DNA from: Salinispira sp.
GTDB taxonomy: Bacteria > Spirochaetota > Spirochaetia > DSM-27196 > Salinispiraceae
Assembly: GCA_965602015.1 (NCBI GenBank)
Contig: OZ271918.1
Coordinates: 288,001 to 352,000, forward strand
Direction of reading: 5' to 3'
DNA: 64,000 nt
Shown: positions 1-64,000 of the stretch, piece by piece
How the letters are laid out: each line of letters starts with the position of its first letter
How positions within the stretch are numbered: the stretch's first letter is position 1
The notes under the pieces: model-generated
Database searches by the model: none
The model's input: the letters and a program-made list of their open reading frames with translations, nothing else
What the model was told of the DNA's origin: nothing
Program-made: the position numbers and the translations under genes

Positions 1-1597
1 TCTCGTTAATTTCGAATTTGCCCGCCTCGATCTTTGAAATATCGAGGATATCGTTTATCAGCGCCAAAAGATGCTCGCCGCTGTTTGAAATAGTTTTAAT
101 TTTGCCCAGCTGATTATCCGTAAGATTTCGGTCGTCAGCCATGAGTTGGGTGTAGCCGAGAATGGCGTTTAGCGGGGTGCGCAGTTCATGGCTCATGTTC
201 GCAAGGAACTCGCTTTTCATCCGGTTTGCGGTTTCCGCCGCATTGCGTGCTTCTGTGAGGCCCTGCTCGTATTCCAGTTGTTTCCTGATATCCCTGATAA
301 CCACTGTGAAGAACTCCCGGTCTGCCCCGTTGCTCTTGCTGTAATTCGCTTCGACGGGGATAATCTCACCGGTGATGCTTCGGATATGCATTCTCTTGAG
401 CCCGGCGTCTGCGTGTTCAAGAAAATCAAAAAACGGCTGGCATCCGCAATCTCCGGAACCGGGAACGAAATCTGTCGGGGTGAGATACTCGGTGAGATCG
501 CGGCCGAGCATATGCCCCTCCTCCCAGCCGAAGAGCTTTTCGGCTGCAGGGTTGAACAGGGAGATTCTGGCGTCATCGTCAAAGGCGATGATGGCATCGG
601 CAGCATTGTGAATAATCGTATCAAGACGCTGCCTGCTGCTGGCAAGTTCGGTCTGCTGGCGGGCAATGAGGGTATTGATTTCCCGGTACACTGTGTTGAA
701 CTCGTTGTTGTTGATGATGTCGATCTTGCTGATCCGTCCGGCATCCCTCCGGTTGAGGTCCTTTAGGTGCTCCTGAATCGTCATAAGAGGATCTCTTATC
801 TGCCTCTTTAACATGGCGATAATTTGCCCAGCCATGGCGAAGAAAATGAGGGATCTGATGATAAAGACCTGCATGGTACCCCGGAGGGCCTCCATCTGCG
901 CCGTCATGTTTAAAAACTCTCTGGTATCCAGGAAATTCAGCCCCATGGGAGGCAGATTCTGCTCGCCGAGAAGCAGGAAATTCGATGCGATCTCCATCAC
1001 CTGGATAATAAGAAAGAAGAGCATGGCGAGAATGGCGCTTACCAGAGTCATAAAAAACGTGCGGTAGCGCTGTGGAATCTCCGGGGCGGCGAGGATGACC
1101 TCCCGTTTTACTGGGAACAGGACGCTGTCGAGATTCAAGGTGATCAGGGTCGAGGTGAACAAGCCGGCTGAGAGGGCTTCGATGAGCAGGTACCACGATC
1201 CCGGCCCGGTGAAACGGATCTCCGGATCCAGTATCAATGTCGCAAGGGTTCCAAGAAAAAACCCGCCCACGGAAAGCAGGGCGATAAAACGCGGCATCAT
1301 GTTAATCACAGCCACGGCCCTCTCGGCCTCCAGCCGGGTATGCCTGTGGCCCGAGCCGGTTGTGCGAAGGAAGTGAAATACCGGAGCAAGGAAAAGACTA
1401 CTTATTACAGTGGTTGCCAGGAGGATGGCCCAGGCGGAGAGGGCTTCCTCACCTAAGAGCAGATAATCCACGGCGTTTTGCCATGCTTCGCTTAGGCTGC
1501 TTCCCACGAAACCGACGAAAAAAATCACCGTCAGTGGAGAAAGGATTATTGTAAGCAGGTAACGAGCCAGTACTGGTTTGAATTCTGCGTGTTTCAT
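1..1597 (-). CDS. Membrane-bound PAS-domain sensor histidine kinase (3' end runs off the window start)
   Basis: Not in the ORF track because there is no stop in the window. Hand translation of segments: start [21 protein letters not shown] at 1597 with GGAGG upstream, TM segments, PAS ([27 protein letters not shown]), H-box [18 protein letters not shown], then [18 protein letters not shown]. The translated segments share one frame. Confidence 0.88.
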
Positions 1598-1800
1598 CAA
1601 GCCTCCGGAAACCCCCTGCGGCACAAAACCAACCTGCGATTCAATTTCAACAAGCTTTGGGGTACTGTATAAGTGTAACACCCGAGGATGGCGGCCGCCA
1701 AAGAAAAAGCCCGGCGGGCCGGCCTTTTGAAGACCGGAGCGCTGGTGTATACTGCCAGTCTCGAGCCCGTCGTCGGGCTGATGGCAGAGGAGGACAGCTC

Positions 1801-2400
1801 ATGGTTACGGTTATCGGGATTTCCGGCGGGTCGGGATCGGGAAAGACCACCATCGTCAAAAAAATATCCGAGGTTCATCCCGATCTGGTCTGTCTACCCC
1901 AGGATAATTACTACCGCTCTGCGGAGTACATAAATAATGAAAACATAACCGCATTTAATTTTGATCATCCAGCGGCTTTCGACACCGATCTCATTGTCGA
2001 ACATCTCGCTGCCCTGCGGCGTGGCAAGACCATAGAAATGCCCATTTACGATTTTGTCAATCACCGTCGACGCAAGGAAACCGTTACCGTCGAGCCCCGC
2101 AAGGTGGTGATTTTTGAGGGCATAATGGTGTACTTCGACAAACGGGTACGGGATCTCATAGATTTGAAAATATTCGTCGACACGCCGGATGATATCCGGT
2201 TTATACGCCGAATGCGCCGGGATATTCATGACCGGGGCCGCACTATGGATTCGGTAATTACCCAGTATCTCGAAGTTGTGAGGCCCGGGCACTATGAGTT
2301 CATTGAACCGACCAAGGCCTTCGCCGATCTCATCGTTCCCGAGGGGGGAATGAATGAAATGGCCCTGGAGGTCCTCAGCGCTTTTCTGAAGCAGATATAG
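1801..2400 (+). CDS. udk: Uridine kinase
   Basis: [15 protein letters not shown]-loop, [50 protein letters not shown] before ATG 1801. Confidence 0.95.
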
Positions 2401-2403
2401 GCG

Positions 2404-3144
2404 ATGAACGTCTGTATGTTCCACCCCGGGGAATGGGGGCGGCCGCTGACTCCTGATGACCGGCGCAGGAAGCATATTGTTGAGTTTCTGGGCCTTGGAC
2501 CGGGGGACAGTTTGCGTTGCGGGTTGATGGGCACCGGCGTCGGGACCGCCCGGATAATCGGAAATCCCCGGTCCCCGGGCAATCTCGAGCTGGACTTTCC
2601 CTCGATCGATACCCTCATTAGGAAAACCGGCCGGGACATCACCATCATAATAGGCCACCCCCGGCCGCCGGTTTTTCAGCGGCTGCTCAAGGACCTATGC
2701 TCCATGGGTATCGCCAAAATCTTCTGGGTAAAAAGCGAACTCACAGAAAAGAGCTACCTGGCAAGCAAGGTCTGGAATGATACCGCCATAGAGCGACAAA
2801 TAATCCTCGGCCTGGAACAGGGTGGCATGAGCCGCCCTCCCCGCATAGGCAAATACTACAGCCTCCACCGCTGTCTCCAGGATATCTGTGGTGAAGATCA
2901 CGGACCGGGAATCGTACTTCATGCCCAGACCGGGGCTCCCGGATTGCCCGACGCTCTTGAACCCTCCGGGAGCGGACCCGTGGTCTTGGCCGTTGGGCCG
3001 GAGAGGGGCTGGACCGCCGCGGAAGTCGAAGAAATGGCCGCTTGCGGCTTTACTGTAGCCGGACTCGGCCCGGCCATATTGCGCAGTGAAAACGCGGCGG
3101 TGCTCGCCGTCGGACTTGCGAATATGAGGGTTCCAACCCCCTGA
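2404..3144 (+). CDS. rsmE: 16S rRNA m3U1498 methyltransferase (RsmE family, SPOUT)
   Basis: LEQGG, VLAVGPERGWT..E and LGPAILRSENA motifs. Confidence 0.88.
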   Translation: MNVCMFHPGEWGRPLTPDDRRRKHIVEFLGLGPGDSLRCGLMGTGVGTARIIGNPRSPGNLELDFPSIDTLIRKTGRDITIIIGHPRPPVFQRLLKDLCSMGIAKIFWVKSELTEKSYLASKVWNDTAIERQIILGLEQGGMSRPPRIGKYYSLHRCLQDICGEDHGPGIVLHAQTGAPGLPDALEPSGSGPVVLAVGPERGWTAAEVEEMAACGFTVAGLGPAILRSENAAVLAVGLANMRVPTP

Positions 3145-3155
3145 TCGGAGGAGAC

Positions 3156-4685
3156 ATGTCAAAGGTCAATGTGGAAAAGCGGATTAAGCGTCACGTGCGC
3201 CCGGCGGATCACCGCATAGCGGCGATCTGTCATCCGGATATCGACGATCTTGCGCTTGAGGAGCTCACGGGTCACGGATTTGCTGCGGAAAGGGAATCGC
3301 CCGGCGTTTTGATATTTACCGGAAAAATTACGGATGTCTACCGGGCACATCTACTGTGCCGAATCCCCGTATCATTCCGCGTGCGCCTGCTTTCCTTTCG
3401 CTGCGGAAGCCGGGAAGATCTGTTCCGCCATCTACGGTCATTCAGCTGGGAGTATTGGCTTCGTTCCGATCGGGCATTTTCGGTAAAACTCACCAGCCGC
3501 GAAAGCCGCATCCACCACGACGGACGGGCCGGGCAAAGCGTCTGGAAGGCAATCACCGGCAGAATGGCGGATTTTTTCCCCGGGGATTCGGGACAACGCG
3601 GCGCGGGCGGGGCAGGTAGCAGTGGAAGCACCGAGGGATCAGCCGATGCAATGGCATATAAAAATGCGGAGGCAAAGCCAGAGGCAAAGACAGAGGCAAA
3701 GACAGAGGCAAAGACCGAAGCAAAGACTGTAACAAAGACCGAAGCAACGGACGAAGCTTCCGATGAGGGATTGGAGCACGCAGCTCAAAAAAGACCGAAA
3801 ACAGTTTCTCTCGCCCCCCAAAAAATCTATGTGCAAATCCACGGAACCCGGGCGACAGTCTCGCTGGACGCCACCGGGGAGCTGCTGTACCGCCGGGGAT
3901 GGGGAGCGAAACAGGGACGGGCCCCTTTACGGGAAAATCTTGCGGCGGCCATGTTCGCCGCCGCCCCGTTTGAAATTTCCGGATCTCTTGTTGATGCGTT
4001 CTCTGGCAGCGGCACCCTGCTGTTCGAGTCGATACTCAGCACGGCAAAACTGGCTCCTGCTCCGGTCAGGGATTTTGCCTTATGCGCCTGGCCGGTTTTC
4101 TCTTCTCCGGCCTGGGAACACATGCGCGGGGAACTGATGGGCGAAAATTGCCGGCGTATAGAAGCGCTTGGGTGTACTGAATACCACGGGATTGAAATTG
4201 ATCCCGAGATCTTTGGCTTGCTCCGAGCCAATGCTTCGGCATTCCTCAAATCCCGTTGCTGTGGTGATCACACAAGCTTTCAATCCGGTGATGATCTGCA
4301 GATGAGAATCAGCGATTCGGGATTGATATTGGGTCTCCACAACTGCGATTTTTTTGCCTGGGTTTATCAGATAATCAGTCGGACACGTGGCGGTCAGGCA
4401 GCGGACAGTATCGGCGGCGAATCTCCAGGCATCATCCTGGCCAATCCTCCGTACAACTGGCGCATAGAAAAAGGCCCCGGTCTGTATTCCCGTCTGTGGA
4501 ATTTGCTTATCAATTTGATACCGGAATGGAGGGCAATAATAATCATTCCCCTCGATGAAGCCGGCCGGCCCGCACTGGAAGGAGGGGACCGCATTCCTCC
4601 TGAGCTTCTTGGACGGTCGCTTCGACGTGACTTCCCTCACGGCGGGCGCCGAGTCTCGGTTCTCTATGTTTCGCCCGCGAGATAA
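3156..4685 (+). CDS. THUMP-domain class I SAM-dependent RNA methyltransferase (RlmL/YpsC-like)
   Basis: SLDATGELLYRRGW...APLRENLAAAM, DAFSGSGTL..E and ILANPPY motifs; carries a low-complexity insertion. Confidence 0.8.
   Translation: MSKVNVEKRIKRHVRPADHRIAAICHPDIDDLALEELTGHGFAAERESPGVLIFTGKITDVYRAHLLCRIPVSFRVRLLSFRCGSREDLFRHLRSFSWEYWLRSDRAFSVKLTSRESRIHHDGRAGQSVWKAITGRMADFFPGDSGQRGAGGAGSSGSTEGSADAMAYKNAEAKPEAKTEAKTEAKTEAKTVTKTEATDEASDEGLEHAAQKRPKTVSLAPQKIYVQIHGTRATVSLDATGELLYRRGWGAKQGRAPLRENLAAAMFAAAPFEISGSLVDAFSGSGTLLFESILSTAKLAPAPVRDFALCAWPVFSSPAWEHMRGELMGENCRRIEALGCTEYHGIEIDPEIFGLLRANASAFLKSRCCGDHTSFQSGDDLQMRISDSGLILGLHNCDFFAWVYQIISRTRGGQAADSIGGESPGIILANPPYNWRIEKGPGLYSRLWNLLINLIPEWRAIIIIPLDEAGRPALEGGDRIPPELLGRSLRRDFPHGGRRVSVLYVSPAR
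3669..3752 (+). repeat. In-frame 12-bp tandem repeat (~7 units, GAGGCAAAGACN, encoding EAKT)
   Basis: gaggcaaagcca gaggcaaagaca gaggcaaagaca gaggcaaagacc gaagcaaagact gtaacaaagacc gaagcaacggac. Confidence 0.9.
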
Positions 4686-4791
4686 TTCTTTATTTTTTCT
4701 CTAACCATTAGTACAATCGAAGCATTCCCGGTCCGGACGAAGCCGCTGCACGTTCCTGTCTAGCCGCCGGGAAAAATCACATACAAATTGG

Positions 4792-5781
4792 ATGGATATT
4801 ATGAATCGAGTACGTGTCGCAGTAACCGGCGCCGCCGGTCAAATTGGATATGCCCTGCTGTTCAGGATCGCATCGGGACAGATGTTCGGTCCCGAAACAG
4901 AAGTAGATCTCAACCTTCTCGAACTCGAACAGGCCCTTCCCGCCCTTCGAGGGGTGGTTATGGAACTCGAGGATTGCGCATTCCCGCTGCTGCGCTCGGT
5001 AACTCCCAGCAGCGATATGAATGTGGCATTTAAAGATGCCGATTGGGCCCTTCTGGTGGGATCGGTGCCCCGTAAAGCGGGAATGGAACGGGCCGATCTG
5101 CTAAAAATTAACGGCGGTATCTTCGTCGGACAGGGAAAGGCCATAGCGGCACATGCGAAACCGGGCTGCAAAACCCTTGTTGTGGGAAATCCCTGCAACA
5201 CCAACTCCTTCGTGGCAAAATCCGTCGCCGAGGGTATGGATCCCGGGAACTTTTTTGCCATGACCATGCTCGACCAAAACCGTGCGGTTACCCAGTTGGC
5301 CCAGAAAGCCGGAGTTCCCGTCTCTGAGGTCAGCAATCTTGCGATTTGGGGTAATCATTCACCGACAATGTACCCCGATTTCTCCAACGCCCGCATTTCA
5401 GGCAAGCCGGTCGGCGAAGTTATCGACGATAGTGCATGGCTCGAAGGAGAGTTCCTCACGACAGTGCAAAAACGGGGTGCAGCAATCATCCAGGCCCGGG
5501 GAGCTTCCTCCGCCGCCTCCGCCGCAAATGCCGTGGTGGATACGGTGCGAAACCTGGTCAACCCGACTCCCGAGGGAGAGTTTTTCTCCCTGGCAGTCTC
5601 ATCCGATGGCAGTTACGGCGTCCCCGAAGGAATTATGTTCAGTTTTCCGGTGCGAAGTGATGGCGCCGACTGGAGCATAGTACAGGGCCTGAATCACGGC
5701 GATTTCGGCAAGGAGAAACTGCGGGTCACCACAGAGGAGCTTCTTTCCGAGCGCGAAGCGGTTTCCGAACTGCTTTCCTAA
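4792..5781 (+). CDS. mdh: Malate dehydrogenase (MDH type 2)
   Basis: [62 protein letters not shown]. Confidence 0.97.
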
Positions 5782-5830
5782 GGCCTGAAGAGGTGCCGGG
5801 TACTTCCTCGCCAAACGCAGGCAGTGTCTC

Positions 5831-6664
5831 GTGAGCGCGAGAAAGGGCATTCGCTACCCATCGGGCCTCAAGGCCGGTCAGGTGCTTCTCGGTTTTCCCT
5901 GGGCGAGTCTGCGCCTGCTTGCTTTGACCGTATGGTTATCCGTCGGACTATTTTTTATGGCGTTTCTGAGGGCGTTCGGCCTCATTGGCGGAGAGCGGGG
6001 TGTGGGCCTCCGCCGCCGGGTCGCCAGGATAATTGCCCGGGGAACTCTGGTAATAATGGGCGTCAAACTGCGACGCCGGGGCAGGGCTCCTGAAGCGCCA
6101 TTCTTTTTGGTGGCAAATCACCTAAGCTGGCTCGATTCCATTGTTTTCATGGCCGAGTCGGCTGCAGTATTCGTGGCCATGGACGAAATCCGGCGGATGC
6201 CCTTTCTGGGGATTCTTGTCGACAGTTTCGGAGTCGTGTTTATCCGGAGGCGCAGCTTACGGGATATCGGCGCGGTGTCTCGGAAGATCCTGTCCGCCAT
6301 GGATCGGGGAGACGGGGTGATGGTTTTCCCCGAAGGAGATACCAGCGTCGGGCATGAGTTGCTGCCCTTCAGTTCTGCCCTGCTGCAGCAGGCTGTTGAG
6401 CAAAAACAGCCGGTACATGCGGCGGCCTTGGCATTTTTCTCGTCTCCCGGCTGGCCTGACGCTTCAGTGATGGTTGCCTGGGCGGATTGGACGCCGATAT
6501 TTGTGCATATCGCCCGAATGCTTCTGATGCCCCGGGTAAGCGCCTGTATTTCCTACCCGACGCCGGCTCTTAGGGGTACCAGCCGGGGAGAGCTTGCCCG
6601 GGACCTGCGACAGCAGATAGCAAACGAGCTAAAAATTATACAGCCGAAGTTCGCTGACAATTAA
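5831..6664 (+). CDS. Lysophospholipid / 1-acyl-sn-glycerol-3-phosphate acyltransferase family protein
   Basis: VANHLSWLD (HX4D) and VFPEGDTS acyltransferase blocks. Confidence 0.85.
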   Translation: MSARKGIRYPSGLKAGQVLLGFPWASLRLLALTVWLSVGLFFMAFLRAFGLIGGERGVGLRRRVARIIARGTLVIMGVKLRRRGRAPEAPFFLVANHLSWLDSIVFMAESAAVFVAMDEIRRMPFLGILVDSFGVVFIRRRSLRDIGAVSRKILSAMDRGDGVMVFPEGDTSVGHELLPFSSALLQQAVEQKQPVHAAALAFFSSPGWPDASVMVAWADWTPIFVHIARMLLMPRVSACISYPTPALRGTSRGELARDLRQQIANELKIIQPKFADN

Positions 6665-6702
6665 AAATGATCGGGCCGTAGCAGTGCCCCTCTGTGAACC
6701 GA

Positions 6703-8070
6703 TTAATCTTGGGCCACGTGGGGCTTGCGACGGAATTCGAGGGCTGCAGCGATTTCTTCCCGCTTTTCCCTGGTGATGGGATATGCCGTTGCCAGCAGAA
6801 TGGCGAAAAACAGCAATACCGCCGGAAAGGGGCCCATAAAAAAGCGGATGGTCTGCAGGGCTGACTGGGGCTGAACTATTGTCGAGCCAACCGGAGGAGT
6901 TATATAGCCCCTAAGGCTTAGGGCCTGTCCGATTATCCACAAAGCAATTCCCGTACCTGCCTTTTGAAAAAATGATGCGAACGCATAAAACGCGCCTTCC
7001 ATACGACGCCCGCTTTTTTGTTCTTCATGATCGATCAGATCGGGAATCATCGACCAGGGCACGACGTACGATGTTGCAATTCCCCAGCCGGAGCTGAGGG
7101 CGAGAGCAAAAATCAGAACGATCTGGCCTTCCCGCAGCAGACTGATGCCCATCAGCGTGAAAATCATTGCTCCTGAACCGAGCATGAAGCTCTGTTTTTT
7201 ATCGGCTTTCTTGGCGATCCAGACCACCAGGGGTATTGCAGCCATTGCGGCAACCTGGGTGACGACAATGACGTAGTCGGTCATATCGGGAAGATCCATA
7301 TTGTATCGAACGAAATAAATGAGCATAGATGCCAGGATGCTGCTCGCGGTCCAGGAAAGCAGGTAAAAGCCTATCATCATCCAGAACGGCTTTGACCGCA
7401 GCAGGGAAGCCAGGGACTCTTTCCGGATTTCCTGCGCTGGCCTATTATCCCGATACGGACCGGTGACGCCGATGACCACCAAAGGCGGAATGACCGTCAA
7501 TGCACCGAGAACCACACCCGCAAAGCGGAACAGCGCTGCCCGATCGGTGATATACCAGCCGATTACCGTAAGCGCGATAACCGCACCCAGATTTCCCAGT
7601 ATCTGGAAGAACATGCGGATACCGTGGAGACCCGACTGCTCATCGAAGTCGCCTGTCAACCTCGGAGTGATGCTGTTAAAGGCGATGTGCACGGTGGTGA
7701 ACGCCGTATCAAAGAGAATAATGGCAAAAGTATAGTACAATGCCTTGCCGAAATCCGGGAGATCCGGCACGAGCCACAGCAGCATAAAGCTCAGGCCTAG
7801 GGGCAAGGCTCCCCATGCCAGCAGAATCCGCCGTTTGCCAAATCGGCTTTCAACCCGGTCTGCCAGAATGCCGATGAGGGGATCATTAACCGCATCCCAA
7901 AGCTTACCGGCGAGAATGGCCCATCCCGCAAGAGCAGGGGACAACCTGGCCACATCGGTAAGAAAGTTCAGCTGAAAAAACAACACAATTGAAAGGGGAA
8001 TGGAGATGCTCAGGTCTCCTAGACTGAACAGGACTTTGGTGCGCAGGCTCGGCGCCGGTAGTATCGTCAT
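6703..8070 (-). CDS. MFS transporter, glycoside-pentoside-hexuronide (MelB/Mfsd2-like) family
   Basis: ~12 TM helices; WDAVNDPLIG..ADR..SRFGKRR and PWSMIPDLID..E..SGRRMEG motifs. Confidence 0.88.
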   Translation of the reverse strand: MTILPAPSLRTKVLFSLGDLSISIPLSIVLFFQLNFLTDVARLSPALAGWAILAGKLWDAVNDPLIGILADRVESRFGKRRILLAWGALPLGLSFMLLWLVPDLPDFGKALYYTFAIILFDTAFTTVHIAFNSITPRLTGDFDEQSGLHGIRMFFQILGNLGAVIALTVIGWYITDRAALFRFAGVVLGALTVIPPLVVIGVTGPYRDNRPAQEIRKESLASLLRSKPFWMMIGFYLLSWTASSILASMLIYFVRYNMDLPDMTDYVIVVTQVAAMAAIPLVVWIAKKADKKQSFMLGSGAMIFTLMGISLLREGQIVLIFALALSSGWGIATSYVVPWSMIPDLIDHEEQKSGRRMEGAFYAFASFFQKAGTGIALWIIGQALSLRGYITPPVGSTIVQPQSALQTIRFFMGPFPAVLLFFAILLATAYPITREKREEIAAALEFRRKPHVAQD

Positions 8071-8119
8071 GTATCGTATTCTGACCTGATTTACGCCCTC
8101 TTGCAATGACGCGATGGTA

Positions 8120-8264
8120 GTGCCCCCAAAACAGCTGATTTGTGCGGTGTAACTCTTTGTGTGAAAATAAAAAAGTGGAGTTTTATCAAGGGCTTCAATG
8201 GATGACAGATAAATTACATCATGAAAAGGGATTACGCTGTTTAAATCAGCTGTTTTGGGGGCAC
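8120..8264. repeat. Inverted-repeat doublet 1 (MITE/REPIN-like, 145 bp)
   Basis: GTGCCCCCAAAACAGCTGAT at 8120-8139 and its reverse complement at 8245-8264; 105-bp AT-rich interior; TA on both flanks. Confidence 0.92.
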
Positions 8265-8302
8265 TACAAACTGCTTTACAGCCGGCGCCCTCAGGCCATA
8301 GG

Positions 8303-9442
8303 ATGAAGCCTATGCAGGTAACAGTCGATCCGGTGACCTCCCGCCGGGATATGATGGATTTTGTGTATTTACCCAGAAAGCTCTACCGAGGAACCCCATG
8401 GGTTCCCCCGATCTGGTTAGACGAGAGACGGGGATACAAAAAGAAGACCAATCCTATCCTTGCTAACTCCGAATTTACCCTCTTACTTGCCCGGCGCAGC
8501 GGAAGGGTTGTGGGTCGCGTCCTGGTATACCTGGATCATAGCTGGAACGAGCACTTTGACGTCATGGATGGGCTGTTCGGCGCTCTCGATGCAGAAAGTG
8601 ATCCAGATGTGTACCGTGCGCTTCTCGAGGAAGCGGCACGTTGGTTACGTGCGAGGGGAGCTGAGCGGATGTTGGGACCCATCCATCCTGTTGCGGAGTT
8701 TTGGGGATTTCTGGTCGAAGGTTTTGAGGCGCCGCCGGTTTTTCTCACCCCCTGGAATCCCCCGTCAGCCGACGCATGTATCAAAGCGGCGGGTTTTGAA
8801 AAAGCCATGGATCTCCTGGCTTACGAAGCCGACTGCTCAAATGGGTATGTATTGAATAAGCGGTATGAGGACTTTTACCGGCGCTTTCGCTCGAGAAACA
8901 CCCGGTTTATCATCCGTCGGATTGATCAAAAGCGCTTCATGGAGGATGCCGAGCATATTTGGCGGATAACCGACCACAGTCTCGCGAATAACTGGGGATA
9001 CGTGCCGGTTCCCCGTGATGTGTTTCTCGATATGGTCAAGCGTTTGAAAGTAATCGTCGATCCGGAAGCAGTGCTTTTTGTTGAAAAAGACGGCGAACCC
9101 ATCGGCTATGCCCTGGGTTTTCCCGACGTCAATGAGCCTATCTCACAAATCAGGGGTAGGCTTTTGCCCTTCGGGTGGTTGTGGCTCCTTCTGCGGCGTC
9201 GGTCCCTCAAAACATATCGGCTGTTTGGGTTGGGCGTACTGCCGGAATATCATGGCATGGGGCTGGATGCGCTGATGTATGTTCATCTCGCACGGAGCCT
9301 TTCTCCCAAGGGAATCCGCCTGGAGGCCAACTGGATTCTTGAAAACAATCTTCCCATGAACAATGCGCTAAAGCGACTCGGATTGCGGCAGAGCAAACGA
9401 TACCGCCTTTACGAGCGGCCGCTTAGCCGCCGTATCAGGTAG
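8303..9442 (+). CDS. GNAT-fold N-acyltransferase (YghO / bacterial ceramide synthase-like family)
   Basis: F..LP.KLY...PWVPP...NP......LLARRSGRVVGR N-terminus; NNWGYVP; LGVLPEYHGMGL acyl-CoA motif; WILENN.PM. The ORF-track start at 8255 lies inside the repeat. Confidence 0.7.
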   Translation: MKPMQVTVDPVTSRRDMMDFVYLPRKLYRGTPWVPPIWLDERRGYKKKTNPILANSEFTLLLARRSGRVVGRVLVYLDHSWNEHFDVMDGLFGALDAESDPDVYRALLEEAARWLRARGAERMLGPIHPVAEFWGFLVEGFEAPPVFLTPWNPPSADACIKAAGFEKAMDLLAYEADCSNGYVLNKRYEDFYRRFRSRNTRFIIRRIDQKRFMEDAEHIWRITDHSLANNWGYVPVPRDVFLDMVKRLKVIVDPEAVLFVEKDGEPIGYALGFPDVNEPISQIRGRLLPFGWLWLLLRRRSLKTYRLFGLGVLPEYHGMGLDALMYVHLARSLSPKGIRLEANWILENNLPMNNALKRLGLRQSKRYRLYERPLSRRIR

Positions 9443-11796
9443 AGCCGGGAGCTAAAATCCCCCATAATCCGAACGCGTTCATTGAATCCGGTGCCGGTGA
9501 ACTGATTATACGGTCTGAAACCCGCATACATCAGCTCATCTCCTCCTGCCTTGACCTTCTGCATTTCGCCGGGAAACAGATAGTTGTCGGAGATGACCTT
9601 GTGTGCCAATCCGCGGATTCCCGAGGACTGCACTTCAAAGGGAACGTAGTCATTGATGAGCTCACCGAAACGGGCAATGTTCATGTAGTGGGGAAGCGTT
9701 TCAATTTCGTAGCTGGCATCAGGATCGAGATCGCGCAGCCGAATGGTTTCATAGACTGCAGCGGGATGCTGAATCTGCTGGAAGTACAGGAGCATACCCT
9801 GCTGGCCATCGGGATCCATCACCTGCCATATCGCCAGATTCGATTCGAAGGGCGAAGCCAGTCTGAGCCAGGAGCCAAACTGGAACAGCGTGCGATGGGC
9901 TTTGTACAATGCGACCTGCTTCGCAATTACCTTCTTCTCAAAAGGCGATAGCTTGGTGAGATTGAGCTCATAGCCCAACGCCCCGATTGCGGCAACATGG
10001 AATCTGGTTTCCAGGTCGTTACTCCTCAATACCTGATGTGAAGGATCCGAGCCCACATGGGATCCGGCGCAGTGCTGGGGGTAAAGCCAACTACTGCCGT
10101 GCTGAATTCGGACTCTGCTGCCGGGGTCGGTATTATCGCTTGTCCATGTCTGGGGCATAAAATAGAGCATGCCGCAGTCGAATCGGCTTCCTCCGCTGGC
10201 GCAGCTCTCGAAGAGGATTTCCGGCCAGGCCCTGGTGAGCCGCCCCAAAAGCTCGTACAAGCCCAGAATATAGCGGTGGGCCAGTTCTCCCTGGGATGCT
10301 GCCTCCAGGGCAGCTGAGAAATGATCCGAGACGGCGCGGTTCATATCCCACTTAACGTAGGCCGGACGACAGGTTTGGAAGAGCTCGTTCAACGTTTGCT
10401 CGAGGTGATCTATCACCTCGGAGTTTGTGAGATCTAGAATGAGCTGATTGCGCCCCAGGCTGGCTTTCCTACCAGGTACAGTGATGGCCCATTCCGGATG
10501 CGATCTGTATAAATCGCTGTCCGGCGAAACCATCTCGGGTTCCACCCAGATACCGAACTCCAGACCGAGCTTGCGCACCTTCGCCGAAAGAGATTCCAGT
10601 CCTCCCGGGAGCTTGTCCGTATCGGCCCTCCAGTCGCCAAGGGAACTGGTATCGTCATTTCGCCCAACAAACCACCCGTCGTCCAGCACAAACAGTTCCA
10701 TACCCAGGTCGGCACCAGCCTTCGCGAGTTTCATCAGTTTTGCTTCATTGAAGTCGAAGTACATGGCCTCCCAGCTGTTAAAGAGGATGGGCCGGGGCTT
10801 TCCCCTCCATGCGGGATGAATCAGGTAATCGCCGATATACCGGTGGAAATTAGCGCTCATACCGGAAAATCCCCGGTGACTAAAACTCATTATCGCTTCA
10901 GGGCTTGCAAAGATTTCTCCCGGATTGAGATTCCAGGAAAAGTCATCTTCAGCGATTCCCAGCTGAACACGGACCAGCTGGTGCGAGTTTTTCTCAACAA
11001 GGATCTGATGATTACCGCTATAAACCAGGGAAAACCCCCAGCAGTCCCCGCTTTCTTCGTTGCACCCCGGTCGGGATAGGGCGACAAACGGATTGTGTTC
11101 GGCACCGGAGCTCATTCGTCTTGAACCAAAATGAAGCTGACCAAAGGGCACTTCCCCCCATTGCAGCTGTTTTTCAGCTATCCACTTTCCCGGAAGACTG
11201 TACCACCGGTAATCATCCGGCGGAAGATCCAGGCTTGTTGACATAATACGCTCAAGACTGATGCCCTCGGTTTCGGCAACAACCCGTACCTGACGGGTAA
11301 TAATATCGCAGGATTCAAGTACCCGGTAGATAAGCTCGATTGCAGGATTGCCGGACCGATCTCTTAACCTGATAATCAAGGTGGCATCGCCGGTTCCGGC
11401 CGATGGAAGCGGGTTCACCCTGGGACGGGTTCCCGGAAGGGGGGCGATTGGAGGCAGGATGTCATCAATTATTTCATGGGAATCATAAATGAAATCGCCG
11501 ACCCGGTCGCCGTTTTTCCGGCGTATCTCAATTGCCGGACTGCGGTAATCACCTTTGCCGCCGCCGGGAAACTCAAGCATGCTTGTCTCAAGGTTAACTC
11601 CTGGATAGTCGGAAGAGTAGGCAGTCTCCGCACCGGGCATAAACTCGAAGTGTCTTATCATATCCCCATAGTTGCCGGGGGGAGAAATACGCCGTCCGTA
11701 ATAGAGCTGAGTCGGGTGCCCGCTTGAAAGCAGGCCGAGGATATAGCTGCTGTTGTTAGTTTGTAAATGAAAAAAATTATTTGAAGCACTGATCAT
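9409..11796 (-). CDS. Alpha-galactosidase, GH36
   Basis: NSWEAMYFDF, ELFVLDDGWF.GRNDD.SSLGDW, GIWVEPEMVS, YVKWDMNR, ESCASGGSRFD, WTSDNTD. Confidence 0.95.
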   Translation of the reverse strand: MISASNNFFHLQTNNSSYILGLLSSGHPTQLYYGRRISPPGNYGDMIRHFEFMPGAETAYSSDYPGVNLETSMLEFPGGGKGDYRSPAIEIRRKNGDRVGDFIYDSHEIIDDILPPIAPLPGTRPRVNPLPSAGTGDATLIIRLRDRSGNPAIELIYRVLESCDIITRQVRVVAETEGISLERIMSTSLDLPPDDYRWYSLPGKWIAEKQLQWGEVPFGQLHFGSRRMSSGAEHNPFVALSRPGCNEESGDCWGFSLVYSGNHQILVEKNSHQLVRVQLGIAEDDFSWNLNPGEIFASPEAIMSFSHRGFSGMSANFHRYIGDYLIHPAWRGKPRPILFNSWEAMYFDFNEAKLMKLAKAGADLGMELFVLDDGWFVGRNDDTSSLGDWRADTDKLPGGLESLSAKVRKLGLEFGIWVEPEMVSPDSDLYRSHPEWAITVPGRKASLGRNQLILDLTNSEVIDHLEQTLNELFQTCRPAYVKWDMNRAVSDHFSAALEAASQGELAHRYILGLYELLGRLTRAWPEILFESCASGGSRFDCGMLYFMPQTWTSDNTDPGSRVRIQHGSSWLYPQHCAGSHVGSDPSHQVLRSNDLETRFHVAAIGALGYELNLTKLSPFEKKVIAKQVALYKAHRTLFQFGSWLRLASPFESNLAIWQVMDPDGQQGMLLYFQQIQHPAAVYETIRLRDLDPDASYEIETLPHYMNIARFGELINDYVPFEVQSSGIRGLAHKVISDNYLFPGEMQKVKAGGDELMYAGFRPYNQFTGTGFNERVRIMGDFSSRLYLIRRLSGRS

Positions 11797-13418
11797 GAGT
11801 TTTCGCCACCGGACGTATCCGCTGCCTGTTCCTTTTCATGAGATGTGATTATCCCCGGGATTTGAATATAAATCGAAGTTCCATCGGTGCCGCTTTCGAT
11901 GCTCACTGTGCCGCCCAGCCGCTGAATGATATTAAACACGATGTTGAGTCCCAATCCCGTTCCGCCCCGGCCACGCTTGGTTGTCACGAATGGCTCAAAC
12001 GCTGTTTTGCGAATACCCTCGTCCATGCCGACGCCGTTATCAGAAAAAATGATGTTCAAATCCGACTTGTGAACTTCCAGCGCAATATGGATACGTGGTT
12101 CCCGTTCCAGAGAGGCAGGGAATGCGTGATTGAGGGAATTTTGGACCAAATTTGAGAAAATCTGCCAGAAAGCCCCGGGATGAGAATGCACCTCGATTTG
12201 TTCAGGACCTTCGACCGCTATCTCTTTGACGTGGCGTTTGACCTGATTGTATAAGCTGCTGAGAATCTCAGACAAATAGCTGCAAAAATCAAAATCCCGT
12301 TTTTCATCGACGAGCTGATCTGCGCTGACTTCCTTGAAACTTTGTACCAGCATCTGAGCCCGATTCAAATTCCCTTCAAGGATATCCAGGCTTTCCCGGG
12401 ATTTCTTGAGGATTTGCTCCATCTCAGTTTTTGTGAGGGTGCCTGCGCGGAACTTCTGCTCCATTTGCTGAAGTTCAAAACCAAGAAAACTCGCCGAAGT
12501 TATCCCCACCCCCAATGGAGTGTTTATTTCATGAGCCACGCCGGCCACAACCGAACCGAGACTTGCCAACTTTTCCGATTCGATGAGCTGATGCTGAGTG
12601 TGCTGAAGCATCTCGATATTGTACTCCAAAGCTTTTGTGCGTTCCACAACCCGGTTTTCCAGTTCCCTGGCGAAGTTACTGATTCTATCCGCCATGGTGT
12701 TGAAGCTGTCGCCGAGCATTGCAATTTCATCCCTGCCGTCATAGGTAAATCGCCGATGAAAATCACCAGAACCGAACTCTCCGACCGTCTCCACAAGTCG
12801 CGTGATTGGCGTTGTCAGTCCCCTGCTGAACAGTCGGATTAGCAAAATTGAAACGGCAATAATGAATAAACCCGAAGAGCCAAATCCTATAAGCAACAGA
12901 GTCACTGGTCGGTACAGGTCCGGAATATCTATCTGAATACCCACAAGCATGTTCCAGGGATGAAAATACCGGAAAATATGCAGAATCCTGGAATCACGCA
13001 CAACATATAGGTCTTGAGCGATAGGCAAATGACTTAAATCCCGGTTATCAAGAATGCTAAGAAACGCATCCGGAGCTGCCGGCGCGATGAGAAAGCCGTT
13101 TCGTTCCCGAGTGTACAAAACGAAGCTTGCGTCTCGCAAATCAATATTCTGAATTGCTTCGACAATTCTTGCCTGCCGGGTTTGCCGAAAAAAAACATCA
13201 TTCTGAATTCCTGCGGATTCCAGCAAACTATAGCCGTCGCTGAGCAGGAGATATGCCTGGTCAAGTTGTAGTTCGAGCACGGACTGCCGGGAGGAGATTA
13301 TGATTCTGGGGACCGTTAGGGAGATCAGGGCTGTCATAAATAGCACCGGTGCGATTATTAGCGGAAGAAAGCTGAGTTGGAGTTTGGTAGCATAAGGATA
13401 TTTGTTCAGCATGCTCAA
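11793..13418 (-). CDS. HAMP-domain sensor histidine kinase
   Basis: Two TMs, HAMP (DEIAMLGDSFNTM), EKLASLGSVVAGVAHEINTPLG, NLVQNS..HAF, DNGVGM, GGTGLGL. Confidence 0.93.
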   Translation of the reverse strand: MSMLNKYPYATKLQLSFLPLIIAPVLFMTALISLTVPRIIISSRQSVLELQLDQAYLLLSDGYSLLESAGIQNDVFFRQTRQARIVEAIQNIDLRDASFVLYTRERNGFLIAPAAPDAFLSILDNRDLSHLPIAQDLYVVRDSRILHIFRYFHPWNMLVGIQIDIPDLYRPVTLLLIGFGSSGLFIIAVSILLIRLFSRGLTTPITRLVETVGEFGSGDFHRRFTYDGRDEIAMLGDSFNTMADRISNFARELENRVVERTKALEYNIEMLQHTQHQLIESEKLASLGSVVAGVAHEINTPLGVGITSASFLGFELQQMEQKFRAGTLTKTEMEQILKKSRESLDILEGNLNRAQMLVQSFKEVSADQLVDEKRDFDFCSYLSEILSSLYNQVKRHVKEIAVEGPEQIEVHSHPGAFWQIFSNLVQNSLNHAFPASLEREPRIHIALEVHKSDLNIIFSDNGVGMDEGIRKTAFEPFVTTKRGRGGTGLGLNIVFNIIQRLGGTVSIESGTDGTSIYIQIPGIITSHEKEQAADTSGGENS

Positions 13419-13452
13419 ACCTCTGCAGAAAACCTATGGTGGGCGAAATATA

Positions 13453-13598
13453 GTGCCCCCAAAACAGCTGATTTAAACTCCCTAATTATTGCTCTTGCAA
13501 AAATGTACAAGCGAACCAACATATGAACGTTCGGCTCATTACATTATTTCTTTACATGATAGTATTTGCACCATCCCCATCAGCTGTTTTGGGGGCAC
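13453..13598. repeat. Inverted-repeat doublet 2 (MITE/REPIN-like, 146 bp)
   Basis: Same 20-bp ends at 13453-13472 and 13579-13598; 106-bp interior; TA on both flanks. Confidence 0.92.
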
Positions 13599-13635
13599 TA
13601 AGTAAAGTCTAAGCTATTGAAATAAGTTTTGACCA

Positions 13636-14331
13636 CTACTGCTCAGCTTTGTCCTTCTTCGCCCGGATCTTCCGGTAGAGCACCGGCACCAGGCTGATTA
13701 TCCCGAGAAATATTAACGCGAGTTGAATTTCAATGGTCAGCGGTGACTCGCCTTCTTGGAGGGTGGTGCCGGCGAACCCGAGATAGGTGTAAACAAAACT
13801 GCCGGGGATAATCCCCACAACAGTAGTCCAAAGGAAGGTACTGACTTTCACGGTAGTGAAGCCCGGAAGCAGGTTCACCAGAAAAAACGGGAATATCGGA
13901 ATAAACCGGAGCGTGAGCAGATATGAGCTGCCGTTTTGCTCTATTTCACGATTAAAACGGCTGAGTTTCTCACCGTATTTCTCCTGAACCTGACTTCCGA
14001 GGAAGTATCGGGCTGCAAGAAAGATTGCAAGGGCGCCGGTGCTCGCGCCAATGTTTACCAGGAGAGTTCCCAGGATCGGACCGAAAAGAAAACCGCCGCT
14101 GAGGGTCAGGAGTGTCGCACCGGGAATGCTCAATGCGACGGTGACAAAGTACAACAGCACAAATGCTATTGCAGATAACAGCAGTCGCTGGCTAACCTGC
14201 TCGAGCAGCTGATCCCTGGCCTCGTAGATCCTGCCGGGATCTATCGCATCGAGATATCCCTGTGATCTCGCCCAAAAGAATCCGCCAACAACAACTGCCA
14301 GTACTACCGCGAGTATGATTATTTTTTTCAT
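13636..14331 (-). CDS. TVP38/TMEM64 (DedA/SNARE-associated, YdjX-like) membrane protein
   Basis: ALSIPGATLLTLSGGFLFG, LRFIPIFPFFLVN, GIIPGSFVY. Confidence 0.88.
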   Translation of the reverse strand: MKKIIILAVVLAVVVGGFFWARSQGYLDAIDPGRIYEARDQLLEQVSQRLLLSAIAFVLLYFVTVALSIPGATLLTLSGGFLFGPILGTLLVNIGASTGALAIFLAARYFLGSQVQEKYGEKLSRFNREIEQNGSSYLLTLRFIPIFPFFLVNLLPGFTTVKVSTFLWTTVVGIIPGSFVYTYLGFAGTTLQEGESPLTIEIQLALIFLGIISLVPVLYRKIRAKKDKAEQ

Positions 14332-15125
14332 TAGAATTCTCCTGTGAATAAACCGCGTTTGCGGTAATAGCGTTTGAGCGCACCCTCGAGGATGCCATAC
14401 AGCGTTACGGGGATGGTGATAAAAATAAGGATTAATGCTGCGCTAATGGTCCAATCCGATGCCCGTATGAGGGGAACCAGATATCCGGAGTATGACGGTA
14501 CCAGTCCGCCTCCGATTAAGAATACCAGGAAGTACTCGGTGAAGGCTACTAAAAACACAACCATGCCGCCTGAGAGAAGAGCCGGAAGAAGCTGTGGTAT
14601 ATGCACGCTGACAATCCGCTTGAGGCTTCCCGCTCCCAGCATGGCGGCGCAGTTTTCCAAATCTTCCGTGTATGAAAGAAATCCTGAATATAAAGCGCGA
14701 AACATGTAGGGAAAGGAGCTGAGGCTGAGCACCAGTACAACCCCAAAAAAACTGTCGCTGATCCCCGCTCGAAGAAATAGTGGATAGAGGCCTAATGCGA
14801 ATACCACAGCCGGCACCAGGAGCGGGGCGAGAATCATGAGCTCGATGATATCCTTTCCCCGCAGATCTCTTCGGGCCAGCACGTGAGCCGCAGGCATGCT
14901 GATAAGTGTGCAGAGGAAAACCGTTGCCCCACTGTAGGAAACCGATGAAATCAAACTCCTGACGAGGGGCCGGCGATTGTCCGCCATGAATTCAAGAGCC
15001 CTGAAGCTCAACTGACGGGGAAGCAGTTCGGGAAAAGCCCACAGTCCGCTGATACTCCTGATAATTAGGTAAATAGGAGGAATAAGTGAGAGAATGATAA
15101 AAATCACCCTCCATCCGGTTTTCAT
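14331..15125 (-). CDS. ABC transporter permease (YnjC/PotC-like)
   Basis: Starts MKTGWRVIFII, overlapping the upstream stop; EAA-type loop LENCAAMLGAG; the longer ORF-track N-terminus is spurious. Confidence 0.85.
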   Translation of the reverse strand: MKTGWRVIFIILSLIPPIYLIIRSISGLWAFPELLPRQLSFRALEFMADNRRPLVRSLISSVSYSGATVFLCTLISMPAAHVLARRDLRGKDIIELMILAPLLVPAVVFALGLYPLFLRAGISDSFFGVVLVLSLSSFPYMFRALYSGFLSYTEDLENCAAMLGAGSLKRIVSVHIPQLLPALLSGGMVVFLVAFTEYFLVFLIGGGLVPSYSGYLVPLIRASDWTISAALILIFITIPVTLYGILEGALKRYYRKRGLFTGEF

Positions 15126-15979
15126 CGGTGGCCTCCTGAGCTCCCGCGCATAATGTCCCCGAGGCCTCGGCGCAGGACGGCGAAGATTACCAGAATTATC
15201 AGAGAAACCACCCATACAAGAAGCAAAAGCAGAAGGGCCTGAGGGCGTTGGGAAAGGCTTCCTTCGAAGAACAGACGGTATGCCCGGATTGATGCCATCG
15301 GTCTTGATGTTGAGCCGAGCAGGAAAGGTATATCGAATGAACCGAAGGAATACAGAAAAATTATCAGTCCAGAAACTGCGAGGTTTGAGCTGATGGCAGG
15401 CAGAATTACCGTGGTAAAGCGTCTGAGCGAACCTGCGCCAAGGATTTTTGCCGTGGTTAGCAAACGGCGGTCCAGTTTGCGCAGCGATGCAAGGACCATC
15501 AGCGTGACGAAGGCACTTTCTTTGTAAATATAGGCGAGGATAATGCCGGTACCTCTTTGATCGAATACCAGTACCGGAAAACTGTCGAGGGTTTGTGTGA
15601 TTCCGACATGGAATAGAAAGCTGGAGATCAATCCGCTTTGGGAAAAAAAAGCGATTACAAAAAATGCCGCGACAATATGCGGAATGATCAACGGGAAGGT
15701 ATACAAATACACCGGGAAGGTCCGAGGCTGCTGCCAGAGCCAGAGAGCAAGGCCGCCGCCCAACAGCAATGATATGGCCGTCGAGACTGCGGCGATTTCC
15801 AGGGAGTACCACAGGGAGGCAAAAGCCTCGGAACCAGCTTCCGAGAGTACTTCTGTTCCTGAGGAAAGGAGACTAATGCCCGCGTAAGCCGCACCGGCAA
15901 ACAACACCAAAACCGATGCCGTTAGTGCCGGTATTAGCGCAAGCAGGGAGGCCTCCTGTGACTTAGTTCCCCAGGACAT
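15122..15979 (-). CDS. ABC transporter permease (YnjC/PotB-like)
   Basis: PLIIPHIVAA, LLTTAKILGAG loop, FGSFDIPFLLG. Confidence 0.85.
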   Translation of the reverse strand: MSWGTKSQEASLLALIPALTASVLVLFAGAAYAGISLLSSGTEVLSEAGSEAFASLWYSLEIAAVSTAISLLLGGGLALWLWQQPRTFPVYLYTFPLIIPHIVAAFFVIAFFSQSGLISSFLFHVGITQTLDSFPVLVFDQRGTGIILAYIYKESAFVTLMVLASLRKLDRRLLTTAKILGAGSLRRFTTVILPAISSNLAVSGLIIFLYSFGSFDIPFLLGSTSRPMASIRAYRLFFEGSLSQRPQALLLLLLVWVVSLIILVIFAVLRRGLGDIMRGSSGGHR

Positions 15980-17201
15980 GCTCCTCCCAGCCCTGTTCTA
16001 GCGCTTCAAGATACTCGGAGGAAATCTCCGGTACCGCATTGGCGCTTAGCACATCAAGAGCCAGGGTCGCATCACCCAAATCAAGGGCGGCGAAGCGCTC
16101 GGCGTCTTCCCTGGGAAGCCGCCCGATATCCAATACGGTAAAATCGCCCCAGTTTGCCGGATCGTTTTTGGATAGCTGCAGCTCGGGACCGATGATTTCA
16201 TTAATGGCTACCAGGGCCCCGGCCTTGTTTGGAGAGTTGAACGGGATTGCGAGGTAGTGGGTATTTGATAAACTGGCATTTTGAAAAACGAAGGTTCTCA
16301 CGCTTTCGGGATAGCGGCCTTGAGTGATTTTGCTTGCTGCGCCGGTCTGGGTGAAGGTCATGTTAAAACTCACCTCGCCCCGTTCGAAAAGACCGTCAAG
16401 CTGTGCCAAATCCGCCGGATATGTTTGACCTTCCCGCCAAAGATAGGGTTCCAGTTCATTGAGATATTCCCAGAGCCTGGGAGCATTTGCCTCAAAAAGA
16501 GCGGGATCAAAATCTCCGGCATACTGTTCATGGCCACCGGTAAGCTCATAAAAAGCCTGCCTGATAAAGGCTGAACCGGTAAAATCCGGCGGCTGAGGAT
16601 ACGTCATCCGGCCCGGGTTTTCCCTGACCCACTCGAGTAACTCAGCATAGCTGCTCGGGGGATCAGCGATCACCGCCGAATCATATTCCATAACGAACTG
16701 CGCTCTACCGTAAGGGGCTTCCCAGCCGTCCACCGGGAACCCTGCATCGCTCACCGCGGTTGCCGGATCGACGAATGCGTTGAAGTTCGGGAGCCTATCG
16801 GTGAAGGGTCCGAATAAGATCTCTCCCTCCCTGGCGTTTTTAAAATTTTCACCGTTGATCCATAAAATATCCATCACGCCTTGATTACGTCCTGCCTCTC
16901 TCTCAGTCAAAAGGCGGTTCACAAAAACAGATGCGTCCATCGGGACCCGGGTGAGGGTGATATCGTGCTCGTCCTTCAAATGTTGGGCCATTTCGGTGTC
17001 CACCCAATCATTAATAAGCGGTGAACCACCCCACATGTAAAATCGAACCTCAGTGCCTCGGGCTTGCTCGATGATGGACGAGAAATCAGATTCGAGTAGG
17101 TTGGATTCATCACCTGAGCCGTTGTTCCCGCAGGCGGAAAACAGAATAAGCACAGTAAATAGTAGCAGAACGGCTGATGCCGCAGGCCCGGGTTTGTTCA
17201 T
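15963..17201 (-). CDS. ABC transporter substrate-binding lipoprotein (YnjB-like)
   Basis: Lipobox LFSAC; ARGTEVRFYMWGGS, DILWINGENF, TYPQPPDFTG.AF, HYLAIPFNS. Confidence 0.85.
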   Translation of the reverse strand: MNKPGPAASAVLLLFTVLILFSACGNNGSGDESNLLESDFSSIIEQARGTEVRFYMWGGSPLINDWVDTEMAQHLKDEHDITLTRVPMDASVFVNRLLTEREAGRNQGVMDILWINGENFKNAREGEILFGPFTDRLPNFNAFVDPATAVSDAGFPVDGWEAPYGRAQFVMEYDSAVIADPPSSYAELLEWVRENPGRMTYPQPPDFTGSAFIRQAFYELTGGHEQYAGDFDPALFEANAPRLWEYLNELEPYLWREGQTYPADLAQLDGLFERGEVSFNMTFTQTGAASKITQGRYPESVRTFVFQNASLSNTHYLAIPFNSPNKAGALVAINEIIGPELQLSKNDPANWGDFTVLDIGRLPREDAERFAALDLGDATLALDVLSANAVPEISSEYLEALEQGWEEHVLGN

Positions 17202-17204
17202 TGT

Positions 17205-18299
17205 TTACTCCTTTCCGCCCGATGCGGAAGTCTTCTTTTGATTGTCGTTAAGGGTGTCGCCCGGAGCATCCGAGGCCCCCTCTTGATCGACATATACGTG
17301 ATCATAAATTTTCACCTGGACTCGTTGACCAGGTTGTAAATTGCAGTTGAGCCTAAATACCTCAAGCGGCAGACCATTGAGGTCAATATTCATTCGTATG
17401 AGGCTTCCCTGAAAACGACGGGAAGTTATGAAGGCGGGGCCGTTTTCGCTGGGAAGCAGATCGATGGCTTCTGCTCTGACGAGAATATCCAATTCTACAG
17501 GAGTCTTTCCGTCGAAGCTGCAGTATTTTATGTAGTTTCGGGGAATAATATTCACCGGTCCGAGAAAGTTTCCAACCCTGTGATCCGCAGGGAAGCGGTA
17601 GAGGGTTTCAACATCAGCCTGCTGCCCAATCTCGCCGTCAAGAAGCACGGCAATTCGGTCGCTCATTGCAAAGGCTTCAGGAAGATCGTGGGTTACCGCC
17701 AAGGTAGTGACGCCATATTCTTCCTGTATGTTCCGAATAAACAAAGCGGTTTCCATTTTGAGATTTTGATCAAGATTTGCAAATGGCTCATCCAGAAGAA
17801 GAAGGGATGGCTTGAGGATCATTGCCCGTGCGAGGGCTACCCGTTGGCGTTGCCCGGCGGACAGCTGTCGCGGGTACTTTTTCTGAAGACCTTCCAGGCC
17901 GAAATGGGTGATGTGGTCAGCCACCTCTTTACTTATGGCATGAGCTCGTGCTTTTCTGCTTCGATTCTCCGCAAAGGACGGAAAACGTCGCGCAAAATTG
18001 CTCCTGTTGTGAAGGCCGTAGGCGATGTTCTGGTTTACCGTGAGCTGGGGAAACAGAAGAAAATCCTGAAAGACCATGATCACCGGAGACCAGGTTTCCT
18101 TTTCAGGCAGCCAGGTTATTTCTCCGCCGTCCGATGAGTCCAGTCCGGCGATGATTCGCAACAAGGTTGTTTTTCCCGCACCAGATGGTCCTACAACGCT
18201 GAGAAACTCACCCTGGCGAATATCCATGGAAAGATTACGAAGAACAGGCCATTCCCCAAAGGCCTTTTTGAGATCTTTAATCCTGACTTCCATGAACAC
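17205..18299 (-). CDS. ABC transporter ATP-binding protein (PotA/YnjD-like)
   Basis: GPSGAGKTT, LSAGQRQRVALARA, LLLDEPF, VTHD. Confidence 0.92.
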   Translation of the reverse strand: MFMEVRIKDLKKAFGEWPVLRNLSMDIRQGEFLSVVGPSGAGKTTLLRIIAGLDSSDGGEITWLPEKETWSPVIMVFQDFLLFPQLTVNQNIAYGLHNRSNFARRFPSFAENRSRKARAHAISKEVADHITHFGLEGLQKKYPRQLSAGQRQRVALARAMILKPSLLLLDEPFANLDQNLKMETALFIRNIQEEYGVTTLAVTHDLPEAFAMSDRIAVLLDGEIGQQADVETLYRFPADHRVGNFLGPVNIIPRNYIKYCSFDGKTPVELDILVRAEAIDLLPSENGPAFITSRRFQGSLIRMNIDLNGLPLEVFRLNCNLQPGQRVQVKIYDHVYVDQEGASDAPGDTLNDNQKKTSASGGKE

Positions 18300-18342
18300 C
18301 CTTTAAGCTTGCTAATTTCCCGGCTAATATTATATTGCTGAT

Positions 18343-19185
18343 ATGGACAGTCAAGCAATAATCCGGTTGGCAGTTTTCGCTGCGGTATTCACTATACTCT
18401 CGATTCTCGAATTATTGTTTCCTGACCGCAATCCAGTCCACGCCCGTAAACAGCGTTGGCCGGGAAATATCCTCGTAATCCTCTGCGGAAATCTCTTGGT
18501 ACGCGTGTTAGGTCCATTATTGCCGTATACAGTGGCGGTCGCTATGCAACAGCACGGATGGGGACTTTCGGCATTTGCTCCGGGATGGCTCAGCATCATT
18601 ATCACGGTGATAGTGCTCGATGGATGGATATATCTTCAGCATGTGCTGTTTCATCAGGTGAAGCTTTTACGGCCCCTGCACCGCATGCATCACAGCGATA
18701 CCCATATTGATTTTACCACCGGCTTTCGCATGCACCCAGGTGAGATAGTTATCAGTGCGCTATACAAAACAGCTTTGATAGCCGCGCTCGGTTTGAGCGC
18801 TACCGGGGTTTTGGTTTTTGAGCTCATCCTCAATGCCTCATCTATGTACACCCATGCGAATATCCGCTTAGGCCCAAAGCTCGACCGAACTCTCCGGATG
18901 CTCTTGATCACACCGGACGTTCACAGGATACATCACTCGCAAAAAATTGACGAACGAAACAGCAATTACGGCTTTTTCCTGAGTATTTGGGATCGGATAT
19001 TCGCAACCTATTCACGTGTTGAAGAACATGATCCCAGGGGCATTAACGTTGGTCTGCCTGGGTATGATGATGTTAGGGTTAATCGAATCGATTGGCTCCT
19101 GTTGGAACCGGTGGTTCCAGCACCGCGAAAAATTGGGAAACCCCTGCAAAGCCGCCAAACAATGTCCGGAGACAGGAATGTTTGA
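18343..19185 (+). CDS. Sterol desaturase / fatty acid hydroxylase family protein
   Basis: His boxes YLQHVLFH, LHRMHHSD, RMHPGE, THAN, HRIHHS, NYG...IWDRIF. Confidence 0.9.
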   Translation: MDSQAIIRLAVFAAVFTILSILELLFPDRNPVHARKQRWPGNILVILCGNLLVRVLGPLLPYTVAVAMQQHGWGLSAFAPGWLSIIITVIVLDGWIYLQHVLFHQVKLLRPLHRMHHSDTHIDFTTGFRMHPGEIVISALYKTALIAALGLSATGVLVFELILNASSMYTHANIRLGPKLDRTLRMLLITPDVHRIHHSQKIDERNSNYGFFLSIWDRIFATYSRVEEHDPRGINVGLPGYDDVRVNRIDWLLLEPVVPAPRKIGKPLQSRQTMSGDRNV

Positions 19186-19912
19186 TATTGAACTGCGTAA
19201 CATCAAGGACAGGCTGCTCAACCCAGTCGCCAACGCAGTTTCGAAGTTCGCCAGTCCGACCGCAGTGTCCATCACCGGATTCGCATTCGGTGTAGCATCC
19301 CTCTATGCTCTCGGGTCAGGAATGCCAGTCTTAGCCCTGATCCTTTGGTATGCTAACCGGATATTGGACGGGCTGGACGGGGCGGTAGCGAGGGTTTCGG
19401 GACGCACCACCGATGCGGGAGGATTTCTCGATATTACCCTCGATTTTGTCCTGTACGCCGCATTTCCCATCGTTTTGGCCATCGTCGGTATGCGGGCAAG
19501 AGCCGAACTGCCGGTAAACGGACTGCTCGCATTTACATCCCAGTTACCGTGGTTGGATTCAGCGGCTCCCGGTATAAGAGAACTGATTCCTGCAGCTCTT
19601 CTTCTTGCATCATTCTATGTAAACGCCGCCGTGTGGATGACCGCCTCAGCGCTCTTTGAAAAAAGACGGCAGAATCAGACGATTGAAAATACCGGAAGAA
19701 TCACCAGCATGAAAATGCCGAGATCGCTGGTTGAAGGATTTGAAACTATCGTGTTCTTCAGCCTGATGATCGTCCTGCCCCGATTTTTTGCAGAACTTGC
19801 GCTAACTATGACCATACTGGTTATCGTTGGCTTTGTGGTTCGCGGATTGCACACGTACAGAACCTTAAAAATCTCCCAAGTAAATACAGAATCACCAAGG
19901 AGTAAGACATGA
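19178..19912 (+). CDS. CDP-alcohol phosphatidyltransferase family protein (YnjF-like)
   Basis: NRILDGLDGAVAR..G.TTDAGGFLDITLD signature; EGFETI. Start MFDIEL at 19178. Confidence 0.87.
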   Translation: MFDIELRNIKDRLLNPVANAVSKFASPTAVSITGFAFGVASLYALGSGMPVLALILWYANRILDGLDGAVARVSGRTTDAGGFLDITLDFVLYAAFPIVLAIVGMRARAELPVNGLLAFTSQLPWLDSAAPGIRELIPAALLLASFYVNAAVWMTASALFEKRRQNQTIENTGRITSMKMPRSLVEGFETIVFFSLMIVLPRFFAELALTMTILVIVGFVVRGLHTYRTLKISQVNTESPRSKT

Positions 19913-20745
19913 ATAACCGCCTGTTTCAAACATTAACGATTGCTTTTTTTCTGGCAGTTGTGCTATCTGCCAGCCTCTGGGCCGGCGGCGAAGCCGAACT
20001 GTGGGACCGCTGGATTCTTTCAGATGAGTCCAGCGAAGAAGTGCTTGATCACGGCCCTTGGGGAGATTTCCTCAGCAAGTATCGCTATGTCGGTGAAAAT
20101 GGGGTGGCGCTCATTCGATATGATGAAGTAAGCGCAGATGATCTCAGAAGCCTCGATACCTATGTAGATTATTTACAAGCTGTGGAGGTTGATACCCTCA
20201 ATTCCCGTGAACAATACGCATTTTGGGTGAATCTCTACAACGCGGCGACTATACAGTTGATACTCAGGGAATACCCCGTAACAAGCATCCGCCGAATCTC
20301 CGGGGCCCGAATTACCAGTCCTGGTCCATGGGATCTAAAGCTGCTGCAGGTTGCCGGGGAAGAACTCAGCCTCGACGATATCGAACACCGGATCCTGCGT
20401 CCCCGCTGGAAGGATCCACGAGTGCATTTCGTCGTAAACTGCGCAAGCATCGGATGTCCTGATGTCCCTCCCGTCCCCCTGACCGCTGAAAATCAAGACC
20501 GTTTGATGGAAGAAGGTGCTCGGATATACCTCAACCATCCGCGAGGTATCAAGGCTGACGGCAGGCGGCTTGTCATTAGCTCGATCTTCGATTGGTTTTC
20601 TGTAGATTTTGGTGAGAACGAGGCTGATATTCTGGATTTCATCGATGAATACCGCGATGTCGATCAGCTATTATCCGGTATTGGGAGAAGTCGGGAGAAT
20701 GTTGCTATCCGTTATGATTACGACTGGTCATTGAATTATGAATGA
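19909..20745 (+). CDS. DUF547 domain secreted protein
   Basis: Signal peptide; AFWVNLYNA.T, SLDDIEHRILR, DPRVHFVVNCASIGCP, YDWSLN. Confidence 0.9.
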   Translation: MNNRLFQTLTIAFFLAVVLSASLWAGGEAELWDRWILSDESSEEVLDHGPWGDFLSKYRYVGENGVALIRYDEVSADDLRSLDTYVDYLQAVEVDTLNSREQYAFWVNLYNAATIQLILREYPVTSIRRISGARITSPGPWDLKLLQVAGEELSLDDIEHRILRPRWKDPRVHFVVNCASIGCPDVPPVPLTAENQDRLMEEGARIYLNHPRGIKADGRRLVISSIFDWFSVDFGENEADILDFIDEYRDVDQLLSGIGRSRENVAIRYDYDWSLNYE

Positions 20746-20746
20746 A

Positions 20747-21996
20747 GTGTCCCCAAAACAGCTGATCGAATCAACATAACTCTTTTGCCAGTAGTCTTCT
20801 ATGACACGATTACCAGTTCATAGGAGATTAGCATGGCATTAATCCCTCGTTTCTGTCCGTACTCGGACTGTTCTCAGCATCATCGCGACAGAGAATCAAG
20901 CCGGTGCTGGTTTGTCCGAAACGGCCACTATCACTGCCGCCGCCTCGGTTCTTCCCAGCGCTATCGCTGCAAGCATTGCCGTCGATACTTCTGCGAAAGC
21001 GCGTTCCACCTCGATTATCGCGCACATCATCGCCTCGATTACCGGCGCATCTTCTCTTCAATCAACTCGGCCTCCGGCATTCGCGATATTGCCCGGGAGT
21101 TTTATGTCACCGACAAGGTCATTCTCAATCGGCTGAGCCGATTGTCCCGTCAGGCAATCGCTGCCATGGCCCAGTTATCGAATGATCATACAATCGATGA
21201 GGATATTGCCGTTGATGGGTTTGAAAGCTTTGTGTACAGCCAATACTGGCCAAACAATTTCACTCTCGCGGTAGGTTCCGACAGCCAGGTTGTCTATGCG
21301 TGCGACTATGCACAGATGCGGCGCAAAGGGCGGATGACCCCCGCACAAAAGCGCCGGCGCGATGAGCTCAATCGCCGGTATCCTATTGCAGGGGGACAAA
21401 TTGCGCGATCTTTCCGGGATGTGATAAACACCATTCTTCCCCGGTGGAAGGCTTATTCATCTAAGAAGCCATGCTATCTCTTGAGCGATGAAAAACTCGA
21501 ATACCGCCGTGAGCTCTGCGCTCACCGGGACTGGGCGGCGTTGGAAAATGCAGGGCGGGTTATCCATCACCGAACCTCATCGAGGGTGGTCAGGACCACT
21601 GAAAACCCGCTGTTTCCTGTGAATTACCTGGATCGGGAGATACGAAAGGATCAATCCTGTCATGTCCGCCAGAGTGTCCAATGGTCAAAATCGGTGAACA
21701 ACAGCATGGAGCGGATGATGATCTACATCGCCTATCATAACCTGCTCAAGCCGTATCGGATAAACGGACGTAACGATATCAGCCATGGTGAGGTTGCCGG
21801 GTTTGACCGAAGGCGGGTACTCACGTTGGCAAAAAGGATGTTTACACAGCGGGCCTTCGTTCATCATCTGGTGTTGGACATCAGCCAATGGAAGACCTGG
21901 CACCGGATCTGGAAGACACCGGTGAGTGCGCTGAAGATCGATCTACCCGATTATGCGGTGGCCTGAGGAGCGGGAAATCAGCTGTTTTGGGGGCAC
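20747..21996 (+). mobile_element. IS-like element (1250 bp) bounded by the 20-bp repeat as terminal inverted repeats
   Basis: Left GTGTCCCCAAAACAGCTGAT 20747-20766 (1 mismatch) and right ATCAGCTGTTTTGGGGGCAC 21977-21996 enclose one transposase-like ORF. No direct target duplication is seen; the flanks are inverted (AATGAA/TTCATT). Confidence 0.8.
20833..21966 (+). CDS. IS1-like transposase: Zn ribbon + HTH + RNase H/DDE-type domain
   Basis: CPYSDC...RNG...QRYRCKHCRRYF (InsA-like Zn ribbon), GIRDIAREFYV (HTH), IAVDGFESF, LLSDEK..Y, PVNYLDREIR, YHNLLKP. AGGAG RBS at 20822. Confidence 0.75.
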   Translation: MALIPRFCPYSDCSQHHRDRESSRCWFVRNGHYHCRRLGSSQRYRCKHCRRYFCESAFHLDYRAHHRLDYRRIFSSINSASGIRDIAREFYVTDKVILNRLSRLSRQAIAAMAQLSNDHTIDEDIAVDGFESFVYSQYWPNNFTLAVGSDSQVVYACDYAQMRRKGRMTPAQKRRRDELNRRYPIAGGQIARSFRDVINTILPRWKAYSSKKPCYLLSDEKLEYRRELCAHRDWAALENAGRVIHHRTSSRVVRTTENPLFPVNYLDREIRKDQSCHVRQSVQWSKSVNNSMERMMIYIAYHNLLKPYRINGRNDISHGEVAGFDRRRVLTLAKRMFTQRAFVHHLVLDISQWKTWHRIWKTPVSALKIDLPDYAVA

Positions 21997-22035
21997 TTCA
22001 TTGATATTCCCCGTGGAGCAATCTATTCTTAGGCT

Positions 22036-25000
22036 ATGAATCACAAATCCATCCAAAACCTGGCTGATTTTCTAAAGAATATGGTGATTCTCAGTCCATC
22101 CGCCCCCGGTGACCAGGATGCCGAAGGCTCAAAATCCGATAATGGAAACACTGTGGTGGATGACATTCAGCAGAGCAGCAATTTCCCATCTGCAGATGCA
22201 TCATCTGACCGCGTCAAGGTTGATGCCCTGGAAACGCATATCAAGACTGAACCTGGACCGCCCTGTCTTGGCGTCACCGGGAACAATCTCTCGCTTTTAG
22301 CAGAAGAAATCCGCACATCATTAGCTGAACTGCTTCCAAGTGCCGGGTTTTTGGCTTTCGATTTTCCCGCTGATGGTTTGTGGAATAGCTCGTACTTTCC
22401 GTTTCTTGATTTGCTTCAAGAGCTTTACAAGAGTCGGGATGATGTGGAGCGTATGGTGCAGCGGTATTGCTATCAACCTCAACAGGAGGTTTTTTGCTCG
22501 GTGTTGCGAGGGACTGCAATTTCCAGAACGGATCCGCTTTTTGACGTTGAGCTTGCGTTCGAACGGCAGAAATTTCAGCAGGGAATCGCTGATCTGATCC
22601 GGGCAGCCATCGGAAACACTTTGACCTTGGTGTATTTGGCTGGGGTTGAGCACATGCACCGCTCTGCGGTCGGTGTTTTTCGCCAGTTTCTTGAGGAACC
22701 GGGGAATATTAGGTTTATTTGCGGTTTTTATGATGAGCCCGATGTTCGCATCGGCACAGCGTCGGCATTTTCCTCGATCTTCGAGTCAAACATGATACCT
22801 CAAATTTCAAGGAGGTTTTCCAAGTCTCAACCGCCGCGGTCCGCTGTTGATGCTCCGTCTCTTGCGGACAAGATCGACTTACTGGAAAAGAGTTGTGCAC
22901 TTTTTGACAGCGAACTGGCTGTTCTTCAGGCTGAAGATTTGCAAATGCCCGGCTACAGCGATGATCTTCAGCTTAGGCTAGGAGCGATCGAGCAGGGCAG
23001 GCTTCAAATGATTTTGGGTAGGGTGCATCGTTTTTCCGGACAGTACCGGGCCGCCCATGATCACTATCTCCGGGCGTTCTCTATTTTCCGAAACTCCGGA
23101 GATGCTTCAGCGGAGGCGATGTGCGCTGAAAATCTCAGCCAGTGTGCATTGCTCCTTTATGATCGGCGGGATGCTGAATATTTTTGCCAATGCTTTCATG
23201 ATTATGCGATGCAGGTCCATGATTGGGACTTGATTGCCAGGGCAGAATTGCTTCGCTTTCAGCTGCAGCAGTTTCAAAATGAGTACTTCAAGGGCTACAT
23301 CGGGTTTTTACGCAAGAGACTGACAATTCTGGAACCGGCATTTGCCAAGCTCGGTATGCGCAATGCTTTGGCATACGTGCTGAGTAATGAAACGATGATC
23401 AGCTCCATGCTCAAGGCAAATGAGGGTGTGAAAGAAACCATCGATTTTTTACTCCGCGCGTTGGATATTGCTGCGGAGATCGGCAATTCTTATCGGCTTT
23501 CTCTCATTAATCACTATCTGGGCATAGGGTATCAGGCATTGGCTGAACGGGATACTGCCTCCCGTTACTATCGACAATCTATTGAACTGGCGAGAAGCCT
23601 GTCAGATGAAAAGCTCGCAAATCGCTTGAGCAATGGAGTGGGATACTTCTTTTTTTCGGCAGGTGATTTTTCTGTCGCCGCGGATTTTTACGATGAGGCG
23701 CTGCGTGGTCTGGTACGTGAACGGGATTTTGCAGAGGTTTGCAGCTCGTTGTTCAATTTCGGTAGTATCAATTTTTTTCGGCACCTGTACTCCGTTGCGA
23801 TGCCGTTTTACGAAACAATGCTGAGAATAATGGATGCATTGGAAATTGGTGATCTCCAGTATCACAGCCGGGAAATCATCTACTCGCTTATCGGAATATG
23901 TGCGATAAAAACCGGCGACATCAATAAGGGGTACCGCTTTCACCGGATGGTGCTCGCTGAATGCGAGTCGCCCTCTACATACTCGACCTTTGAGTATTAT
24001 CACTTTTTTCAGGCGGTAATGGCCCGATATGAGGGTCGGATAGCTGAATGCGAGCGGGAGCTTGAAAAGGTCATCGACATTGAGCAAAGCAAAGCGGTTG
24101 ATGAGGCCTACCTTGTTATCCGTGCGTATTTCGAGCTTGCGGACCTGTATAAATTCCAGGGGCGTACAGAAGATTGTGCGCGGACAATCTCCCTCATTAG
24201 GGAGCTGATACCTGAAGGCAGTTTTCCTGATGTTCTCATCAGCCTCGAGGCGATGGAGGCTGATTCAGGGGAAAAGGTTTTCACCCCCATCGTGCCTGGT
24301 GATATCCCCCTGGATTTTATTGTCGAACTGGCTGAACAGGAAGCTGGTTTGCGCAGACTCAATTCCCAGATGGAGCAAATGCGGCTTCTCAACGAATTTC
24401 AGGATATCCTCCGGAATTACAGCGGGTTAGGTCGATACCCGAATTCGGAAATCCGGTTCTTGGCGGCTGCCGGTGACTTTTTAATAAGATCGTCGGCTGA
24501 TGATCGCGCTGATTCTTTTCCAGGGGAATTTTGTCACGCCCTCCTCGAACAAGACTCCTCTCTGGCGGGGAAATTTGAGGGGGCCTATTATCTGTGCCGC
24601 TCCTGGAAACATCACCAGGCAGGGCAAATAATGGAAGCCCGCAGGGATCTTACTGCATCGTTTGATGCTGCAAGAAATTATCGAAACTTTGATCTGCTCT
24701 CCCAGTTCATGCGTGAAGGCGAAGCGTTTGACCTCGGCGGATCTTCCTCGGTGATAAATGAGATGGTACTACTCTGGCGCATTGCTCAGTGCCGGCCGGA
24801 CTTCCGTAGTGAATCTGGTCTGATGGATATTCCACCGCATTCCGGCTCCGGCAATGAAGGTCAGCATGATTATGATCAGTATGGTTTGCTCGAGCACATG
24901 CTGAGCTATCACGCTCTGATCGCCGCTGCTGTTAGACTCATCGCCGAAGGGAACTCCTTCGATTTCGCTGTCTTAGCGGAGTTTGATAACGGTCGTCGAT

Positions 25001-26241
25001 GTTTTTCCGAATCTCTGGTCCCCCGTTCAAGGCGTAGTGAAGCCTATGACGCCATGGTCTTACGATTTCTTGAGGATGTATTTGCTTCCTGGTCCCGAGG
25101 AGAGCACAGGGATAAGAGCCTGTCTGCCGAAGCGGCTACCCAACTGGGGCTAGAGCATTCAAGGATCTTTACATCCGGCAAATCCGAAGAGATATCACTC
25201 CTGCTTATTGTCGGGGGCTATCATGATGACAAAGTCTACAACCGTGAGGTTTCGCATATGATAGGCATCATGTTGGATCAACTGCTGACCGCCCTGAGCA
25301 AGGTTCGGGGCGAGATGCTTATTCTCCGACAGAACAGGGATCTCGAGGCTGCGGTGAAGGAACGAACGAATGAGCTCTCACAAAGTCTCGCTCACATTGA
25401 GCGGCAAAAAGCTCAGATCCAGAGCTATGCCGCCCGGCTTGAAGAAACTGTTGAGGAGCGGGGACGGGAACTGGTTAATTCCGAACGCAGGGCGACCCTT
25501 GCTCAGCTGGTGGCGAATTTGTCGCATGAAATCAGCAGTCCTCTCGGCAACGTTATATTGCTAAACAGCGCTTCAAAGACTGAACTATCGGACATTCTGA
25601 GCGCTGCGGAGGACGGCACGCTGAGTCTGAATGGGCTGCAGGACTTTCTTAAACGCAGCGTCGATTCCTCATCTATTATCGCCGACAACGTGAACCGGGT
25701 GCTTGACCTGGTGTCGAGCTATCGGAAGGTGGCTCATGATCAGGCAAAACCGGAAATAGAAGTTGTAGAGCTTCGGGAATATCTGCAATCAGTTTTTATC
25801 CTGTTCAAACCCCGGCTCACCCGCGCCGGCGTTGAATTAACGCTCGAATGCCCGGACAATCTCACCATCCGCAGCTATCCCGGAATTCTGTCCCAAATAA
25901 TGAGCAATCTGTTGATCAATGCCCTCACCCATGCCTTCACGGATGATCAGCGGCAGAAGCACATTCAACTTTCTGTTTCCTCACGAACCGACGTTCTGGA
26001 ACTGAGATTTACCGACAACGGTATGGGGATGGACTCCCAGATCCGCAGCAGGATTTTTGAAGCCTACTTCACCACCAACAAAACCGGGGGAGGAACGGGT
26101 TTGGGATTGCATATCATTCAAAGCCTCGTGGAAAAAAACCTCAAGGGCAGCATCAGCTGTTCGAGCGCCCCTGGTGACGGAACAGAGTTTTTTATCAGCC
26201 TTCCTCTTTCCCTTGATGATCCGAACGGCCCTTCTTCCTAA
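22036..26241 (+). CDS. Large cytoplasmic TPR-repeat sensor histidine kinase
   Basis: TPR-like helices (LGIGYQAL...ASRYYRQSIELA; NGVGYFFF..GDF..AADFYDEAL), coiled coil, H-box LVANLSHEISSPLG, NLLINA..HAF, DNGMGM, GGTGLGL. Confidence 0.88.
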   Translation: MNHKSIQNLADFLKNMVILSPSAPGDQDAEGSKSDNGNTVVDDIQQSSNFPSADASSDRVKVDALETHIKTEPGPPCLGVTGNNLSLLAEEIRTSLAELLPSAGFLAFDFPADGLWNSSYFPFLDLLQELYKSRDDVERMVQRYCYQPQQEVFCSVLRGTAISRTDPLFDVELAFERQKFQQGIADLIRAAIGNTLTLVYLAGVEHMHRSAVGVFRQFLEEPGNIRFICGFYDEPDVRIGTASAFSSIFESNMIPQISRRFSKSQPPRSAVDAPSLADKIDLLEKSCALFDSELAVLQAEDLQMPGYSDDLQLRLGAIEQGRLQMILGRVHRFSGQYRAAHDHYLRAFSIFRNSGDASAEAMCAENLSQCALLLYDRRDAEYFCQCFHDYAMQVHDWDLIARAELLRFQLQQFQNEYFKGYIGFLRKRLTILEPAFAKLGMRNALAYVLSNETMISSMLKANEGVKETIDFLLRALDIAAEIGNSYRLSLINHYLGIGYQALAERDTASRYYRQSIELARSLSDEKLANRLSNGVGYFFFSAGDFSVAADFYDEALRGLVRERDFAEVCSSLFNFGSINFFRHLYSVAMPFYETMLRIMDALEIGDLQYHSREIIYSLIGICAIKTGDINKGYRFHRMVLAECESPSTYSTFEYYHFFQAVMARYEGRIAECERELEKVIDIEQSKAVDEAYLVIRAYFELADLYKFQGRTEDCARTISLIRELIPEGSFPDVLISLEAMEADSGEKVFTPIVPGDIPLDFIVELAEQEAGLRRLNSQMEQMRLLNEFQDILRNYSGLGRYPNSEIRFLAAAGDFLIRSSADDRADSFPGEFCHALLEQDSSLAGKFEGAYYLCRSWKHHQAGQIMEARRDLTASFDAARNYRNFDLLSQFMREGEAFDLGGSSSVINEMVLLWRIAQCRPDFRSESGLMDIPPHSGSGNEGQHDYDQYGLLEHMLSYHALIAAAVRLIAEGNSFDFAVLAEFDNGRRCFSESLVPRSRRSEAYDAMVLRFLEDVFASWSRGEHRDKSLSAEAATQLGLEHSRIFTSGKSEEISLLLIVGGYHDDKVYNREVSHMIGIMLDQLLTALSKVRGEMLILRQNRDLEAAVKERTNELSQSLAHIERQKAQIQSYAARLEETVEERGRELVNSERRATLAQLVANLSHEISSPLGNVILLNSASKTELSDILSAAEDGTLSLNGLQDFLKRSVDSSSIIADNVNRVLDLVSSYRKVAHDQAKPEIEVVELREYLQSVFILFKPRLTRAGVELTLECPDNLTIRSYPGILSQIMSNLLINALTHAFTDDQRQKHIQLSVSSRTDVLELRFTDNGMGMDSQIRSRIFEAYFTTNKTGGGTGLGLHIIQSLVEKNLKGSISCSSAPGDGTEFFISLPLSLDDPNGPSS

Positions 26242-27007
26242 TGCCTGGAGGAATGGGAAAAAGGAGCGGGGTGCTTCGCCTATATTCACGGAACTCGGAT
26301 ATCTGACCCCATTTTTTTTCCCAGCTTTTTTCGAGCAACGGTATACCGCTGACTTTTATGAGGAGAAAACTGATAAAAACCGGTCCGATGTACAGCAGGT
26401 ACTCAAATCCGTGAAAAAGCGTCAGGCCGGGAATACTGAGGGCCCACCACAGAAGTATTTCCCCGAAATAGTTGGGATGACGGGACCAGCTCCACAGGCC
26501 TGCCGACATCCATCGATCAGCATTCTGCTCCCGGGATTTAAAACGGTATTTTTGAATATCGGCAATGGTTTCAACCACTAGTCCAACTAAGAACAGGCCC
26601 CAGGAAAGCACGGTGAGCCAGATCGGAGGGGTACCGGCGCTTCGGATTATTCCAATGATGGGAAGCATGACTATCCATACGGTGATTGATTGTAATAGCC
26701 AGAATGCGCCAAACCGCACAAAACTGTCGCGTCTGTCATCGAAGCGATGATCCACCTTTATTTTCAAAATACGGAAGAATAGGTAACTGCCCAGGCGCAG
26801 GGCCCACAGGATAACCAGAGACCCGTGTATGATTCCGAACATCCCGCTTTCGCCGTACCGGAGGATTGCCGCAATGCTCAGGGCGATAAAACTGAGGCTG
26901 TACGTCAGGTCGGTAAACAGGTCGCTTTTGAGTTTGATCGCCGCTGAAAAAAACAGGGTGTTTATCCCCAGTGATAATAGAAGGAAAAGCAGGAGATCGA
27001 TAATCAT
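26195..27007 (-). CDS. DUF1295 / steroid 5-alpha-reductase-like membrane protein
   Basis: WALRLG.YL..R, ETIADIQK, GLWSWSRHPNYFGE, SGIPLLE. Confidence 0.88.
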   Translation of the reverse strand: MIIDLLLFLLLSLGINTLFFSAAIKLKSDLFTDLTYSLSFIALSIAAILRYGESGMFGIIHGSLVILWALRLGSYLFFRILKIKVDHRFDDRRDSFVRFGAFWLLQSITVWIVMLPIIGIIRSAGTPPIWLTVLSWGLFLVGLVVETIADIQKYRFKSREQNADRWMSAGLWSWSRHPNYFGEILLWWALSIPGLTLFHGFEYLLYIGPVFISFLLIKVSGIPLLEKSWEKKWGQISEFREYRRSTPLLFPIPPGIRKKGRSDHQGKEEG

Positions 27008-28422
27008 GTCTGCTCCTCAAACCACACCTTCGAGGAATTTGCGAAGGACTTTTTGCCCGCGAGGAAAAAATACCAGATTAATGTTCCCAGGGCGTACGCA
27101 AGGGCGACTCCCAGGGCCGCGACAAACCAGGTCATATCCCCGGTCTGATAAGCCCTGGCTGAAAAGTTGATCGATAGGATAAAGGGTATTGCCAGAACGA
27201 AGGTCATTCCCGAGGCATAGGTATAATCCGAGGCCACCGGGGTTTCAAATTCAGGGTCGAGAACCCGAAGCAGTGCCAGACCGGTTGACAGGGTTCCCGT
27301 AGAAACGCCGAATACCAGGAGGGAACGCAGGAATTTATGATCGGTGAACACCCGGCTTCCCATCCAGGGGATTATGGTGATGGTCATAGCTCCGGCTGCC
27401 AGTGCGGTAATTATTATGGGAATCCAGTACTGGGCGACCACCACCAGACTGATTGCGGCTATCGAGCTGGTGACCATCAGGTCCACCGACAGTCCGGAAA
27501 CCCGGTTGAGGGTCCGGTTGTCCAAAATGTGATCCGCGCCGAAGACGCTGAAGAGTTTGCGGACCAGCATCCCCATCAAAGCGGCAAATATAAAACTGAT
27601 CCCCCAGAGGTTTGTCGCCAGCTCGCTACCCATCGGACCTAAGAGCCCAAGAAGCACTCCCAGGCCGCTGAGAAACAGGAATGTGAGCATATACGCGAAC
27701 AGTACTGCGACGGCGTTGAAGGTCAGCGGATCGATGGCCTCAGTCTGGGTCGTCTGATAAGAACCGACGGGAAGCTCTGACCCTTTGGGGTACACGCCGG
27801 TTCGAACGCCTTCAGTTCTTATGCTGTCGATGTACGCCGAGCTGATCCATTTGTGCTTCACTCCGTAGTTGATAAGGAAAATCCCCCCGAAGCTCGCGAC
27901 AATGAAGCCGATGGCGGCGAAGGTAAGACCCACTGTCCCCGCATCATCAATACCGAATATCTTCCAGCCCTCCCCGATTGCGAACGCCTGCCCGGGGCCT
28001 TGCGCGTAGCCAAGGGGGAGAAGAAGCCCGAAACTATGAAACAGGTCGGGCATAAAGCTGTGGATAAACAGCCAGGTCAGGCCCAGGCCGATGAGCGCCT
28101 GAATGCCGAACTGAGACAGAATCGCCATCGAAGTTCCGGAAATGTTTCTGCCCCGACCCTTCTGCTTGTACGGCGCCCGCAGGGTTAGGGCGATAAATGA
28201 CAGGCTCAAAAGATGATATGCCAGCTCTCCCAGAGCATCGGTGTTCATATTGAGGCTGGGAAACACGTAATTATACAGGGGCAGCAAAATGAAGCCGGCA
28301 ATAATGGAGTTGGGGATCAGAAACCGCTGGAAAAACCTGACCCTGGTCCTGATAAAGGTGGCCAGAAGCAGACCTGCAGCGATGATTCCTCCGTTGAGAA
28401 AAAAGTTCCAGTTGAAATTCAT
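27004..28422 (-). CDS. Sodium/glutamate symporter (GltS family)
   Basis: FQRFLIPNSIIAG, GYAQGPGQA, GLTFAAIGF, FGVSTGT..TG.ALLR.LDP. Confidence 0.85.
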   Translation of the reverse strand: MNFNWNFFLNGGIIAAGLLLATFIRTRVRFFQRFLIPNSIIAGFILLPLYNYVFPSLNMNTDALGELAYHLLSLSFIALTLRAPYKQKGRGRNISGTSMAILSQFGIQALIGLGLTWLFIHSFMPDLFHSFGLLLPLGYAQGPGQAFAIGEGWKIFGIDDAGTVGLTFAAIGFIVASFGGIFLINYGVKHKWISSAYIDSIRTEGVRTGVYPKGSELPVGSYQTTQTEAIDPLTFNAVAVLFAYMLTFLFLSGLGVLLGLLGPMGSELATNLWGISFIFAALMGMLVRKLFSVFGADHILDNRTLNRVSGLSVDLMVTSSIAAISLVVVAQYWIPIIITALAAGAMTITIIPWMGSRVFTDHKFLRSLLVFGVSTGTLSTGLALLRVLDPEFETPVASDYTYASGMTFVLAIPFILSINFSARAYQTGDMTWFVAALGVALAYALGTLIWYFFLAGKKSFANSSKVWFEEQT

Positions 28423-28508
28423 GGACCCTCCTGATGGGCGTCAGGCTTATAATCATACGACGGCCTTTGCCACTGGACAAGCAGAGATTTCGTGCTAAGA
28501 TTTTCCCC

Positions 28509-29333
28509 ATGGAGCTAGCGGGCTTTTTACCAGAGTTTTTCGACGAGATCGACTCCACCAATTCTTATGTTTCCCGGCATTTTGACGAGCTGCCTCACCA
28601 CAGCCTGATTTATGCGGGCATCCAGACCCTCGGCCGTGGTCGACTTTCACGGGAGTGGGATTCTTCCGCCCGGGGAAATCTTTACATGAGCCTGCTGATT
28701 AAGGATCCTCAGGTCCTCAAGGCCGCGGCAGTTGCCAATTTCACTCAGCTCATGGCCCTTTCGGCTGTCAGGGCCCTAAGGAATTTAGGGGTCAGGGCGG
28801 GCATCAAATGGCCGAATGACATTTTTGCCGCAAGCAAAATTTCAGGTGATCACCGGTCTGTAGGTCGGAATGTGAGCCAGCCGGAGGCTGCAATAACGGG
28901 TAAGCTGGGAGGAATTCTCAGTGAAGGACGGTTTTCCGGGGACCGGGTCCGCGGGGTAATCATCGGGCTGGGGCTGAACCTCGCTGGCGCGCCGGTGCTT
29001 CCGGCTGATAGTCCCTACCGGGCGGTGAGCGTGGCCGATCTACTGCCACCTGGGCAAAATCATCCTATTGACGTGGAGCAGTTTCTGCCCCGTATTCTTG
29101 GAGAATATAGCGCCCTGTATCCGGATTTTTGCCGGGAGGGTTTCGCATCGTTTGCCGGGGAATATCAGGAGGCGCTACTGTTTACCGATAAACCGTTGCG
29201 CATAGAAGCCGATGGATTCAAAGACGAGTATCGCTTCGCCGGTTTGGGTGAGGGCGGCGGCTTGCTCCTGAAATCAATGAAGGGAGAAACGGTGGAATTA
29301 CATGCGGGAGATATACGATGGGAAATTTTCTGA
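28509..29333 (+). CDS. birA: Biotin--[carboxylase] ligase
   Basis: IDSTN, QTLGRGRLSREW.S, IKWPNDI, KLGGILSE, IGLGLN; adjacent to the biotin-dependent oad genes. Confidence 0.9.
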   Translation: MELAGFLPEFFDEIDSTNSYVSRHFDELPHHSLIYAGIQTLGRGRLSREWDSSARGNLYMSLLIKDPQVLKAAAVANFTQLMALSAVRALRNLGVRAGIKWPNDIFAASKISGDHRSVGRNVSQPEAAITGKLGGILSEGRFSGDRVRGVIIGLGLNLAGAPVLPADSPYRAVSVADLLPPGQNHPIDVEQFLPRILGEYSALYPDFCREGFASFAGEYQEALLFTDKPLRIEADGFKDEYRFAGLGEGGGLLLKSMKGETVELHAGDIRWEIF

Positions 29334-29566
29334 CGGGCATCAATTTTATGCTTGTGGGCATGGGAGGGGTGTTCTCCTTTCTGCTGATTCTGGTGATAAG
29401 CATGAACGCCATGCACAGGCTGGTTGCCCTGTGGGAGCGCTCGGAATCCAATAAGACCCAAGCGCTCGGCGAAGATGTAACCGACGAGGAAGGTGCACGC
29501 AGCGCCGCAATCGTCGCAGCCCTTCATTATCATAAAACGCGTACTTCAAAGAGGAAAATACAATGA
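29318..29566 (+). CDS. oadG: Oxaloacetate decarboxylase gamma subunit
   Basis: MLVGMGGVFSFLLILV TM, AAIVAALHYH; directly before oadA. Confidence 0.85.
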   Translation: MGNFLTGINFMLVGMGGVFSFLLILVISMNAMHRLVALWERSESNKTQALGEDVTDEEGARSAAIVAALHYHKTRTSKRKIQ

Positions 29567-31464
29567 AAAATATCGATGTGATGATTACCGCATTTCGCGA
29601 CGGTTTCCAGTCGGTGTACGGCGCCCGGGTATTCACCGATGATTTTATACCGGCGATTGAAGCCGCCCGGGATGCGGGAATAACCCATTTCGAGGCCGGA
29701 GGAGGCGCCCGATTCCAGGCCCTATACTTCTACTGCAACGAAGACGCCTTTGACATGATGGATCGGTTTCGATCCGCCGCAGGTCCCGAGGCGAATCTGC
29801 AGACCCTGTCGAGAGGAGTCAATGTGGTGGGCCTTGATTCCCAGCCGAGCGACATCATTGATTTGCACGCAAAAATGTTCAAAAAGCACGGCATGACGAC
29901 AATCAGGAATTTTGATGCCCTGAATGACGTTAATAATCTCATTCCCTCCGGGCGGGCAATCAAGGCTGCCGGGTTAAAACATGAGGTGTCGGTCACCCTC
30001 ATGTCTCTGCCGCCGGGAACCCCCGGTGAGGATATCGCTCATACGCCGGAGTTTTATTCAGCGACCCTTCGCCGTATCCTTGATTCGGGGGTGGAATTCG
30101 ATTCGGTCTGCTACAAGGATGCTTCGGGCACCTCGACGCCGAAAACCGTGTACGAGTCAATTAAGCAGGCGAAGGCCATGCTCCCCCCGGAAATACCGGT
30201 GCGTTTTCACAGCCACGATACCGTGGGTACCTGTATCGCCCAATACACCGCGGCACTGGAGGCCGGTGCAAATGGTATCGACTTGTCCATGGCTCCGGTA
30301 TCCGGCGGCACCTGCCAAAGCGACGTGATTTCCATGTGGCATGCACTGCGGGGAACCGAGTTCGACTTGGGCATCGATATTGATAAAATGCGGGAAGCCG
30401 AGGAAGTCCTAAAGGATTGCATGAAGGATTATTTTCTGCCCCCCGAATCAAAAGCCGTCGAGCCGCTGATCCCTTTTTCACCGATGCCCGGCGGAGCCCT
30501 CACCGCCAATACCCAGATGCTCAGGGATAACGGGATTATGGACCGGTATCCGGAAATAATCGCCAAGATGAGAGAGGTGGTTAAACTCGGCGGATTCGGC
30601 ACCAGCGTAACTCCCGTGTCTCAGTTTTATTTCCAGCAGGCGTTTAATAACGCCATGTTCGGAGACTGGGCCAAAATCGCCAAGGGCTACGGCAAAATGG
30701 TTCTGGGCTACTTCGGGAAAACCCCGGTTCCCGCCGACCCGGAAATCGTTAAGATTGCATCTGAGCAGTTGGGTCTGGAGCCCACGGATCGCCGGGTCGT
30801 GGAGATCAACGACGCCGATCCTGGAAAAGGTATTGCCGCCGCCGTTCGTGCGCTGGAGGCCCAGGGGCTTCCCGTCACCAATGAGAATATTTTTATAGCG
30901 GCGACCTGCAAAGAAAAAGGACTTCAGTTTCTAAAAGGAGAAGCAACCGTGGGGGTGCGAAAGCATAGCGACGGTAAAGTGCAGGAAACATCATCGCCTG
31001 CAGCCCAAACCGCTTCGCCCCCTGTCAAAACCGAGCAGCAAAGCGCCGGGGCAGCATACCGGGTCAATGTGGACGGCCGCGAGTACCGCGTACAGGTTAG
31101 GGAAGACGGTACGGCAGACCTCGCCGGCCCTCCCTACGCGGCGCAGGTACCCGCTACTTCAGCTCACAGCACCGCGGTTCCCGCACATAACGGCCCTGTC
31201 AACGATGCTCCGCCTAGCGGCAGTCCGACCGTCGCTTCCCCGGCAGTCGCAGCGAGCATAGACGCGCCGCTTCCCGGCAAAATTATCAGAGTAATGAAGG
31301 TCGCAGGCGACCGGGTGCACCGGGGTGAGACCGTGCTTGTCATTGAGGCGATGAAGATGGAAACCGAGCTCAAGAGTCCGGTGGACGGCACGGTGGCGGA
31401 AGTTCTGGTGGACTCCGGGAAGCAGGTAAATACCGGTGAGTGCCTGGTTACCTTTTTAGGATAA
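29563..31464 (+). CDS. oadA: Na+-translocating oxaloacetate decarboxylase alpha subunit with biotinyl domain
   Basis: [34 protein letters not shown]-terminal EAMKME. Confidence 0.92.
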
Positions 31465-31472
31465 GTGCTGCT

Positions 31473-32648
31473 ATGAATATTGCGCAATCCCTCGGAGAGC
31501 TGTGGCGATCAACCGGGGCCTTCGGCTTTACCCAATCCTCAATGATGTTATTCGGATGGCTCCCCGGGGAGGCGGTGATGATAGTCATCGCCCTGGTTCT
31601 CCTGTATTTGGGTATCGTCCGGGGCTTCGAACCCTTGCTGCTCATTCCCATCGGCTTCGGCGGATTGCTGGCAAACATTCCCCTGGCGGACATAGCCGGT
31701 CCCGACGGCTTTCTGGGTATCATTTCCGCTTTCGGAGTGGACAATGGTCTGTTCCCCCTTCTGATTTTTATGGGGGTAGGCGCCATGACGGACTTCGGAC
31801 CGCTTCTGGCCCATCCGAAAACTGCGCTGCTGGGAGCAGCCGCCCAATTTGGCATATTTTTTACCTTTCTCGCGGCTCTCGGGCTCTCGGACATAATTCC
31901 CGGCGTCGAGTTTTCCATTCGCGAAGCGTCGGCCATCAGCATAATCGGAGGGGCCGACGGACCTACGGCTATCTACGTGGCCAACAAGCTGGCGGACAAT
32001 CTCCTGGGGGCCATAGCCGTTGCGGCCTATTCATATATGGCTCTGGTGCCCATCATCCAGCCGCCGATTATGCGCATGCTTACCAGCAAGGAGGAGCGGC
32101 GCATAAAAATGAAACAGCTCCGACCGGTGTCCCGACGGGAAAAGATTATTTTTCCCGTATTGGTCCTTATTCTGTGCGCCTTGTTCCTTCCCGACGCCAC
32201 TCCCCTTATCGGAGCACTGATGTTCGGCAACCTCGCCCGGGAGGCCGGCGTGGTGGACAGGCTTTCTGAAACCATGCAGAATTCCATGATCAATATCGTC
32301 ACAATTCTGTTAGGTCTCTCTGTAGGCTCGAAGCTACAGGCTGCCAAGTTCCTCAAAGCCGAAACACTAGGCATACTTGTTCTCGGTCTGCTCGCTTTCA
32401 GCGTCGGTACCGCGGCCGGAGTTCTTCTGGGCAAACTTATGAATCGCCTGTCCCGGGAAAAGATCAATCCCCTTATCGGAGCAGCGGGAGTCTCGGCGGT
32501 GCCCATGGCGGCCAGGGTGGCGAGCAAGCTCGGGCAGGATGAGGATCCCGATAACATCCTGCTGATGCATGCCATGGGGCCGAATGTGGCGGGGGTCATA
32601 GGTTCCGCAGTGGCGGCCGGCATCCTGATTGCCCTCAGTTCAGTGTAA
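31473..32648 (+). CDS. oadB: Na+-translocating decarboxylase beta subunit
   Basis: [62 protein letters not shown]. Confidence 0.95.
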
Positions 32649-32730
32649 TTTCTGCTCAGTGTAAATTATGACCCGCGACTGGCAAAGCTGATTAAAAACG
32701 CCTACAATTTCTATCAAAAGGCAGGGTAAT

Positions 32731-34086
32731 TTGGCAGGGACACTTTTGCGAACCATAGAACTCCTCAAATCTGCGGTCGACGAACTCTCGATACCCGCAT
32801 CCTTGGCTGATATCGAACGGGTGGGAATTATGGTCAACAAGGCGATGTCCACTCAGGCCAGAAGTTTTCACACTGCAGAGCATATTTTCAATTTGGTAAG
32901 ACCGGGGTACCCCCTGCAAACCATGGCGGCCCTCTTTCACGACATCGTCTACTACACGATTGATCAGGGTTTTGTTCCTGAGATCGAAGAAATTCTCATG
33001 AACTATGTGGAGGAGAGGGATGACGGGGTCTATATCCGGGATGATCTGGACCCGGAGGCCAGCTGTATTAGAGGTGTCCTCGGCGTCTTTGGTTTTGCTC
33101 CGGGTGATAAGCTTCCGGCTTTCGGAGGCATGAACGAGCTGCTTTCCGCAGTGGTGTTCGTCCATGAATTCGAAAACATGATGAACCACCGCCACATTCT
33201 GGAAGTCATCAGCTATATTGAAGCGACCATTCCCTTCAGAAAACCAAATGACAGCGGGCAAACTCCGCCTGAGGCCCTGGCCGAGAGAATACGCATGCTC
33301 AACGATAAATATAGTCTTGAGCTGAGCGATGAACACATCGTCGAAACCGTCCAGGCGGCAGTACGCTTCGCCAATACCGATGTGGAGAATTTTGCGGAAA
33401 AAGATGTGGCAGCCTTCCTGGATAACACCTGGAAGCTGCTGCCGGAAACCAATCCCTCCCTGCGGACAACCGGTCTGTACACCGTTAAAAATTACCGAAT
33501 AGCCCTGCAAAAAATGGAAGGCTTTATGAACTTCCTCGATCCCGGGCTGATTTTTTCATCTTTTGAGGGAATGCCTGGTGAAAACGAGCTTGGGGAACTC
33601 AATTCCCGGGCCAAACGGAATGTCATTGCTGCCCGGGACTATTTGGGAATTAAACTGTTAACCACCGGAATTCTGGAGGCAATAGCCGATGTCTCCGGAG
33701 GCGATGTTCCCATCGCCCTTCTCATGGGTGATATCTCCGATGAGGAGAGCCTGGAGAAGTTTGAGAATATGCTGCCCCCACTGAAAGTGCAGGCCGGTGC
33801 GGCAATCGGATCTACGGTTTTCCGTTTGCTTGCTGAAGGGCGCAAACAGGGAAGTTCATTCGATCTTAACCGAAGCCCGTTATCAAAATTCATATACCTG
33901 CACATCGGCACCACCCACATGAAGAAATATCTGCAGCCCCTCGCCGAAATGTTTGACGGCAAACGGAGCGCCGAATCCTTTCTCAAGGAACTGCCGCGGG
34001 ATTTGGTGCTGCCGGTTGTCAAAGCCTGTGGTGAAATGGCCTTTACCCGGAAAACCCCCCTTCTTGATTTCGCCGCGAAGCTCTGA
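32731..34086 (+). CDS. Hypothetical protein, possibly HD-superfamily metal-dependent phosphohydrolase-like
   Basis: RSFHTAEH...AALFHDIVY...IEAT...NTDV pattern resembles predicted HD hydrolases. Confidence 0.55.
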   Translation: MAGTLLRTIELLKSAVDELSIPASLADIERVGIMVNKAMSTQARSFHTAEHIFNLVRPGYPLQTMAALFHDIVYYTIDQGFVPEIEEILMNYVEERDDGVYIRDDLDPEASCIRGVLGVFGFAPGDKLPAFGGMNELLSAVVFVHEFENMMNHRHILEVISYIEATIPFRKPNDSGQTPPEALAERIRMLNDKYSLELSDEHIVETVQAAVRFANTDVENFAEKDVAAFLDNTWKLLPETNPSLRTTGLYTVKNYRIALQKMEGFMNFLDPGLIFSSFEGMPGENELGELNSRAKRNVIAARDYLGIKLLTTGILEAIADVSGGDVPIALLMGDISDEESLEKFENMLPPLKVQAGAAIGSTVFRLLAEGRKQGSSFDLNRSPLSKFIYLHIGTTHMKKYLQPLAEMFDGKRSAESFLKELPRDLVLPVVKACGEMAFTRKTPLLDFAAKL

Positions 34087-34096
34087 CAAATACGAA

Positions 34097-34116
34097 GTGC
34101 CCCCAAAACAGCTGAT
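34097..34116 (+). repeat. Solo copy of the 20-bp repeat
   Basis: Exact GTGCCCCCAAAACAGCTGAT followed by TTAAA; no partner ~145 bp away. Confidence 0.9.
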
Positions 34117-34196
34117 TTAAATCTTCTTCGCAACTAAATTCCAGCCTTCCGGGCTGGGCCGGGGGAGCTCCGTGGACTGCCCCCGGTAAGCCTTCT

Positions 34197-35594
34197 CTAT
34201 CGCAAGCGGTAGACCCGGTATTCGTATGGCTCAAAATCAAGCGTTCCTGCGGTTTGCATTTTGTTGCCGCTGAACAGTTCGATATATTCTCCCTGATACT
34301 CTTCCGGCAGGGTGAGCTGCTGGACTTCATCGGTTTTGTTCACCAGCACCATCAGTTCCTCCGCTTCAGCGCGCCGTACATATGATAGTACTGCCCGGCC
34401 GTTGTCCTGCCGTACCCGCTTGATATCCCCGAAACGGAGAGCCGGGCTTGACTGCCAGATTCGGCCGAGTTCTGTGTAAAAGCTTCGGATTTCGGGATTC
34501 TGGTCCCAGTCGTAGTTCCATTTGTCGAAAAACGCCCAACTGTCTTCATTGCCGATTTCCTGTCCGTTGTAAATGAGGGGCACGCCGGGCATAAATAGAT
34601 GGCCGACGGCTGCCGCCATGGCGCCTTCCTGTCCGCCGAAAAGCTCACTCGGGGCGGCATCCCAGGCGGTTTCGTCATGATTGGTGGTAAAACGCATATA
34701 TCCCGCATCGCCGATATTCTTCTGTTCGGTTTCGACGCTTGCTACGAATACGCTGGCTCCGCCGCCCCGCCAGACATTCTTAAGGTTCCCGTAGGCTGAC
34801 CATGCATAAATCAGCTGGTAGCCCGCGTCTCTCAGGGTTGCATCGCCTGTTTCACCGAGTAACAGCACTGGTTTGATGTCCTTCACCCGGGGGATGCTCT
34901 CCTCCCAAAAATCCCTGGGAATCATCGAGGCAGTATCGACCCGGTAACCGTCGATATCAAACTCCGAAACCCAGTACATCATCACATTGGTGAGTTCTTC
35001 CCTCAGTTCAGCGTTGGAAAAATCCAGGTCTGCCACATCGCTCCAGTCGGCTACCGGAGGCATCATGTTTCCCGAGTCATCTCGTGAGTACCATTCGGGG
35101 TTTTCTTCAACCCAGGGGTGATCCCATGCGGTGTGGTTTATCACCAGGTCGAGGATGATATGCATGCCTCTGCGGTGTATTTCATCGACCAGGGTCCGGA
35201 AGTCCTCATCGCTTCCGTATGCCGGGTCTACGGCGTAGTAGTCGGTAATTGAATAGGGCGAACCCAGAGGACCCTTCCGCTCGATTTCGCCGATGGGATG
35301 TATCGGCATCAGCCAGATGGTCTCGACGCCCAGGGACTGAATTTCATCAAGCCGGGGAATGATCGCCTGAAAGGTTCCTTCTGGAGTAAAGTCACGGACA
35401 AACAACTCGTAAATAAGACCTTCCTGTATCCACGAGGGCTCCAGGCGGGTTTCAACGATTTCCTGGCCGGCCCTGGTGCCTTCCGGCGGCGGGGGCAGGC
35501 TGGGTCCACAGGAAATCGCCACAGTGGAAAATACCGCAACCATTATTGCGGAGAAAATCTTTACCGGGTTAGAACTGAATCGGGTATTGAACAT
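34197..35594 (-). CDS. GH13 alpha-amylase family lipoprotein
   Basis: Lipobox AISC; IWLMPIHP, DLVINHTAWDH, DGYRVDTA, LLGE, TTNHDE. Confidence 0.92.
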   Translation of the reverse strand: MFNTRFSSNPVKIFSAIMVAVFSTVAISCGPSLPPPPEGTRAGQEIVETRLEPSWIQEGLIYELFVRDFTPEGTFQAIIPRLDEIQSLGVETIWLMPIHPIGEIERKGPLGSPYSITDYYAVDPAYGSDEDFRTLVDEIHRRGMHIILDLVINHTAWDHPWVEENPEWYSRDDSGNMMPPVADWSDVADLDFSNAELREELTNVMMYWVSEFDIDGYRVDTASMIPRDFWEESIPRVKDIKPVLLLGETGDATLRDAGYQLIYAWSAYGNLKNVWRGGGASVFVASVETEQKNIGDAGYMRFTTNHDETAWDAAPSELFGGQEGAMAAAVGHLFMPGVPLIYNGQEIGNEDSWAFFDKWNYDWDQNPEIRSFYTELGRIWQSSPALRFGDIKRVRQDNGRAVLSYVRRAEAEELMVLVNKTDEVQQLTLPEEYQGEYIELFSGNKMQTAGTLDFEPYEYRVYRLR

Positions 35595-35714
35595 CGCATA
35601 TTGCTCCTGTTTTTCTTGATAAAATCCCAGGAGAATCCTAACAGCAGATCGGGGAAATCACAAGTTTTCTCTCCGGTATTGAACCATCGGTCAGAAAGGC
35701 GTAGCTTATAGCCG

Positions 35715-36320
35715 ATGAATATCTGTTATGCTAATCCCTTTGCTTGGAAAAGAGTAAAAATTCTGACGGCAGCGTTCTTTTTATTCGGACTTATTTTGTC
35801 TCCGCTGTTCGCCCATCCCCATATCTGGATAGATGTAGAGTTTCGACCGACTATACAAAACGGCGTCATGGAGAGTCTGGAAATCCTCTGGATCTTCGAT
35901 GAATGGTACAGCGCCGGGTACCTCCTGGACTTCGATACCGACGGTAACCGCAGCTTCGATCCCCGGGAGGTGGCGAACATCTACGAAAATGCGTTTCGCG
36001 GATTGGATGAGCTCGATTATTTCACCCAGATAACTTACCGCGGAAGGAGACTCGATATTCCCGGTCCGCGGATGTTCGCCGCTGATTTTATCGATGGGCG
36101 ATTGATATATCGATTTGCCATGGACTTTAATCAACGAGTGTCGGCCGGGGGCGAACTGGTGGCTCTATGTGTGGATCCGGAATACTACATCGCGTTTTTT
36201 TCCAATGAAGTCAGGCCTGAAGGGGACGGGAGCCTGAGGCCGATTCTCCGGGAGACCATCATCGACTTTGACATCTGGGGCAGCCACGGCTTGCAAACCA
36301 TGGTTATTTCTCGCAGATAA
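35715..36320 (+). CDS. DUF1007 family periplasmic protein (ZevA-like)
   Basis: Signal peptide then AHPHIWID, W.FDEWYS, DPEYYIAF. Confidence 0.85.
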   Translation: MNICYANPFAWKRVKILTAAFFLFGLILSPLFAHPHIWIDVEFRPTIQNGVMESLEILWIFDEWYSAGYLLDFDTDGNRSFDPREVANIYENAFRGLDELDYFTQITYRGRRLDIPGPRMFAADFIDGRLIYRFAMDFNQRVSAGGELVALCVDPEYYIAFFSNEVRPEGDGSLRPILRETIIDFDIWGSHGLQTMVISRR

Positions 36321-36326
36321 TATTCA

Positions 36327-36471
36327 GTGCCCCCAAAACAGCTGATTTTCAGGCTGTAAAATGCTCTATGATAAGCAGAAACGGGCATTTTTCTCGAGCG
36401 CGCGATTGACGGCGCTTAATTCCAATCCTGTGAACAGATTACATGATTTAAATCAGCTGTTTTGGGGGCAC
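36327..36471. repeat. Inverted-repeat doublet 3 (MITE/REPIN-like, 145 bp)
   Basis: Same 20-bp ends at 36327-36346 and 36452-36471; 105-bp interior. Confidence 0.92.
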
Positions 36472-36486
36472 TACTAAAAATACCCA

Positions 36487-37533
36487 CTAACCCGCTATCT
36501 GGCTTAAAAGCAATAAAACCGCCGCAACTATTATAATAACCAGACCGCCGGCTTCCACCCATTCGGCTGCCGCAGCGCCGACCTTGCCGGAAAATCTCCT
36601 GACGATAAACTCCCTTCCCCGAATCAAACCGACAGTGAGAACTGCCATGCTGATAAACCCTCCCAGAGAAACGCCGGCGACCAGAATTATGGAATGAAAC
36701 ACAAGTCCGTTAACCACACCAAAAATGAGAAGAACGGTGCTGACCGGACAGGGAATGATGCCGATGCTCAGGGCCAGCCACAGGGGGTTTTGCCGCCGAC
36801 CGGGTTTGCCGGTCACCGAGGGGTCGTCGGAAGGCGTGCCGTCGCTAGCTGTCCGGTCGTGGCCCGGTGAATGGTCTTCTGAATGCCGGTGATGATCATC
36901 CGGACCATCATGATGGTGGTGATGGCCTCCAGTTCCCCCATGGTGGTGATGTCCTCCGGGGAGCCAGTGGCTGAGAAGATGGCCGCCGCTGAGGACAATC
37001 ACGAGGCTGTAACTGATTATCTGAATAATCCGGCTGACTTCTCCTTGAATTTCGCCGACGCTGAGGGAAAGTAATCCGTAGCCCCCAAAAACCAGGGCGG
37101 CGGCTGAAAGGCTGTCGACGATGTTTATTCCCGCAGCTAAAACCAGGCTCTGGGAGACTCGGGCGTTGCGGGTGGAGACATAACTGAAGGTGAAAAGTTT
37201 TCCGTGACCGGGTCCGAGAACATGTATCATTCCAAAAAGCACGGCGGTAAGGAAGGATAGCAGCACAACGCCGAGATTTCCCCCTGCGCGTACCATTCTG
37301 CTGTAGCCGGCGATGGCCTGCTGGAGGTTGCGGCTCCAATTCAAAAAGAACTCAGGTACCGGTCCGCGGTAGGTTGCCGCAGGCCCATCTTCGATCTGCC
37401 CATCTTCCTGGGCTTCGGTGTTTCCCCGGTCTCCGCTGCTTCGAAACGGGTCCTGGGCCGTCAGCGACGGGACGAGTAGGATGAAAATCGAGATAAGAAT
37501 CAGTGCGAGCCGAAGGGGACGTAGTACATTCAT
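36487..37533 (-). CDS. Nickel/cobalt transporter (RcnA/NiCoT/ZevB-like)
   Basis: GMIHVLGPGHGK, His-rich loop, GIIPCP. Confidence 0.88.
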   Translation of the reverse strand: MNVLRPLRLALILISIFILLVPSLTAQDPFRSSGDRGNTEAQEDGQIEDGPAATYRGPVPEFFLNWSRNLQQAIAGYSRMVRAGGNLGVVLLSFLTAVLFGMIHVLGPGHGKLFTFSYVSTRNARVSQSLVLAAGINIVDSLSAAALVFGGYGLLSLSVGEIQGEVSRIIQIISYSLVIVLSGGHLLSHWLPGGHHHHGGTGGHHHHHDGPDDHHRHSEDHSPGHDRTASDGTPSDDPSVTGKPGRRQNPLWLALSIGIIPCPVSTVLLIFGVVNGLVFHSIILVAGVSLGGFISMAVLTVGLIRGREFIVRRFSGKVGAAAAEWVEAGGLVIIIVAAVLLLLSQIAG

Positions 37534-37591
37534 GGCACTACCATGCCCGACGGCCTGCCCTCAGGTCAAGCGGAGCAAATGTACTGCAAGC

Positions 37592-38455
37592 TCAATGAAA
37601 CTGCCTGACAATTTCTTCGATATCCAGAGTTTTTCCTGGTTTTCTGTCATGGGCTTTCATGGCTGTGGCATGAAGTTCATCCAGCCGATCGTTCAGGGTC
37701 GGCCTGATTTCCCGGAAAAAGATGCCCGAGTAGCGCGGCTTCTCGCTGTACGCCGCGGCGAATGCCCGCATTTTGTCGTTCTCAGGGAAATCATCAGGCA
37801 GTTCCTCCCAGCCGGTTTTCAACACCTCCCATGGCATTGCCTGATAGGTCACACAGGGACTCATTATTTGGACGATGCTGAAACCCCGGTGATCCAGGGC
37901 AGCCCGGAGTACCGAACGCAGCTGGGGCTGGTTAAGCACCTGAACACGGGCGACGAAGCTGGCGTCGTAAGCGAGGAACATCGGCAGGGGATGGAGGGGC
38001 GCATCCTGGGGACCGTAAGGTGCGGTTTTTGTGCGGAAAGTCCCATCGGTGGTGGGGGAAGTCTGCCCCTTTGTCAGCCCATAAATATTGTTGTCCAGCA
38101 GCAGATAGGTTATGTCGATATTTTTCCGGGCCGCATGGGCGATGTGACCCCCGCCTATGCTTAAACCATCGCCGTCACCGCCTACTGCAATAACATGCAG
38201 GTCCGGCCGGGCCGCTTTGAGTCCCGTCGCAGTGGGAACTGCCCGGCCGTGGGTGCCGTGCAGGGCGTACACATTGTAGTAATGGCTGAATCTCCCGGAA
38301 CAACCAATTCCCGAGACCATGCCGATTTCATGGGGAGGCAGGGCCATTTCTTCCAATACCTTGTTCAGGGCATTGTACACCGCATAATCGCCGCAACCCG
38401 GGCACCAAATCGGCTTTATACCGTCTTTTTTAAGGCTGGGTAATGGTTTCTTCAT
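37592..38455 (-). CDS. 2-oxoacid:ferredoxin oxidoreductase beta subunit
   Basis: WCPGCGD, SGIGCS, HGRA, GGDGD..SIGGGH, NNIYGLTKGQTSPT, SPCVT. Confidence 0.95.
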   Translation of the reverse strand: MKKPLPSLKKDGIKPIWCPGCGDYAVYNALNKVLEEMALPPHEIGMVSGIGCSGRFSHYYNVYALHGTHGRAVPTATGLKAARPDLHVIAVGGDGDGLSIGGGHIAHAARKNIDITYLLLDNNIYGLTKGQTSPTTDGTFRTKTAPYGPQDAPLHPLPMFLAYDASFVARVQVLNQPQLRSVLRAALDHRGFSIVQIMSPCVTYQAMPWEVLKTGWEELPDDFPENDKMRAFAAAYSEKPRYSGIFFREIRPTLNDRLDELHATAMKAHDRKPGKTLDIEEIVRQFH

Positions 38456-40265
38456 TTGCAATCCTCGCCACTTTTTCAATGCTGCGGAATATTTCTTCCG
38501 GAGTGAATGGCACCCCTTCGCATTTGTGCACTTCGATGGGTCTTACCCTAAACCGGGCAGTAATTAGATGGGCGAACTGGCCCGAAAGGTTTTCCTCTAC
38601 GATAATCAGATAGCGCAGGTGAAGCAAAAAACGCCCGATCTGCTTCTCCGGTAGGGGCCAGATGGTGTGGGGGTGCAGATGGCGCACCAGAATTCCCTGT
38701 TCTTCGGCCATGTACCGGGCTTCCCTGATGGCCCCCTCTGTTGAACCCCACCCGATGATTCCGATATCGGCGTTTGGATCGCCGTTGAACTCAATGGGGT
38801 TCTTTTCGAAATCCCTGCTGATGGTGAACATTTTGCGCTGCCTTCGCTTGCTCATCTTTAGATGGGTAGGCGGGGTCTGGTCTGCATAGCCGTACTCATC
38901 GTGTTCTATTCCCGTAGCCAGATACTGGCCTCCCGGGGTGCCGGGCCGGGTGATGGGGCTCATGCCGTCTTTTGTGTCTTCGTATCGTTTGAAATCCACG
39001 AGCTCATGTTCCCGGGGGGCCAGACGGGTAATGATGGGAACCGTGTCCGCCTTCGGAACCTTGAAGTGCTCCCTGGTCTGGGTGCTGTCCTTGTATACGA
39101 AGCGGCTGAAGTCGGGCATTTCCACCGTGGCTTTGCGGTATCCGATCGATTGGTCCAGGAGCATTATCACCGGCAGCTGATAGCGCTCTGCCAGGTTGAA
39201 GGCCCGGATGGTCTGATAATAGCTGTCCTGAACCGAAGTCGGCGCAAGGATTATTCGCGGTGACTCGCCGGCGCTTCCGTACACCGCAAACTTCAGATCA
39301 GACTGCTCGGTTTTTGTCGGAAGCCCGGTGCTCGGTCCTCCCCGCTGGACATCAACCACCACCATGGGCGTTTCGATCATTGCGCCAAGGCTGAGCTGCT
39401 CTGCCATGAGCTGCAGGCCCGGTCCGCTGGTGGGCACGATGACTTTTTCCCCGCCGAATGAAGCCCCGATAATCGCCGAAATCGCGGCGATTTCATCCTC
39501 CATCTGCAAGGCCTTGCCGCCGGCTTGGGGCATAAGCCGGGCCAGGGTTTCAAAGATCGATGTGGATGGGGTTATGGGATAGCCCGCCACAAAGCGGCAG
39601 CCCGCGGTTATGGCACCCAGGGCGACTGCCTCATTACCCGACAGGAACATGTAATTTTCTTTTGCCGGCGGCGCGGCCGAGAGGGCAAAGCGCGGTTCCA
39701 GGCCTTCCCGGGTCGCGTATTCATACCCGCCGTGCAATGCGCTGACGTTTTTGTCGATGAGCACGCTGCCTTTTTTCCCGTAGCGCTCAGTCAGGAGCTT
39801 TTCCGAAACCTGCTGGTCGACCCCGAAGAGCCGGCCCAGAACCCCCTGTGCCACGGCGTTTTTGCTCCGTTCTGACCCGGCGACTTCCTTTGCCAGACGG
39901 GTAAAGGGCACGGGAATGCACTGAATATCTATCAGCTCTTCGGGAACCACCGTATCGGGGTCATAGTAGAGCACGCCCCCGGGCTTCACATCCTGGATGC
40001 TCCGGTCATAACCCCGCTGGTTAAAGGCCACAAGATAGTCGACCTTGCTGCCCAGGGAGTAAATGGTATTGTCCCTGACCCGGATCTGGATCATGGAATA
40101 ACCGCCCTTCATCTCCGCCGGATAGGTGATAAAGGTGAATACATGGTATTTCGTTCGGGATGCGGCTTTGGCGAACAGTTCGCCGCAGCTAATGACCCCT
40201 TCGCCGGCTTCTCCGGCGAGCCTGATGATAAAATCAACATCGGAGCGGTACGCCCTGGCTTTCAT
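38430..40265 (-). CDS. 2-oxoacid:ferredoxin oxidoreductase alpha subunit (fused gamma-alpha)
   Basis: GEAGEGVIS.G, GNEAVALGA, AGYPITPST, QMEDEIAA, TSGPG, QRGGPSTGLPTKTEQSD. Confidence 0.95.
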   Translation of the reverse strand: MKARAYRSDVDFIIRLAGEAGEGVISCGELFAKAASRTKYHVFTFITYPAEMKGGYSMIQIRVRDNTIYSLGSKVDYLVAFNQRGYDRSIQDVKPGGVLYYDPDTVVPEELIDIQCIPVPFTRLAKEVAGSERSKNAVAQGVLGRLFGVDQQVSEKLLTERYGKKGSVLIDKNVSALHGGYEYATREGLEPRFALSAAPPAKENYMFLSGNEAVALGAITAGCRFVAGYPITPSTSIFETLARLMPQAGGKALQMEDEIAAISAIIGASFGGEKVIVPTSGPGLQLMAEQLSLGAMIETPMVVVDVQRGGPSTGLPTKTEQSDLKFAVYGSAGESPRIILAPTSVQDSYYQTIRAFNLAERYQLPVIMLLDQSIGYRKATVEMPDFSRFVYKDSTQTREHFKVPKADTVPIITRLAPREHELVDFKRYEDTKDGMSPITRPGTPGGQYLATGIEHDEYGYADQTPPTHLKMSKRRQRKMFTISRDFEKNPIEFNGDPNADIGIIGWGSTEGAIREARYMAEEQGILVRHLHPHTIWPLPEKQIGRFLLHLRYLIIVEENLSGQFAHLITARFRVRPIEVHKCEGVPFTPEEIFRSIEKVARIANEETITQP

Positions 40266-40413
40266 GCAGGCCTCCTGCCCTAATAATATCCCGAAAATCC
40301 CACTTGTAAAGCGTGTAATTCAATATATTGAACGATTTTTGCCGGAGAATCCTGGTAGATTGCCCAATCGCACATACTTGTCGCGCTTATGACGGCCACG
40401 GTACTATTTCCCG

Positions 40414-41577
40414 GTGAAAAGCAGTCAAAGCATAAGCATCGCCCACGCCCGCCGCATCATCCTTGAAGACTATCGCCGCCGCCGCAGCGCAGAGATGGAC
40501 CGAGGGCCCGATTCGGCCCAGCGGGCTCTCGAAGAGTCGGGGTACATTCAGATCGACACGATATCGCGGATAATCCGTGCCCATCACCACAGCTTTTACA
40601 ACAGAAGTGAGCATTACCAGCCGACGGATCTCGATGAGGCCCAGCGACGGGGCGGAGTATTTGAATACTGGTCACATGCGGCGGCTTACCTGCCCATGAG
40701 CAGTTACCGCTACTGTCTTCCTCGAATGGAGCGGATGCGCAGGGGCGGCGGGTACGGTCCAAACGCCGATGCCGCTCTGGCAGATGAAGTCCTGAGACGG
40801 ATCCGCACCGAGGGGCCCCTGATGAGCAAGGATTTCGCCCATTCCACACGGCCCGGTGGCGGCTGGTGGGACTGGAAGCCCGCCAAAATCGCGTTGGAAC
40901 ATCTGTTTCACCGTGGTCAGCTGGTAATCGCCGGCCGGAAGAATTTCCAAAAACAGTACGCCCTGCCGGAGCAGGTATTACCCGCAGACCTGGATACTTC
41001 CCCGCCGAGCCGGGAGGAAATGGCGGATTATCTCATCGATCTGACACTGCGCAATCAGCTTTTCAGCCGGGGGAAGTATCTGCGCTCCCAGCACAGGGAC
41101 GGGGCTGAGGGAATCCCCCAGGCGGTGAACCGTCAGCTTGAGGAGGGACTGCTCGTTGCCGTCGACATAGAAGACCGGGGCCTGTGGTACTGCCGTCCCC
41201 AAACCCTGGAGCAGAGTGCTCACCCAGACCACATGTGGGCCCGAATTGTTTCGCCCTTTGACGGTTTGGTAATCCAGAGGGCCTGGATTGCGGAACTTTT
41301 TGATTTTACCTACCAAATCGAGTGCTATGTCCCCGCGGCCAAGCGGCGCTACGGATATTTCACCCTGCCCATTATTGGACCACGGGGTTTTGCGGGTCTC
41401 CTGGATGCCAAGGCCGAACGCAAGAACCGGGTTTTTAATGTCATCTCCCTATACCTCAAGGCCTCTAAGCAAAATGACCCGGAGTTCCGAATTGCTCTTG
41501 ATAAGGAGATCGAGCGGTTTGCTGCCTTTAACGGTTGCGAGACAGTAGAGTGTGAATCGGTCCTGCCCTACGAATGA
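40414..41577 (+). CDS. Winged-helix YcaQ/AlkZ (HTH_42) DNA glycosylase family protein
   Basis: QIDTI, FEYWSHAA, GWWDWKPAK, SPFDGL, IECYVPAAKRRYGYF. Confidence 0.9.
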   Translation: MKSSQSISIAHARRIILEDYRRRRSAEMDRGPDSAQRALEESGYIQIDTISRIIRAHHHSFYNRSEHYQPTDLDEAQRRGGVFEYWSHAAAYLPMSSYRYCLPRMERMRRGGGYGPNADAALADEVLRRIRTEGPLMSKDFAHSTRPGGGWWDWKPAKIALEHLFHRGQLVIAGRKNFQKQYALPEQVLPADLDTSPPSREEMADYLIDLTLRNQLFSRGKYLRSQHRDGAEGIPQAVNRQLEEGLLVAVDIEDRGLWYCRPQTLEQSAHPDHMWARIVSPFDGLVIQRAWIAELFDFTYQIECYVPAAKRRYGYFTLPIIGPRGFAGLLDAKAERKNRVFNVISLYLKASKQNDPEFRIALDKEIERFAAFNGCETVECESVLPYE

Positions 41578-43310
41578 GCATGATCCCGGTTTTCCTCGTA
41601 GAGCCGATTAAAATCATCCTGCAAATCGAGGAAGCACCGGTATATCTCCGTTCCGAAATGCTCCTCCCCGCTGAGGCCGCTGCGGTCGTCGTGGCGCAAA
41701 ATGGCGAGGCTCTTTTTATGGCTGAACTCGTCCTTGTATTGCCGGGAAGCCCTCAGGGCGTCGTATTTATCGGCTATAGCCACAATCATGGCTTCTTTCG
41801 GGATTTCATTGCCCCGCAGCGGTCTGTTTTCCATATAGGCTGGATCGCGGGGATCGCCGATGAGCCGAACACTGCCGTCCGGCGCCATGATTCTGGGGTA
41901 GCCGGTTCCCGCCCAGGTCTGGTGGTGATTGAGGGCAATCTGGTAGGCCATTTTTAAGCGGGGGTCCGGATCCTCTTCATATGCCATCATTTGATCGAGA
42001 ATTCTGGCGCCGTAGACCGGGTGCATCTCCATCTGAAGCCGCTCTTTATCGGTGAGCTTCCTGGGGAGCTTGATAATATGGGGAATCGCCACCTTACCGA
42101 TATCGTGAATGGCCGCCACCTGTCCAATGCTCCGAATGGCCCGTTGATCCATGCCCAGGTTTTTCGCCATAAGCTCGGAGTATAGGTTCACCCTGAAGAT
42201 ATGCCTGCCGGTAATTTCATCGGAAAACTCACTGGCGGCGCAGAGTCCCATGATGCTCTGGACGAATTTTCTGTCATTTTTTATAACCAGCTGCGTGAGG
42301 GAGTTCGTCGCCCGTGCGGTGTTTACTGCTGTCTTGATAAAAACCCGGTCGTAATCCTCGATTGCCGGCAGGCGGTTGAACGCGATGAGGGATATGGGCC
42401 CCTCGTGGTAGCTAATAAAATTATGAACCGGCTCTCCAAGGAAGTCTCGAACCGAGGGAGTAAAAGAGAAATTTTCGCAAAACTGCTCCTGGCTGGAGAA
42501 TTCTTCCTGGGAGGAGGTGAACATAGCAAAGGTCTTTCTTGATAGCAGCAAGGGGTCTGCGGATTCTCCGGCCACCTGTATGGCTTTCGAATGAAGGGCA
42601 TCGTTTTCTCCGGGGCCGTATATTCTCCCGGAATGCATTCCGTCACCGTTTTCCAGGGTGATGACCACCGCCTTAAAATCGTCACCCAAAATAAGCCGGG
42701 CCAACCTGGCGAAACTGTCTCCCTCAGCCGCAAGCTCCTCCACCGAGCTGAGTATCTCGCTACTGAAACTTCGAAGACTCTGAAGGCTGGCATCGAGATG
42801 TTTCCGGGTGCTGATATCGTCGAACCAGACCAGGTATTCTCCCCGGGCCGCAGGTTTGCTTACCGTCACCGCATACCATCTATCGAGCACCGGCGAATGA
42901 CATTCATGTACGTAGCGCTCGCTCGCCTCCTGGGCATTGAGCATCAGTTCGGCAAAGTGATCCTTACAGGCCAGGTCAGTCATCCTCTTCACGCCGTGTT
43001 CTTCGAAAAGGCGGGCGGTGTTGCCCGTAGCGGCCAGAATCCGGCCCTCATCGTCCATAACGAATGCCGGGTCCCTTCGCTCCCGCGGAAGCTGGACCAG
43101 CAGATCCCGCTGGCGGTTTCGAAACTTTACGGCGGATTTGGAAAAGGCCTGGACCAGGACCGGAACCAAAAAGGGTGCGGCGGAGGAAAAGGCGGATCCT
43201 GATTGGAGTACGTTAAGGGAGATGCCCACCGCCCCAGCCAACAGGTAATTGAGGGGATCGGCGAACTCTTTGAGGACGAAGCGGCAGTAGATAAGGAATC
43301 GTGATTTCAT
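41568..43310 (-). CDS. HD-GYP domain phosphodiesterase with N-terminal membrane/PAS-like region
   Basis: TGRHIFRV, HDIGK, HPVYGA, HHQTWAGTGYP, ADKYDALR..RQYK. Confidence 0.88.
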   Translation of the reverse strand: MKSRFLIYCRFVLKEFADPLNYLLAGAVGISLNVLQSGSAFSSAAPFLVPVLVQAFSKSAVKFRNRQRDLLVQLPRERRDPAFVMDDEGRILAATGNTARLFEEHGVKRMTDLACKDHFAELMLNAQEASERYVHECHSPVLDRWYAVTVSKPAARGEYLVWFDDISTRKHLDASLQSLRSFSSEILSSVEELAAEGDSFARLARLILGDDFKAVVITLENGDGMHSGRIYGPGENDALHSKAIQVAGESADPLLLSRKTFAMFTSSQEEFSSQEQFCENFSFTPSVRDFLGEPVHNFISYHEGPISLIAFNRLPAIEDYDRVFIKTAVNTARATNSLTQLVIKNDRKFVQSIMGLCAASEFSDEITGRHIFRVNLYSELMAKNLGMDQRAIRSIGQVAAIHDIGKVAIPHIIKLPRKLTDKERLQMEMHPVYGARILDQMMAYEEDPDPRLKMAYQIALNHHQTWAGTGYPRIMAPDGSVRLIGDPRDPAYMENRPLRGNEIPKEAMIVAIADKYDALRASRQYKDEFSHKKSLAILRHDDRSGLSGEEHFGTEIYRCFLDLQDDFNRLYEENRDHAHS

Positions 43311-43394
43311 CTACCTGCTACTATGACCTCAGCCAGTCATTCCGTCAAATTCGGGATGTAGTTTTCGGGGCATATCTGAAAGCGGTGCCTCCCC

Positions 43395-43547
43395 GCAAGA
43401 GTTTTCAATGTTCTATTACAAAAATTCTGCAAATCGGTTTTGTCCGAGTCATATCTCCGCCATCCACGTGGCATGAAAATGTCTTTCCAGGGGTGTCGCA
43501 ATCACTTTGCACAGCCTCGTATTCGCGCTGTAGCCCCAAAAACGCGC
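43395..43547 (-). ncRNA. Putative bridge/seek RNA of the IS110/IS1111 element
   Basis: Non-coding region between the transposase stop and the right IR. It holds target-matching segments (43533-43543, 43503-43507) and donor-junction-matching segments (43469-43478, 43449-43456), with an ACAGC/GCUGU stem between the target segments. Boundaries are approximate. Confidence 0.72.
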
Positions 43548-44600
43548 TTACCCCTGTCTGGACAAACCCGCTAATGCAGGATCTTTGTAATGCTGTTCTT
43601 TCTGCAATATCCAAAATATTGCTTCTGCTAAGTGCCGTGCCACAGAGATTATAGCAACCTTATGATTTCGTTTAGTACGAACTCTCTTGTAGAGTTTTAC
43701 CGTATGTCGGTTCGCCCAATTTCTTTGATTAAGACAGGTTACATTAGCTGCTTCAGTAAGTGCCCACTTCAAGTATCGATTACATGCTTTCGATGTTCGA
43801 CCATAATGAGTTTTACCTCCGCTCGAGTGAACGCGCGGCGTTGTACCACAGTATGATGCAAAATGTTCAGCGGTCTTAAAGCGATGTATGTCTCCAATTT
43901 CATGCACAATGACTGCGCTGAGAATAAATCCGATCCCGGGAATGGATTTCACCAACTTCATTTCAGCATTTTCATCAAACGCTTCATGCATTCGTTGTTC
44001 GCAGTCGGTGATAGATTGCTTAATAAACGCGAGATTATCGAGCTTGAGTTTCATCATGGTGCGGGTATGCTCGGGGAGTTTTGGCATTACCTTCTTCATG
44101 GCTTCTGTACCTGCTTTTCCGAACAGATCGCTCACATCATTGAATCGAAACCCATATTTCTCGAACCCGGCATGAATTTGGTTCTTTTCACGTATCAACT
44201 CCTGAACGAACTGCATCCGGGTTCGATAGAGTTCTCGTTTATCACGTAATTCTCCTGGTGGAATCCACACAGTAGGCAGTGTGCCTGTTTTTTGAAGTTT
44301 ATTGAGACCTTCAGCATCGAGTTTGTCAGTTTTGTTAAACATGGCCATCATCAATTTTGACTTACCGGCATGAACCAGCAAGGGGTTCATGCCGGCCTCC
44401 TCAATCTCATCCACGATCCAGTACCAACTTCCGATCGTTTCAAGTGCGACTTCCTGTCCCGGCTCAAATTGTTGGAGGAAATCACGAATACACCCGTGAG
44501 AATGTTCTATGCGCTGTGAGGATTTCCTTCCTTTTTCGTCCTCAATTGCAGCCACGGTATACCGTTTATGGCTGTCGAGGGATATAATAATACTACTCAT
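43548..44600 (-). CDS. IS110-family DEDD recombinase/transposase
   Basis: ISLDSHK, VALETIG, KTDKLDA (DEDD RuvC-like); SIPGIG....A.I..EIGDI.RF....FASYCG.TP..HSSGGK (Tnp20 domain); GGAGGAGG RBS. Confidence 0.95.
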   Translation of the reverse strand: MSSIIISLDSHKRYTVAAIEDEKGRKSSQRIEHSHGCIRDFLQQFEPGQEVALETIGSWYWIVDEIEEAGMNPLLVHAGKSKLMMAMFNKTDKLDAEGLNKLQKTGTLPTVWIPPGELRDKRELYRTRMQFVQELIREKNQIHAGFEKYGFRFNDVSDLFGKAGTEAMKKVMPKLPEHTRTMMKLKLDNLAFIKQSITDCEQRMHEAFDENAEMKLVKSIPGIGFILSAVIVHEIGDIHRFKTAEHFASYCGTTPRVHSSGGKTHYGRTSKACNRYLKWALTEAANVTCLNQRNWANRHTVKLYKRVRTKRNHKVAIISVARHLAEAIFWILQKEQHYKDPALAGLSRQG

Positions 44601-44707
44601 TTGGTTGTCCTCCTCCGGTATTTAATATAGACCCTGACTGGCAGGATCTCGGGGGAGGCACCGCTTTCATACCATCACTATCTAATTTTATATTCGCACG
44701 GGCTTTA

Positions 44708-45781
44708 CTACTCGATATTCTGCCGGCTTACCACCGGTTGGGCGTAGAGTTCGAGGATTTTTTCCCGGATTTCCGGTCTCAGGTCGTGAAGTTTTTGGGC
44801 TATCCAGGCACCGCCGGAGCTCATTTTCTGCCCCAGCTCATCAAGGCGGTTGCTGAATCCGTCTCCCACCATACCCAGCAGACTCGCCGCATGAATATTT
44901 GATTCCCAAAGCCGGACGCCCTGTATGATTCTCCTGTCCAGGAGTTTCACCAGCTCGCTGCGCTTTGACGCCCGGACCGCCGGAGATAGATGAATGTGAA
45001 TCCGGCGCTTTTTCTGCGTCAATTCCTGGACAACCTGGCTGCTGTCCCGGCGCTCGTCGCTCTTGTCGAGCTTACCCAATCGGTCTTCCACAAGCAGGGT
45101 ATCGAGGGGAATTTCTTCGTAGCTGATGGAAACCGGAATGACATCGACCTCATTGGTAAACTCTTCCCAGCTTTTGTCGCGATGAGCCATTTTTATCATG
45201 GCGGGCACCGCGGAGTCGGTGACATCCCGGCCGTCTTTTGCACGGCCGTTGCGTTGGGCTATCCACACTGACTTTCCCTTGTCGGTGAGGGAACGGATAT
45301 AGCCCGAGAGTTTTTCCGCGGCTTCCAGCTTCTCCTCAATGTCGGGAACCTCCCGCCTGACGATAAACCCCCGGTTGAGGCGGATGAGGTGTCCCAGCCA
45401 GGGGGTCTTCAGGAGATTGTCCCCGGCGGCGTTATATGCGGTTTCGCCGCTGTGACGGTATAGCATGTGGTTGAACAAAATCGGATCCAGCGATGTGCTG
45501 CGGTGTGTCGATATATAAATCGCCGGTCTGTTACGGGGAATGTTTTCCAGCCCTGAATAGCTGATACCCTCGGTGCTGTGATCAATAATAAAATCCACGA
45601 GACGGGCCATAGTGCGCCGAAACTGTTTCCAGCTCAGGATGAACATAAGCTTTGCCTGTATGCGTCCGATGCGCCCGCCGGCCCGGTCAAGAAGGGACTG
45701 AAAATGGGGGTCTTTGCGTATCATCCTCCAATAACGGCGGAAGGTTCTTCTGGGATATGCCTGTATATCGTCAAACTTCAT
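44708..45781 (-). CDS. Glycerol-3-phosphate / phospholipid acyltransferase family protein
   Basis: STHRSTSLD, AGDNL, GFIVRR, WIAQRNGRAKDG, PVSISYE. Confidence 0.85.
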   Translation of the reverse strand: MKFDDIQAYPRRTFRRYWRMIRKDPHFQSLLDRAGGRIGRIQAKLMFILSWKQFRRTMARLVDFIIDHSTEGISYSGLENIPRNRPAIYISTHRSTSLDPILFNHMLYRHSGETAYNAAGDNLLKTPWLGHLIRLNRGFIVRREVPDIEEKLEAAEKLSGYIRSLTDKGKSVWIAQRNGRAKDGRDVTDSAVPAMIKMAHRDKSWEEFTNEVDVIPVSISYEEIPLDTLLVEDRLGKLDKSDERRDSSQVVQELTQKKRRIHIHLSPAVRASKRSELVKLLDRRIIQGVRLWESNIHAASLLGMVGDGFSNRLDELGQKMSSGGAWIAQKLHDLRPEIREKILELYAQPVVSRQNIE

Positions 45782-45929
45782 AAACGCTGTGCTCCTGTTT
45801 TTAAAAGCGAATCGCGTTCAATAATACTGATGTTGGCATAAATATACAATGCAAATCCCCGCGTCTCAAGGAGCCGGGAATTTGCCTTCTGTGATGCCTT
45901 AGCCTATAGTTGCTATCGGAGGATAGTAG

Positions 45930-47633
45930 GTGAAACAGGCTATGAACCGCGTTGTGGTCTTCCGAATCCTTGTCACCGCGGTAGTTCTGATGTCTTCGTT
46001 TTCTCTCTCGGCCCAGGATGGACTCGGATTGGTGCGGATCGGCGTGTATCAGAACCCTCCAAAAATTACCGTTTCTCCCGAGGGCGGCTGGCCCGGCGGA
46101 CTGCACGGCGAAATCCTTACTCTATTTGATCAATACCTGGACTGGAATCCGGTTTTTATTAGCGGTGAATGGAACGAGTTGCTCGATCTTCTCGAAGCGA
46201 GGGAAATCGACATGCTGGTCGATGTAGCCCGCAGCGATGAACGGGAGGAGAAATACTTCTTTAACGGGGAGAGCGTCCTGGTAAACTGGGGAGTGGTGTA
46301 TTCCCGCCCGGAAAATCCTATCCGGAGTTTTTATGATCTGGAAGGGCTAAGGGTTGCCAGCATGGATGAGTCGGTGCACACCGATTCTTCTGCGGGAATC
46401 CGCAGCCTGCTTGAGCAGTTTTCCATCGACGCCAGCATCATTCTCACTCCGGACTACGAAGAGGCGTTCGCCCTGGTTGCCGACGGGCAGGCCGATGCCG
46501 CAGTGGCAAACCGGCTGTTCGGCATCACCCGGGCTGCGGAGTACGATCTTGTCAGAACCGATGTGAACTTCAACCCCCGCAGCATTTACTATGCCTTCCC
46601 CAGGCATCCGGATTCTGCGGCCTTGATTCGGGAGATCGATGATGTTCTTTCCATGCTCAAGAGAGACCGTAGTTCCCGGTTCTTTGAAATAATCGACAGC
46701 TATGCAATGGGACCGGTAGCCACCCGTGAAGTAACTCCTCCTTGGCTCGCTCCCCTGCTACTCAGCGCGCTGGTGATAATAGGCGGATATTCGGTGCTTA
46801 CGGCGATAGTCATCCGCGAAGTGGGTCAGCGCCGCCGCAGCGAAAAAAACCTCAGGGCATATCAGGATCGGCTTATTTATATGGCGAAACACGAGTATCT
46901 CAACACCTTGGTCGCCGACCTGGGTCATCAGCTGAACACCCCCTTGGGTGTGTTGACCACCGCGGTGAGCGGAGCCCAGGACCTTTTGGCACCGGCCAAA
47001 GTCCCCCCGGCAGGCGATGCACCGGCCGTCAGCCCGGCAAATAAAGAAGTGGGGGAGTACCTCGAGCTGGCCCGGGATTCGGTTGAACGGATGAACCGGA
47101 TCGTCGGCGCATTTCGGGAGTTATCAGATCAGGACGCCAAGGATTCGGCCGCGCCGGGAGAACTGACCGAAATTGTCGAGGCGATCATCCTACTTCACCG
47201 TCAGACCCTGGAAGCTGCGGGTATACAGCTTGAGATTAATCTGGAACCCGGGCTCTCCTGGCAAGTAGAGCGTCGCCCGCTGCTGACAGTCCTGAACCAG
47301 ATGGTTACCAACTCAACGGAACACGGCGGTCCCGGAATGAACAGGATTAAGATCGATATGACAAGCGTCGTCGGCGACGGCTCATCCCGCCGGCAAGCAA
47401 CCCGCGTGCTTCGTATCCGGTACAGAGATAACGGATTAGGTGTCCCCCCCGAGCTTAGCGGCAGGCTATTCCTGCCTTTTTCAAGCATGAGCCGGAATGG
47501 AGAACATCTCGGACTGGGGCTACATATCGCTCAGCTGCTGGTACACCGCCGCCTTGGCGGTGAAATCCGATATATCCAGTGTGATTCTGGCTGCGAGTTC
47601 CTCATTACTATAGATCCGGGTTTAAAAACCTGA
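45930..47633 (+). CDS. Sensor histidine kinase with periplasmic substrate-binding (SBP_bac_3) domain
   Basis: RIGVYQNPPK...RSDEREEKYFF; TM; DLGHQLNTPLG; DNGLGV; GLGLGL. Confidence 0.85.
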   Translation: MKQAMNRVVVFRILVTAVVLMSSFSLSAQDGLGLVRIGVYQNPPKITVSPEGGWPGGLHGEILTLFDQYLDWNPVFISGEWNELLDLLEAREIDMLVDVARSDEREEKYFFNGESVLVNWGVVYSRPENPIRSFYDLEGLRVASMDESVHTDSSAGIRSLLEQFSIDASIILTPDYEEAFALVADGQADAAVANRLFGITRAAEYDLVRTDVNFNPRSIYYAFPRHPDSAALIREIDDVLSMLKRDRSSRFFEIIDSYAMGPVATREVTPPWLAPLLLSALVIIGGYSVLTAIVIREVGQRRRSEKNLRAYQDRLIYMAKHEYLNTLVADLGHQLNTPLGVLTTAVSGAQDLLAPAKVPPAGDAPAVSPANKEVGEYLELARDSVERMNRIVGAFRELSDQDAKDSAAPGELTEIVEAIILLHRQTLEAAGIQLEINLEPGLSWQVERRPLLTVLNQMVTNSTEHGGPGMNRIKIDMTSVVGDGSSRRQATRVLRIRYRDNGLGVPPELSGRLFLPFSSMSRNGEHLGLGLHIAQLLVHRRLGGEIRYIQCDSGCEFLITIDPGLKT

Positions 47634-47873
47634 ACCATTTGCGGAAACAGAAGGGTTTCCCGGTATTTTGCGGAAAACATGAGCCTTTCGTTTGGAGCCC
47701 CGGTCATTCTGGGATATATTAAAGACAGAGACCGGCGGATCGCTCTTGTTACTCCACGTATGATTCCCAAATATGCTTTTTTCCGGCGCGGAAACTTTTT
47801 TTTCGGAAATCCTTGGGCTATAATAGCCAAATAACCGATGAAATCACTCAAGATTATTGTAAAGAGGTTGGGT

Positions 47874-49964
47874 ATGAAAAGACTGCGTATTGTCGGACTG
47901 CTGCTTTTTGCGGCACTTTTTATTTTGAGCTCCTGTGACGTTTTGGGAACCATCGATGATGTGGTTAACGAACCCCCGGTTCCCGATGCGGGAGGCGATC
48001 AGAGCGTACTTGTGGGAACATTGGTCGAGCTCAATGCGTCGGCGTCAAGCGACCCCGATAACGACAGCTTGAGTTTTTCCTGGAACCTTATTCCCCCGGC
48101 AGGTTCGAGCATAGTGCTATCAAACAGCAACCTGTTTTTTACCAGCTTCACCCCTGATGTTGCGGGTACGTATCTTGTAGAACTGACGGTGAGCGACGGT
48201 TTCGACGAAGCCCAGGCCCGGGCCATCATTCGGGCCGAGGCGGCCAATGACAACCAGGCGCCCGTCGGAACATTCGACGTGGAAAACAGCACCACCCGGG
48301 GAACCATCGACCTTGCCACAGACAATGAGGTTACCCTGAATTTCATCGCCACCGCCGTCGATGCCGACGGCACAATTGCCAATTACATCTGGGACTTCGG
48401 CGACGGCTCGCCAGCGTTCACCGAAACAAGCGGAAGCGTTGATCATACCTACAGCGCCAACGAAGTTGGCGAACTGGTGTTTGACCTTTCGGTAATTGTG
48501 GAAGACGACGGCGGGTCACGGTCGACTATCGGCAACACCCCCGATGTGGTCATCAGCGTAATCAACAGCGATCCGGCTCCTATTGCCCAATTCAGCTATG
48601 CCCCCAACACCGTAAAAGTCGGAGACGTGGTGAGCTTTACCGACGGAAGTCAGGTCCTCGACCAGGACGGCGTCAATGACAGGCAGTCCACCAGTTGGGA
48701 TTTCGGCGACGGGCTGGGCTCTTCCGTTCTTGAAGACCCGATCTATACCTACGCCGCCGCCGGCAGCTACACCGTGACGCTTACAGTCACCGATGTCGAC
48801 GGCCTGAGCGACAGCTTCAGCAAAACCGTAGTGGTCAGCGCAATTGGTGAGAACCCCCCACCGGTCGCCGCCTTCGATTTTAGCCCGACAAAGGTTGACC
48901 TCGCCGTCAGCGGGGTTGTGGATTTCTTCGACAAGTCCTCCCTCGAGGATGCCGCCGGTCTGCCTGATGCGGACAGTTATTTATGGGACTTTGGCGACGG
49001 GTCTACTTCCGCCGTACAGGGAGATGTGAGTCATACGTATGACGCCGTCGGAGTGTACACCGTAACCCTTAGGGTAACCGATAACGATAACCTCAGCGAC
49101 GAGTACAGTGTAAATATTCAGGTGGTCAACTCCGATCCACCGCCAAAAGCTTCCTTCGAACCGAGTCTCAAAGAGGCCGATGCGGGTACCTTTATAAAGT
49201 TCACCGATTACTCCGAGTCGGTCGATCAAAACAATGTCTCGGATGTAGCCGCCTATGAATGGCGGATAATCAATGCCGCAACCGATGTTGAGATTTTTTC
49301 ATCCGCCGATATCGGCAGTATTGAGTATCAGTTCAATAATCCCGGAGTCTATGCGGTAGTCCTCACCGTCACCGATACCGACGGACTTTCTGACAGTTTC
49401 GATACCAAAATCACCATTTCCGGCACCGGAGGTGTCAGCGCCGAAATAAATCCGGCGATCGACCTGTTCATGGATAACCGTGGCAATGCCGAGGACGGTA
49501 ATAAGGATATTGTTATCGGCATCGGCCGTGACAAGCGCTACGCAGCGGTGTTCCAGTTCGACCATCGAGAAATAGAGGAAAGACTGAGCGGTTCCGAACT
49601 TCTCGGGGCGCAGCTGTTCTTCGACTACTTCAGGATGAGCGAAAAAGACGGGGAATGGCCGCGCCTGGCCGTCGTGTTGAAGGCCATCCCTGAAGGATAC
49701 GAGTGGGATTCCCAGCGTCCGCCTCGCTATGAAGATATCGTGAATAAGAATTTCAGCGAGTTCACCTTCGAATTCCAGCTCAACGACCGTAAAACCGCCG
49801 GTCCGGTTAACATAACCCAGTTGGTAATAGATTGGCTCAAGGATCCTGGATTCAACAATGGTTTTGTGCTCTATGCCATCGATCAGAGCATTCAGGACCG
49901 ATTCGCCATTCTTAACAGCATCGAAGCGGAACAGCCGGGTATCCGACTTGAGTTTGAGTTTTAA
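47874..49964 (+). CDS. PKD-repeat surface lipoprotein with C-terminal DNRLRE/CBM-like domain
   Basis: Lipobox LSSC; about five Ig/PKD-like units (WDFGDG x3, YTVTLTVTD); C-terminal NITQLV.DW...NNGF.L. Confidence 0.82.
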   Translation: MKRLRIVGLLLFAALFILSSCDVLGTIDDVVNEPPVPDAGGDQSVLVGTLVELNASASSDPDNDSLSFSWNLIPPAGSSIVLSNSNLFFTSFTPDVAGTYLVELTVSDGFDEAQARAIIRAEAANDNQAPVGTFDVENSTTRGTIDLATDNEVTLNFIATAVDADGTIANYIWDFGDGSPAFTETSGSVDHTYSANEVGELVFDLSVIVEDDGGSRSTIGNTPDVVISVINSDPAPIAQFSYAPNTVKVGDVVSFTDGSQVLDQDGVNDRQSTSWDFGDGLGSSVLEDPIYTYAAAGSYTVTLTVTDVDGLSDSFSKTVVVSAIGENPPPVAAFDFSPTKVDLAVSGVVDFFDKSSLEDAAGLPDADSYLWDFGDGSTSAVQGDVSHTYDAVGVYTVTLRVTDNDNLSDEYSVNIQVVNSDPPPKASFEPSLKEADAGTFIKFTDYSESVDQNNVSDVAAYEWRIINAATDVEIFSSADIGSIEYQFNNPGVYAVVLTVTDTDGLSDSFDTKITISGTGGVSAEINPAIDLFMDNRGNAEDGNKDIVIGIGRDKRYAAVFQFDHREIEERLSGSELLGAQLFFDYFRMSEKDGEWPRLAVVLKAIPEGYEWDSQRPPRYEDIVNKNFSEFTFEFQLNDRKTAGPVNITQLVIDWLKDPGFNNGFVLYAIDQSIQDRFAILNSIEAEQPGIRLEFEF

Positions 49965-49992
49965 TTTCGACGCTGCCGCAAAGCGTAATTTC

Positions 49993-50021
49993 ACCCGGGG
50001 CAATACGCCCCGGGTTTTTTT
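49993..50021 (+). terminator. Rho-independent terminator
   Basis: ACCCGGGGC-aatac-GCCCCGGGT followed by a T run, after the PKD gene. Confidence 0.85.
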
Positions 50022-50298
50022 ATGGCGAAAGAACTAACGGAGCATTAGACTTGTGTATGGATAGCCGTTGGCATAGAGGCGATAGACTCGGCTGCCCGAA
50101 GATGAAAGACCGGACATTTCGCCGTATGTTGTTACGCAGCTGATTCCGGCGTGTTATATGTCATGTCTGGTCAGTACAGGCGCCGATTACCGGCGCATTT
50201 GGACCAGACCGCCGGAAAACAGCGGAACCGGCGATATATTTTTACTACCAGGAAACCAATCCCCTGCGGGATCGCCGGGGAATCATCAGGAGAGATGA

Positions 50299-51033
50299 AT
50301 GAAAAAATCCAGGATAATGCTCATCGTGCTCATTGCCTTGCTTCTTCTGCCGGTCACCGGCCTGTTCGCTCAGCGAGGCGGATCAATCGGCGGTTCGGCA
50401 CCGGCCAGCTTCACCCTGAGGGTAAACGTCAATGTCGACAACGCGGCAATTTTTATCAACGGCACACGCCAACGGGGCAACGCCTTCGAACTCGCCCCTG
50501 GCACCTACCAGCTCCGGGTCAGCGCTCCGAATTACCTGGACTATGCGGCGAATATCCAACTCAATGGAAACCGCACGGTTAGTGTCAATCTCGAGCCGTC
50601 ATTGGCAACCCTCACAGTCCGGACAAATGTGGCTACAGCCCTGATCTATGTAAACGATGTGCTTCAAAACTCCCCGCGTATGGTTCTCCCCCTGGGAACC
50701 CACGTCATTCGGATCGCCGCCCCGGGTCATCAGCAGTATATCCAGACCATCAATCTCACTCAGGATCAGAGGCTTGCTATTGAGCTGACCCCCCTGTTTG
50801 GCTATCTTACCGTCGAGTTGCCCCCGATAATTCGGCGTTTTACCCTCACGATCGACGATCTCCAGATAACCGAACGGGACCTGCTGGAGAACATCGAACT
50901 GTTGCCCGGCGAGTATGTGCTCCAGCTCGACATCGGCGGCCTGGTCGGCATGATGGAACTTGATGTGGTAGCTAACAGAAGACAAACCATCGAACCGGTC
51001 ATGAACTTCCGCTTCCTCACCAATGCTCAGTAG
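50299..51033 (+). CDS. PEGA-domain exported protein
   Basis: Signal peptide; repeated L.V..NV..A.I.IN...L..G.Y.L.V.AP.Y units. Confidence 0.8.
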   Translation: MKKSRIMLIVLIALLLLPVTGLFAQRGGSIGGSAPASFTLRVNVNVDNAAIFINGTRQRGNAFELAPGTYQLRVSAPNYLDYAANIQLNGNRTVSVNLEPSLATLTVRTNVATALIYVNDVLQNSPRMVLPLGTHVIRIAAPGHQQYIQTINLTQDQRLAIELTPLFGYLTVELPPIIRRFTLTIDDLQITERDLLENIELLPGEYVLQLDIGGLVGMMELDVVANRRQTIEPVMNFRFLTNAQ

Positions 51034-51079
51034 CGTATTTTCATAGCCGCCGGAACATGTCTTAAGGCGTTGAATGTTC

Positions 51080-51107
51080 AACCCGCGCCAAGCGCGCGGG
51101 TTTTTTT
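51080..51107 (+). terminator. Rho-independent terminator between convergent genes
   Basis: AACCCGCGC-caagc-GCGCGGGTT followed by a T run. Confidence 0.8.
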
Positions 51108-51435
51108 ATGCCATTACCTGAAGAAGAATCATATAAAATGCGGTACCGCCGATGATGCTGAGCAGGTGATGCCGTGCTGCCAGGTGAAGGGCCGCAGTAA
51201 AAGCTACGGAAACCCAGGGTATCCATATCGCCGGATTGGTCACCACTGGAGAAATCGGCAAGCTGGTGAACACCAAAACCACCATAACCGCCCCCGGTAT
51301 AAGCCGTGCGGCACGGATGAGACGTTCAGGCGGCGGCTTTCTTGCAAACAATAAAAAGGGGAAGGCCCTGGTCAATACTGTCGCAGCGGCCATGGCGAGC
51401 ACGGCGCCGCCAATGTAAAAAAGAGTATCGCTCAT
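51106..51435 (-). CDS. azlD: Branched-chain amino acid exporter small subunit
   Basis: T.LTRAFPFLLF, IPGAVMVVLV, LLSIIGGTAFYM; follows azlC. Confidence 0.85.
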   Translation of the reverse strand: MSDTLFYIGGAVLAMAAATVLTRAFPFLLFARKPPPERLIRAARLIPGAVMVVLVFTSLPISPVVTNPAIWIPWVSVAFTAALHLAARHHLLSIIGGTAFYMILLQVMA

Positions 51436-52144
51436 GGTTTTCTCTCCTGAACCGGGAAGTCAATCGCAGGAAAACAAACATTGCGGCAGTAGACAGCAGA
51501 ATGCCGACGAGCAGGGCCTGATCCCCCAGTCCCGCAGCATATGCGCCGATGCAAATGATCAGGGCAGTGATAAACGGCCCGGGGCGTTTTAGGGTTCTCA
51601 TTTGCTCCACCAGTAAAACGGTGAACAAGGCGGTCATTGAAAACTCAATTCCCGCCGCATCCCAGGAAATCATCGAACCGAAAAGCGCGCCGAGACTGCT
51701 TCCCGTCACCCAGTAGCTTTGATTGAGGGCGGTGACGAAAAAATCGAAACGTTCAGGGTCGGTGCCGATAGGAGGATCGATGGTGGTCAGCAGGCCGTAT
51801 GTTTCATCGGTGAGGCCGAACACGAGATACGCCCGGAATCGCGTAAAGCCCCGGTAGCGATCCAACAGGCTGAGTCCGTAGACCATATGTCTGGCGTTTA
51901 TGAATAAAACGGCGAGAAACATTTCCCCTATGCTCCTGCCGGCGGCCAGCATTCCCACCGACAGGAATTGCGCCGCGCCGGCAAAAATCAGCAAACCGCT
52001 CACCGGTGCCCAGTACCAGGCAAACCCGGCTTTCACCAACAGGAACCCATATGCAAATCCGATGGACAGATATCCGAACAGAACAGGAATGCTGGTTATA
52101 AATGCCGCCCGGAAACTCCGGTCGGAGTTTTTATTCTCAGTCAT
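51326..52144 (-). CDS. azlC: Branched-chain amino acid exporter permease
   Basis: SIPVLFGY..IG.AYG, FAGAAQF, NARHMVYG, LTDETY, GIEFSMTALF. Confidence 0.9.
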   Translation of the reverse strand: MTENKNSDRSFRAAFITSIPVLFGYLSIGFAYGFLLVKAGFAWYWAPVSGLLIFAGAAQFLSVGMLAAGRSIGEMFLAVLFINARHMVYGLSLLDRYRGFTRFRAYLVFGLTDETYGLLTTIDPPIGTDPERFDFFVTALNQSYWVTGSSLGALFGSMISWDAAGIEFSMTALFTVLLVEQMRTLKRPGPFITALIICIGAYAAGLGDQALLVGILLSTAAMFVFLRLTSRFRRENHERYSFLHWRRRARHGRCDSIDQGLPLFIVCKKAAA

Positions 52145-52285
52145 GGGCAGATAATACCGGGTCCCACTGCGCTAAGCAATGAAGTCGAAAATTCCCATGC
52201 CTCTGTTGTGCTTGTAAATTCGCCCCGCCGGGCCCATAATGAACCGTTGTTCAATAATATAACTACTGCAATAAAGAAGGATGCG

Positions 52286-54220
52286 ATGGAATACGAAAAG
52301 CGAACCATACCTCAACAATTGATTTTAAGTTCGGAAAAATGGCCCGAAGCGGTCGCCCAATTCAGCAAAGACAGCTCCGGGGATTTTCATCCCACCAGCT
52401 TTCCGCAATTAGTAGAGGAAATGTATATCACTGCGGCGGGCTTCCACGAAATCGGAATCGGAAGGGGTGACCTGGTTGGTCTGATATCGGAGAACCGCAA
52501 GGAATGGCTCCTGGCAGATCTGGGATTGCTTGCCCTGGGAGCTGCCGATGTACCCCGGGGAAACGACACCATGCCGGACGAACTGATCTACATCCTCAAA
52601 ACCGTAGAAGCTTGTGCTGCCATTTTCGAAAATGCCTCTCAACTTAATAAGGTGTTGTCCCGGGTAGGAGAAGTACCGGCTTTGAAAACCTGGATACTCC
52701 TTGATCCGCCGCCGTCTGACGCCGCGGAGGGTCTGGACGATATTACAAGCCGCCTGCCTGAAAGCTCGAAACTTTTAACCTTTGACAAGATACGTGTGGC
52801 CGGAAAAAATGCTATCGAGACACACCGTGAAATGCTCATTGGCCGGGTTGAAGCTGCACAGCCCGAGGAGCTGGCCACCATTATCTTTACATCGGGAACC
52901 ACCGGAGAACCGAAGGGCGTAATGATCAGTCACTGGAACTTCCTTGTCCAGGCCTTGTTTATCGACAATAAAATTGGAATCTCTCCGGGGGACACCTGGT
53001 TGTGCGTGCTACCGGTCTGGCACAGTTTTGAGAGGGTTATGCAGTATATTTCTGTGGCCAACGGCACGGCCCTGGCTTACTCAAAACCCGTCGGTCCGAT
53101 AATGCTTGCGGATTTTGCCAAGGTCAAACCGACGTGGATGGCCTCGGTTCCCCGCATCTGGGAAAGTCTCCAGGCTGGTATTTACAAGAATCTCAAAACC
53201 AAGGGCGGGGCCAGTTGGGCGCTTTTCCGCTTCTTTGTTGCGGTAGGCGGGGCGTTTAAACACCAGGAGGCCCTGGTTCGCGGTTTGCTTCCCCGTTTTA
53301 CCAAAAGAAGCCGGGTGCTGGATTTTCTCCGCGGGGTAATTCCATGGCTTCTATTGCTGCCGCTCCATGCCCTTGGCAATGCCCTGGTTTTTAGCAAGAT
53401 CCGGGGGCGGTTGGGCGGCCGCTTTGTCGCGGGCATCTCCGGTGGCGGCGCGCTGCCGGGGTACATCGATAAATTCTTTAGCGCCGCAGGTATTCTGTTG
53501 TTGGAAGGATACGGATTGACCGAAACATCCCCTGTTATTTCCGTCCGCACCCAGTGGAAACCGGTGCAGGGAACCATCGGTTCGCCGCTTCGGTACACCG
53601 AAGCTCAGGTCCGTGATGATGAGGGCTACGTGCTTCCCCCGGGGCAAAAAGGGGTCCTTTGGGTCCGGGGAATGCAGCGGATGATGGGCTATTTCAAGCG
53701 CGATGATTTAACCGAAGCGATAATCGATGGGGAGAACTGGCTTAACACCGGGGATTTGGCTGAAATGACCTACGACGGGGAAATCGCCATAAGAGGCCGA
53801 GCAAAGGACACCGTAGTTCTGCTGGGCGGTGAAAACATTGAGCCGACGCCGATTGAAGCCCGGCTGCGGTCGAGCATGTATATCGATCAGGCTGTGGTTG
53901 TGGGACAGGACCAGAAATTCCTCGGAGCGCTCATTGTTCCAGAGAAGGAGAATGTCAGCATATGGGCCAGGGAGAACGGCCTGAATCCCGATGATTGGGA
54001 GGCATTCTGCGCAAGTGAAGACCTGAGAGGGCTCATTCGCCAGGAAATCGCCGAAGCTGTGAGCAGTAAGAACGGGTTTCGCACCTGGGAGCAGATTTCC
54101 CGATTTACCCTGCTTTGCGAACCCTTTGAAGTCGGAGCCGAACTGTCGGGAAAACAAGACTTGAAGCGGCACTATATCGACGGAAAATATGCCGATCAGA
54201 TTTCCGCGCTGTTTAAATAG
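52286..54220 (+). CDS. Long-chain fatty acid--CoA ligase (AMP-dependent synthetase)
   Basis: IIFTSGTTGEPKGVM, EGYGLTETSP, WLNTGDL, GRAKD...GENIEP. Start MEYEK at 52286. Confidence 0.92.
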   Translation: MEYEKRTIPQQLILSSEKWPEAVAQFSKDSSGDFHPTSFPQLVEEMYITAAGFHEIGIGRGDLVGLISENRKEWLLADLGLLALGAADVPRGNDTMPDELIYILKTVEACAAIFENASQLNKVLSRVGEVPALKTWILLDPPPSDAAEGLDDITSRLPESSKLLTFDKIRVAGKNAIETHREMLIGRVEAAQPEELATIIFTSGTTGEPKGVMISHWNFLVQALFIDNKIGISPGDTWLCVLPVWHSFERVMQYISVANGTALAYSKPVGPIMLADFAKVKPTWMASVPRIWESLQAGIYKNLKTKGGASWALFRFFVAVGGAFKHQEALVRGLLPRFTKRSRVLDFLRGVIPWLLLLPLHALGNALVFSKIRGRLGGRFVAGISGGGALPGYIDKFFSAAGILLLEGYGLTETSPVISVRTQWKPVQGTIGSPLRYTEAQVRDDEGYVLPPGQKGVLWVRGMQRMMGYFKRDDLTEAIIDGENWLNTGDLAEMTYDGEIAIRGRAKDTVVLLGGENIEPTPIEARLRSSMYIDQAVVVGQDQKFLGALIVPEKENVSIWARENGLNPDDWEAFCASEDLRGLIRQEIAEAVSSKNGFRTWEQISRFTLLCEPFEVGAELSGKQDLKRHYIDGKYADQISALFK

Positions 54221-54242
54221 GTGTTCGCTTTTACTTGCCGTT

Positions 54243-54273
54243 TGGGCTCCTGCGAAGTATCCGCGGGAGCCCA
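54243..54273. terminator. GC-rich hairpin between convergent genes (possible terminator)
   Basis: TGGGCTCCTGCG...CGCGGGAGCCCA stem. Confidence 0.5.
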
Positions 54274-54293
54274 CAGGCTTAGTGTAGATTGAA

Positions 54294-54313
54294 CTGCCCC
54301 GAAAACAGCTGAT
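54294..54313 (+). repeat. Degenerate solo copy of the 20-bp repeat
   Basis: CTGCCCCGAAAACAGCTGAT, 18/20 match to the consensus. Confidence 0.82.
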
Positions 54314-54422
54314 TTTCTGGTGGTAAAACACCATGCGAGAATGATAAACCTAGTTTTTCGACTTTACGCGCAGTAGACTGGGTGTAATTCCTATCTCAAT
54401 TGCCGGTATCTACATATTGAAC

Positions 54423-55130
54423 TTACCGAAAGATTTCCACATCGAAATTTAAAATGATTCTTTCTGCAAACAATCGGTAGGCTTCGCCTGAAGGATGAAG
54501 GCCATCATCTGCGATCAGTTCCGGGTTAGTTATTCCGCGTCTGGTGATGTCGGTAATCTCAAAAAAGGCAATGCCACGGTTTTCCACGTAGGTTTTCATC
54601 CAACTGTTGTACGCATTTAGCTCATGTTCAATAGCGGCGCGCTCCTGGGGATCGATACGGCTTCCGTACGCTGTGTATCCATAATCCGGAATGGAGAGCA
54701 CGAATACCCGTTCTGCCTGTCCTTCGGTAAACTCTAAGGCTCTGTCTATGAGCTCCGGGACATCGGACGTATACCGGGAAAAATCATAGCCCCGAAATTG
54801 GTTGTTCACTCCGATCAGCAGGGAGACAAGATCATAGCTTTGCCGGTCTGTAGCGGTGTTCCGTAAAGATGAGATCAATTCATCGCTTGTCCACCCGGTG
54901 CGGGCTCGATACTCCACCACTATGCTTCGGGAAAGCCGGGTCTCCAACGACCCAGCAAACTGTTCAGGCCATCGTTCTTCCGGTGAAACCGATTGGCCAA
55001 TGGTATACGAGTCTCCCAGCGCCAGGTAATGGACTTCGTCACTCGGAGCCTGCGGCAGGGCTGATGTGCAGGCCGAAAAAAAACCGGCGCAGCACAAGAT
55101 CAGAATTAGCATTCGCGACACAGATTTCAT
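54423..55130 (-). CDS. SGNH/GDSL hydrolase lipoprotein
   Basis: FSAC lipobox; LALGDSYTIG, GWT, LIGVNNQ, DGLHPS. Confidence 0.9.
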   Translation of the reverse strand: MKSVSRMLILILCCAGFFSACTSALPQAPSDEVHYLALGDSYTIGQSVSPEERWPEQFAGSLETRLSRSIVVEYRARTGWTSDELISSLRNTATDRQSYDLVSLLIGVNNQFRGYDFSRYTSDVPELIDRALEFTEGQAERVFVLSIPDYGYTAYGSRIDPQERAAIEHELNAYNSWMKTYVENRGIAFFEITDITRRGITNPELIADDGLHPSGEAYRLFAERIILNFDVEIFR

Positions 55131-55175
55131 GAATCAAAGATAGGGATTTTTTTGTCCTTCGTGGTCATTCATCTC

Positions 55176-55205
55176 TTGATTTACTGTTTGCCGTAGATAT
55201 ATGAT
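55176..55205 (+). promoter_or_regulatory. Putative sigma70 promoter
   Basis: TTGATT-N18-TATGAT upstream of the small ORF and rsgA. Confidence 0.45.
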
Positions 55206-55232
55206 ATCACATCAAAACCCGAGGAGGTCTGT

Positions 55233-55286
55233 ATGAAAGAGCTTGTTCTCTACCATCGCCCTGTTCGGGGTCTGCTAGCAGGCTAA
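55233..55286 (+). CDS. Putative 17-aa leader peptide MKELVLYHRPVRGLLAG
   Basis: Strong GAGGAGG RBS at 55221-55227, ATG 55233, TAA 55284-55286, 85 bp upstream of rsgA. Confidence 0.5.
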   Translation: MKELVLYHRPVRGLLAG

Positions 55287-55371
55287 TCCCTTCCTGTACA
55301 CTTCCTGAACAGCGCGATTATCTCACGTATGTAAGTAACAACAGATATCGACTGGATTTCAGGAGAAACCA

Positions 55372-56586
55372 TTGAATAACGCAATTATTTCCGCTGATCC
55401 CCGCATTTTGGCCATGTGGGAAAGCTGGATTGAAGAGCAGGGCGAGAGCACGGGTTTTATGCTCGCCCGCATCACTGAGCAAAACCATCATCTCTATACC
55501 TGTCTGGAGCCTGAGGGGCAGAAAATCCGCGTCCGGATTTCCGGAGGGTATGAGTCCCGGGGGAGAAACCGGGACGAGTACCCCGTGGTCGGCGATTGGG
55601 TGGCAGTCAGTATTCCCAAAACGCAGGACAGCCAAACAGATGAAGCCGCAGGCCTTATTTCCCACGTGCTTCCCCGAAGTAGTTCGTTAAGCCGGGCTGC
55701 CGCCGGAATCAAAACAGAAAAGCAGATTATCGTCTCAAACATCGATTATGTCCTGCTGGTCTTCGGCCTTGACGGGGGGCGAAACTTCCTCGAATCCATG
55801 CTTGAGCGCAGTCTCACGGCCGCGTGGAACTCCGGTGCCAAACCGGTGATTGTCCTCAATAAAGCCGACGCGGCATCCCCGGAAGACCGGGATAAAGCCC
55901 GAGCTGCCGCCGAGGGGATCGCCTTCGGAGTTCCGGTCTTCGTGGTAAGCGCTCATAGTATGGAGGGCATGGAGGATCTTGCTGCGGAAATCGCCGGAAA
56001 GGGGCAGTACCCGCCGCTCATCGCCATGCTGGGAAAAAGCGGCGTCGGCAAGTCCGCGCTGGTAAATGCCCTGCACCGTATTGATCGCGGGGACCGGCAA
56101 AGCATTGGTGGCGGTGAACCCGCATCCGCAAGCCCGTTCGCCCCATCGGTTACACACTCCGGCGCCTCGCGGGTTGCAGCAGAGGGAGCCCAGCGCAAAG
56201 GTGATAACCAGGGAAGGCATACCACCACCGCCAGCCGGCTCTATCCCCTGCCGTTTGGCCCGTGGATCGCCGATGTGCCGGGCCTTCGCGAGCTGAAGAT
56301 TTGGGGTGATGAGGATGATCTTGCTCAGGTTTTTCCCGAAATCGTTGAGCTTGCGGAGCAATGCCGTTTCCGGGACTGCCGTCATGATGCAGAGCCGGGC
56401 TGCGCTGTCCGCCAGGCCATGGAAGCCGGCGAACTCGATCCCCGGAGATTCGAATCATGGCAAAAGCTGCAGAAAGAGCTGGCCTATCTCGACCGACGAA
56501 ATAATGAGCAGGCAATTCGCGCGGAACGGGACAAATGGAAGGCCATCAATAAAAGCATGCGCAATTTTAGAAAACCGGGGCGTTGA
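55372..56586 (+). CDS. rsgA: Ribosome small subunit-dependent GTPase A (long form)
   Basis: PVVGDWV, VLNKAD, GKSGVGKS, GRHTTT, DVPGLRE, CRFRDCRH..EPGCAV. Confidence 0.92.
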   Translation: MNNAIISADPRILAMWESWIEEQGESTGFMLARITEQNHHLYTCLEPEGQKIRVRISGGYESRGRNRDEYPVVGDWVAVSIPKTQDSQTDEAAGLISHVLPRSSSLSRAAAGIKTEKQIIVSNIDYVLLVFGLDGGRNFLESMLERSLTAAWNSGAKPVIVLNKADAASPEDRDKARAAAEGIAFGVPVFVVSAHSMEGMEDLAAEIAGKGQYPPLIAMLGKSGVGKSALVNALHRIDRGDRQSIGGGEPASASPFAPSVTHSGASRVAAEGAQRKGDNQGRHTTTASRLYPLPFGPWIADVPGLRELKIWGDEDDLAQVFPEIVELAEQCRFRDCRHDAEPGCAVRQAMEAGELDPRRFESWQKLQKELAYLDRRNNEQAIRAERDKWKAINKSMRNFRKPGR

Positions 56587-56698
56587 GCGCTGTCTGATGA
56601 GCTGACAAACACTTCATAAAAAACCTGGTTTTGATTCGGCTGTTAACTTGATTTTATGGCATAATAGCTGTGAACCATGCGGTTACTATGGAGGTAAT

Positions 56699-57175
56699 AT
56701 GGAGAAGGATGAAAAACTCAAAGCACATAAATATTTCTCGGCCCAGTGCTTCAACCGGATCTGGGAGCTGATGGAGAATCCCCAACGGGGGGACGCGGAG
56801 AACCAGGAAATGCTCAGGCTCGCATTTAGTTCTTATTGGCACTGGACCTGCCGAGATGACGTGGACGACACCAAGATTTCTGTGGCCTTATGGATGAATG
56901 CCCGGGTTGCCGCGGTAATCGGAATGGGTGAGCTGGCTCTTGATCAGGCGAAACGATGCCTTGAAATCAGCAGCAATGAAGGTATTCCCCCGTTCTATCT
57001 GGGCTATGCCCATGAAGCACTGGCCCGGGCCCATCAGGTCAGGGGCGAAAGCCAGGAAGCCTCAATGCAGCTCCAGGCTGCAGATGCGGTGCTCGCGTCT
57101 ATGCCCGACAATGATGAAAAGTCCTGGCTCGCTGCTGATCTGTCGGAACTCAAAAAGCTTCCCGCCGATTCCTGA
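56699..57175 (+). CDS. Conserved hypothetical helical protein
   Basis: GGAGG RBS; FN..WEL....R...EM...A..S.WHW...YAHEALARA pattern; translationally coupled to the next gene. Confidence 0.7.
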   Translation: MEKDEKLKAHKYFSAQCFNRIWELMENPQRGDAENQEMLRLAFSSYWHWTCRDDVDDTKISVALWMNARVAAVIGMGELALDQAKRCLEISSNEGIPPFYLGYAHEALARAHQVRGESQEASMQLQAADAVLASMPDNDEKSWLAADLSELKKLPADS

Positions 57176-57726
57176 TGGAAGAATTTGTCGAACTCTGCGG
57201 TTCTGATAGTGAGCTGCGCCGAAGCGCCGCCGAAATCCTTACCGAGAGCTTCACCGCTCTTGGGGTCCCGGCATGGCCGGATATTGAGTCGGCAATAAAG
57301 GAAGTCAAAGACTGCTGCTCAAATTCCCGGATGGTTATCGGCCTGGTAATCGATGGACGCCTTGCCGGCTGGGGTGGGCTTCAAAGCATGTACGGCGACG
57401 TCACCTGGGAGCTTCATCCTCTGGTTGTAGACCGTGAAATGCGCGGGCGAAGAGTCGGGGCGAAACTGCTCTGTGAACTTGAACGCCGCGCCCGAAGGGC
57501 AGGGGTTGCCAATATCGCCCTGGGTACTGATGATGAGTACCACGGAACCAGTCTCTCGGATTTCGATCCGACGGTCGATGATCTCGGCCAAGCGATAAAA
57601 AGCATCTCGAATAGGGCGAATCACCCGTTCGAGTTCTATCAAAAGCAGGGATACCGTATTGTTGGAATCATTCCCCACGCCAACGGCCGGGGAAAACCGG
57701 ATATCATTATGTGGAAGGCCTTGTAG
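57175..57726 (+). CDS. GNAT acetyltransferase of the aminoglycoside 6'-N-acetyltransferase AAC(6')-Ia/Ii-like family
   Basis: GWGGL..MYG.VTWELHPLVV, LGTDDE...TSLS, HPFEFYQKQGY.IVGIIP.ANG..KPDIIM.K. Confidence 0.78.
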   Translation: MEEFVELCGSDSELRRSAAEILTESFTALGVPAWPDIESAIKEVKDCCSNSRMVIGLVIDGRLAGWGGLQSMYGDVTWELHPLVVDREMRGRRVGAKLLCELERRARRAGVANIALGTDDEYHGTSLSDFDPTVDDLGQAIKSISNRANHPFEFYQKQGYRIVGIIPHANGRGKPDIIMWKAL

Positions 57727-57755
57727 CAGATTGTAAAATATTGGGGAGGCTGTTT

Positions 57756-59372
57756 ATGGCGTCAATTTTAAATCCCGCAACCGGAGAGACCGTAGCGGAG
57801 CAAATCACCCACGATTCCTCTTTGGTCAAGGAGGCGGTTAGCCGCGGAAAAGCTGTACAGCCCGGCTGGTCCGGCCTGGAGTTCCGAGGCCGCCGAAAGA
57901 TTATCCGCAAGGCCGCCATCATCATAAGCCGGCGTAGCGATGAACTTTCACGCATGATCTCAAGGCTTACGGGGAAGACCCCAGTGGATGCCCTGGCGAC
58001 CGAAGTTTTGCCATCGGTGCTCTCTGCTTCATACTACGCGAAAAGCGCAGAAAAATCCCTGCGTTCCGAACGGGTACCGGGCAGCAGCATCATCTTTTTT
58101 AATAAGCGCTCCCGCCTGTTTCGGGAGCCCATTGGTGTAGTCGGCATTATCAGCCCCTGGAATTACCCCTGGTCCATCCCTTTCCAGGAGGTGGTTATGG
58201 CCCTGATGGCTGGAAATGCGGTGATCCTCAAAGTTGCCACCCAATGCCAGCCCCTTGGAGATCTCATGGCGGAAATTCTCTACGATGCGGGCATCCCCCG
58301 TGATCTCTTCGCCGTGCTTCACATCTCGGGCCGAGAAGCCGGCTCGGCCTTTATTGGTTCGGGGATCGGTAAACTCTTTTTTACCGGCTCGGTTGAAGTC
58401 GGCAAAAAACTGGCCGAAGAAGCCGGGCGGGTTCTGCTTCCAGTTTCCCTGGAACTGGGGGGTAATGACGCAATGATCGTCTGCGAAGATGCCAATATCG
58501 AGCGGGCTGTGAACGGGGCAATGTGGGCGGGACTATCGAACTGCGGCCAGTCCTGCGGCGGGGCTGAGAGGATTTATGTCCATGCCTCGCGCTATGAGGA
58601 ATTTGCATCAACCCTGGCCCGGCGGATTCGCTCCCTCCGCCACTACCGGCCCGGCCTCGAGGATCCCTACGCCTATGAGCAGGGCAGTCTGACTACTGAG
58701 AAACAGCGGGAAGGCGTCAAAGCCCATGTCAGCCAGGCCGTGGCGAAAGGCGCCCGCATATCGGCACAGAGCGGGCTCGGCGACAGAACCTCGGATGGCC
58801 ATAAGAACGCCGCGGCGGGCAATCTCACAAACATGCCGGGATTCGCTCATCCGGCGGTGCTGCTGGAAAACGTCACCCATGAAATGGATGTTCAGCTTCA
58901 TGAAACCTTCGGTCCCGTACTCACCCTGACTCCCTTTGCCGATGACCGTGAGGCAGTCCGTTTGGCGAATGATTCATACCTGGGGCTCACCGCATCGGTA
59001 TGGACAAAAAGCCGGAAACGGGCCGACCGGTTGGCCTCCGCGCTGGAGGCCGGGGCGGTAACGGTCAACGATCACCTCATGAGCCATGGCCTTCCGGAAA
59101 CTCCCTGGGGAGGGTACAAGCAGTCGGCCATAGGACGATCGCACTCCAAACTCGGGTTTTACGAAATGACCCAACCCAAGGTCGTTGTTAAGGACATCCT
59201 GGATTTTGCTCCCCGACAGATGTGGTGGTTTCCTTATGATGGGGATTTGTATCGCGGACTACAATCAGTTTTGACCCTGTTGCACGGTCCCCGACGATTG
59301 GCATCGGCGCTTCGCCTGCTGAAAACATTTACGAGGATGTTTAAAAAACCGAAGGAGATAGACCATGCTTAA
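57756..59372 (+). CDS. Aldehyde dehydrogenase family protein
   Basis: ISPWNYP, FTGSVEVG, LELGGND, GQSC, ETFGP, PWGGYKQSAIGR. Confidence 0.93.
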   Translation: MASILNPATGETVAEQITHDSSLVKEAVSRGKAVQPGWSGLEFRGRRKIIRKAAIIISRRSDELSRMISRLTGKTPVDALATEVLPSVLSASYYAKSAEKSLRSERVPGSSIIFFNKRSRLFREPIGVVGIISPWNYPWSIPFQEVVMALMAGNAVILKVATQCQPLGDLMAEILYDAGIPRDLFAVLHISGREAGSAFIGSGIGKLFFTGSVEVGKKLAEEAGRVLLPVSLELGGNDAMIVCEDANIERAVNGAMWAGLSNCGQSCGGAERIYVHASRYEEFASTLARRIRSLRHYRPGLEDPYAYEQGSLTTEKQREGVKAHVSQAVAKGARISAQSGLGDRTSDGHKNAAAGNLTNMPGFAHPAVLLENVTHEMDVQLHETFGPVLTLTPFADDREAVRLANDSYLGLTASVWTKSRKRADRLASALEAGAVTVNDHLMSHGLPETPWGGYKQSAIGRSHSKLGFYEMTQPKVVVKDILDFAPRQMWWFPYDGDLYRGLQSVLTLLHGPRRLASALRLLKTFTRMFKKPKEIDHA

Positions 59373-59772
59373 CCTGGGAACTCCAGCCCTGCTGTTTCCC
59401 GCCTTGAGTCTGCTGCTCCTGGCGTATACAAACCGCTTCCTCACCCTGGCGGACCTAATCCGCAAACTCCACGATCAGTTAAAATCCGGGGGGCCGGGAC
59501 AGCTCATAGCCCAGATTCGCAATTTGCAAAAGCGCATTCGGCTCATCAAGTCTATGCAAATATTCGGAGTGCTCTCTCTGCTCCTCTGTGTAATTACCAT
59601 GTTCCTGGTATTTTTCGGCGCAGTATTCGCTTCGGAACTCTTATTCGCCATGAGTCTTATTTCAATGATAATTTCCCTGACCCAGTCGCTGAGGGAACTG
59701 AGCATATCGGTCGATGCCCTCAGCGTTCAGCTCGAGGATCTCGAGGAAGGCTGCAGCGATAAAAACGGCTGA
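59365..59772 (+). CDS. DUF2721 membrane protein
   Basis: TPALLFPA.SLLLLAYTNRFL.LA.LIR motif. Confidence 0.8.
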   Translation: MLNLGTPALLFPALSLLLLAYTNRFLTLADLIRKLHDQLKSGGPGQLIAQIRNLQKRIRLIKSMQIFGVLSLLLCVITMFLVFFGAVFASELLFAMSLISMIISLTQSLRELSISVDALSVQLEDLEEGCSDKNG

Positions 59773-59809
59773 GGCATTTATCACTCCCTGCGGCGGGACG
59801 TTCAGGAAA

Positions 59810-60268
59810 TTAGGATCTGCCGATTTGAGACTTGCGGGTATACTTTGCAATGTGCGAGCGGTGACGGAATCGCAACAGCGACCAGTCTTCATCAAATGCT
59901 ATTTGCCGGACGCCTTCGAAACCCAGGTCCAGAATAGCCTCCCAACCGCTATCCCGGTTAAAATCCGCTGTATATCTCTTGGAGCTAGCTTTCGGATAGG
60001 CGAACCAGAATAGGGGATCGCCCGCTGGGTCTGCATCGGCAGCCTTGATTGCCGCCGCAAGGCTGTCGATATGCGCTTTCTCAAACAGAAAGGCGAGAAC
60101 ACAGTCTTTCGAGCCTACATAGTCCGCCGGCAGCCTATAATCCCTGCTGAATATCAGCGGTATATGCGCTTCGCTTCTTTCCAGAGCCTTGCGGACATCC
60201 TCCGGGGCATTAAGTATCAGTAATCGATGGGCGTCTTTAAGCTGGAGCTTTTTATTCACGTTTTCCAT
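59810..60268 (-). CDS. Conserved hypothetical protein
   Basis: KKLQLK..LNAP...WFAYPK.SSK....DFNRD.GW...GFEGVRQIA.DEDWS.LRFR pattern; RBS present. Confidence 0.7.
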   Translation of the reverse strand: MENVNKKLQLKDAHRLLILNAPEDVRKALERSEAHIPLIFSRDYRLPADYVGSKDCVLAFLFEKAHIDSLAAAIKAADADPAGDPLFWFAYPKASSKRYTADFNRDSGWEAILDLGFEGVRQIAFDEDWSLLRFRHRSHIAKYTRKSQIGRS

Positions 60269-60300
60269 TTTCGCCTCCCTGCGGGCTGGCTGATCACCTT

Positions 60301-60672
60301 CTATCGATGCTGGTCGAAAAGGATGGGATTGCCGTCGGGATCTATCAGGGTAAATGATGCCGGTCCGCTTCCGGACTCGTCGGCGGCTTCCACGGGGGTA
60401 ATGCCCGATGCGATTAGGGACTTTTGAATCTCTCTCACATCGGTGAAATCGTCGAGGTTTTCCCCGTTCTGATTCCAGCCGGGGTTAAATGTGATGATGT
60501 TCTTTTCGAACATCCCCTGGAATAGGCCGATTACCGTATCGCCGCTTTTGAGCATCAGCCAGTTCTGCTCTATATCGCCGCCGAACTCAACAAATCCGAG
60601 CTTCTTATAAAAATCCCGTGATGCTTTTATATCCTTAACAGCCAGGCTGATGGAAAATGCACCGAGTTTCAT
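60301..60672 (-). CDS. VOC/glyoxalase family protein
   Basis: SLAVKDI.AS..FY.KLGF...[11 protein letters not shown]. Confidence 0.88.
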
Positions 60673-60743
60673 ACATGCCTCCTTGGGACCCCAGGGTCCA
60701 TTACTTAACTATAGCCGCAGAATGAGGAAAATGCGAATCTTTG

Positions 60744-61973
60744 TCAGGTCTCGACCTTCATTTCCATGGCGATGAGGGGCCGGGGAGCGAGACTGGTGAG
60801 GGAATCGGAGCTTACTCCCATGAATCCGTCTCCGAACATGTGATTCACATGTCCGGAGAGCTTGAACTCCGGACACCTGCCTATAAAACGCTCGCCGTCA
60901 TAATACAGGGCTAACTGCACCGGGCTGGCAAAGGCTCCGTCGGGGGTAAAATCACCTCCCGAGGCGATTACTACCACCACTCCCGGTTCGCCGCCAAGAA
61001 TATCTCTGGTCGTTCTTGTTCCCGGTTTGATCGCGAGGTGAGGCATTGATATTCCCGGCGTCTCATCGAAATCACCGCCTGCGCATCCGGTTTGCGGCAG
61101 ACCGAACTGCATCGCGTACTCCCGGTTCAGGTAGGGAGCCACCAGGACCCCGTTCTCAATGAGGGCAAAGCGGTCGTCGGGGTTCGCCACCCCTTCGCTG
61201 TCAAAAAATGCTTCGAGAAAGCCGTCGGCCCGGTTTCTGCTCTGATAGAGGGTAAAGTCCCGGTGAAACAGCTTTTCACCGATCTTGCTTGACCACTTCG
61301 ACCCGCCGCTGCCGAACTGAAGTCCCTGCAGTTCCTGAAGAAACTTTATTTTGTAACCCAGGTCGTTTTCCAGGAACAGCACCGGTCGGGTTCCACCGGT
61401 CATATTCATAGGGTTTTTCATAGCCTCGCAAATATCATTCGTGAGGCGGAGAAATTCCGGGGCATCCCACCTGGTTCCCTCTATCTCCGAGAAACCGTCC
61501 ATGATGTTCGGCGAGGACTGTTCCTTTATGCCCAGGGCAAACTCCATCATTCTGCTTGTATCCCGAAGGTCCAAACCCCGGTCGTTGCGCAGCGATGTCT
61601 CGGTTTTTCTTAATCTGGCGAGATAGGAAAAAATGAAATCCGGCTGACTTTCCCTCAGCTTTTCGAGAACTTCCTCAACCTCAGAGAGAAAGTTCTCCCT
61701 GACTGGTATTTGGGCGGGATTGTCACGGTGCTCCTTCCGCGGGCCCATGGGCTCCGGAGCGTAAGGGATGTTCATCTTCAGGAACGCAGAGGCGCGTTTT
61801 TCCAGCTTTGCCATATCCGGCTTTCCCAGGCCGCCGGCTACGGCTATATGGCCGTTGTGGTAGAGCCGCAGGGCTTCTTTTCGGATCGTTTTGCTCCGCA
61901 TTGAACTCACCCGGCTTTGGGCGATGCTGAGGGTCATTTCTTGGGTTTCTATTGCATAGTGTTCTTTGATCAT
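60744..61973 (-). CDS. PmbA/TldE-like metalloprotease modulator subunit
   Basis: FDSEG.....ALIENGVL, TGCAGG, SGGD...G.F; downstream of tldD. Confidence 0.78.
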   Translation of the reverse strand: MIKEHYAIETQEMTLSIAQSRVSSMRSKTIRKEALRLYHNGHIAVAGGLGKPDMAKLEKRASAFLKMNIPYAPEPMGPRKEHRDNPAQIPVRENFLSEVEEVLEKLRESQPDFIFSYLARLRKTETSLRNDRGLDLRDTSRMMEFALGIKEQSSPNIMDGFSEIEGTRWDAPEFLRLTNDICEAMKNPMNMTGGTRPVLFLENDLGYKIKFLQELQGLQFGSGGSKWSSKIGEKLFHRDFTLYQSRNRADGFLEAFFDSEGVANPDDRFALIENGVLVAPYLNREYAMQFGLPQTGCAGGDFDETPGISMPHLAIKPGTRTTRDILGGEPGVVVVIASGGDFTPDGAFASPVQLALYYDGERFIGRCPEFKLSGHVNHMFGDGFMGVSSDSLTSLAPRPLIAMEMKVET

Positions 61974-62000
61974 TTTGTCTCCTGTTATTCCCTCGCAGCC

Positions 62001-63341
62001 TTACTGTACATCCAGCGCTTTGACTCGGACCGACGGCCCGCCGAAACCCACCGGCAGCGGGAACTGCTCCATCTTTCCGCATCCTCCGAGAATGAAACTG
62101 AGGATTTCCCTGCCGTCAGAAAGGCCGTCTATGTCGCCGAGGGTCTTGAACACCGAACCGCTTACCACCGAAATATTGAGCGGTGAGGTGATTCTTCCGC
62201 TCTCAATCAGCCATGCCCGGTTTGGAGCAAGGGTGAAGGTAGACAGTCCCGAGCCGTGCCGAAGGGTTTCAACAAACACCCCCTTCTCGATGCCCTCAAG
62301 CAGCTCGTCAAAGCTCGAGTCGCCGGGCTCGATGTAGGTGGTTGTCATCCGTACGATGGGCTCGTATTCGAAATTCATGGCTCGGCCGTTTCCCGTCAGC
62401 TCCTCATGGAGGGATGCTGCGGTGACCGATGAGTGGAGCCGTCCGCTCAGTTTTCCGTTTTTGATGAGATACGTTTTGGTGCTCGTGCTGCCCTCATCAT
62501 CAAAGGGGGTGAAACCGGCACCAAGCTCCTCACCGGTATCCACTATGGAGAGAATCGGAGAACCCACTGACTTCCCGATGGACCACTCGGCCTTCATATT
62601 TTCATCGCCGAGCATAAAATCCGCTTCGGATTTATGACCGAAACTTTCATGGGCGAATACTCCGGCGGCTTCGGGACTTAAAATAACCGGGTAGGACCCT
62701 GCTTCGATGCTTCGGGCCTCGGAAAGGAAGCGCAGGGCCGTGGCGTACATGTGCTCAATGGCCTCGGCGGGATCGACCAGGCAGCTGAAATCATTGCCGG
62801 AGAAATCAATTGAGTCATCAAACTGCCGTTCGCCTTCGGCCAGGCTGATTCCGGCGCGGATACCCACCCGCTGATAATCCCAATGGAGGTCAGCGCCTTT
62901 GCTTGAGTAAAAATGCTTGGTCATCGATTCATCCACATAGCGGACTGTCCAGACCTTGACCTTTTCCCGGCCGTCAAGCAGTGGCTGATAGGATTTGACC
63001 ATGGCGAGCTTATCCGCAAGACTTCTGCTTCGGACGGATTTTCCACCGGTGAACCGATAATGCTCTCCGGTATTTGCCTGAAGCCGGGATACTACCGGGT
63101 CAGAAGTTCTGAGCCCCCGGGGATCGGCCATGCCGGAAAGCTGATCGATTTCCGATTGGATGGCTTTGACGTCACTGGTCGCCGAGTAGTACCAGCGGGT
63201 ACCGTCGTAGAGCCGGATAAAGGCTCCCAAAGACTCTCTCTCGCTGATGTTTTCAATCTTGCCGCTGGTGAGGGCAAGTGATGTCTTAAATCCGTCTTCA
63301 ATGCGGACATCGCAATACAGCCCGTCGGGGAAATTATACAT
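62001..63341 (-). CDS. tldD: TldD/PmbA family metalloprotease
   Basis: GVFAHESFGHKSEAD (HExxxH), FDDEG, TGNGRA...PIVRMT.T, CGKMEQ.PLPVG.GGP. Confidence 0.88.
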   Translation of the reverse strand: MYNFPDGLYCDVRIEDGFKTSLALTSGKIENISERESLGAFIRLYDGTRWYYSATSDVKAIQSEIDQLSGMADPRGLRTSDPVVSRLQANTGEHYRFTGGKSVRSRSLADKLAMVKSYQPLLDGREKVKVWTVRYVDESMTKHFYSSKGADLHWDYQRVGIRAGISLAEGERQFDDSIDFSGNDFSCLVDPAEAIEHMYATALRFLSEARSIEAGSYPVILSPEAAGVFAHESFGHKSEADFMLGDENMKAEWSIGKSVGSPILSIVDTGEELGAGFTPFDDEGSTSTKTYLIKNGKLSGRLHSSVTAASLHEELTGNGRAMNFEYEPIVRMTTTYIEPGDSSFDELLEGIEKGVFVETLRHGSGLSTFTLAPNRAWLIESGRITSPLNISVVSGSVFKTLGDIDGLSDGREILSFILGGCGKMEQFPLPVGFGGPSVRVKALDVQ

Positions 63342-63401
63342 ATTTGCTCCTTTGTACATTTAACCCCGATTTATCCTCATTTGCAAGAAAATCATGCATT
63401 T

Positions 63402-63494
63402 ATGCGTAAAGTTGCATAATTGCATGAAAAAACCTTGCATTACCCGGGTGCCCATGCTATATTACAGATATGCAAATTATTGCATAATTGCATG
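63402..63494. promoter_or_regulatory. Duplicated operator-like sites flanking a sigma70 promoter in the divergent tldD / regulator region
   Basis: TTGCATAATTGCATG at 63412-63426 and 63480-63494; TTGCAT-N17-TATATT with extended TG at 63435-63463. Confidence 0.6.
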
Positions 63495-63540
63495 CGGCAT
63501 TACACGACGATGTGTAGCGCTGCATAACACGGAGGTAGTC

Positions 63541-64000
63541 ATGCGGAACCTGTCTTTGATTAAGGCCGAGCCTGGAGAGGGAATTAGTTTCGCCCTGGAA
63601 CGGGTGTATGCCCTGCAGTCAAGCCTGTGCTTAATCAAAGACCCGGTTGACGGGCTTCATCCCTGGGTTCACGAAATGCGTCAGAAACTCAGCGAAGAAG
63701 AGCTTCGAAACACCCGGAAATTCTGCATGACTAACACCTTTCTGGACGGCAAAAGCTGGGATTCGGTAGAAGACTGGCTGAACCATGTCCGTCAGCTTAC
63801 TGACGAAGAAATGGTGGCCTCCGAGCTCGATAATCTGCGGGCCAAGGTCAAAACATTTAAGAATTTCACCCAGGAGATGCCTGAGGATCAGGTGCTCCTG
63901 AATGATGAACAGGCATATGTGGATTTTATTTCGGCATTTTGGCAGGCCGATGAAATGGATGTCGATGAGGAGGTAATAAGGGATGAGTATTACTTGTTAA
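63541..64000 (+). CDS. Partial CDS (runs off the window), possibly the N-terminal part of a transcriptional regulator
   Basis: GGAGG RBS at 63531; open frame MRNLSLIKAEPGEGISFALERVYALQSSLCL... to the window end. The regulator call rests on context only. Confidence 0.55.
   Translation, partial: MRNLSLIKAEPGEGISFALERVYALQSSLCLIKDPVDGLHPWVHEMRQKLSEEELRNTRKFCMTNTFLDGKSWDSVEDWLNHVRQLTDEEMVASELDNLRAKVKTFKNFTQEMPEDQVLLNDEQAYVDFISAFWQADEMDVDEEVIRDEYYLL

Follow-up and report, generated by a model that had tools for sequence, protein, structure and literature searches.

Short inverted-repeat elements in a Salinispira genome: probable MITEs of an IS1-related insertion sequence with two predicted bend sites

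Introduction

The window analysed here, 64 kb of a Salinispira chromosome, contains ten copies of a 20-bp motif, whereas 0.01 would be expected by chance. Six of them form three inverted doublets (8120–8264, 13453–13598 and 36327–36471) of 145, 146 and 145 bp. Both the count and these positions and lengths had been given by a first-pass annotation and were found to be exact. That annotation regarded the doublets as a REPIN-like family with unrelated interiors, in which only the ends and their spacing would be under selection, and which would be served by an IS1-like protein instead of an HUH enzyme. The question is therefore what these doublets are, which enzyme moves them, and what keeps their length nearly constant while their interiors diverge.

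Results

Copy census

The host genome (G000; 3.87 Mb, one contig, 99.67% complete) was scanned for the 20-mer with up to three mismatches, and 127 copies were found. They make up 30 inverted short doublets spanning 135–147 bp, 12 intact long elements of 1248–1250 bp sharing the same repeat ends, four collapsed palindromes of 44–49 bp, and about 36 solo repeats. The doublets sit in extragenic DNA at fixed spacing: 29 of the 30 fall at 143–147 bp (145 bp in 16 cases, 146 in seven, 144 in four, and 147, 143 and 135 in one each), which bore out the expectation of a large genome-wide family with a sharp peak near 145 bp. Among 41 genomes searched, the end sequence was present only in G000 and its congener G001. 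The features of the window are collected in Table 1. Apparent joints in contigs, observed in four sequencing runs of one sample, were repeat artefacts.

Table 1. Repeat-related features of the 64-kb window (site scores are out of 10)
Feature	Coordinates	Strand	Remark
Short element 1	8116..8268	.	153 bp tip to tip; outer 4 bp variable
Element 1 inverted repeats	8116-8139 and 8245-8268		24 bp each
Predicted IHF/Hbb-type site, element 1 left	8150..8174	.	8/10
Predicted bend site, element 1 right	8210..8234	.	8/10
Short element 2	13449..13602	.	154 bp
Predicted bend site, element 2 left	13483..13507	.	8/10
Predicted bend site, element 2 right	13544..13568	.	8/10
Autonomous IS1-related insertion sequence	20743..22000	+	bounded by the same 24-bp repeats; 12 intact copies in the genome, this one included
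Predicted bend site, insertion sequence left end	20777..20801	.	8/10 in all 12 copies
377-aa transposase gene	20833..21966	+	N-terminal Cys4 zinc finger and HTH as in IS1 InsA; core with RNase H/integrase fold
Solo inverted repeat, perfect	34093..34116	+	followed by ~6 bp of interior-like sequence
Short element 3	36323..36475	.	153 bp
Predicted bend site, element 3 left	36357..36381	.	7/10
Predicted bend site, element 3 right	36417..36441	.	8/10
Truncated repeat, outer 13 bp	43361..43373	-	adjoins IS110-family element 43374-44679
Solo inverted repeat, truncated interior	54290..54348	+	partial site, 6/10

True ends and target duplications

Target duplications were sought in 61 elements, 46 from G000 and 15 from 20 regions of G001. 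At offset 4, eight of the 61 had direct repeats of 9 bp that differ by one mismatch or none, as compared with 0.05 expected. A duplication right at the edge of the 20-mer (TA type or none) was rejected, as the signal occurred at offset 4 only; the same offset was also found in four further subfamilies. Because the duplications lie 4 bp outside the 20-mer, the terminal repeat is 24 bp long and the element 153 bp. The 20-bp repeat described at first does not reach the terminus, which is 4 bp further out. These outer four bases are constant within subfamilies and vary between them, and the fourth alone is fixed (A in 100 of 110). Aligned with both ends of Escherichia coli IS1A, the 24-bp end showed 16 identities over 23 positions with one gap.

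The duplication is kept by 7 of the 46 elements of G000 when 8–11 bp are allowed, and by 6 of 34 short elements of that genome; none of the four elements in the window (three short ones and the insertion sequence) keeps it. For element 1 it has been lost, with mismatches at 6 of 9 positions. Element 2 has a sister at genome position 210877, more than 90% identical and with the same tips, which is flanked by a 9-bp duplication with one mismatch.

Insertion sites were compared with those of the congener. Five orthologous gaps that were inspected held an element in G001 and none in G000, and the stretches of G001 orthologous to window elements 1 and 2 contained no repeat, although the neighbouring genes are different there. 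In one orthologous gap a short element in G001 stood against a long element in G000. Swapping of interiors between fixed ends was considered for this gap and rejected: since the flanks differ and another site was hit independently in the two species, a hot spot is the simpler explanation. As for the solos, precise one-ended deletions keeping the duplication showed no excess over chance, and no matching duplications were found for solos taken as long-range pairs bounding composite elements.

A predicted bend site inside each end

When the ends of the G000 and G001 elements were pooled and read inward, a symmetric motif, YAA-N4-TT-N7-AA-N4-TTR, was found at each end. It starts 34 bp from the tip, which is 10 bp inside the 20-mer, and the centres of the two motifs of an element are ~60 bp apart. 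The mean score was 7.6 out of 10 for the 58 ends of a non-redundant set of 29 elements, from which 15 near-duplicates had been removed, versus 3.4 in 1000 shuffles, the 58 ends being the set that defined the motif and hence no independent test of it. Independent values came from five genomes outside this set, where the best offset was always 30 from [GC]TG. The means were 7.3 in G014 (seven short elements), 6.6 in G081 (four), 6.5 in G048 (two), 6.2 in G086 (two) and 5.3 in G083 (ten), with nulls of 3.0–3.8; the two-element sets are marginal. In these five genomes the end sequences differ from those of G000, but the motif and its offset are the same, and usually also the length. A good site (at least 6/10) was present at one end only in 7 of the 10 copies of G083. 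In the sister subfamilies of G077, G093 and G095 the motif was absent (2.9–3.1, the null level), no fixed motif was found in G002, and the symmetric motif did not score at the ends of E. coli IS1A.

The published half-consensus of IHF is AA-N4-TTR, and IHF kinks DNA at steps 9 bp apart. The motif corresponds to this arm mirrored about TT and AA steps that are themselves 9 bp apart, and it is predicted from its sequence to be a bend site of the IHF/Hbb (DNABII) type. The main DNABII protein of G000 matched Hbb (2NP2) with an E value of 3.5e-24, just below two 204-residue IHF entries, and Hbb was its closest match among natural single chains. Since a second, weaker DNABII-like gene exists in G000, the binder may also be a heterodimer.

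A matrix built from 135 element ends only was used to scan 376,575 free intergenic positions of G000. The positions ranked first, fourth and fifth (3327662, 3332209 and 3324205) all lie within 8 kb of dnaA. Upstream of dnaA the matrix scored 14.5, 10.9, 10.3, 10.3 and 8.2 in five of six genomes; in the sixth, G014, the motif was not found there (matrix score 4.6). Borrelia Hbb is reported to bind between dnaA and dnaN, and in one paper Hbb is said to bind largely without sequence specificity, with kinks at AT steps.

The left end of the insertion sequence carries the motif at the same offset as in the short elements, while no predicted bend site was found at its right end, which is coding. Autonomous relatives with GAT at repeat positions 22–24 scored 6–9 at the left end in 11 of 11 cases, and the 13 other relatives scored 1–4 (one mis-anchored row dropped). 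On the transposase tree the motif label was clustered and about five changes were needed to account for it; G014 and G048 are on long, distant branches.

Interiors and length classes

The first-pass annotation had noted no extended similarity among the interiors. After orientation and alignment of 30 interiors, the mean identity over 435 pairs was 52.6%, compared with 43.6% for shuffles, so that they turned out to be homologous; the impression was nevertheless a fair one for the window, as its three interiors share just 46–58% identity pairwise. Leave-one-out profiles recovered 26 of the 30 at z of 4.9–10.7, the three window copies among them at 8.4, 4.9 and 9.4; the remaining four, copies of one divergent subfamily, gave z of 2.2–3.3. 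Judged from these alignments, the interiors are one old, nearly indel-free homologous family. They fell into 24 clusters at 90% identity and 20 at 75%. Some subfamilies exceed 90%, so the close MITE subfamilies that had been thought to speak against a REPIN-like family do exist, although most copies stand apart.

Compared with the body of the 1.25-kb element, the best match of the interiors was 10 bp (E 0.09), and their origin as pieces of that body was rejected. The earlier statement that the two are dissimilar therefore stands, except for the motif at the left end. No interior-like stretch was found without an end nearby in the whole G000 genome. A simple 10.5-bp A/T periodicity was rejected, being weak after trimming (p = 0.23), and a 15-bp period in the interiors is due to the arms of the motif. 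No Rfam match to a structured RNA was found in the window, and the interiors folded little better than shuffles (mean z -0.6; 6 of 44 below -2).

Lengths were taken from one [GC]TG end to the other. In subfamilies with the motif they were 124 bp (one copy), 135 bp (one), 143–147 bp, 156–157 bp (two) and 167–168 bp (two), the 143–147 class comprising 29 copies in G000, 14 in G001, five in G014, four in G081, ten in G083 and one in G086. A period of 10.8–10.9 bp described these five classes with R of 0.997, which was reached by 0 of 20,000 random draws; this fit is post hoc, and its outer rungs rest on 1, 1, 2 and 2 copies. Steps of one turn also occurred where the motif is absent, namely in G002, whose lengths are quantised without a fixed motif (129 bp, 10 copies; 139–142 bp, 26 copies), and in G095 (71 bp, three copies; 81 bp, two copies). 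Other subfamilies without the motif had broad, unquantised lengths (76–146 bp in ten fetched copies of G077) or lengths of 110–111, 174–176 and 217–221 bp (G093). The helical-phase constraint on length that had been suspected was in this way supported, since the length classes of several genomes differ by about 11 bp. The view that selection acts only on ends and spacing was not supported, as two internal predicted protein-site motifs are kept as well.

The autonomous insertion sequence and its transposase

The 377-aa protein had no Pfam match and reached 35.5 bits on the NCBI IS1 model NF033558, the cut-off of which is 100; 76 of 82 homologues also matched this model only weakly. A profile made from these 82, of 130 homologues found, matched IS1 InsA with an hhalign probability of 94.9 (E 4.4e-8) and InsB weakly (E 0.028). 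The zinc-finger residues C8, C13, C46 and C49 were invariant in 82 of 82. The structure model (pLDDT 91) aligned with cores of integrases and transposases, among them that of MMTV integrase (Z 11.4, rmsd 3.1 Å over 155 residues), in agreement with Foldseek. The InsA-like N-terminus and the predicted integrase fold supported the view that the partner is IS1-like and no HUH enzyme.

Asp residues D128 and D219 were invariant in the 82 homologues. Glu126 is the catalytic residue of InsB. In an ungapped alignment anchored on a shared C-terminal motif it corresponded to N264, a position occupied by Asn in 81 of 82 homologues, and the triad is therefore predicted to be D-D-N (D128, D219, N264). D267, present in 80 of 82, could instead be the third ligand, and a distant homologue has Asp at position 264. 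One group of the IS1595 family has a triad with Asn in place of Glu. When the homologues were compared with that family, a single one of the 82 matched the DDE_Tnp_IS1595 catalytic domain, PF12762 (E 0.0039), and the zinc domain shared by IS1 and IS1595 was matched weakly by 17 of 82. Single-frame relatives of IS1 exist, and here all 12 copies were intact with a single frame of 377 codons and no frameshift. Because the protein stays below the curated IS1 cut-off, lacks the frameshift and has Asn where the triad Glu would be expected, we filed the element as IS1-related and not as a member of the family. Of 70 genomes of the order that were searched, 44 contained homologues; none was found in the plasmid collection.

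Perfection of the ends

At the fixed positions, 119 of 126 repeat copies were perfect, without a tail of decayed copies; this held for 33 of 36 solos and 59 of 60 doublet arms. For seven elements that keep a duplication, the two duplications differed at 6 of 61 positions and the arms at 0 of 126 (p = 0.001), a comparison of seven T-rich cases, two of which may be a swapped pair. This suggests that the ends are kept after insertion, as the arms were unchanged where the duplications had drifted.

The 12 transposase copies differ from each other by 14–62 nt (pS 0.113, pN 0.012, pN/pS 0.10) and are mosaic, with 1220 of 2628 site pairs incompatible. Published within-genome mean Ks values are 0.011 for IS1 and 0.033 overall; the synonymous divergence observed here is ten times the IS1 mean.

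Discussion

It is probable that the doublets are 153-bp MITEs of the 1.25-kb IS1-related element, with interiors that likely act as a folding scaffold carrying two predicted sites for the IHF/Hbb-like bending protein of the host. They are short and non-coding, have terminal repeats in common with an autonomous element, are in some cases flanked by target duplications and occupy polymorphic sites. From the shared ends only, we infer that the partner transposase mobilises them in trans.

DNA of 153 bp, about one persistence length, is too stiff to loop unaided. In the mechanism that we propose, the zinc finger and HTH would bind repeat positions 5–24, and the integrase-fold core with its predicted triad would cut 4 bp outside them, largely irrespective of which bases form the tip. 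Both ends would be needed in one complex. A DNABII dimer would kink each site at its TT and AA steps, and the two resulting U-turns, with their centres 47 bp inside the tips, would close a loop in which the ends meet for synapsis. Because the ends must keep the right face, length changes would survive only in whole helical turns, and since DNABII-type proteins read shape and tolerate substitutions, most interior bases could drift. Elements would insert between genes in AT-rich DNA, with cuts staggered by 9 bp; most duplications would later be lost by adjacent deletion or recombination, and elements would decay into solos and 44-bp palindromes. This folding model leaves the perfection of the ends, solos included, unexplained.

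The same elements could be ordinary MITEs in which the motif is a mere passenger, a site that controls the transposase promoter and came to both ends when the MITE arose from two left ends, while the length is held by a low indel rate. Such an origin would account for the presence of the site at the left end only of the autonomous element, and for the fact that subfamilies without the site have also spread short elements. Within close subfamilies, moreover, the motif positions were not significantly better kept than the rest of the interior (variable at 16 of 120 versus 94 of 511 positions, p = 0.23), and MITEs with IHF sites have been described before, namely the Correia elements of Neisseria and Coxiella QMITE1 (PMC10969869, PMC5896051). 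It is difficult, however, to see a passenger in a motif that persists at both ends of interiors down to ~53% identity and at an identical offset in subfamilies that lie far apart on the transposase tree, or to expect from it alternative lengths that follow ~11-bp steps instead of being random. We consider this explanation unlikely.

The perfect ends would be better explained if the repeats were maintained by the host, either because looping of the chromosome or regulation by transposase bound to them is selected for, or because they are constantly corrected, so that the family would be an integrase-fold analogue of REPINs. The near-perfection of repeats and solos, the lack of interiors without a nearby end, the drift of duplications beside unchanged arms, and the intact, mosaic and diverged transposase copies all fit such maintenance. 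REPIN singlets are described as less conserved than doublets, and the solos here are nearly as perfect as the doublets. But the positions do not seem to be conserved, because the two sister species have no insertion sites in common at the loci compared, and the enzyme, instead of being a fixed host gene, belongs to an element that has ends of its own and is present in many copies. The duplications that suggest maintenance are the few T-rich ones described above, IS5 and IS630 also reach Ks of 0.2–0.5 within genomes, and the same picture could arise from young copies that recombine in a large pool across the species, which would be the ordinary explanation of the perfect ends. Host maintenance is accordingly judged improbable. 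A wider version seems doubtful to us, namely that a widespread spirochaete lineage of IS1-related D-D-N transposases runs REPIN-like populations defined by geometry and not by sequence, with two mirrored host bend sites and lengths in whole turns, and that host selection or correction driven by the transposase keeps their ends perfect in place as chromosome-organising or regulatory sites. True REPINs would be REP doublets that form hairpins and that a RAYT (HUH) enzyme moves in single-stranded form; they are barely credible here, and this reading is already largely refuted. The extragenic inverted doublets at fixed distance and the singlet remnants do fit the description of REPINs (PMC3116915), and some ends start with GTAG, but that is only one among many tips. 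No Y1/RAYT gene (PF01797) was found in the 99.67% complete genome, 8–9 bp target duplications are present, 12 copies of a gene for an integrase-fold protein are bounded by these ends, and folding of the interiors is close to that of shuffles. The REPIN framing of the first-pass annotation was dropped on these grounds: the absence of a Y1/RAYT gene, the target duplications, and a partner insertion sequence that has 12 copies and is bounded by the ends found on the doublets.

MITEs that fold on two predicted bend sites, our preferred reading, may be compared with several known systems. IS1 (E. coli IS1A; InsA, InsAB') is similar in the zinc finger-HTH N-terminus, the integrase fold, the 8–9 bp duplication, and ends of 23–24 bp with TG at positions 6–7. 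It differs in that its InsA and InsB frames are joined by a frameshift, whereas there is one ORF of 377 aa here, and in the Glu of InsB where Asn is found here, and the curated score is far below its cut-off; the variable first three end bases, the symmetric motif and the abundant fixed-length MITEs are further differences. E. coli RIB/RIP (BIME-1) elements are inverted repeats around an IHF site, but they are REP-based, with one site and no DDE-type partner. IHF has been named as a host factor of IS1 (PMC12428005).

Correia elements and QMITE1 are likewise non-coding, AT-rich and intergenic, with terminal repeats, duplications that fade with age and an internal DNABII site; QMITE2 is a target of IS1111, and here too a repeat end is targeted by an IS110-family element. 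They vary widely in size, however, and are described as having one canonical IHF site, whereas the present elements have two mirrored sites at a fixed distance from the tips, a length kept within 2 bp or changed by whole turns, and a geometry that recurs under unrelated end sequences. For the proposed bending, a tested precedent is the left end of the Type I-F CAST VchCAST, where an IHF site aids transpososome assembly with effects of spacing that recur every 10 bp (PMC10201428), although that element is large and Tn7-like, with several TnsB sites, a one-sided IHF consensus between them, and an unrelated enzyme architecture. REPINs share the persistent inverted doublets, fixed spacing, diverged spacers and singlet remnants; the differences here are that no RAYT was found, that duplications occur, that the partner is a multi-copy element with an integrase fold, and that the arms are no REP hairpins and singlets are nearly as perfect as doublet arms. 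Neither this family nor two-site, length-quantised MITEs were found described in the literature covered, which lay outside ISfinder and most subscription papers.

As a class, an insertion sequence with its MITEs is ordinary, and what is added here is an architecture of two sites at a fixed offset with lengths quantised in turns. With its diverged copies, unrelated ends, single site position and ~11-bp ladder, the family amounts to a natural mutagenesis of transpososome geometry, and dependence on a host factor and on phasing can be tested directly on a substrate of 153 bp. A symmetric consensus can also be proposed as a candidate for the Hbb-like protein of spirochaetes, and the family points to an unclassified but common group of transposases with Asn in the predicted triad and tolerance of the tip sequence.

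Distribution of the repeats and of the predicted bend sites

Only 3 of the 128 repeats in the genome containing the window (G000, contig C1) were found in a stretch of 0.8 Mb (G000:C1:1.4-2.2 Mb). The start of this repeat-poor stretch coincided with the GC-skew maximum, which is likely the terminus side. It was also observed that 26 of the 36 solo repeats pointed inward at the 3' end of a gene, as judged from rough gene calls. The bend-site matrix was built from the element ends and describes a predicted IHF/Hbb-type (DNABII) site; three of its five best free matches clustered around dnaA (G000:C1:3324205-3332240), and likely mark the replication origin region.

Sequences adjoining the repeats

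The IS110-family element was present in about 10 copies with 99% identity. The right ends of seven of the 10 copies adjoined a full repeat of the family of the IS1-related element, and that of the window copy adjoined a truncated one. A sister-subfamily repeat and other sequence were found at one copy each.

At window positions 34093-36475 (2.4 kb), a solo repeat and element 3 flank two genes, one alpha-amylase-like and one of DUF1007, with the solo and the right end of the element oriented towards one another. Because the solo and this right end had no target duplication in common, there was no evidence of a composite element at this position. The membrane gene beside element 2 had no counterpart in the orthologous stretch of the congener G001.

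For two sister short elements (G000:C1:61028 and 2669032), the flanking duplications, which are T-rich sequences, matched better crosswise than within either element, possibly owing to a past rearrangement between both elements.

Features located in the window and elsewhere in G000
Feature	Location	Strand	Remarks
IS110-family element	window 43374-44679	-	ORF 43548-44600, PF01548 + PF02371
Weakly UptA-like membrane gene	window 13636-14331		beside element 2
Second, weaker DNABII-like domain (L049)	G000:C1:53556-53834		at end of longer frame, about 300 codons open
Second subfamily, same transposase group	G000:C1:2757299-2760654 and 196382, 2753585, 2982255		

Other subfamilies and insertion hot spots

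The second subfamily in G000, whose end sequence differs from the window repeat, comprised a single interrupted copy (34% identity) with an ATPase-like gene inside it, about three doublets of 110-111 bp and four solos. G001 likewise held 111-bp doublets. In another genome, G002, the 129 and 139-142 bp elements (loci L050-L069 and L082-L089) had no bend site but short inverted motifs of a separate kind in their interiors, which suggests that another host protein is involved. One terminator-like T run (loci L010 and L022; G000:C1:2096400), empty in G000, was an insertion site in both G001 and G002 for two distinct subfamilies, which points to insertion hot spots.

Follow-up and report, generated by a model that had tools for sequence, protein, structure and literature searches.

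A probable spirochaete insertion sequence group with an IS1-like protein layout, 9-bp target duplications and N-x-x-D in place of the IS1 E-x-x-N motif

The window analysed here (the whole stretch of 64,000 nucleotides, to which all positions refer unless a genome is named) carries one copy of what is, at a probability of roughly 75%, an autonomous insertion sequence (IS) that joins an IS1-like protein layout and 9-bp target duplications to an N-x-x-D transposase, the latter likely using D128, D219 and D267 as metal carboxylates. Judged by sequence comparison and a predicted structure, the group to which it belongs is best read as IS1-derived and active. The element works like IS1, but it is a variant beside that family and not a member of it, and is filed outside IS1 because it departs from the family in its triad, its ends and its scores against the family model.

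The element in the window

The element spans 20743..22000 on the + strand (1258 bp) and is one of 12 full copies in the genome under study (G000; 3.87 Mb, single contig), its boundary being taken from the duplication register, 5 bp outside the conserved TG. The left terminal inverted repeat (20743..20766, +) opens with the 5-bp tip TGAAG, after which the conserved core begins with TG at 20748, while the right terminal inverted repeat (21977..22000, - strand) has a core running to CA at 21995, followed by its own 5-bp tip. The inverted repeat arms at 20737-20766 and 21977-22006 are 93% complementary and enclose the transposase ORF (20833..21966, +; 377 aa), which combines a Zn finger and HTH with a predicted RNase H core. 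The initial annotation had described this same layout, a 377-aa ORF with Zn ribbon, HTH and acidic motifs between inverted copies of the repeat, and C8, C13, C46, C49, D128 and D219 proved to be conserved. Its further claim, that the flanks are inverted and not direct repeats, holds only in part. At the family register the left (20734..20742, +) and right (22001..22009, +) flanking 9-mers match at 0/9 bases, and the window copy is thus without a duplication, but the inverted pair TGAAG/CTTCA is the element's own terminal 5 bp. With the IS1-like boundary given by the 9-bp register the element is 20743-22000, and the inverted flanks noted earlier are therefore mainly its tips.

The stop codon of the upstream DUF547 gene is the TGA of the left tip TGAAG (20743-20745), and the DUF547 protein in three relatives ends 1-2 residues past YDW(S/T)LN. 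Directly downstream of the element, positions 22036-26241 encode a TPR-containing histidine kinase of 1401 aa. An Rfam search of the window gave 0 matches, and a promoter scan found 1 promoter against 2.2 expected.

Transposase domains and relationship to known families

IS1 has been described as combining a Zn finger, HTH, DDE and 8-9-bp duplications, with a frameshifted insA/insB product of 232 aa (PMC12428005). The N-terminus of the window protein aligns with E. coli InsA (hhalign 95%, E 3e-8), its four Cys (C8, C13, C46, C49) are kept in 149-150 of 150 aligned homologues, and the group resembles E. coli IS1A in this InsA-type Zn finger and HTH and in the register of its second Asp and helix to InsB. 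Unlike IS1, it encodes a single 377-aa ORF in a longer element (1258 bp versus 768 bp), with an inserted RRKGRMT helix and a C-terminal extension; the ORF is single in all 12 copies and contains no A6C, giving no sign of an insA/insB-type frameshift layout. Some IS1 members are themselves single-ORF and not -1 frameshift fusions of insA and insB.

The initial annotation had suggested comparing the protein with IS1, IS1595 and IS6 transposases by profile and by predicted structure. A Pfam search of the window protein returned no real match, and the NCBIfam IS1 transposase model (NF033558) scored 35.5 bits against a cut-off of 100, covering residues 40-154 only. Among 59 members of the group, the NCBIfam IS1 model was touched by 52 at E 0.01 or better, DDE_Tnp_IS1595 (PF12762) by none at that threshold, and DDE_Tnp_IS240 (PF13610) weakly by one (E 0.005); no Pfam or NCBIfam model exceeded its own cut-off for the group protein. 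IS1595/Merlin elements, which are described as having a single ORF, an N-terminal Zn finger and 8-9-bp duplications, with the DDE_Tnp_IS1595 domain as diagnostic (PMC8101967), share with the group the single ORF, the Zn finger, the size of the duplications and a profile alignment (87%, E 4e-6) that places D128 and D219 on the first two Asp. However, the group lacks PF12762 matches (0/59), its catalytic helix finds no register with IS1595, and those sampled IS1595 proteins that have the motif read N-x-x-E. For IS6, proteins of mostly 220-250 aa, a canonical DDE and duplications of 8 bp are reported (PMC7986276). The language-model neighbours of the window protein include DDE_Tnp_IS240 as well as DDE_Tnp_IS1 clusters (0.91-0.92; core 0.85-0.87), a likeness to IS6/IS26 that serves as a lead only, whereas the group lacks the helix Glu of IS6 and barely touches PF13610 (1/59).

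A search of PDB sequences gave no match below E 0.28, while the AlphaFold2 model (pLDDT 95.2) has strands at 125-134, 140-148, 154-161, 214-219 and 243-248 and a helix at 261-273. In this model D128 lies on strand 1, D219 ends strand 4, and N264, D267 and R271 lie on the helix that follows. Its top structural matches were integrases and DDE transposases (Foldseek E 5e-5), and VIA-align gave Z 11.1 both for RSV integrase (rmsd 3.5, 154 aligned) and for ISCth4 (rmsd 7.2, 237 aligned). The protein core is accordingly predicted to adopt the integrase/RNase H fold. This predicted fold, together with the N/D for E/N exchange in 268 homologues and the lack of a model over cut-off, bears out the suggestion of a divergent IS with altered chemistry.

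A profile search of 1.84 billion representatives (a 50%-identity library) recovered 570 sequences at E 1e-30, 1468 at 1e-10 and 2517 at 1e-3, the best 150 of which form the alignment used here. In addition, the distant match P0117 (31-34% identical) led to a sister clade of at least 4655 clusters among 8000 scored. The RefSeq members are annotated as 'hypothetical protein', and 'IS1 family transposase' is the JGI label of a small number of database entries; no description of the group was found in the literature searched, most subscription papers being outside its reach.

The catalytic helix

Where IS1 reads E-x-x-N-x3-R, the group reads N-x-x-D-x3-R, N264 being present in 267 of 268 homologues and D267 in 264, with E at position 264 in none of them, so that the canonical D-D-E triad is absent. 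Within the first 150 homologues D128 is kept in 148, D219 in 149, N264 in 149, D267 in 148 and R271 in 149; among the 118 top matches of the sister clade, D128, D219, N264 and R271 are kept in all 118 and D267 in 116, with E in the other two. Three of the four exceptions at position 267 are E, and the position therefore holds an acid in all but one of the 268 sequences. When the InsB helix segment was slid along this region in 25 gapless registers, a single one scored positively (10.8; next best -1.5), placing E126 on N264 and N129 on D267, and the alignment made by eye in the initial annotation (N at the catalytic E, D at the conserved N) is this only positive register. N264 accordingly takes the position of InsB E126, 7 residues ahead of the conserved Arg, and in the same helix-register alignment the second Asp of InsB falls on D219. 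The first Asp has no gapless register with InsB, and D128 is supported instead by its conservation, by the model and by the IS1595 profile alignment; overall, the catalytic half matches InsB weakly (hhalign 2.6%).

One set of spirochaete loci was found with a pattern that contains N and D and is hence uninformative on variation at these positions. The 80 metagenome loci of the sister clade were found with patterns that exclude N264 and D267, and N-D-R is present in 72 of their 75 parsed ORFs. Fifteen loci have perfect duplications, and all 11 of these with a parsed ORF read C-C-D-D-N-D-R. One homologue has the reverse D/N order and lacks both Asp, and is probably dead.

Terminal sequences and target duplications

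An offset scan returned a single register, in which 9 bp are repeated 5 bp outside the conserved TG. In G000 this register stands out against shuffled pairings (z 6.6), with 10 of 45 elements matching at 7/9 or better against a null mean of 0.6, and with 0/45 perfect 9-bp duplications and one perfect 8-bp case. From 80 GTDB loci of the spirochaete clade, 58 had enough flank and 43 of these a detectable inverted repeat; a perfect 9-bp duplication was present in 5/43, and no other length from 3 to 30 gave any. Among relatives, perfect duplications occur in one subfamily of G002 (2/8) and in G195 (1/12), and were absent from G014 (0/14), G194 (0/7), the other G002 subfamily (0/4) and the 20 examined of the 35 G002 doublets (0/20). 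In the sister clade, 52 of the 80 metagenome loci had sufficient flanking sequence; an inverted repeat was seen in 41 and an anchor in 36, and 8 of these 36 (7 distinct loci) carry perfect 9-bp duplications. The missing target duplication, which the initial annotation had treated as a mechanistic feature, is thus a property of the window copy, and the group itself makes 9-bp duplications. Blunt insertion, or ends at TG, was rejected, since only the 5/5 boundary with 9 bp (or an equivalent register) gives perfect repeats, and longer duplications were found neither in homologues (3-30 bp) nor in G000 (4-35 bp).

The ends likewise recall IS1, whose ends are labelled GGnnnTG. IS1A has the ends GGTGATG and GGTAATG, and is itself without a duplication; the group shares with it TG at positions 6-7, C and AA at the same offsets thereafter, and the 9-bp duplication length. 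The sister clade keeps the GG of IS1, with ends of the type GGTTGTG and G as the first and second base in 51 and 49 of 72 ends, while terminal GG has been lost in the spirochaete branch, whose ends read nnWASTG with the two outer bases near random in 86 ends. Left and right ends agree at these outer bases in 13/43 and 17/43 spirochaete elements, and they are near random even beside perfect duplications. Derivation of the tips from the current target or from a shared spacer was unsupported by the end data of homologues and relatives.

When elements were pooled (n=129), 8 had perfect duplications and 101 matched at 5/9 or less. Even so, the ends of these 101 elements (202 in all) lie next to bases like those of targets: T is found at -7 in 69% and A at -13 in 50%, compared with 21-30% at distal positions. 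This suggests that each end was placed by the enzyme, at different times. Degeneration, recombination and adjacent deletion are given as causes of missing duplications, the last two as frequent ones, in PMC11708052, and here the losses probably reflect recombination and adjacent deletion, plus decay. In the locus pairs L325/L313 and L260/L257 the left flank is common and the right flank switches at the tip, although both are metagenome assemblies and may be chimeras. A reshuffling of flanks among the G000 copies was also considered and dropped, as 11 copies gave no cross-matching duplication beyond one off-register 7-mer.

Two arrangements in G195 stand apart. At L201/L214 (G195:C1 ~1838850-1838880), a right end is followed by a perfect 9-bp duplication and a further left end, whose tip is identical to that of the copy's own left end; this single case looks like the junction of a circle or tandem, spaced by 9 bp. 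Across L195-L206 of the same genome, flanking 9-mers recur at different sites (14/264 end pairs at 7/9 or better versus 0-1 in distal controls), meaning either a strong target preference or flanks carried along in the lineage.

Copy number and distribution

The 12 full copies in G000 are 95.1-97.4% identical to the window copy, all open for 377 aa, under purifying selection (pS 0.11, pN/pS 0.10) and mosaic, the four-gamete test being failed by 1220 of 2628 informative site pairs. A thirteenth, divergent member (G000:C1:2757300-2760740) is ~34% identical, has a different end sequence and is split by an element of 2.2 kb whose ORFs resemble IstA/IstB (judged IS21-like by eye) and of which there are 4 identical copies. 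The same copy variants recurred in contigs assembled from four runs on a single sample, with several-fold higher depth over the element and with neither a circle junction nor an empty-site joint; this sample is probably the one from which the genome came, and hence not independent. No empty sites were found within G000, and at orthologous sites in relatives the sequence was too diverged to resolve one.

Homologues are present in 22 of 41 close relatives (G000 counted), often in multiple copies. At E 1e-20, five of 301 genomes sampled phylum-wide have homologues. The distribution is patchy, and the named loci are mostly Spirochaetia. The same-genus genome G001 carries the same repeat (89 occurrences), yet among the 28 repeat loci examined there, 24 have a flank that maps to G000 and 0/24 have a repeat at that junction, the nearest lying 1.5 kb away. 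Of the IS copies examined in G001, G002 and G014, L027 maps ~100 bp from a G000 hairpin and the others >1 kb from any repeat. Near-identical copies occupy different sites in G039 (99.6-99.8%) and at L281/L282, the relatives carry repeat sequences of their own, and the DUF547 gene has other neighbours in 4 relatives. The initial annotation had offered a domesticated, vertically inherited protein as one reading, to be recognised by single copy and synteny. Neither was found, and domestication is rejected in view of the 12 copies, by sites unshared with a same-genus genome that carries the same repeat, and by the differing DUF547 neighbours. Searches of plasmid, phage and viral collections gave no match.

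In G001 (L002) and G002 (L031), one and the same terminator-like hairpin bears a different element of the group at its T-tail, and the counterpart site in G000 (near C1:2096412) is empty; this common site suggests hot spots.

Doublets, solo ends and an IS110-family guest

The 21-bp repeat core occurs 130 times in G000 at <=4 mismatches, forming 47 facing pairs and 36 solo ends. Two of the 47 pairs were self-overlap artefacts and were dropped, leaving 30 doublets, 4 hairpins and 11 IS copies, to which the twelfth IS copy, with one base missing from its left end, was added later. Three doublets lie in the window, at 8116..8268 (153 bp, with the same ends as the IS), 13449..13602 (154 bp) and 36323..36475 (153 bp), all without assigned strand and all likely MITEs, together with two partnerless solo ends at 34093..34118 (+) and 54290..54315 (+). 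Across the genome, 27 of the 30 doublets measure 152-154 bp. Median identity between doublet interiors is only 45%, although length and cores are preserved. In none of the 34 doublets and hairpins do both ends lie in a long ORF. The doublets share the ends and the 9-bp register of the IS, and no IS1 model over its cut-off and no IS1595 match was found elsewhere in G000, for which reason the 377-aa protein is their likely mobiliser, as had been proposed from the sequence at the outset. The initial annotation had asked whether homologues co-occur with fixed-spacing repeat families of their own. Relatives have doublets of their own: G002 has 35 pairs, 9 at a spacing of 113 and 26 at 123-126, and G194 has 60 pairs below 700 bp among the 99 left ends listed, 16 of them at 108-109 bp and 26 at 215-221 bp. 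G195 has mostly solo ends. Helical AA/TT periodicity in the doublet interiors was not significant (p 0.15), and helical-turn length steps were weak, the short class of G002 being one lineage (70-88% identical).

The four hairpins (G000:C1:201919, 400647, 2356764 and 2681483) are head-to-head, 42-47 bp long and consist of two ends only; two of them keep 7-8 of 9 duplication bases. An IS110-family element (NF033542 226.8 bits; 1305 bp, with sub-terminal inverted repeats) is present at 43371-44675 (-) of the window and at nine other genome sites. All 10 insertions follow AGTG. Seven lie within the end repeat of the IS described here, the one in the window falls in a partial repeat, and the remaining two are in a related end repeat and in a tandem, respectively; in three IS copies the IS110 element parts the tip from the binding core. 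Such insertion into end repeats is shared with IS110 elements that target REPs, and the combination of many intergenic doublets with a cognate transposase likewise recalls REP/REPIN-RAYT systems. RAYTs, however, are HUH/Y1 enzymes and usually single-copy, whereas the protein described here is predicted to fold as an integrase and is present in 12 copies, each enclosed by its own ends.

Proposed mechanism and competing explanations

In the mechanism that we favour, the Zn finger and HTH would bind the ~20-bp core inside each end, and the catalytic core would nick 5 bp outside the core TG, a position that in the spirochaete branch would be set by distance more than by terminal sequence. Both 3' ends would then attack an AT-rich intergenic target 9 bp apart, with D128, D219 and most likely D267 carrying out two-metal nicking and strand transfer, as conservation and the modelled fold suggest. 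Acting in trans, the same enzyme would also mobilise the ~153-bp doublets. One flank would subsequently be replaced through one-ended events (adjacent deletion) and through recombination among copies, erasing most duplications, including that of the window copy. With perfect 9-bp duplications at 0/45 in G000, recent movement in this genome is at most a possibility.

D267, in effect moved from position 264, is somewhat favoured as the third metal ligand, because changes of Glu to its amide generally inactivate DDE enzymes and position 267 takes an acid in all but one sequence. The amide oxygen of N264 is a rather doubtful candidate for this role, and other arrangements account for the rest. A true D-D-N enzyme in the same mobile element, with the N264 side-chain oxygen on the second metal and D267 in a structural or second-shell role, is unlikely. 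In its favour, N264 aligns with InsB E126, stands 7 residues ahead of the conserved Arg and equals D267 in conservation; IS1595 subgroups are labelled DDN or DDH in ISfinder reviews. A DDNK label for IS1595 was not found in the literature searched. The D-D-N reading is at odds with the usual effect of Glu-to-amide changes, with the tolerance of position 267 for E and hardly anything else, as expected of a carboxylate ligand, and with the E kept by the sampled IS1595 proteins that show the motif.

Copies that have long been resident, are largely immobile and stay alike through gene conversion, with a protein that mainly binds the ~130 genomic sites for the host in a REPIN/RAYT-like manner, would agree with the lack of perfect duplications in G000, the decayed tips, the mosaic copies under purifying selection and the doublets whose interiors have diverged around constant cores and length. 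This is improbable given the G001 loci, 24 of 28 of which map a flank to G000 with no repeat at the junction, the relatives' own repeats, the near-identical copies at different sites, the perfect duplications in homologues and the patchy distribution. A catalytically dead protein, with elements moved in trans by a canonical DDE transposase, could be argued from the loss of the canonical Glu, but is highly improbable, as D128 and D219 stay conserved, the ends of each clade travel with their own protein, and no such transposase was recovered from G000 by the IS1 and IS1595 models. A prior entry for the element in ISfinder or TnCentral, whether under atypical IS1 members or as an unclassified group, and with its motif noted, is also rather unlikely: the few JGI labels and the 52 of 59 members that touch the NCBIfam IS1 model would favour such an entry, against the low, N-terminal score of the window protein, the 'hypothetical protein' entries in RefSeq and the silence of the literature within reach.

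Implications

The D-D-E/D triad is treated as fixed in integrases and transposases, and a family with an amide-acid swap and perfect duplications makes a one-turn shift of the ligand testable; if true, this would be a new active-site geometry among DDE enzymes. More tentatively, and at somewhat less than even odds, a large unnamed IS1-derived family of thousands of protein clusters may have shifted its third carboxylate by one helix turn, and its spirochaete branch may also have given up recognition of the terminal bases in favour of cutting by distance from the binding site, so that ends, fixed-length MITEs and solo ends would be able to spread and be cut again repeatedly. Members are plentiful (570 representatives at E <1e-30, and at least 4655 clusters from one sister-clade query), and since its RefSeq members are called hypothetical, IS counts in these genomes are likely too low. 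In G000, the 12 IS copies, the 30 doublets of MITE type, the 36 solo ends and the IS110 element targeting those ends can be explained as one repeat system.

Follow-up and report, generated by a model that had tools for sequence, protein, structure and literature searches.

The window, which is the whole 64,000-nucleotide stretch of DNA analysed here, carries an IS110-family element inserted between an acyltransferase gene and an HD-GYP-type gene, with the following features at the locus.

41568..43310, minus strand: HD-GYP-type gene, downstream of the insertion (PF13487, PF01966)
43320..43348, minus strand: putative sigma70-like hexamer pair with a 17-nt spacer, ahead of the HD-GYP gene and intact despite the insertion
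43361..43372, minus strand: right half of the target, made up of the core and the 10 outermost nt of the TIR consensus; the inner half is lacking
43373..44677, minus strand: IS110-family element with IS1111-type ends, 1305 bp including one TG core copy
43377..43394, minus strand: right sub-terminal inverted repeat, with a 3-nt extension on a 19-bp reading
43548..44600, minus strand: DEDD recombinase/transposase, 350 aa (D9, E54, D92, D95, S260; PF01548 and PF02371)
44652..44669, minus strand: left sub-terminal inverted repeat, 18 bp and perfect; a 19-bp reading (one mismatch) gives a 7-nt extension
44678..44682, minus strand: left half of the target, ending AG; this 5-mer is the outer end of 1 of 124 TIR ends
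44708..45781, minus strand: acyltransferase gene, upstream of the insertion (PF01553)

The element lies 24 bp upstream of the hexamer pair, and both hexamers are found by eye, at equal spacing, ahead of the HD-GYP gene of a sister genome (G001); thus, neither gene nor likely promoter appears to be broken, and it is possible that the insertion affects read-through from the acyltransferase gene. In G001, the acyltransferase and HD-GYP genes are adjacent, with neither an IS nor an intact TIR between them.

The letters at 43361–43372 are GTTTTCGGGGCA and those at 44676–44680 are CACTA, with the dinucleotide CA duplicated at 43371–43372 and 44676–44677 on either side of the element. An earlier, sequence-only reading of this DNA had proposed that excision at the CA core would rejoin a 15-mer from the end of a resident repeat; removal of 43373–44677 does restore that 15-mer, which is identical to the repeat end at 14 of 15 positions. 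The inner CAGCTGAT half is absent from the site, as had been stated, and the variant base does recur in a solo copy at 54295; this variant is common, the variable position being G in 53 of the 124 repeat ends. Contigs from four sequencing runs of one sample, a form of data from which rare forms drop out, contain neither the empty allele of the strain, for which the earlier reading had suggested a search, nor a circle joint of the element.

The transposase scores 222 bits against NF033542 (cut-off 140), and in a set of 24 sequences, D9, E54, D92, and D95 are invariant and S260 nearly so. As in the IS110 superfamily, the DEDD domain is accompanied by PF02371 with its conserved serine, and insertion is site- and orientation-specific at a short core (nine of nine independent copies; see below). 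As in IS1111, the longer non-coding DNA, of 175 bp, lies downstream of the transposase gene (77 bp lie upstream), and extensions of 7 nt (left) and 3 nt (right) are obtained if the inverted repeat is taken as 19 bp with its outermost pair mismatched. The 18-bp repeat is longer than the 11–13 bp or 7–17 bp given as usual in PMC11187229 and PMC11208160, respectively. The C-terminal motif, G252-T-T-P255....S260-G261, takes the general G--P----SG form without the L of IS1111 GL-P----S(t)G. Because this L is missing and the transposase is distant from those of IS4321/IS5075 (22%–25% identity), the element is probably best regarded as an IS110-superfamily member working like IS1111, and it is not filed as a proven IS1111 member.

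Ten copies with common ends and 98.7%–100% identity are present in the genome of the strain (G000; 3.87 Mb, one contig). One of these is interrupted by a 1310-bp element, which we take to be IS3-like. This 1310-bp element occurs as seven identical copies (G000:1707043-1708352 and six more), of which one breaks the IS110 gene and another abuts a damaged TIR of the main family at 2613098; a second, distant IS110-family gene fragment lies ~600 bp from the interrupted copy, at G000:1709914-1710213. The copy at G000:3399668 falls within a tandem duplication, since the 255 bp separating it from the next copy equal the 255 bp upstream and both elements are identical. This duplication (G000:3399668-3402532) comprises the element and 255 bp of left flank, with the right tip joined to a chromosomal TG; one-sided tandem expansion is among the behaviours described for IS110 elements in 10.64898/2026.08.14.744561. 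As one of the ten copies stems from this event, nine insertions are counted as independent. Searches at E 1e-90 with alignment A1 retrieved members of the element in 7 of 99 genomes of the order, own genome included, and in 0 of 7 other genomes of the family. Its RNA region has no match in G001 or in G002, of the same genus, and two right-end-like hits in G006 were rejected as IS110 ends, being a duplicated coding stretch.

The target, first read as an abundant intergenic repeat, consists more precisely of the TIRs of an IS1-like element resident in the genome, and insertion extends to a second TIR subfamily. Both families are represented elsewhere in the window.

1649..1664, minus strand: TIR of the second family
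8121..8263, no strand assigned: MITE with main TIRs, unoccupied
13454..13597, no strand assigned: MITE with main TIRs, unoccupied
20743..22000, plus strand: autonomous IS1-like element (ORF 20833-21966, 377 aa), whose TIR is the target family
34098..34116, plus strand: solo TIR, unoccupied
36328..36470, no strand assigned: MITE with main TIRs, unoccupied
54295..54313, plus strand: the solo TIR cited in the earlier reading, with AC before the core, a class without insertion

The autonomous element exists in 12 full copies at 97%–100%, and relatives occur in 22 of 41 genomes searched, own genome included. Counted at up to one mismatch, the 124 TIR ends of the genome comprise 22 in autonomous elements (~1247 bp), 58 in MITEs (130–145 bp), 8 in short palindromes, and 36 solo. 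The 377-aa transposase has no Pfam hit and matches the IS1 model NF033558 at E 9e-9 with 35.5 bits, below the cut-off of 100; its nearest named Atlas cluster is the IS1/IS1595 Zn-domain cluster, with an Atlas value of 0.92 to a PF03400 cluster. IS1 ends follow a GGnnnTG rule, according to PMC6807381. At the resident ends TG is nearly invariant, the second position is G in 62 of 119, and the first is G in 42 and T in 46. Imperfect 9-bp duplications lie 5 nt outside TG in 10 of 44 pairs (at least 7/9 identity) against 0.86 in shuffles, at an offset picked from a scan; target duplications directly beside TG were rejected, none being found at offsets 0–3. Given the GGnnnTG rule and the duplications at the 5-nt offset, the true end of the element probably lies ~5 nt outside TG, which would place the IS110 insertion point inside the TIR.

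The outer 5 nt beyond TG vary even among autonomous copies whose protein is 97%–100% identical, and the inner 19 nt are nearly invariant; the duplications, imperfect and absent from most pairs, are found beyond the variable 5 nt, all of which is odd for an IS end. The inner TIR is almost perfect in the 36 solo copies, in the 8 ends of 38–43-bp palindromes, and in MITEs with unrelated interiors, a conservation that may come from recent activity, conversion, or host use. The second TIR family, of about 20 copies, bounds a transposase remnant in this genome (36% identical to the main transposase) and a full gene in G001; at G000:2757300-2760735, a pair of these TIRs surrounds an interrupted transposase. 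The main family is also present in G001, with 74 ends, of which 64 have G at the variable base; none was found in G002, where related elements carry other TIRs.

In the transposase sense, the left flank ends AG and the right flank starts TG in all ten copies, with CCCC directly after TG in nine; the exception is the tandem-duplication junction. The core and orientation of the target consensus predicted in the earlier reading are thereby borne out, but its A or T before AG is not fixed, the base being G in two of ten. The full repeat is found at seven of the ten copies. All nine independent insertions lie at AG^TGCCCCNAA in a single orientation, in agreement with the expectation that copies would not sit in unrelated sequences. 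Their hosts are seven full TIRs (of the IS1-like element and its MITEs), one second-subfamily TIR, which is one end of a ~110-bp pair, and, at the window site, one outer half only. CCCC-N-AA continues the right flank at all nine sites and AAC follows at eight; the variable TIR base is G at four, C at four, and T at one. After in-silico removal of the element, AGTGCCCCNAA occurs at 82 genomic sites, among 12,045 AGTG sites. These 82 consist of 72 main TIRs, 1 main TIR missing a base, 8 TIRs of the second family, and the window site. The naive probability of nine independent insertions all falling on them is 3e-20. Main TIR ends preceded by AG are occupied in 7 of 74 cases against 0 of the 50 others (Fisher p 0.04). 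A preference for G at the variable base was considered and dropped (3/19 G ends against 4/54 C ends; p 0.37). Both junctions of all ten copies fall outside ORFs of at least 150 aa, which make up 87.6% of the genome, and the idea of the repeat as a safe landing pad is thus upheld.

By host type, the occupied ends include 3 of the 22 counted in autonomous elements, 3 of the 58 in MITEs, and one solo TIR. The first two figures could be taken to mean that the element travels as a passenger on the resident transposon. This is extremely improbable, since the element sits outside the conserved inner TIR, the same composite was not seen at two loci, and two identical pairs at separate loci have different host elements and different flanks, which points to independent insertion. 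The proposal that the element parasitises another mobile system therefore stands in the sense that it uses landing sites made by another element; carriage by the IS1-like element is not supported.

The window site is the lone non-TIR carrier of the 11-mer and matches the TIR over 14 nt. The evidence on its origin is split, with a cut-down TIR remnant somewhat the more likely reading: the chance expectation for the window 14-mer (AGTGCCCCSAAAAC) is 0.02–0.04 sites per genome under a Markov model of the repeat-masked genome, the match reaches 17 nt against one TIR end, the intergenic stretch measures 92 bp here against 63 in G001, and a TIR at G000:283496 is cut at the same base. That TIR is solo and carries a tandem repeat of its outer 16 nt. 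Native intergenic sequence resembling the guide by chance could quite conceivably account for the site instead, as it has neither the inner half nor a partner TIR, and two further TGCCCCNAAAAC without the inner half match the number expected by chance (2.3–3.3). G001 also carries AGTCCCCGG at a similar place, which is paired with the window site under two of three alignment settings, the empty-site alignment with G001 being unstable across settings. Either as a remnant or as native sequence, the window site suggests that the inner TIR half is not required, unless it was lost after insertion.

The 3′ non-coding region of the element contains a predicted RNA, whose guide segments are named here after PMC11208160.

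43393..43398, minus strand: −35-like hexamer; with an 18-nt spacer, a −10-like TATGAT would arise only across the circle junction (read on paper)
43431..43558, minus strand: predicted bridge/seek RNA core, target-binding loop followed by donor-binding loop
43450..43456, minus strand: left donor guide, identical in sequence to the core together with the final 5 nt of the right end
43474..43482, minus strand: probable right donor guide, 5 of 9 Watson–Crick plus 2 G-U pairs to the left end; weakly defined
43503..43510, minus strand: left target guide, ending AAAG-TG, with AG-TG alone matched at all sites
43533..43543, minus strand: right target guide, complementary to the core G and 9 of the next 10 target bases; a U faces the variable TIR base

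A single-protein scan of genome contigs found nothing; an alignment-based scan retrieved homologues, giving a set of 164 loci (own element + 3 + 80 + 80). The RNA scaffold was parsed in 148 of these, with right flanks obtained in 125 and left flanks in 105; after removal of repeated guide pairs and of short or N-containing flanks, 95 right guides (own element included) and 78 left guides remained. Right guides match their flanks at positions +1 to +6 at frequencies of 0.99, 0.93, 0.84, 0.69, 0.63, and 0.48 (0.26–0.57 when shuffled), and left guides at −1 to −4 at 0.96, 0.85, 0.87, and 0.86 (0.26–0.39 when shuffled). In neither slot does any of 2000 shuffles reach the observed match, a figure that overstates independence given that the homologues are related, and the tracking of flank by guide also holds for the 41 guides outside the majority class. 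The claim that the element is programmed against the repeat family is thus favoured: its guide is complementary to the outer half, and the slot in which it lies varies in step with the target across homologues. All ten copies carry identical guide segments.

The right guide here scores 9 of 10 target bases, the top count among the 95 (binomial 3e-5 for a fixed slot), and the U opposite the variable base (+5) forms a Watson–Crick pair at 0 of 9 sites. Because pairing in the homologues fades to background by +7 (0.24 against 0.24), the apparent match at +8 to +10, where the second-subfamily site mismatches, is drawn from this element, and its use would be an extension of the clade's pattern. On the left, −3 and −4 are each matched at four of nine sites, no better than at unoccupied ends (p 0.44 and 0.20), against 0.86–0.87 in the clade. 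A weak left match with a long right match agrees with a target that is variable in its outer bases and constant in its inner ones.

On the donor side, the left donor guide covaries with the right end among homologues. The automatic test of the right donor guide was unreliable, as in many homologues its pattern settled on an incorrect register; an initial reading in a shifted register gave way to the homology register. Two-sided changes are seen in 18 of 27 predicted RNA pairs among 50 sequences, counts that describe the clade and not this element's own row, the inner hairpin of which was misplaced by MAFFT in alignment A2. The trimmed RNA of this element folds unconstrained into the same stems. 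No signal came from folding 43395-43550, a longer stretch, by itself (z 0.13), and support for the structure is therefore drawn from covariation; Rfam returned no matches to the RNA region at E 1.

The guide may, in principle, have been tuned on some other sequence, such as the second TIR subfamily or a repeat of a former host, with the main TIR matched just well enough. Its first seven positions match CCCCAAA, a sequence borne unchanged by part of the second-subfamily TIRs in both this genome and G001, whereas every main TIR is mismatched at +5; the failure to find the element in the seven other genomes of the family fits a recent arrival. We consider this origin rather unlikely, in that the main TIR is matched as far as +10, further than for any other of the 95 guides, and the second subfamily diverges at +8; such a history would in any case leave the mechanism as it is. 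Tuning to the main TIR is read from one genome, the homologues having yielded none that combines this guide with a TIR changing in step.

It is also conceivable that targeting needs more than the guide, with recruitment by the palindrome of the inner TIR, by a hairpin, or by bound transposase of the resident element. True TIRs host eight of the nine insertions, the window site may have shed its inner half once the element was in place, and a stem-loop in the target is reported as a second determinant for ISPpu10 in 10.64898/2026.03.19.712850. Since TIRs make up 81 of the 82 guide-compatible sites, no extra layer is needed to explain the first of these points; moreover, the inner half is lacking at the window site and differs in the second subfamily, and one occupied TIR is solo. 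A further determinant is thus very unlikely, and the two exceptional sites suggest that the outer 11–14 bp of the repeat are sufficient.

In the preferred reading, RNA programming against the TIR is well supported by the comparisons above, and an RNA encoded in the 3′ non-coding region of the element in all probability directs it to the TIR of the resident IS1-like element. The element would first form a circle, the junction of which would create a promoter for transcription of the RNA; this is predicted from the behaviour of the family in PMC11187229, and suitable hexamers come together in the reconstructed junction. The donor loop of the RNA would then read the joined ends, as the covariation of the left donor guide suggests; the right donor guide is weak. 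Complementarity and covariation point to pairing of the target loop with AG-TG on one strand and GCCCC-N-AAAAC on the other. Recombination at TG would then place the element ~5 nt inside the TIR with its right end facing inward, the position and orientation observed. If only the outer TIR half is read, the window site and second TIR subfamily qualify as well. The resident element, in turn, would keep seeding intergenic TIRs as landing sites for the IS110 element.

Insertion could also harm the resident element. By severing the IS1-like end from its outer 5 nt, it would immobilise that element, and an arms race might follow in which the target family drifts from the guide and guide pairing shifts rightward into the conserved part of the TIR. 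In this genome, best-pairing ends (AG before the core, G opposite the guide U) number 19 of 124, compared with 49 of 74 in G001, in which the IS110 element was not found; all 22 counted autonomous ends carry the mismatching C, and, as noted, none of the 50 ends without AG is hit. Such a conflict is nonetheless clearly unlikely, given that C-type ends are still hit at a rate not significantly different from that of G-type ends, the copies are not independent, and the G001 assembly is 83% complete. The outer 5 nt are so variable that the IS1-like element may tolerate an IS110 neighbour.

The transposase belongs to a clade at 45%–60% identity (6085 proteins at E ≤1e-40 among 8000 scored), in which pattern matching assigns 41 of 105 loci, counted without de-replication, to one common repeat-like target and 6 to a second. 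One end of a presumably IS3-like element, which has an integrase-core ORF (PF13683), harbours homologue L193, and L138 adjoins an ORF with a sub-threshold Pfam HTH, which we take to resemble an IS21 transposase. From these two sites, aiming at the ends of other elements seems to recur in the clade. Homologues L075, L085, L192, and L089 carry two different guides, apparently for two places in one shared repeated sequence. Shared targets of L096, L101, L215, and L220 and of L091, L213, L216, and L218 resemble tRNA pieces by eye; targeting of tRNA is not claimed, as ARAGORN found a tRNA in 0 of these 8 loci and in 0 of 105 rebuilt empty sites. With its short, easily parsed scaffold, many natural reprogrammings, and a TG core, the clade is a candidate from which programmable recombinases could be drawn that are distant from those of IS621 and IS4321. 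The present genome, being complete, shows guide, target family, and two informative exceptions together—a clean natural case—and brings to light an uncharacterised IS1-like family with MITEs. The resident element resembles the IS1 family in its GGnnnTG-like ends, in apparent 8–9-bp duplications at part of its copies, and in an N-terminal Cys cluster, but differs in its single 377-aa ORF below the NF033558 cut-off, its lack of a Pfam hit, and a poorly kept terminal GG.

Targeting of another element's TIRs is already known; what may be new here is the pair of element and target. The accessible papers that were searched list nothing about this element or about IS1-like TIRs as targets of the IS110 family, and an earlier record, for instance in ISfinder or a supplement, is possible. 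IS4321/IS5075, which target the TIRs of Tn21-family transposons (title of Partridge and Hall 2003), likewise combine sub-terminal inverted repeats with a target in the TIR of another transposon, whereas the transposase described here is 22%–25% identical to theirs over 69%–84% of the length and is directed at an IS1-like end and its MITEs. Closest in biology, judged by description, is IS1383 of Pseudomonas putida H, which, by the title of Muller et al. 2001, uses the inverted repeats of IS1384 as its specific integration sites; the host family and sequence are different. IS621, as described in PMC11208160, also has four guide segments around a 2-nt core, and its longer natural right guides raise specificity; however, its RNA lies at the left end with the opposite guide order, its target is REP, its right guide is 4–7 bp, and its transposase matches that of the present element in the C-terminal part only (E 4e-11). 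The seekRNA systems of ISEc11, ISKpn4, and ISPa11 in PMC11187229 share the downstream non-coding region, the 7- and 3-nt extensions, natural reprogramming, and the guide order reported there for IS1111, in which the top-strand match lies 5′ of the bottom-strand match. Those systems are bench-tested, whereas the one described here is read from sequence, with a transposase without the motif L and an RNA without an Rfam match.

Follow-up and report, generated by a model that had tools for sequence, protein, structure and literature searches.

The window, the whole stretch of 64,000 nucleotides of Salinispira sp. DNA that was analysed, carries on its minus strand an IS1111-type insertion sequence of 1305 bp plus one copy of a TG core (43371..44677), delimited from genome copies and identical end motifs. 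The element encodes a 350-aa DEDD transposase/recombinase (43548..44600), with about 77 bp of non-coding DNA upstream of the gene and 180 bp downstream. Both IS110 Pfam domains (PF01548 and PF02371) are present, and the NCBIfam IS110 model NF033542 matches with 222 bits against a cut-off of 140. Alignment with IS5075 and IS4321 places the catalytic residues at D9, E54, D92 and D95 and a serine, S260, in an HSSGG motif, giving the DEDD RuvC domain and the Tnp domain with catalytic serine that characterise the IS110 family in the broad sense. The transposase profile also matches both PDB proteins of IS621 and ISCro4. Identity is 22-26% to the four classical-type proteins compared, namely IS5075, IS4321 and two more enterobacterial members of the IS110 family with subterminal repeats, against 36-45% between IS5075 and the latter two. 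The best plasmid matches (about 31%) are haloarchaeal, and of 401 genomes searched in the phylum 2 have the transposase, its own genome counted.

The ends of the element are built around 18-bp subterminal inverted repeats on the left (44652..44669) and right (43377..43394), recognised by sequence comparison. Beyond the left repeat, the end motifs place the left terminal extension and the left core TG (44677-44676), which together form the right donor half (44670..44677), a layout common to 119 homologous loci. The right terminal extension (left donor half) and the right core TG occupy 43371..43376. The extensions are 7 bp on the left and 3 bp on the right if the outermost repeat pair is counted, and otherwise 8 and 4 bp; this pair is A-G in 115 of 120 elements, A-T in four and G-G in one. 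The left target half lies at 44678..44682, and comparison of flanks puts the right target half at 43362..43370. An outward -35-like hexamer (43393..43398, minus strand) would face, across an 18-nt spacer, a -10 of sequence TATGAT that arises when the circle closes, and a TTG hexamer at 15-19 nt spacing occurs in 35 of 50 family members, suggesting that the junction is promoter-like. The circle joint was absent from the contigs of four runs of one sample, a result that says nothing for or against a circle.

Ten copies of the element are found in the genome, nine of full length (98.6-100% identity) and one interrupted, each copy being 1305 bp flanked by two TG dinucleotides. The interrupted copy (L010, G000:C1:1706983-1709280) has lost about 320 bp and holds an insert with two ORFs, which we take to be an IS3-like element. 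At another locus (L009, G000:C1:3399400-3402540) the element and 256 bp of its left flank are duplicated in tandem; the new junction fuses the element's right core TG to a flank TG that matches neither guide. The window copy sits between an acyltransferase gene and an HD-domain gene. These two genes are adjacent in the congeneric genome G401, where the element is absent and the spacer is too diverged to reveal the element's target; the locus has no match in G332 or G210. A sigma-70-like promoter (43348-43320) precedes the HD-domain gene, about 23 bp downstream of the insertion, and both of its hexamers and the 17-nt spacer are kept in G401.

A first-pass annotation had placed a candidate bridge/seek RNA with four readable guide segments downstream of the transposase, and the five segments that it singled out are present in the window sequence at the positions it gave. 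Since the single RNA did not fold significantly and had no Rfam match, the RNA was tested on homologues. An alignment of 47 proteins fetched 160 homologous loci (47-56% identity). Both ends were located in 119 of these and in the window, the other 41 loci being without one end; removal of five loci without anchors and 13 with short or ambiguous flanks left 102, which formed 51 clusters at 85% RNA identity, or 50 after L157 was skipped. A further 30 loci consist of 29 outside the alignment and the dropped L157.

The predicted RNA is about 130 nt long (43434..43562, minus strand, with estimated ends). It had been read from after the stop codon, but its 5' outer stem begins further upstream, about 15 nt inside the transposase gene, so that the RNA overlaps the last codons and the stop. 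Among the 50 clusters, 86.6% of cells pair and 21 of 27 pairs show change on both sides, a level reached in 0 of 500 shuffles, while slid controls pair in 31-43% of cells; the structure was drawn from the same 50 sequences that scored it, and its two outermost pairs hold poorly. In the folding check proposed at the outset, the window sequence taken singly does not exceed its shuffles (z -0.48); it is the homologues, with their compensating stems, that supply the support. In most members, with the guides left unpaired, the 5' part opens with an outer stem of some length, then has an internal loop in which one A is invariant and a 4-bp stem, followed twice by the order guide-U-hairpin-G-guide and finally by a small 3' hairpin. 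This last hairpin, which bounds the donor loop (43434..43447), is weakly conserved (65% of cells paired), and the homologue folds give the donor loop no conserved closing stem of its own. Rfam returned 0 matches for the RNA. The RNA model R1 matches exactly the ten element copies; among the 150 of 995 candidates that were scored, these ten matches all lie in elements and no stand-alone RNA copy was seen. The model has no match at five enterobacterial or rhizobial IS110-family loci and a haloarchaeal one (L177-L180, L182, L183). A terminator-like match at 43567-43546 overlaps the 5' stem of the RNA and was treated as chance.

The first loop (43488..43556) is enclosed by an outer stem (43556-43550 with 43494-43488) and an inner stem (43546-43543 with 43500-43497). 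Its 5' guide (43533..43542) pairs with the right target half on its top strand, core G included, and is complementary to target positions +1 to +6 in 50, 45, 43, 35, 31 and 25 of the 50 clusters (12-29 when shuffled; z 4.1-10.9), with no signal at +7 in the same set. Its 3' guide with the core (43503..43509) pairs with the bottom strand and is identical to target -1 to -4 in 47, 46, 46 and 43 clusters. Between them lies a hairpin (43511..43531), found by folding and in the homologues; its ACAGC/GCUGU stem, already noted from the single sequence, proves to be family-wide, with 89% of cells paired. When changes are placed on the transposase tree, all 11 changes at target +1 are common to RNA and DNA, 20 of 21 RNA changes at -3 are shared, and the cognate guide-target cells are the row maxima for +1 to +6 and -1 to -4. 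In the 30 further loci the matches numbered 73 of 76 for the left guide and 65 of 85 for the right, two mis-anchored rows included; at L157 the right guide matches the flank at one position of five.

Covariation of both target guides across the 50 clusters, a check that the first-pass annotation had called for, establishes the first loop as the predicted reader of the target, the 5' guide specifying the right half and the 3' guide the left half around the TG core. At the level of sequence the element has the non-coding RNA with guides to both target strands that is also expected of the IS110 family in the broad sense. The guides change along with the target flanks, which supports natural reprogramming. 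Within the genome, the segment proposed to match the right target pairs with +1 to +4 in nine of ten copies and with +6 to +9 in eight; at +5 the suggested U-G wobble occurs at sites with G, but sites with C or T are mismatched, and the first G of that segment (43543) belongs to the scaffold: in 49 of the 50 homologues it takes part in a G-U pair of the stem. The segment assigned to the left target half and core matches -1, -2 and the core in ten of ten copies, as proposed. In six of the 50 RNAs (L034, L040, L063, L070, L135 and the window) the right-target guide ends in C-U and not C-A-U, which leaves a single core base in pairing; target +1 is T in four of the six.

The second loop contains a left-donor guide with core (43450..43456), a hairpin (43459..43472) and a candidate right-donor guide in the core register (43474..43482). 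The base of the left guide at donor -2 matches in 50 of 50 clusters and 3 of 3 tree changes are shared, so the left guide tracks the donor; its other positions served as anchors and are no test of the guide. The hairpin is paired in 98% of cells, and an A-U pair in the window element replaces G-C. For the right donor in the core register, +2 to +4 match in 33, 31 and 33 of 50 clusters (z 4.4-5.6), and over 19 donor types the mean is 2.66 matches of 4 against 1.68, a value reached in 0 of 20000 permutations. On the tree, 3 and 6 right-donor changes are shared, no higher than in off-diagonal cells, so this signal is not separable from shared ancestry. A right-donor guide at 43482-43474 is supported on these grounds, though not independently of the tree. 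In the window element its pairing is the lowest of the 50, with five Watson-Crick and two U-G pairs of nine; in 9 of 9 relatives whose donors carry GG, C is retained at +3, where the window element has U-G wobbles instead. The window copy alone also has A at 43484, two bases before this guide, where the other nine copies and 39 of 50 family members have G. The second loop seems to read the circle junction with the same guide order as the target loop, and is supported less firmly than the first.

The decay of the right-donor guide in the window element and the lack of a distinct tree-aware signal for it would also suit an arrangement in which only the target loop works, processed to an RNA of about 77 nt; the protein would locate the donor by its 18-bp subterminal repeats, with the donor loop a vestige or an accessory. 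The 82-nt seekRNA of ISEc11 alone supports transposition (PMC11187229), and the target loop here (43562-43486) is of similar size. The constancy of the left donor match and the compensatory changes in the donor-loop hairpin speak against it, as does the need of CazIS110-1 for a full-length RNA (10.1101/2025.10.25.684509), and we consider an element working by its target loop alone unlikely.

It had also been proposed that the right-donor guide is the segment at 43478-43469, complementary to the left end of the element. The complementarity exists (nine Watson-Crick pairs of ten, the best of the 50, against 3-7 in the other 49 members), and no family member has a weaker core-register guide. Both would fit a guide that, in this element, pairs with donor +2 to +11 and melts the hairpin, possibly around a second TG where the subterminal repeat begins. 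No position in that register covaries across the 50 clusters (maximum z 1.4), and over 19 donor types the score is 0.95 against 0.93 when shuffled. Near-invariant RNA bases there face variable donor bases and form a conserved stem, the donor-loop hairpin holding most of the 3' half of the segment, and equally good off-register 10-mers occur in 8 of 50 members. All ten left ends located by end motif retain the full extension, although a shortened end would escape that search. A guide in that register is therefore very improbable, and the segment appears to have been misplaced by 8 nt: the core register, shifted by that distance, sets a conserved CA opposite the TG core, an arrangement that the target loop also has. 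Three of the four guides had thus been read correctly. The sequence identical to the circle junction was correctly assigned too, except that its last A is a putative handshake base that follows target +1 in 40 of 50 clusters.

The natural target, which was absent from the first-pass account, is a 19-bp terminal repeat, at its tip, that belongs to an IS1-like element and its 143-bp MITE-like repeats. Seven of ten right flanks run into this 19-bp end, which is common to 126 sites bounding 11 copies of an element of about 1247 bp, 30 repeats of 133-145 bp and four short palindromes. AG precedes all seven insertions, compared with 68 of the 119 ends that are unoccupied, and the single TG at unoccupied ends confirms a 2-bp core. 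The window copy, whose right target half lies outside the 19-bp end, and one other copy are inserted beyond the repeat, each at a guide-matching site; further bases of the repeat are thus not required. The right junction of the copy at G000 3400974, part of the tandem duplication, mismatches the guide. The genome copies show a guide tuned to the repeat tip, a safe and abundant landing site, but a match to the guide is enough by itself, as the window copy illustrates. Chance matches with direct recognition of the repeat end by the protein, which the concentration of insertions at one repeat end and the unremarkable fold of the single RNA might suggest, are largely refuted by the family-wide covariation of guides and targets and by the two copies outside the repeat, and can be regarded as extremely improbable.

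The element of about 1247 bp encodes a 377-aa zinc-finger protein with no Pfam match and a sub-threshold IS1 match; of the Atlas clusters that have a Pfam family, the nearest one carries the IS1 DDE family in 79% of its members. The 133-145 bp repeats have near-identical 19-bp ends and very diverged interiors, unlike the large element, and no target duplication is evident by eye. The repeat family occurs in the window at about 8121-8263, 13454-13597, 20748-21995 and 36328-36470, elsewhere for example at L007 and L008, and in 2 of 41 related genomes searched (its own, G000, and G401). A site of the form RR-TG-AC is common to 26 of 50 clusters and, we presume, resembles palindromic REP-type repeats; the flanks of one subclade (L036, L140, L146, L150, L159, L062) look to us like tRNA genes.

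[quoted passage not shown] The first-pass proposal of such an element with a downstream RNA, a TG core and reprogrammable guides is supported in this respect by covariation.

Two putative handshake dinucleotides, which also went unmentioned in the first-pass annotation, follow the left guides. The bases in the target loop (43501..43502) match donor +1 and +2 in 50 and 41 of 50 clusters, compared with 32 and 1 for target +1 and +2, with one tree event only. Those in the donor loop (43448..43449) track target +1 and +2 in 40 and 37 clusters, compared with 42 and 0 for the donor. Handshake pairs are more numerous after exchange than before in 49 of 50 clusters; the window element has one before and three after. 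Most of this pattern comes from invariant bases and from 1-3 tree events, and it is for this reason that we treat the handshake function and bottom-strand-first exchange as inference.

By analogy with IS110/IS1111 biology, the element would circularise and the junction would create a promoter. The transposase mRNA would then run on into the two-loop RNA of about 130 nt, possibly trimmed to a target-loop form of about 77 nt. Homology suggests that this RNA corresponds to the IS621 bridge RNA with strands swapped and a bottom-strand core CA, and with swapped strands cleavage and exchange would begin on the bottom strands. The dinucleotide that follows each left guide would serve as a handshake guide favouring insertion. 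We lean slightly towards the view that the IS1111-like clade runs the complete IS621 mechanism strand-swapped, with bottom strands first, handshakes that bias insertion and no donor closing stem; within that reading, and with the same narrow preference, the clade of the window transposase would be described as deep-branching and widespread. If this is true, IS1111 seekRNAs, for which a 'reversed order, possibly different mechanism' has been published, would come down to one mechanism, and rules for designing reprogrammed versions would follow. Whether IS1111 and IS110 elements share a mechanism becomes directly testable under the strand-swapped handshake reading. No report of handshake guides in IS1111-type RNAs was found in the text of the literature searched, and three motifs of the clade had no relevant match in the searchable part of the Durrant supplements.

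Among known systems, the element resembles the IS1111-group seekRNA elements (ISEc11, ISPa11, ISKpn4 and IS4321/IS5075; PMC11187229) in its DEDD transposase and long downstream non-coding region, in subterminal inverted repeats with 7+3 terminal extensions (outer A-G pair counted), in a top-strand guide 5' of the bottom-strand guide, and in targeting the end of a repeat or transposon. It differs in its 18-bp repeats, just above the published 7-17 bp, and in donor guides shown by covariation. Four features of the IS1111 group are present, and at the 22-26% identity given above the placement of the transposase in the group is tentative. IS4321/IS5075 reportedly target the terminal repeats of Tn21, and ISEc21 targets IS3-family genes; the window element likewise homes into mobile elements, its host being the IS1-like element and the 143-bp MITE-like repeats that share the 19-bp end.

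With IS621 and ISCro4 (PMC11208160, PMC11208158 and PMC13626964) the element shares two loops, each with the order guide-U-hairpin-G-guide and, here putatively, a handshake dinucleotide, and a 2-bp core. The donor-binding loop typical of IS621 appears to be present, with a firm left donor guide and a right guide that shows complementarity but is not tree-independent. For wild-type IS621 the count predicted here, one handshake pair before exchange and three after, is the one reported (PMC13626964). Transferred to the opposite strand, the layout of the window RNA reproduces that of IS621 (PMC11208158): the first guide has 9 nt and runs through the core, and a U linker, a hairpin and a G linker lead to a short second guide and two putative handshake bases. 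The differences are that the RNA lies downstream of the gene with the right guide first, and not upstream with the left guide first; that the core is TG (CA on the other strand) and not CT; that the RNA is about 130 nt and not 177 nt; and that the donor loop is left without a stem to close it and the subterminal repeats are long. Multi-loop donor regions are noted for IS1111 members (PMC11208160), which fits the missing donor closing stem.

The RNA-guided class is already known and heavily mined, one preprint having scored 32,190 such RNAs, with 86 models (10.64898/2026.10.21.760802, section 2.4), and the window element is a clear new example of it. It is another case in which one mobile element homes into a second one's ends, and no new kind of system. 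It adds an apparently intact and recently spread (ten copies) RNA-guided recombinase, about 25% identical to the classical members compared, whose short RNA and fully mapped guide code make it testable at once.
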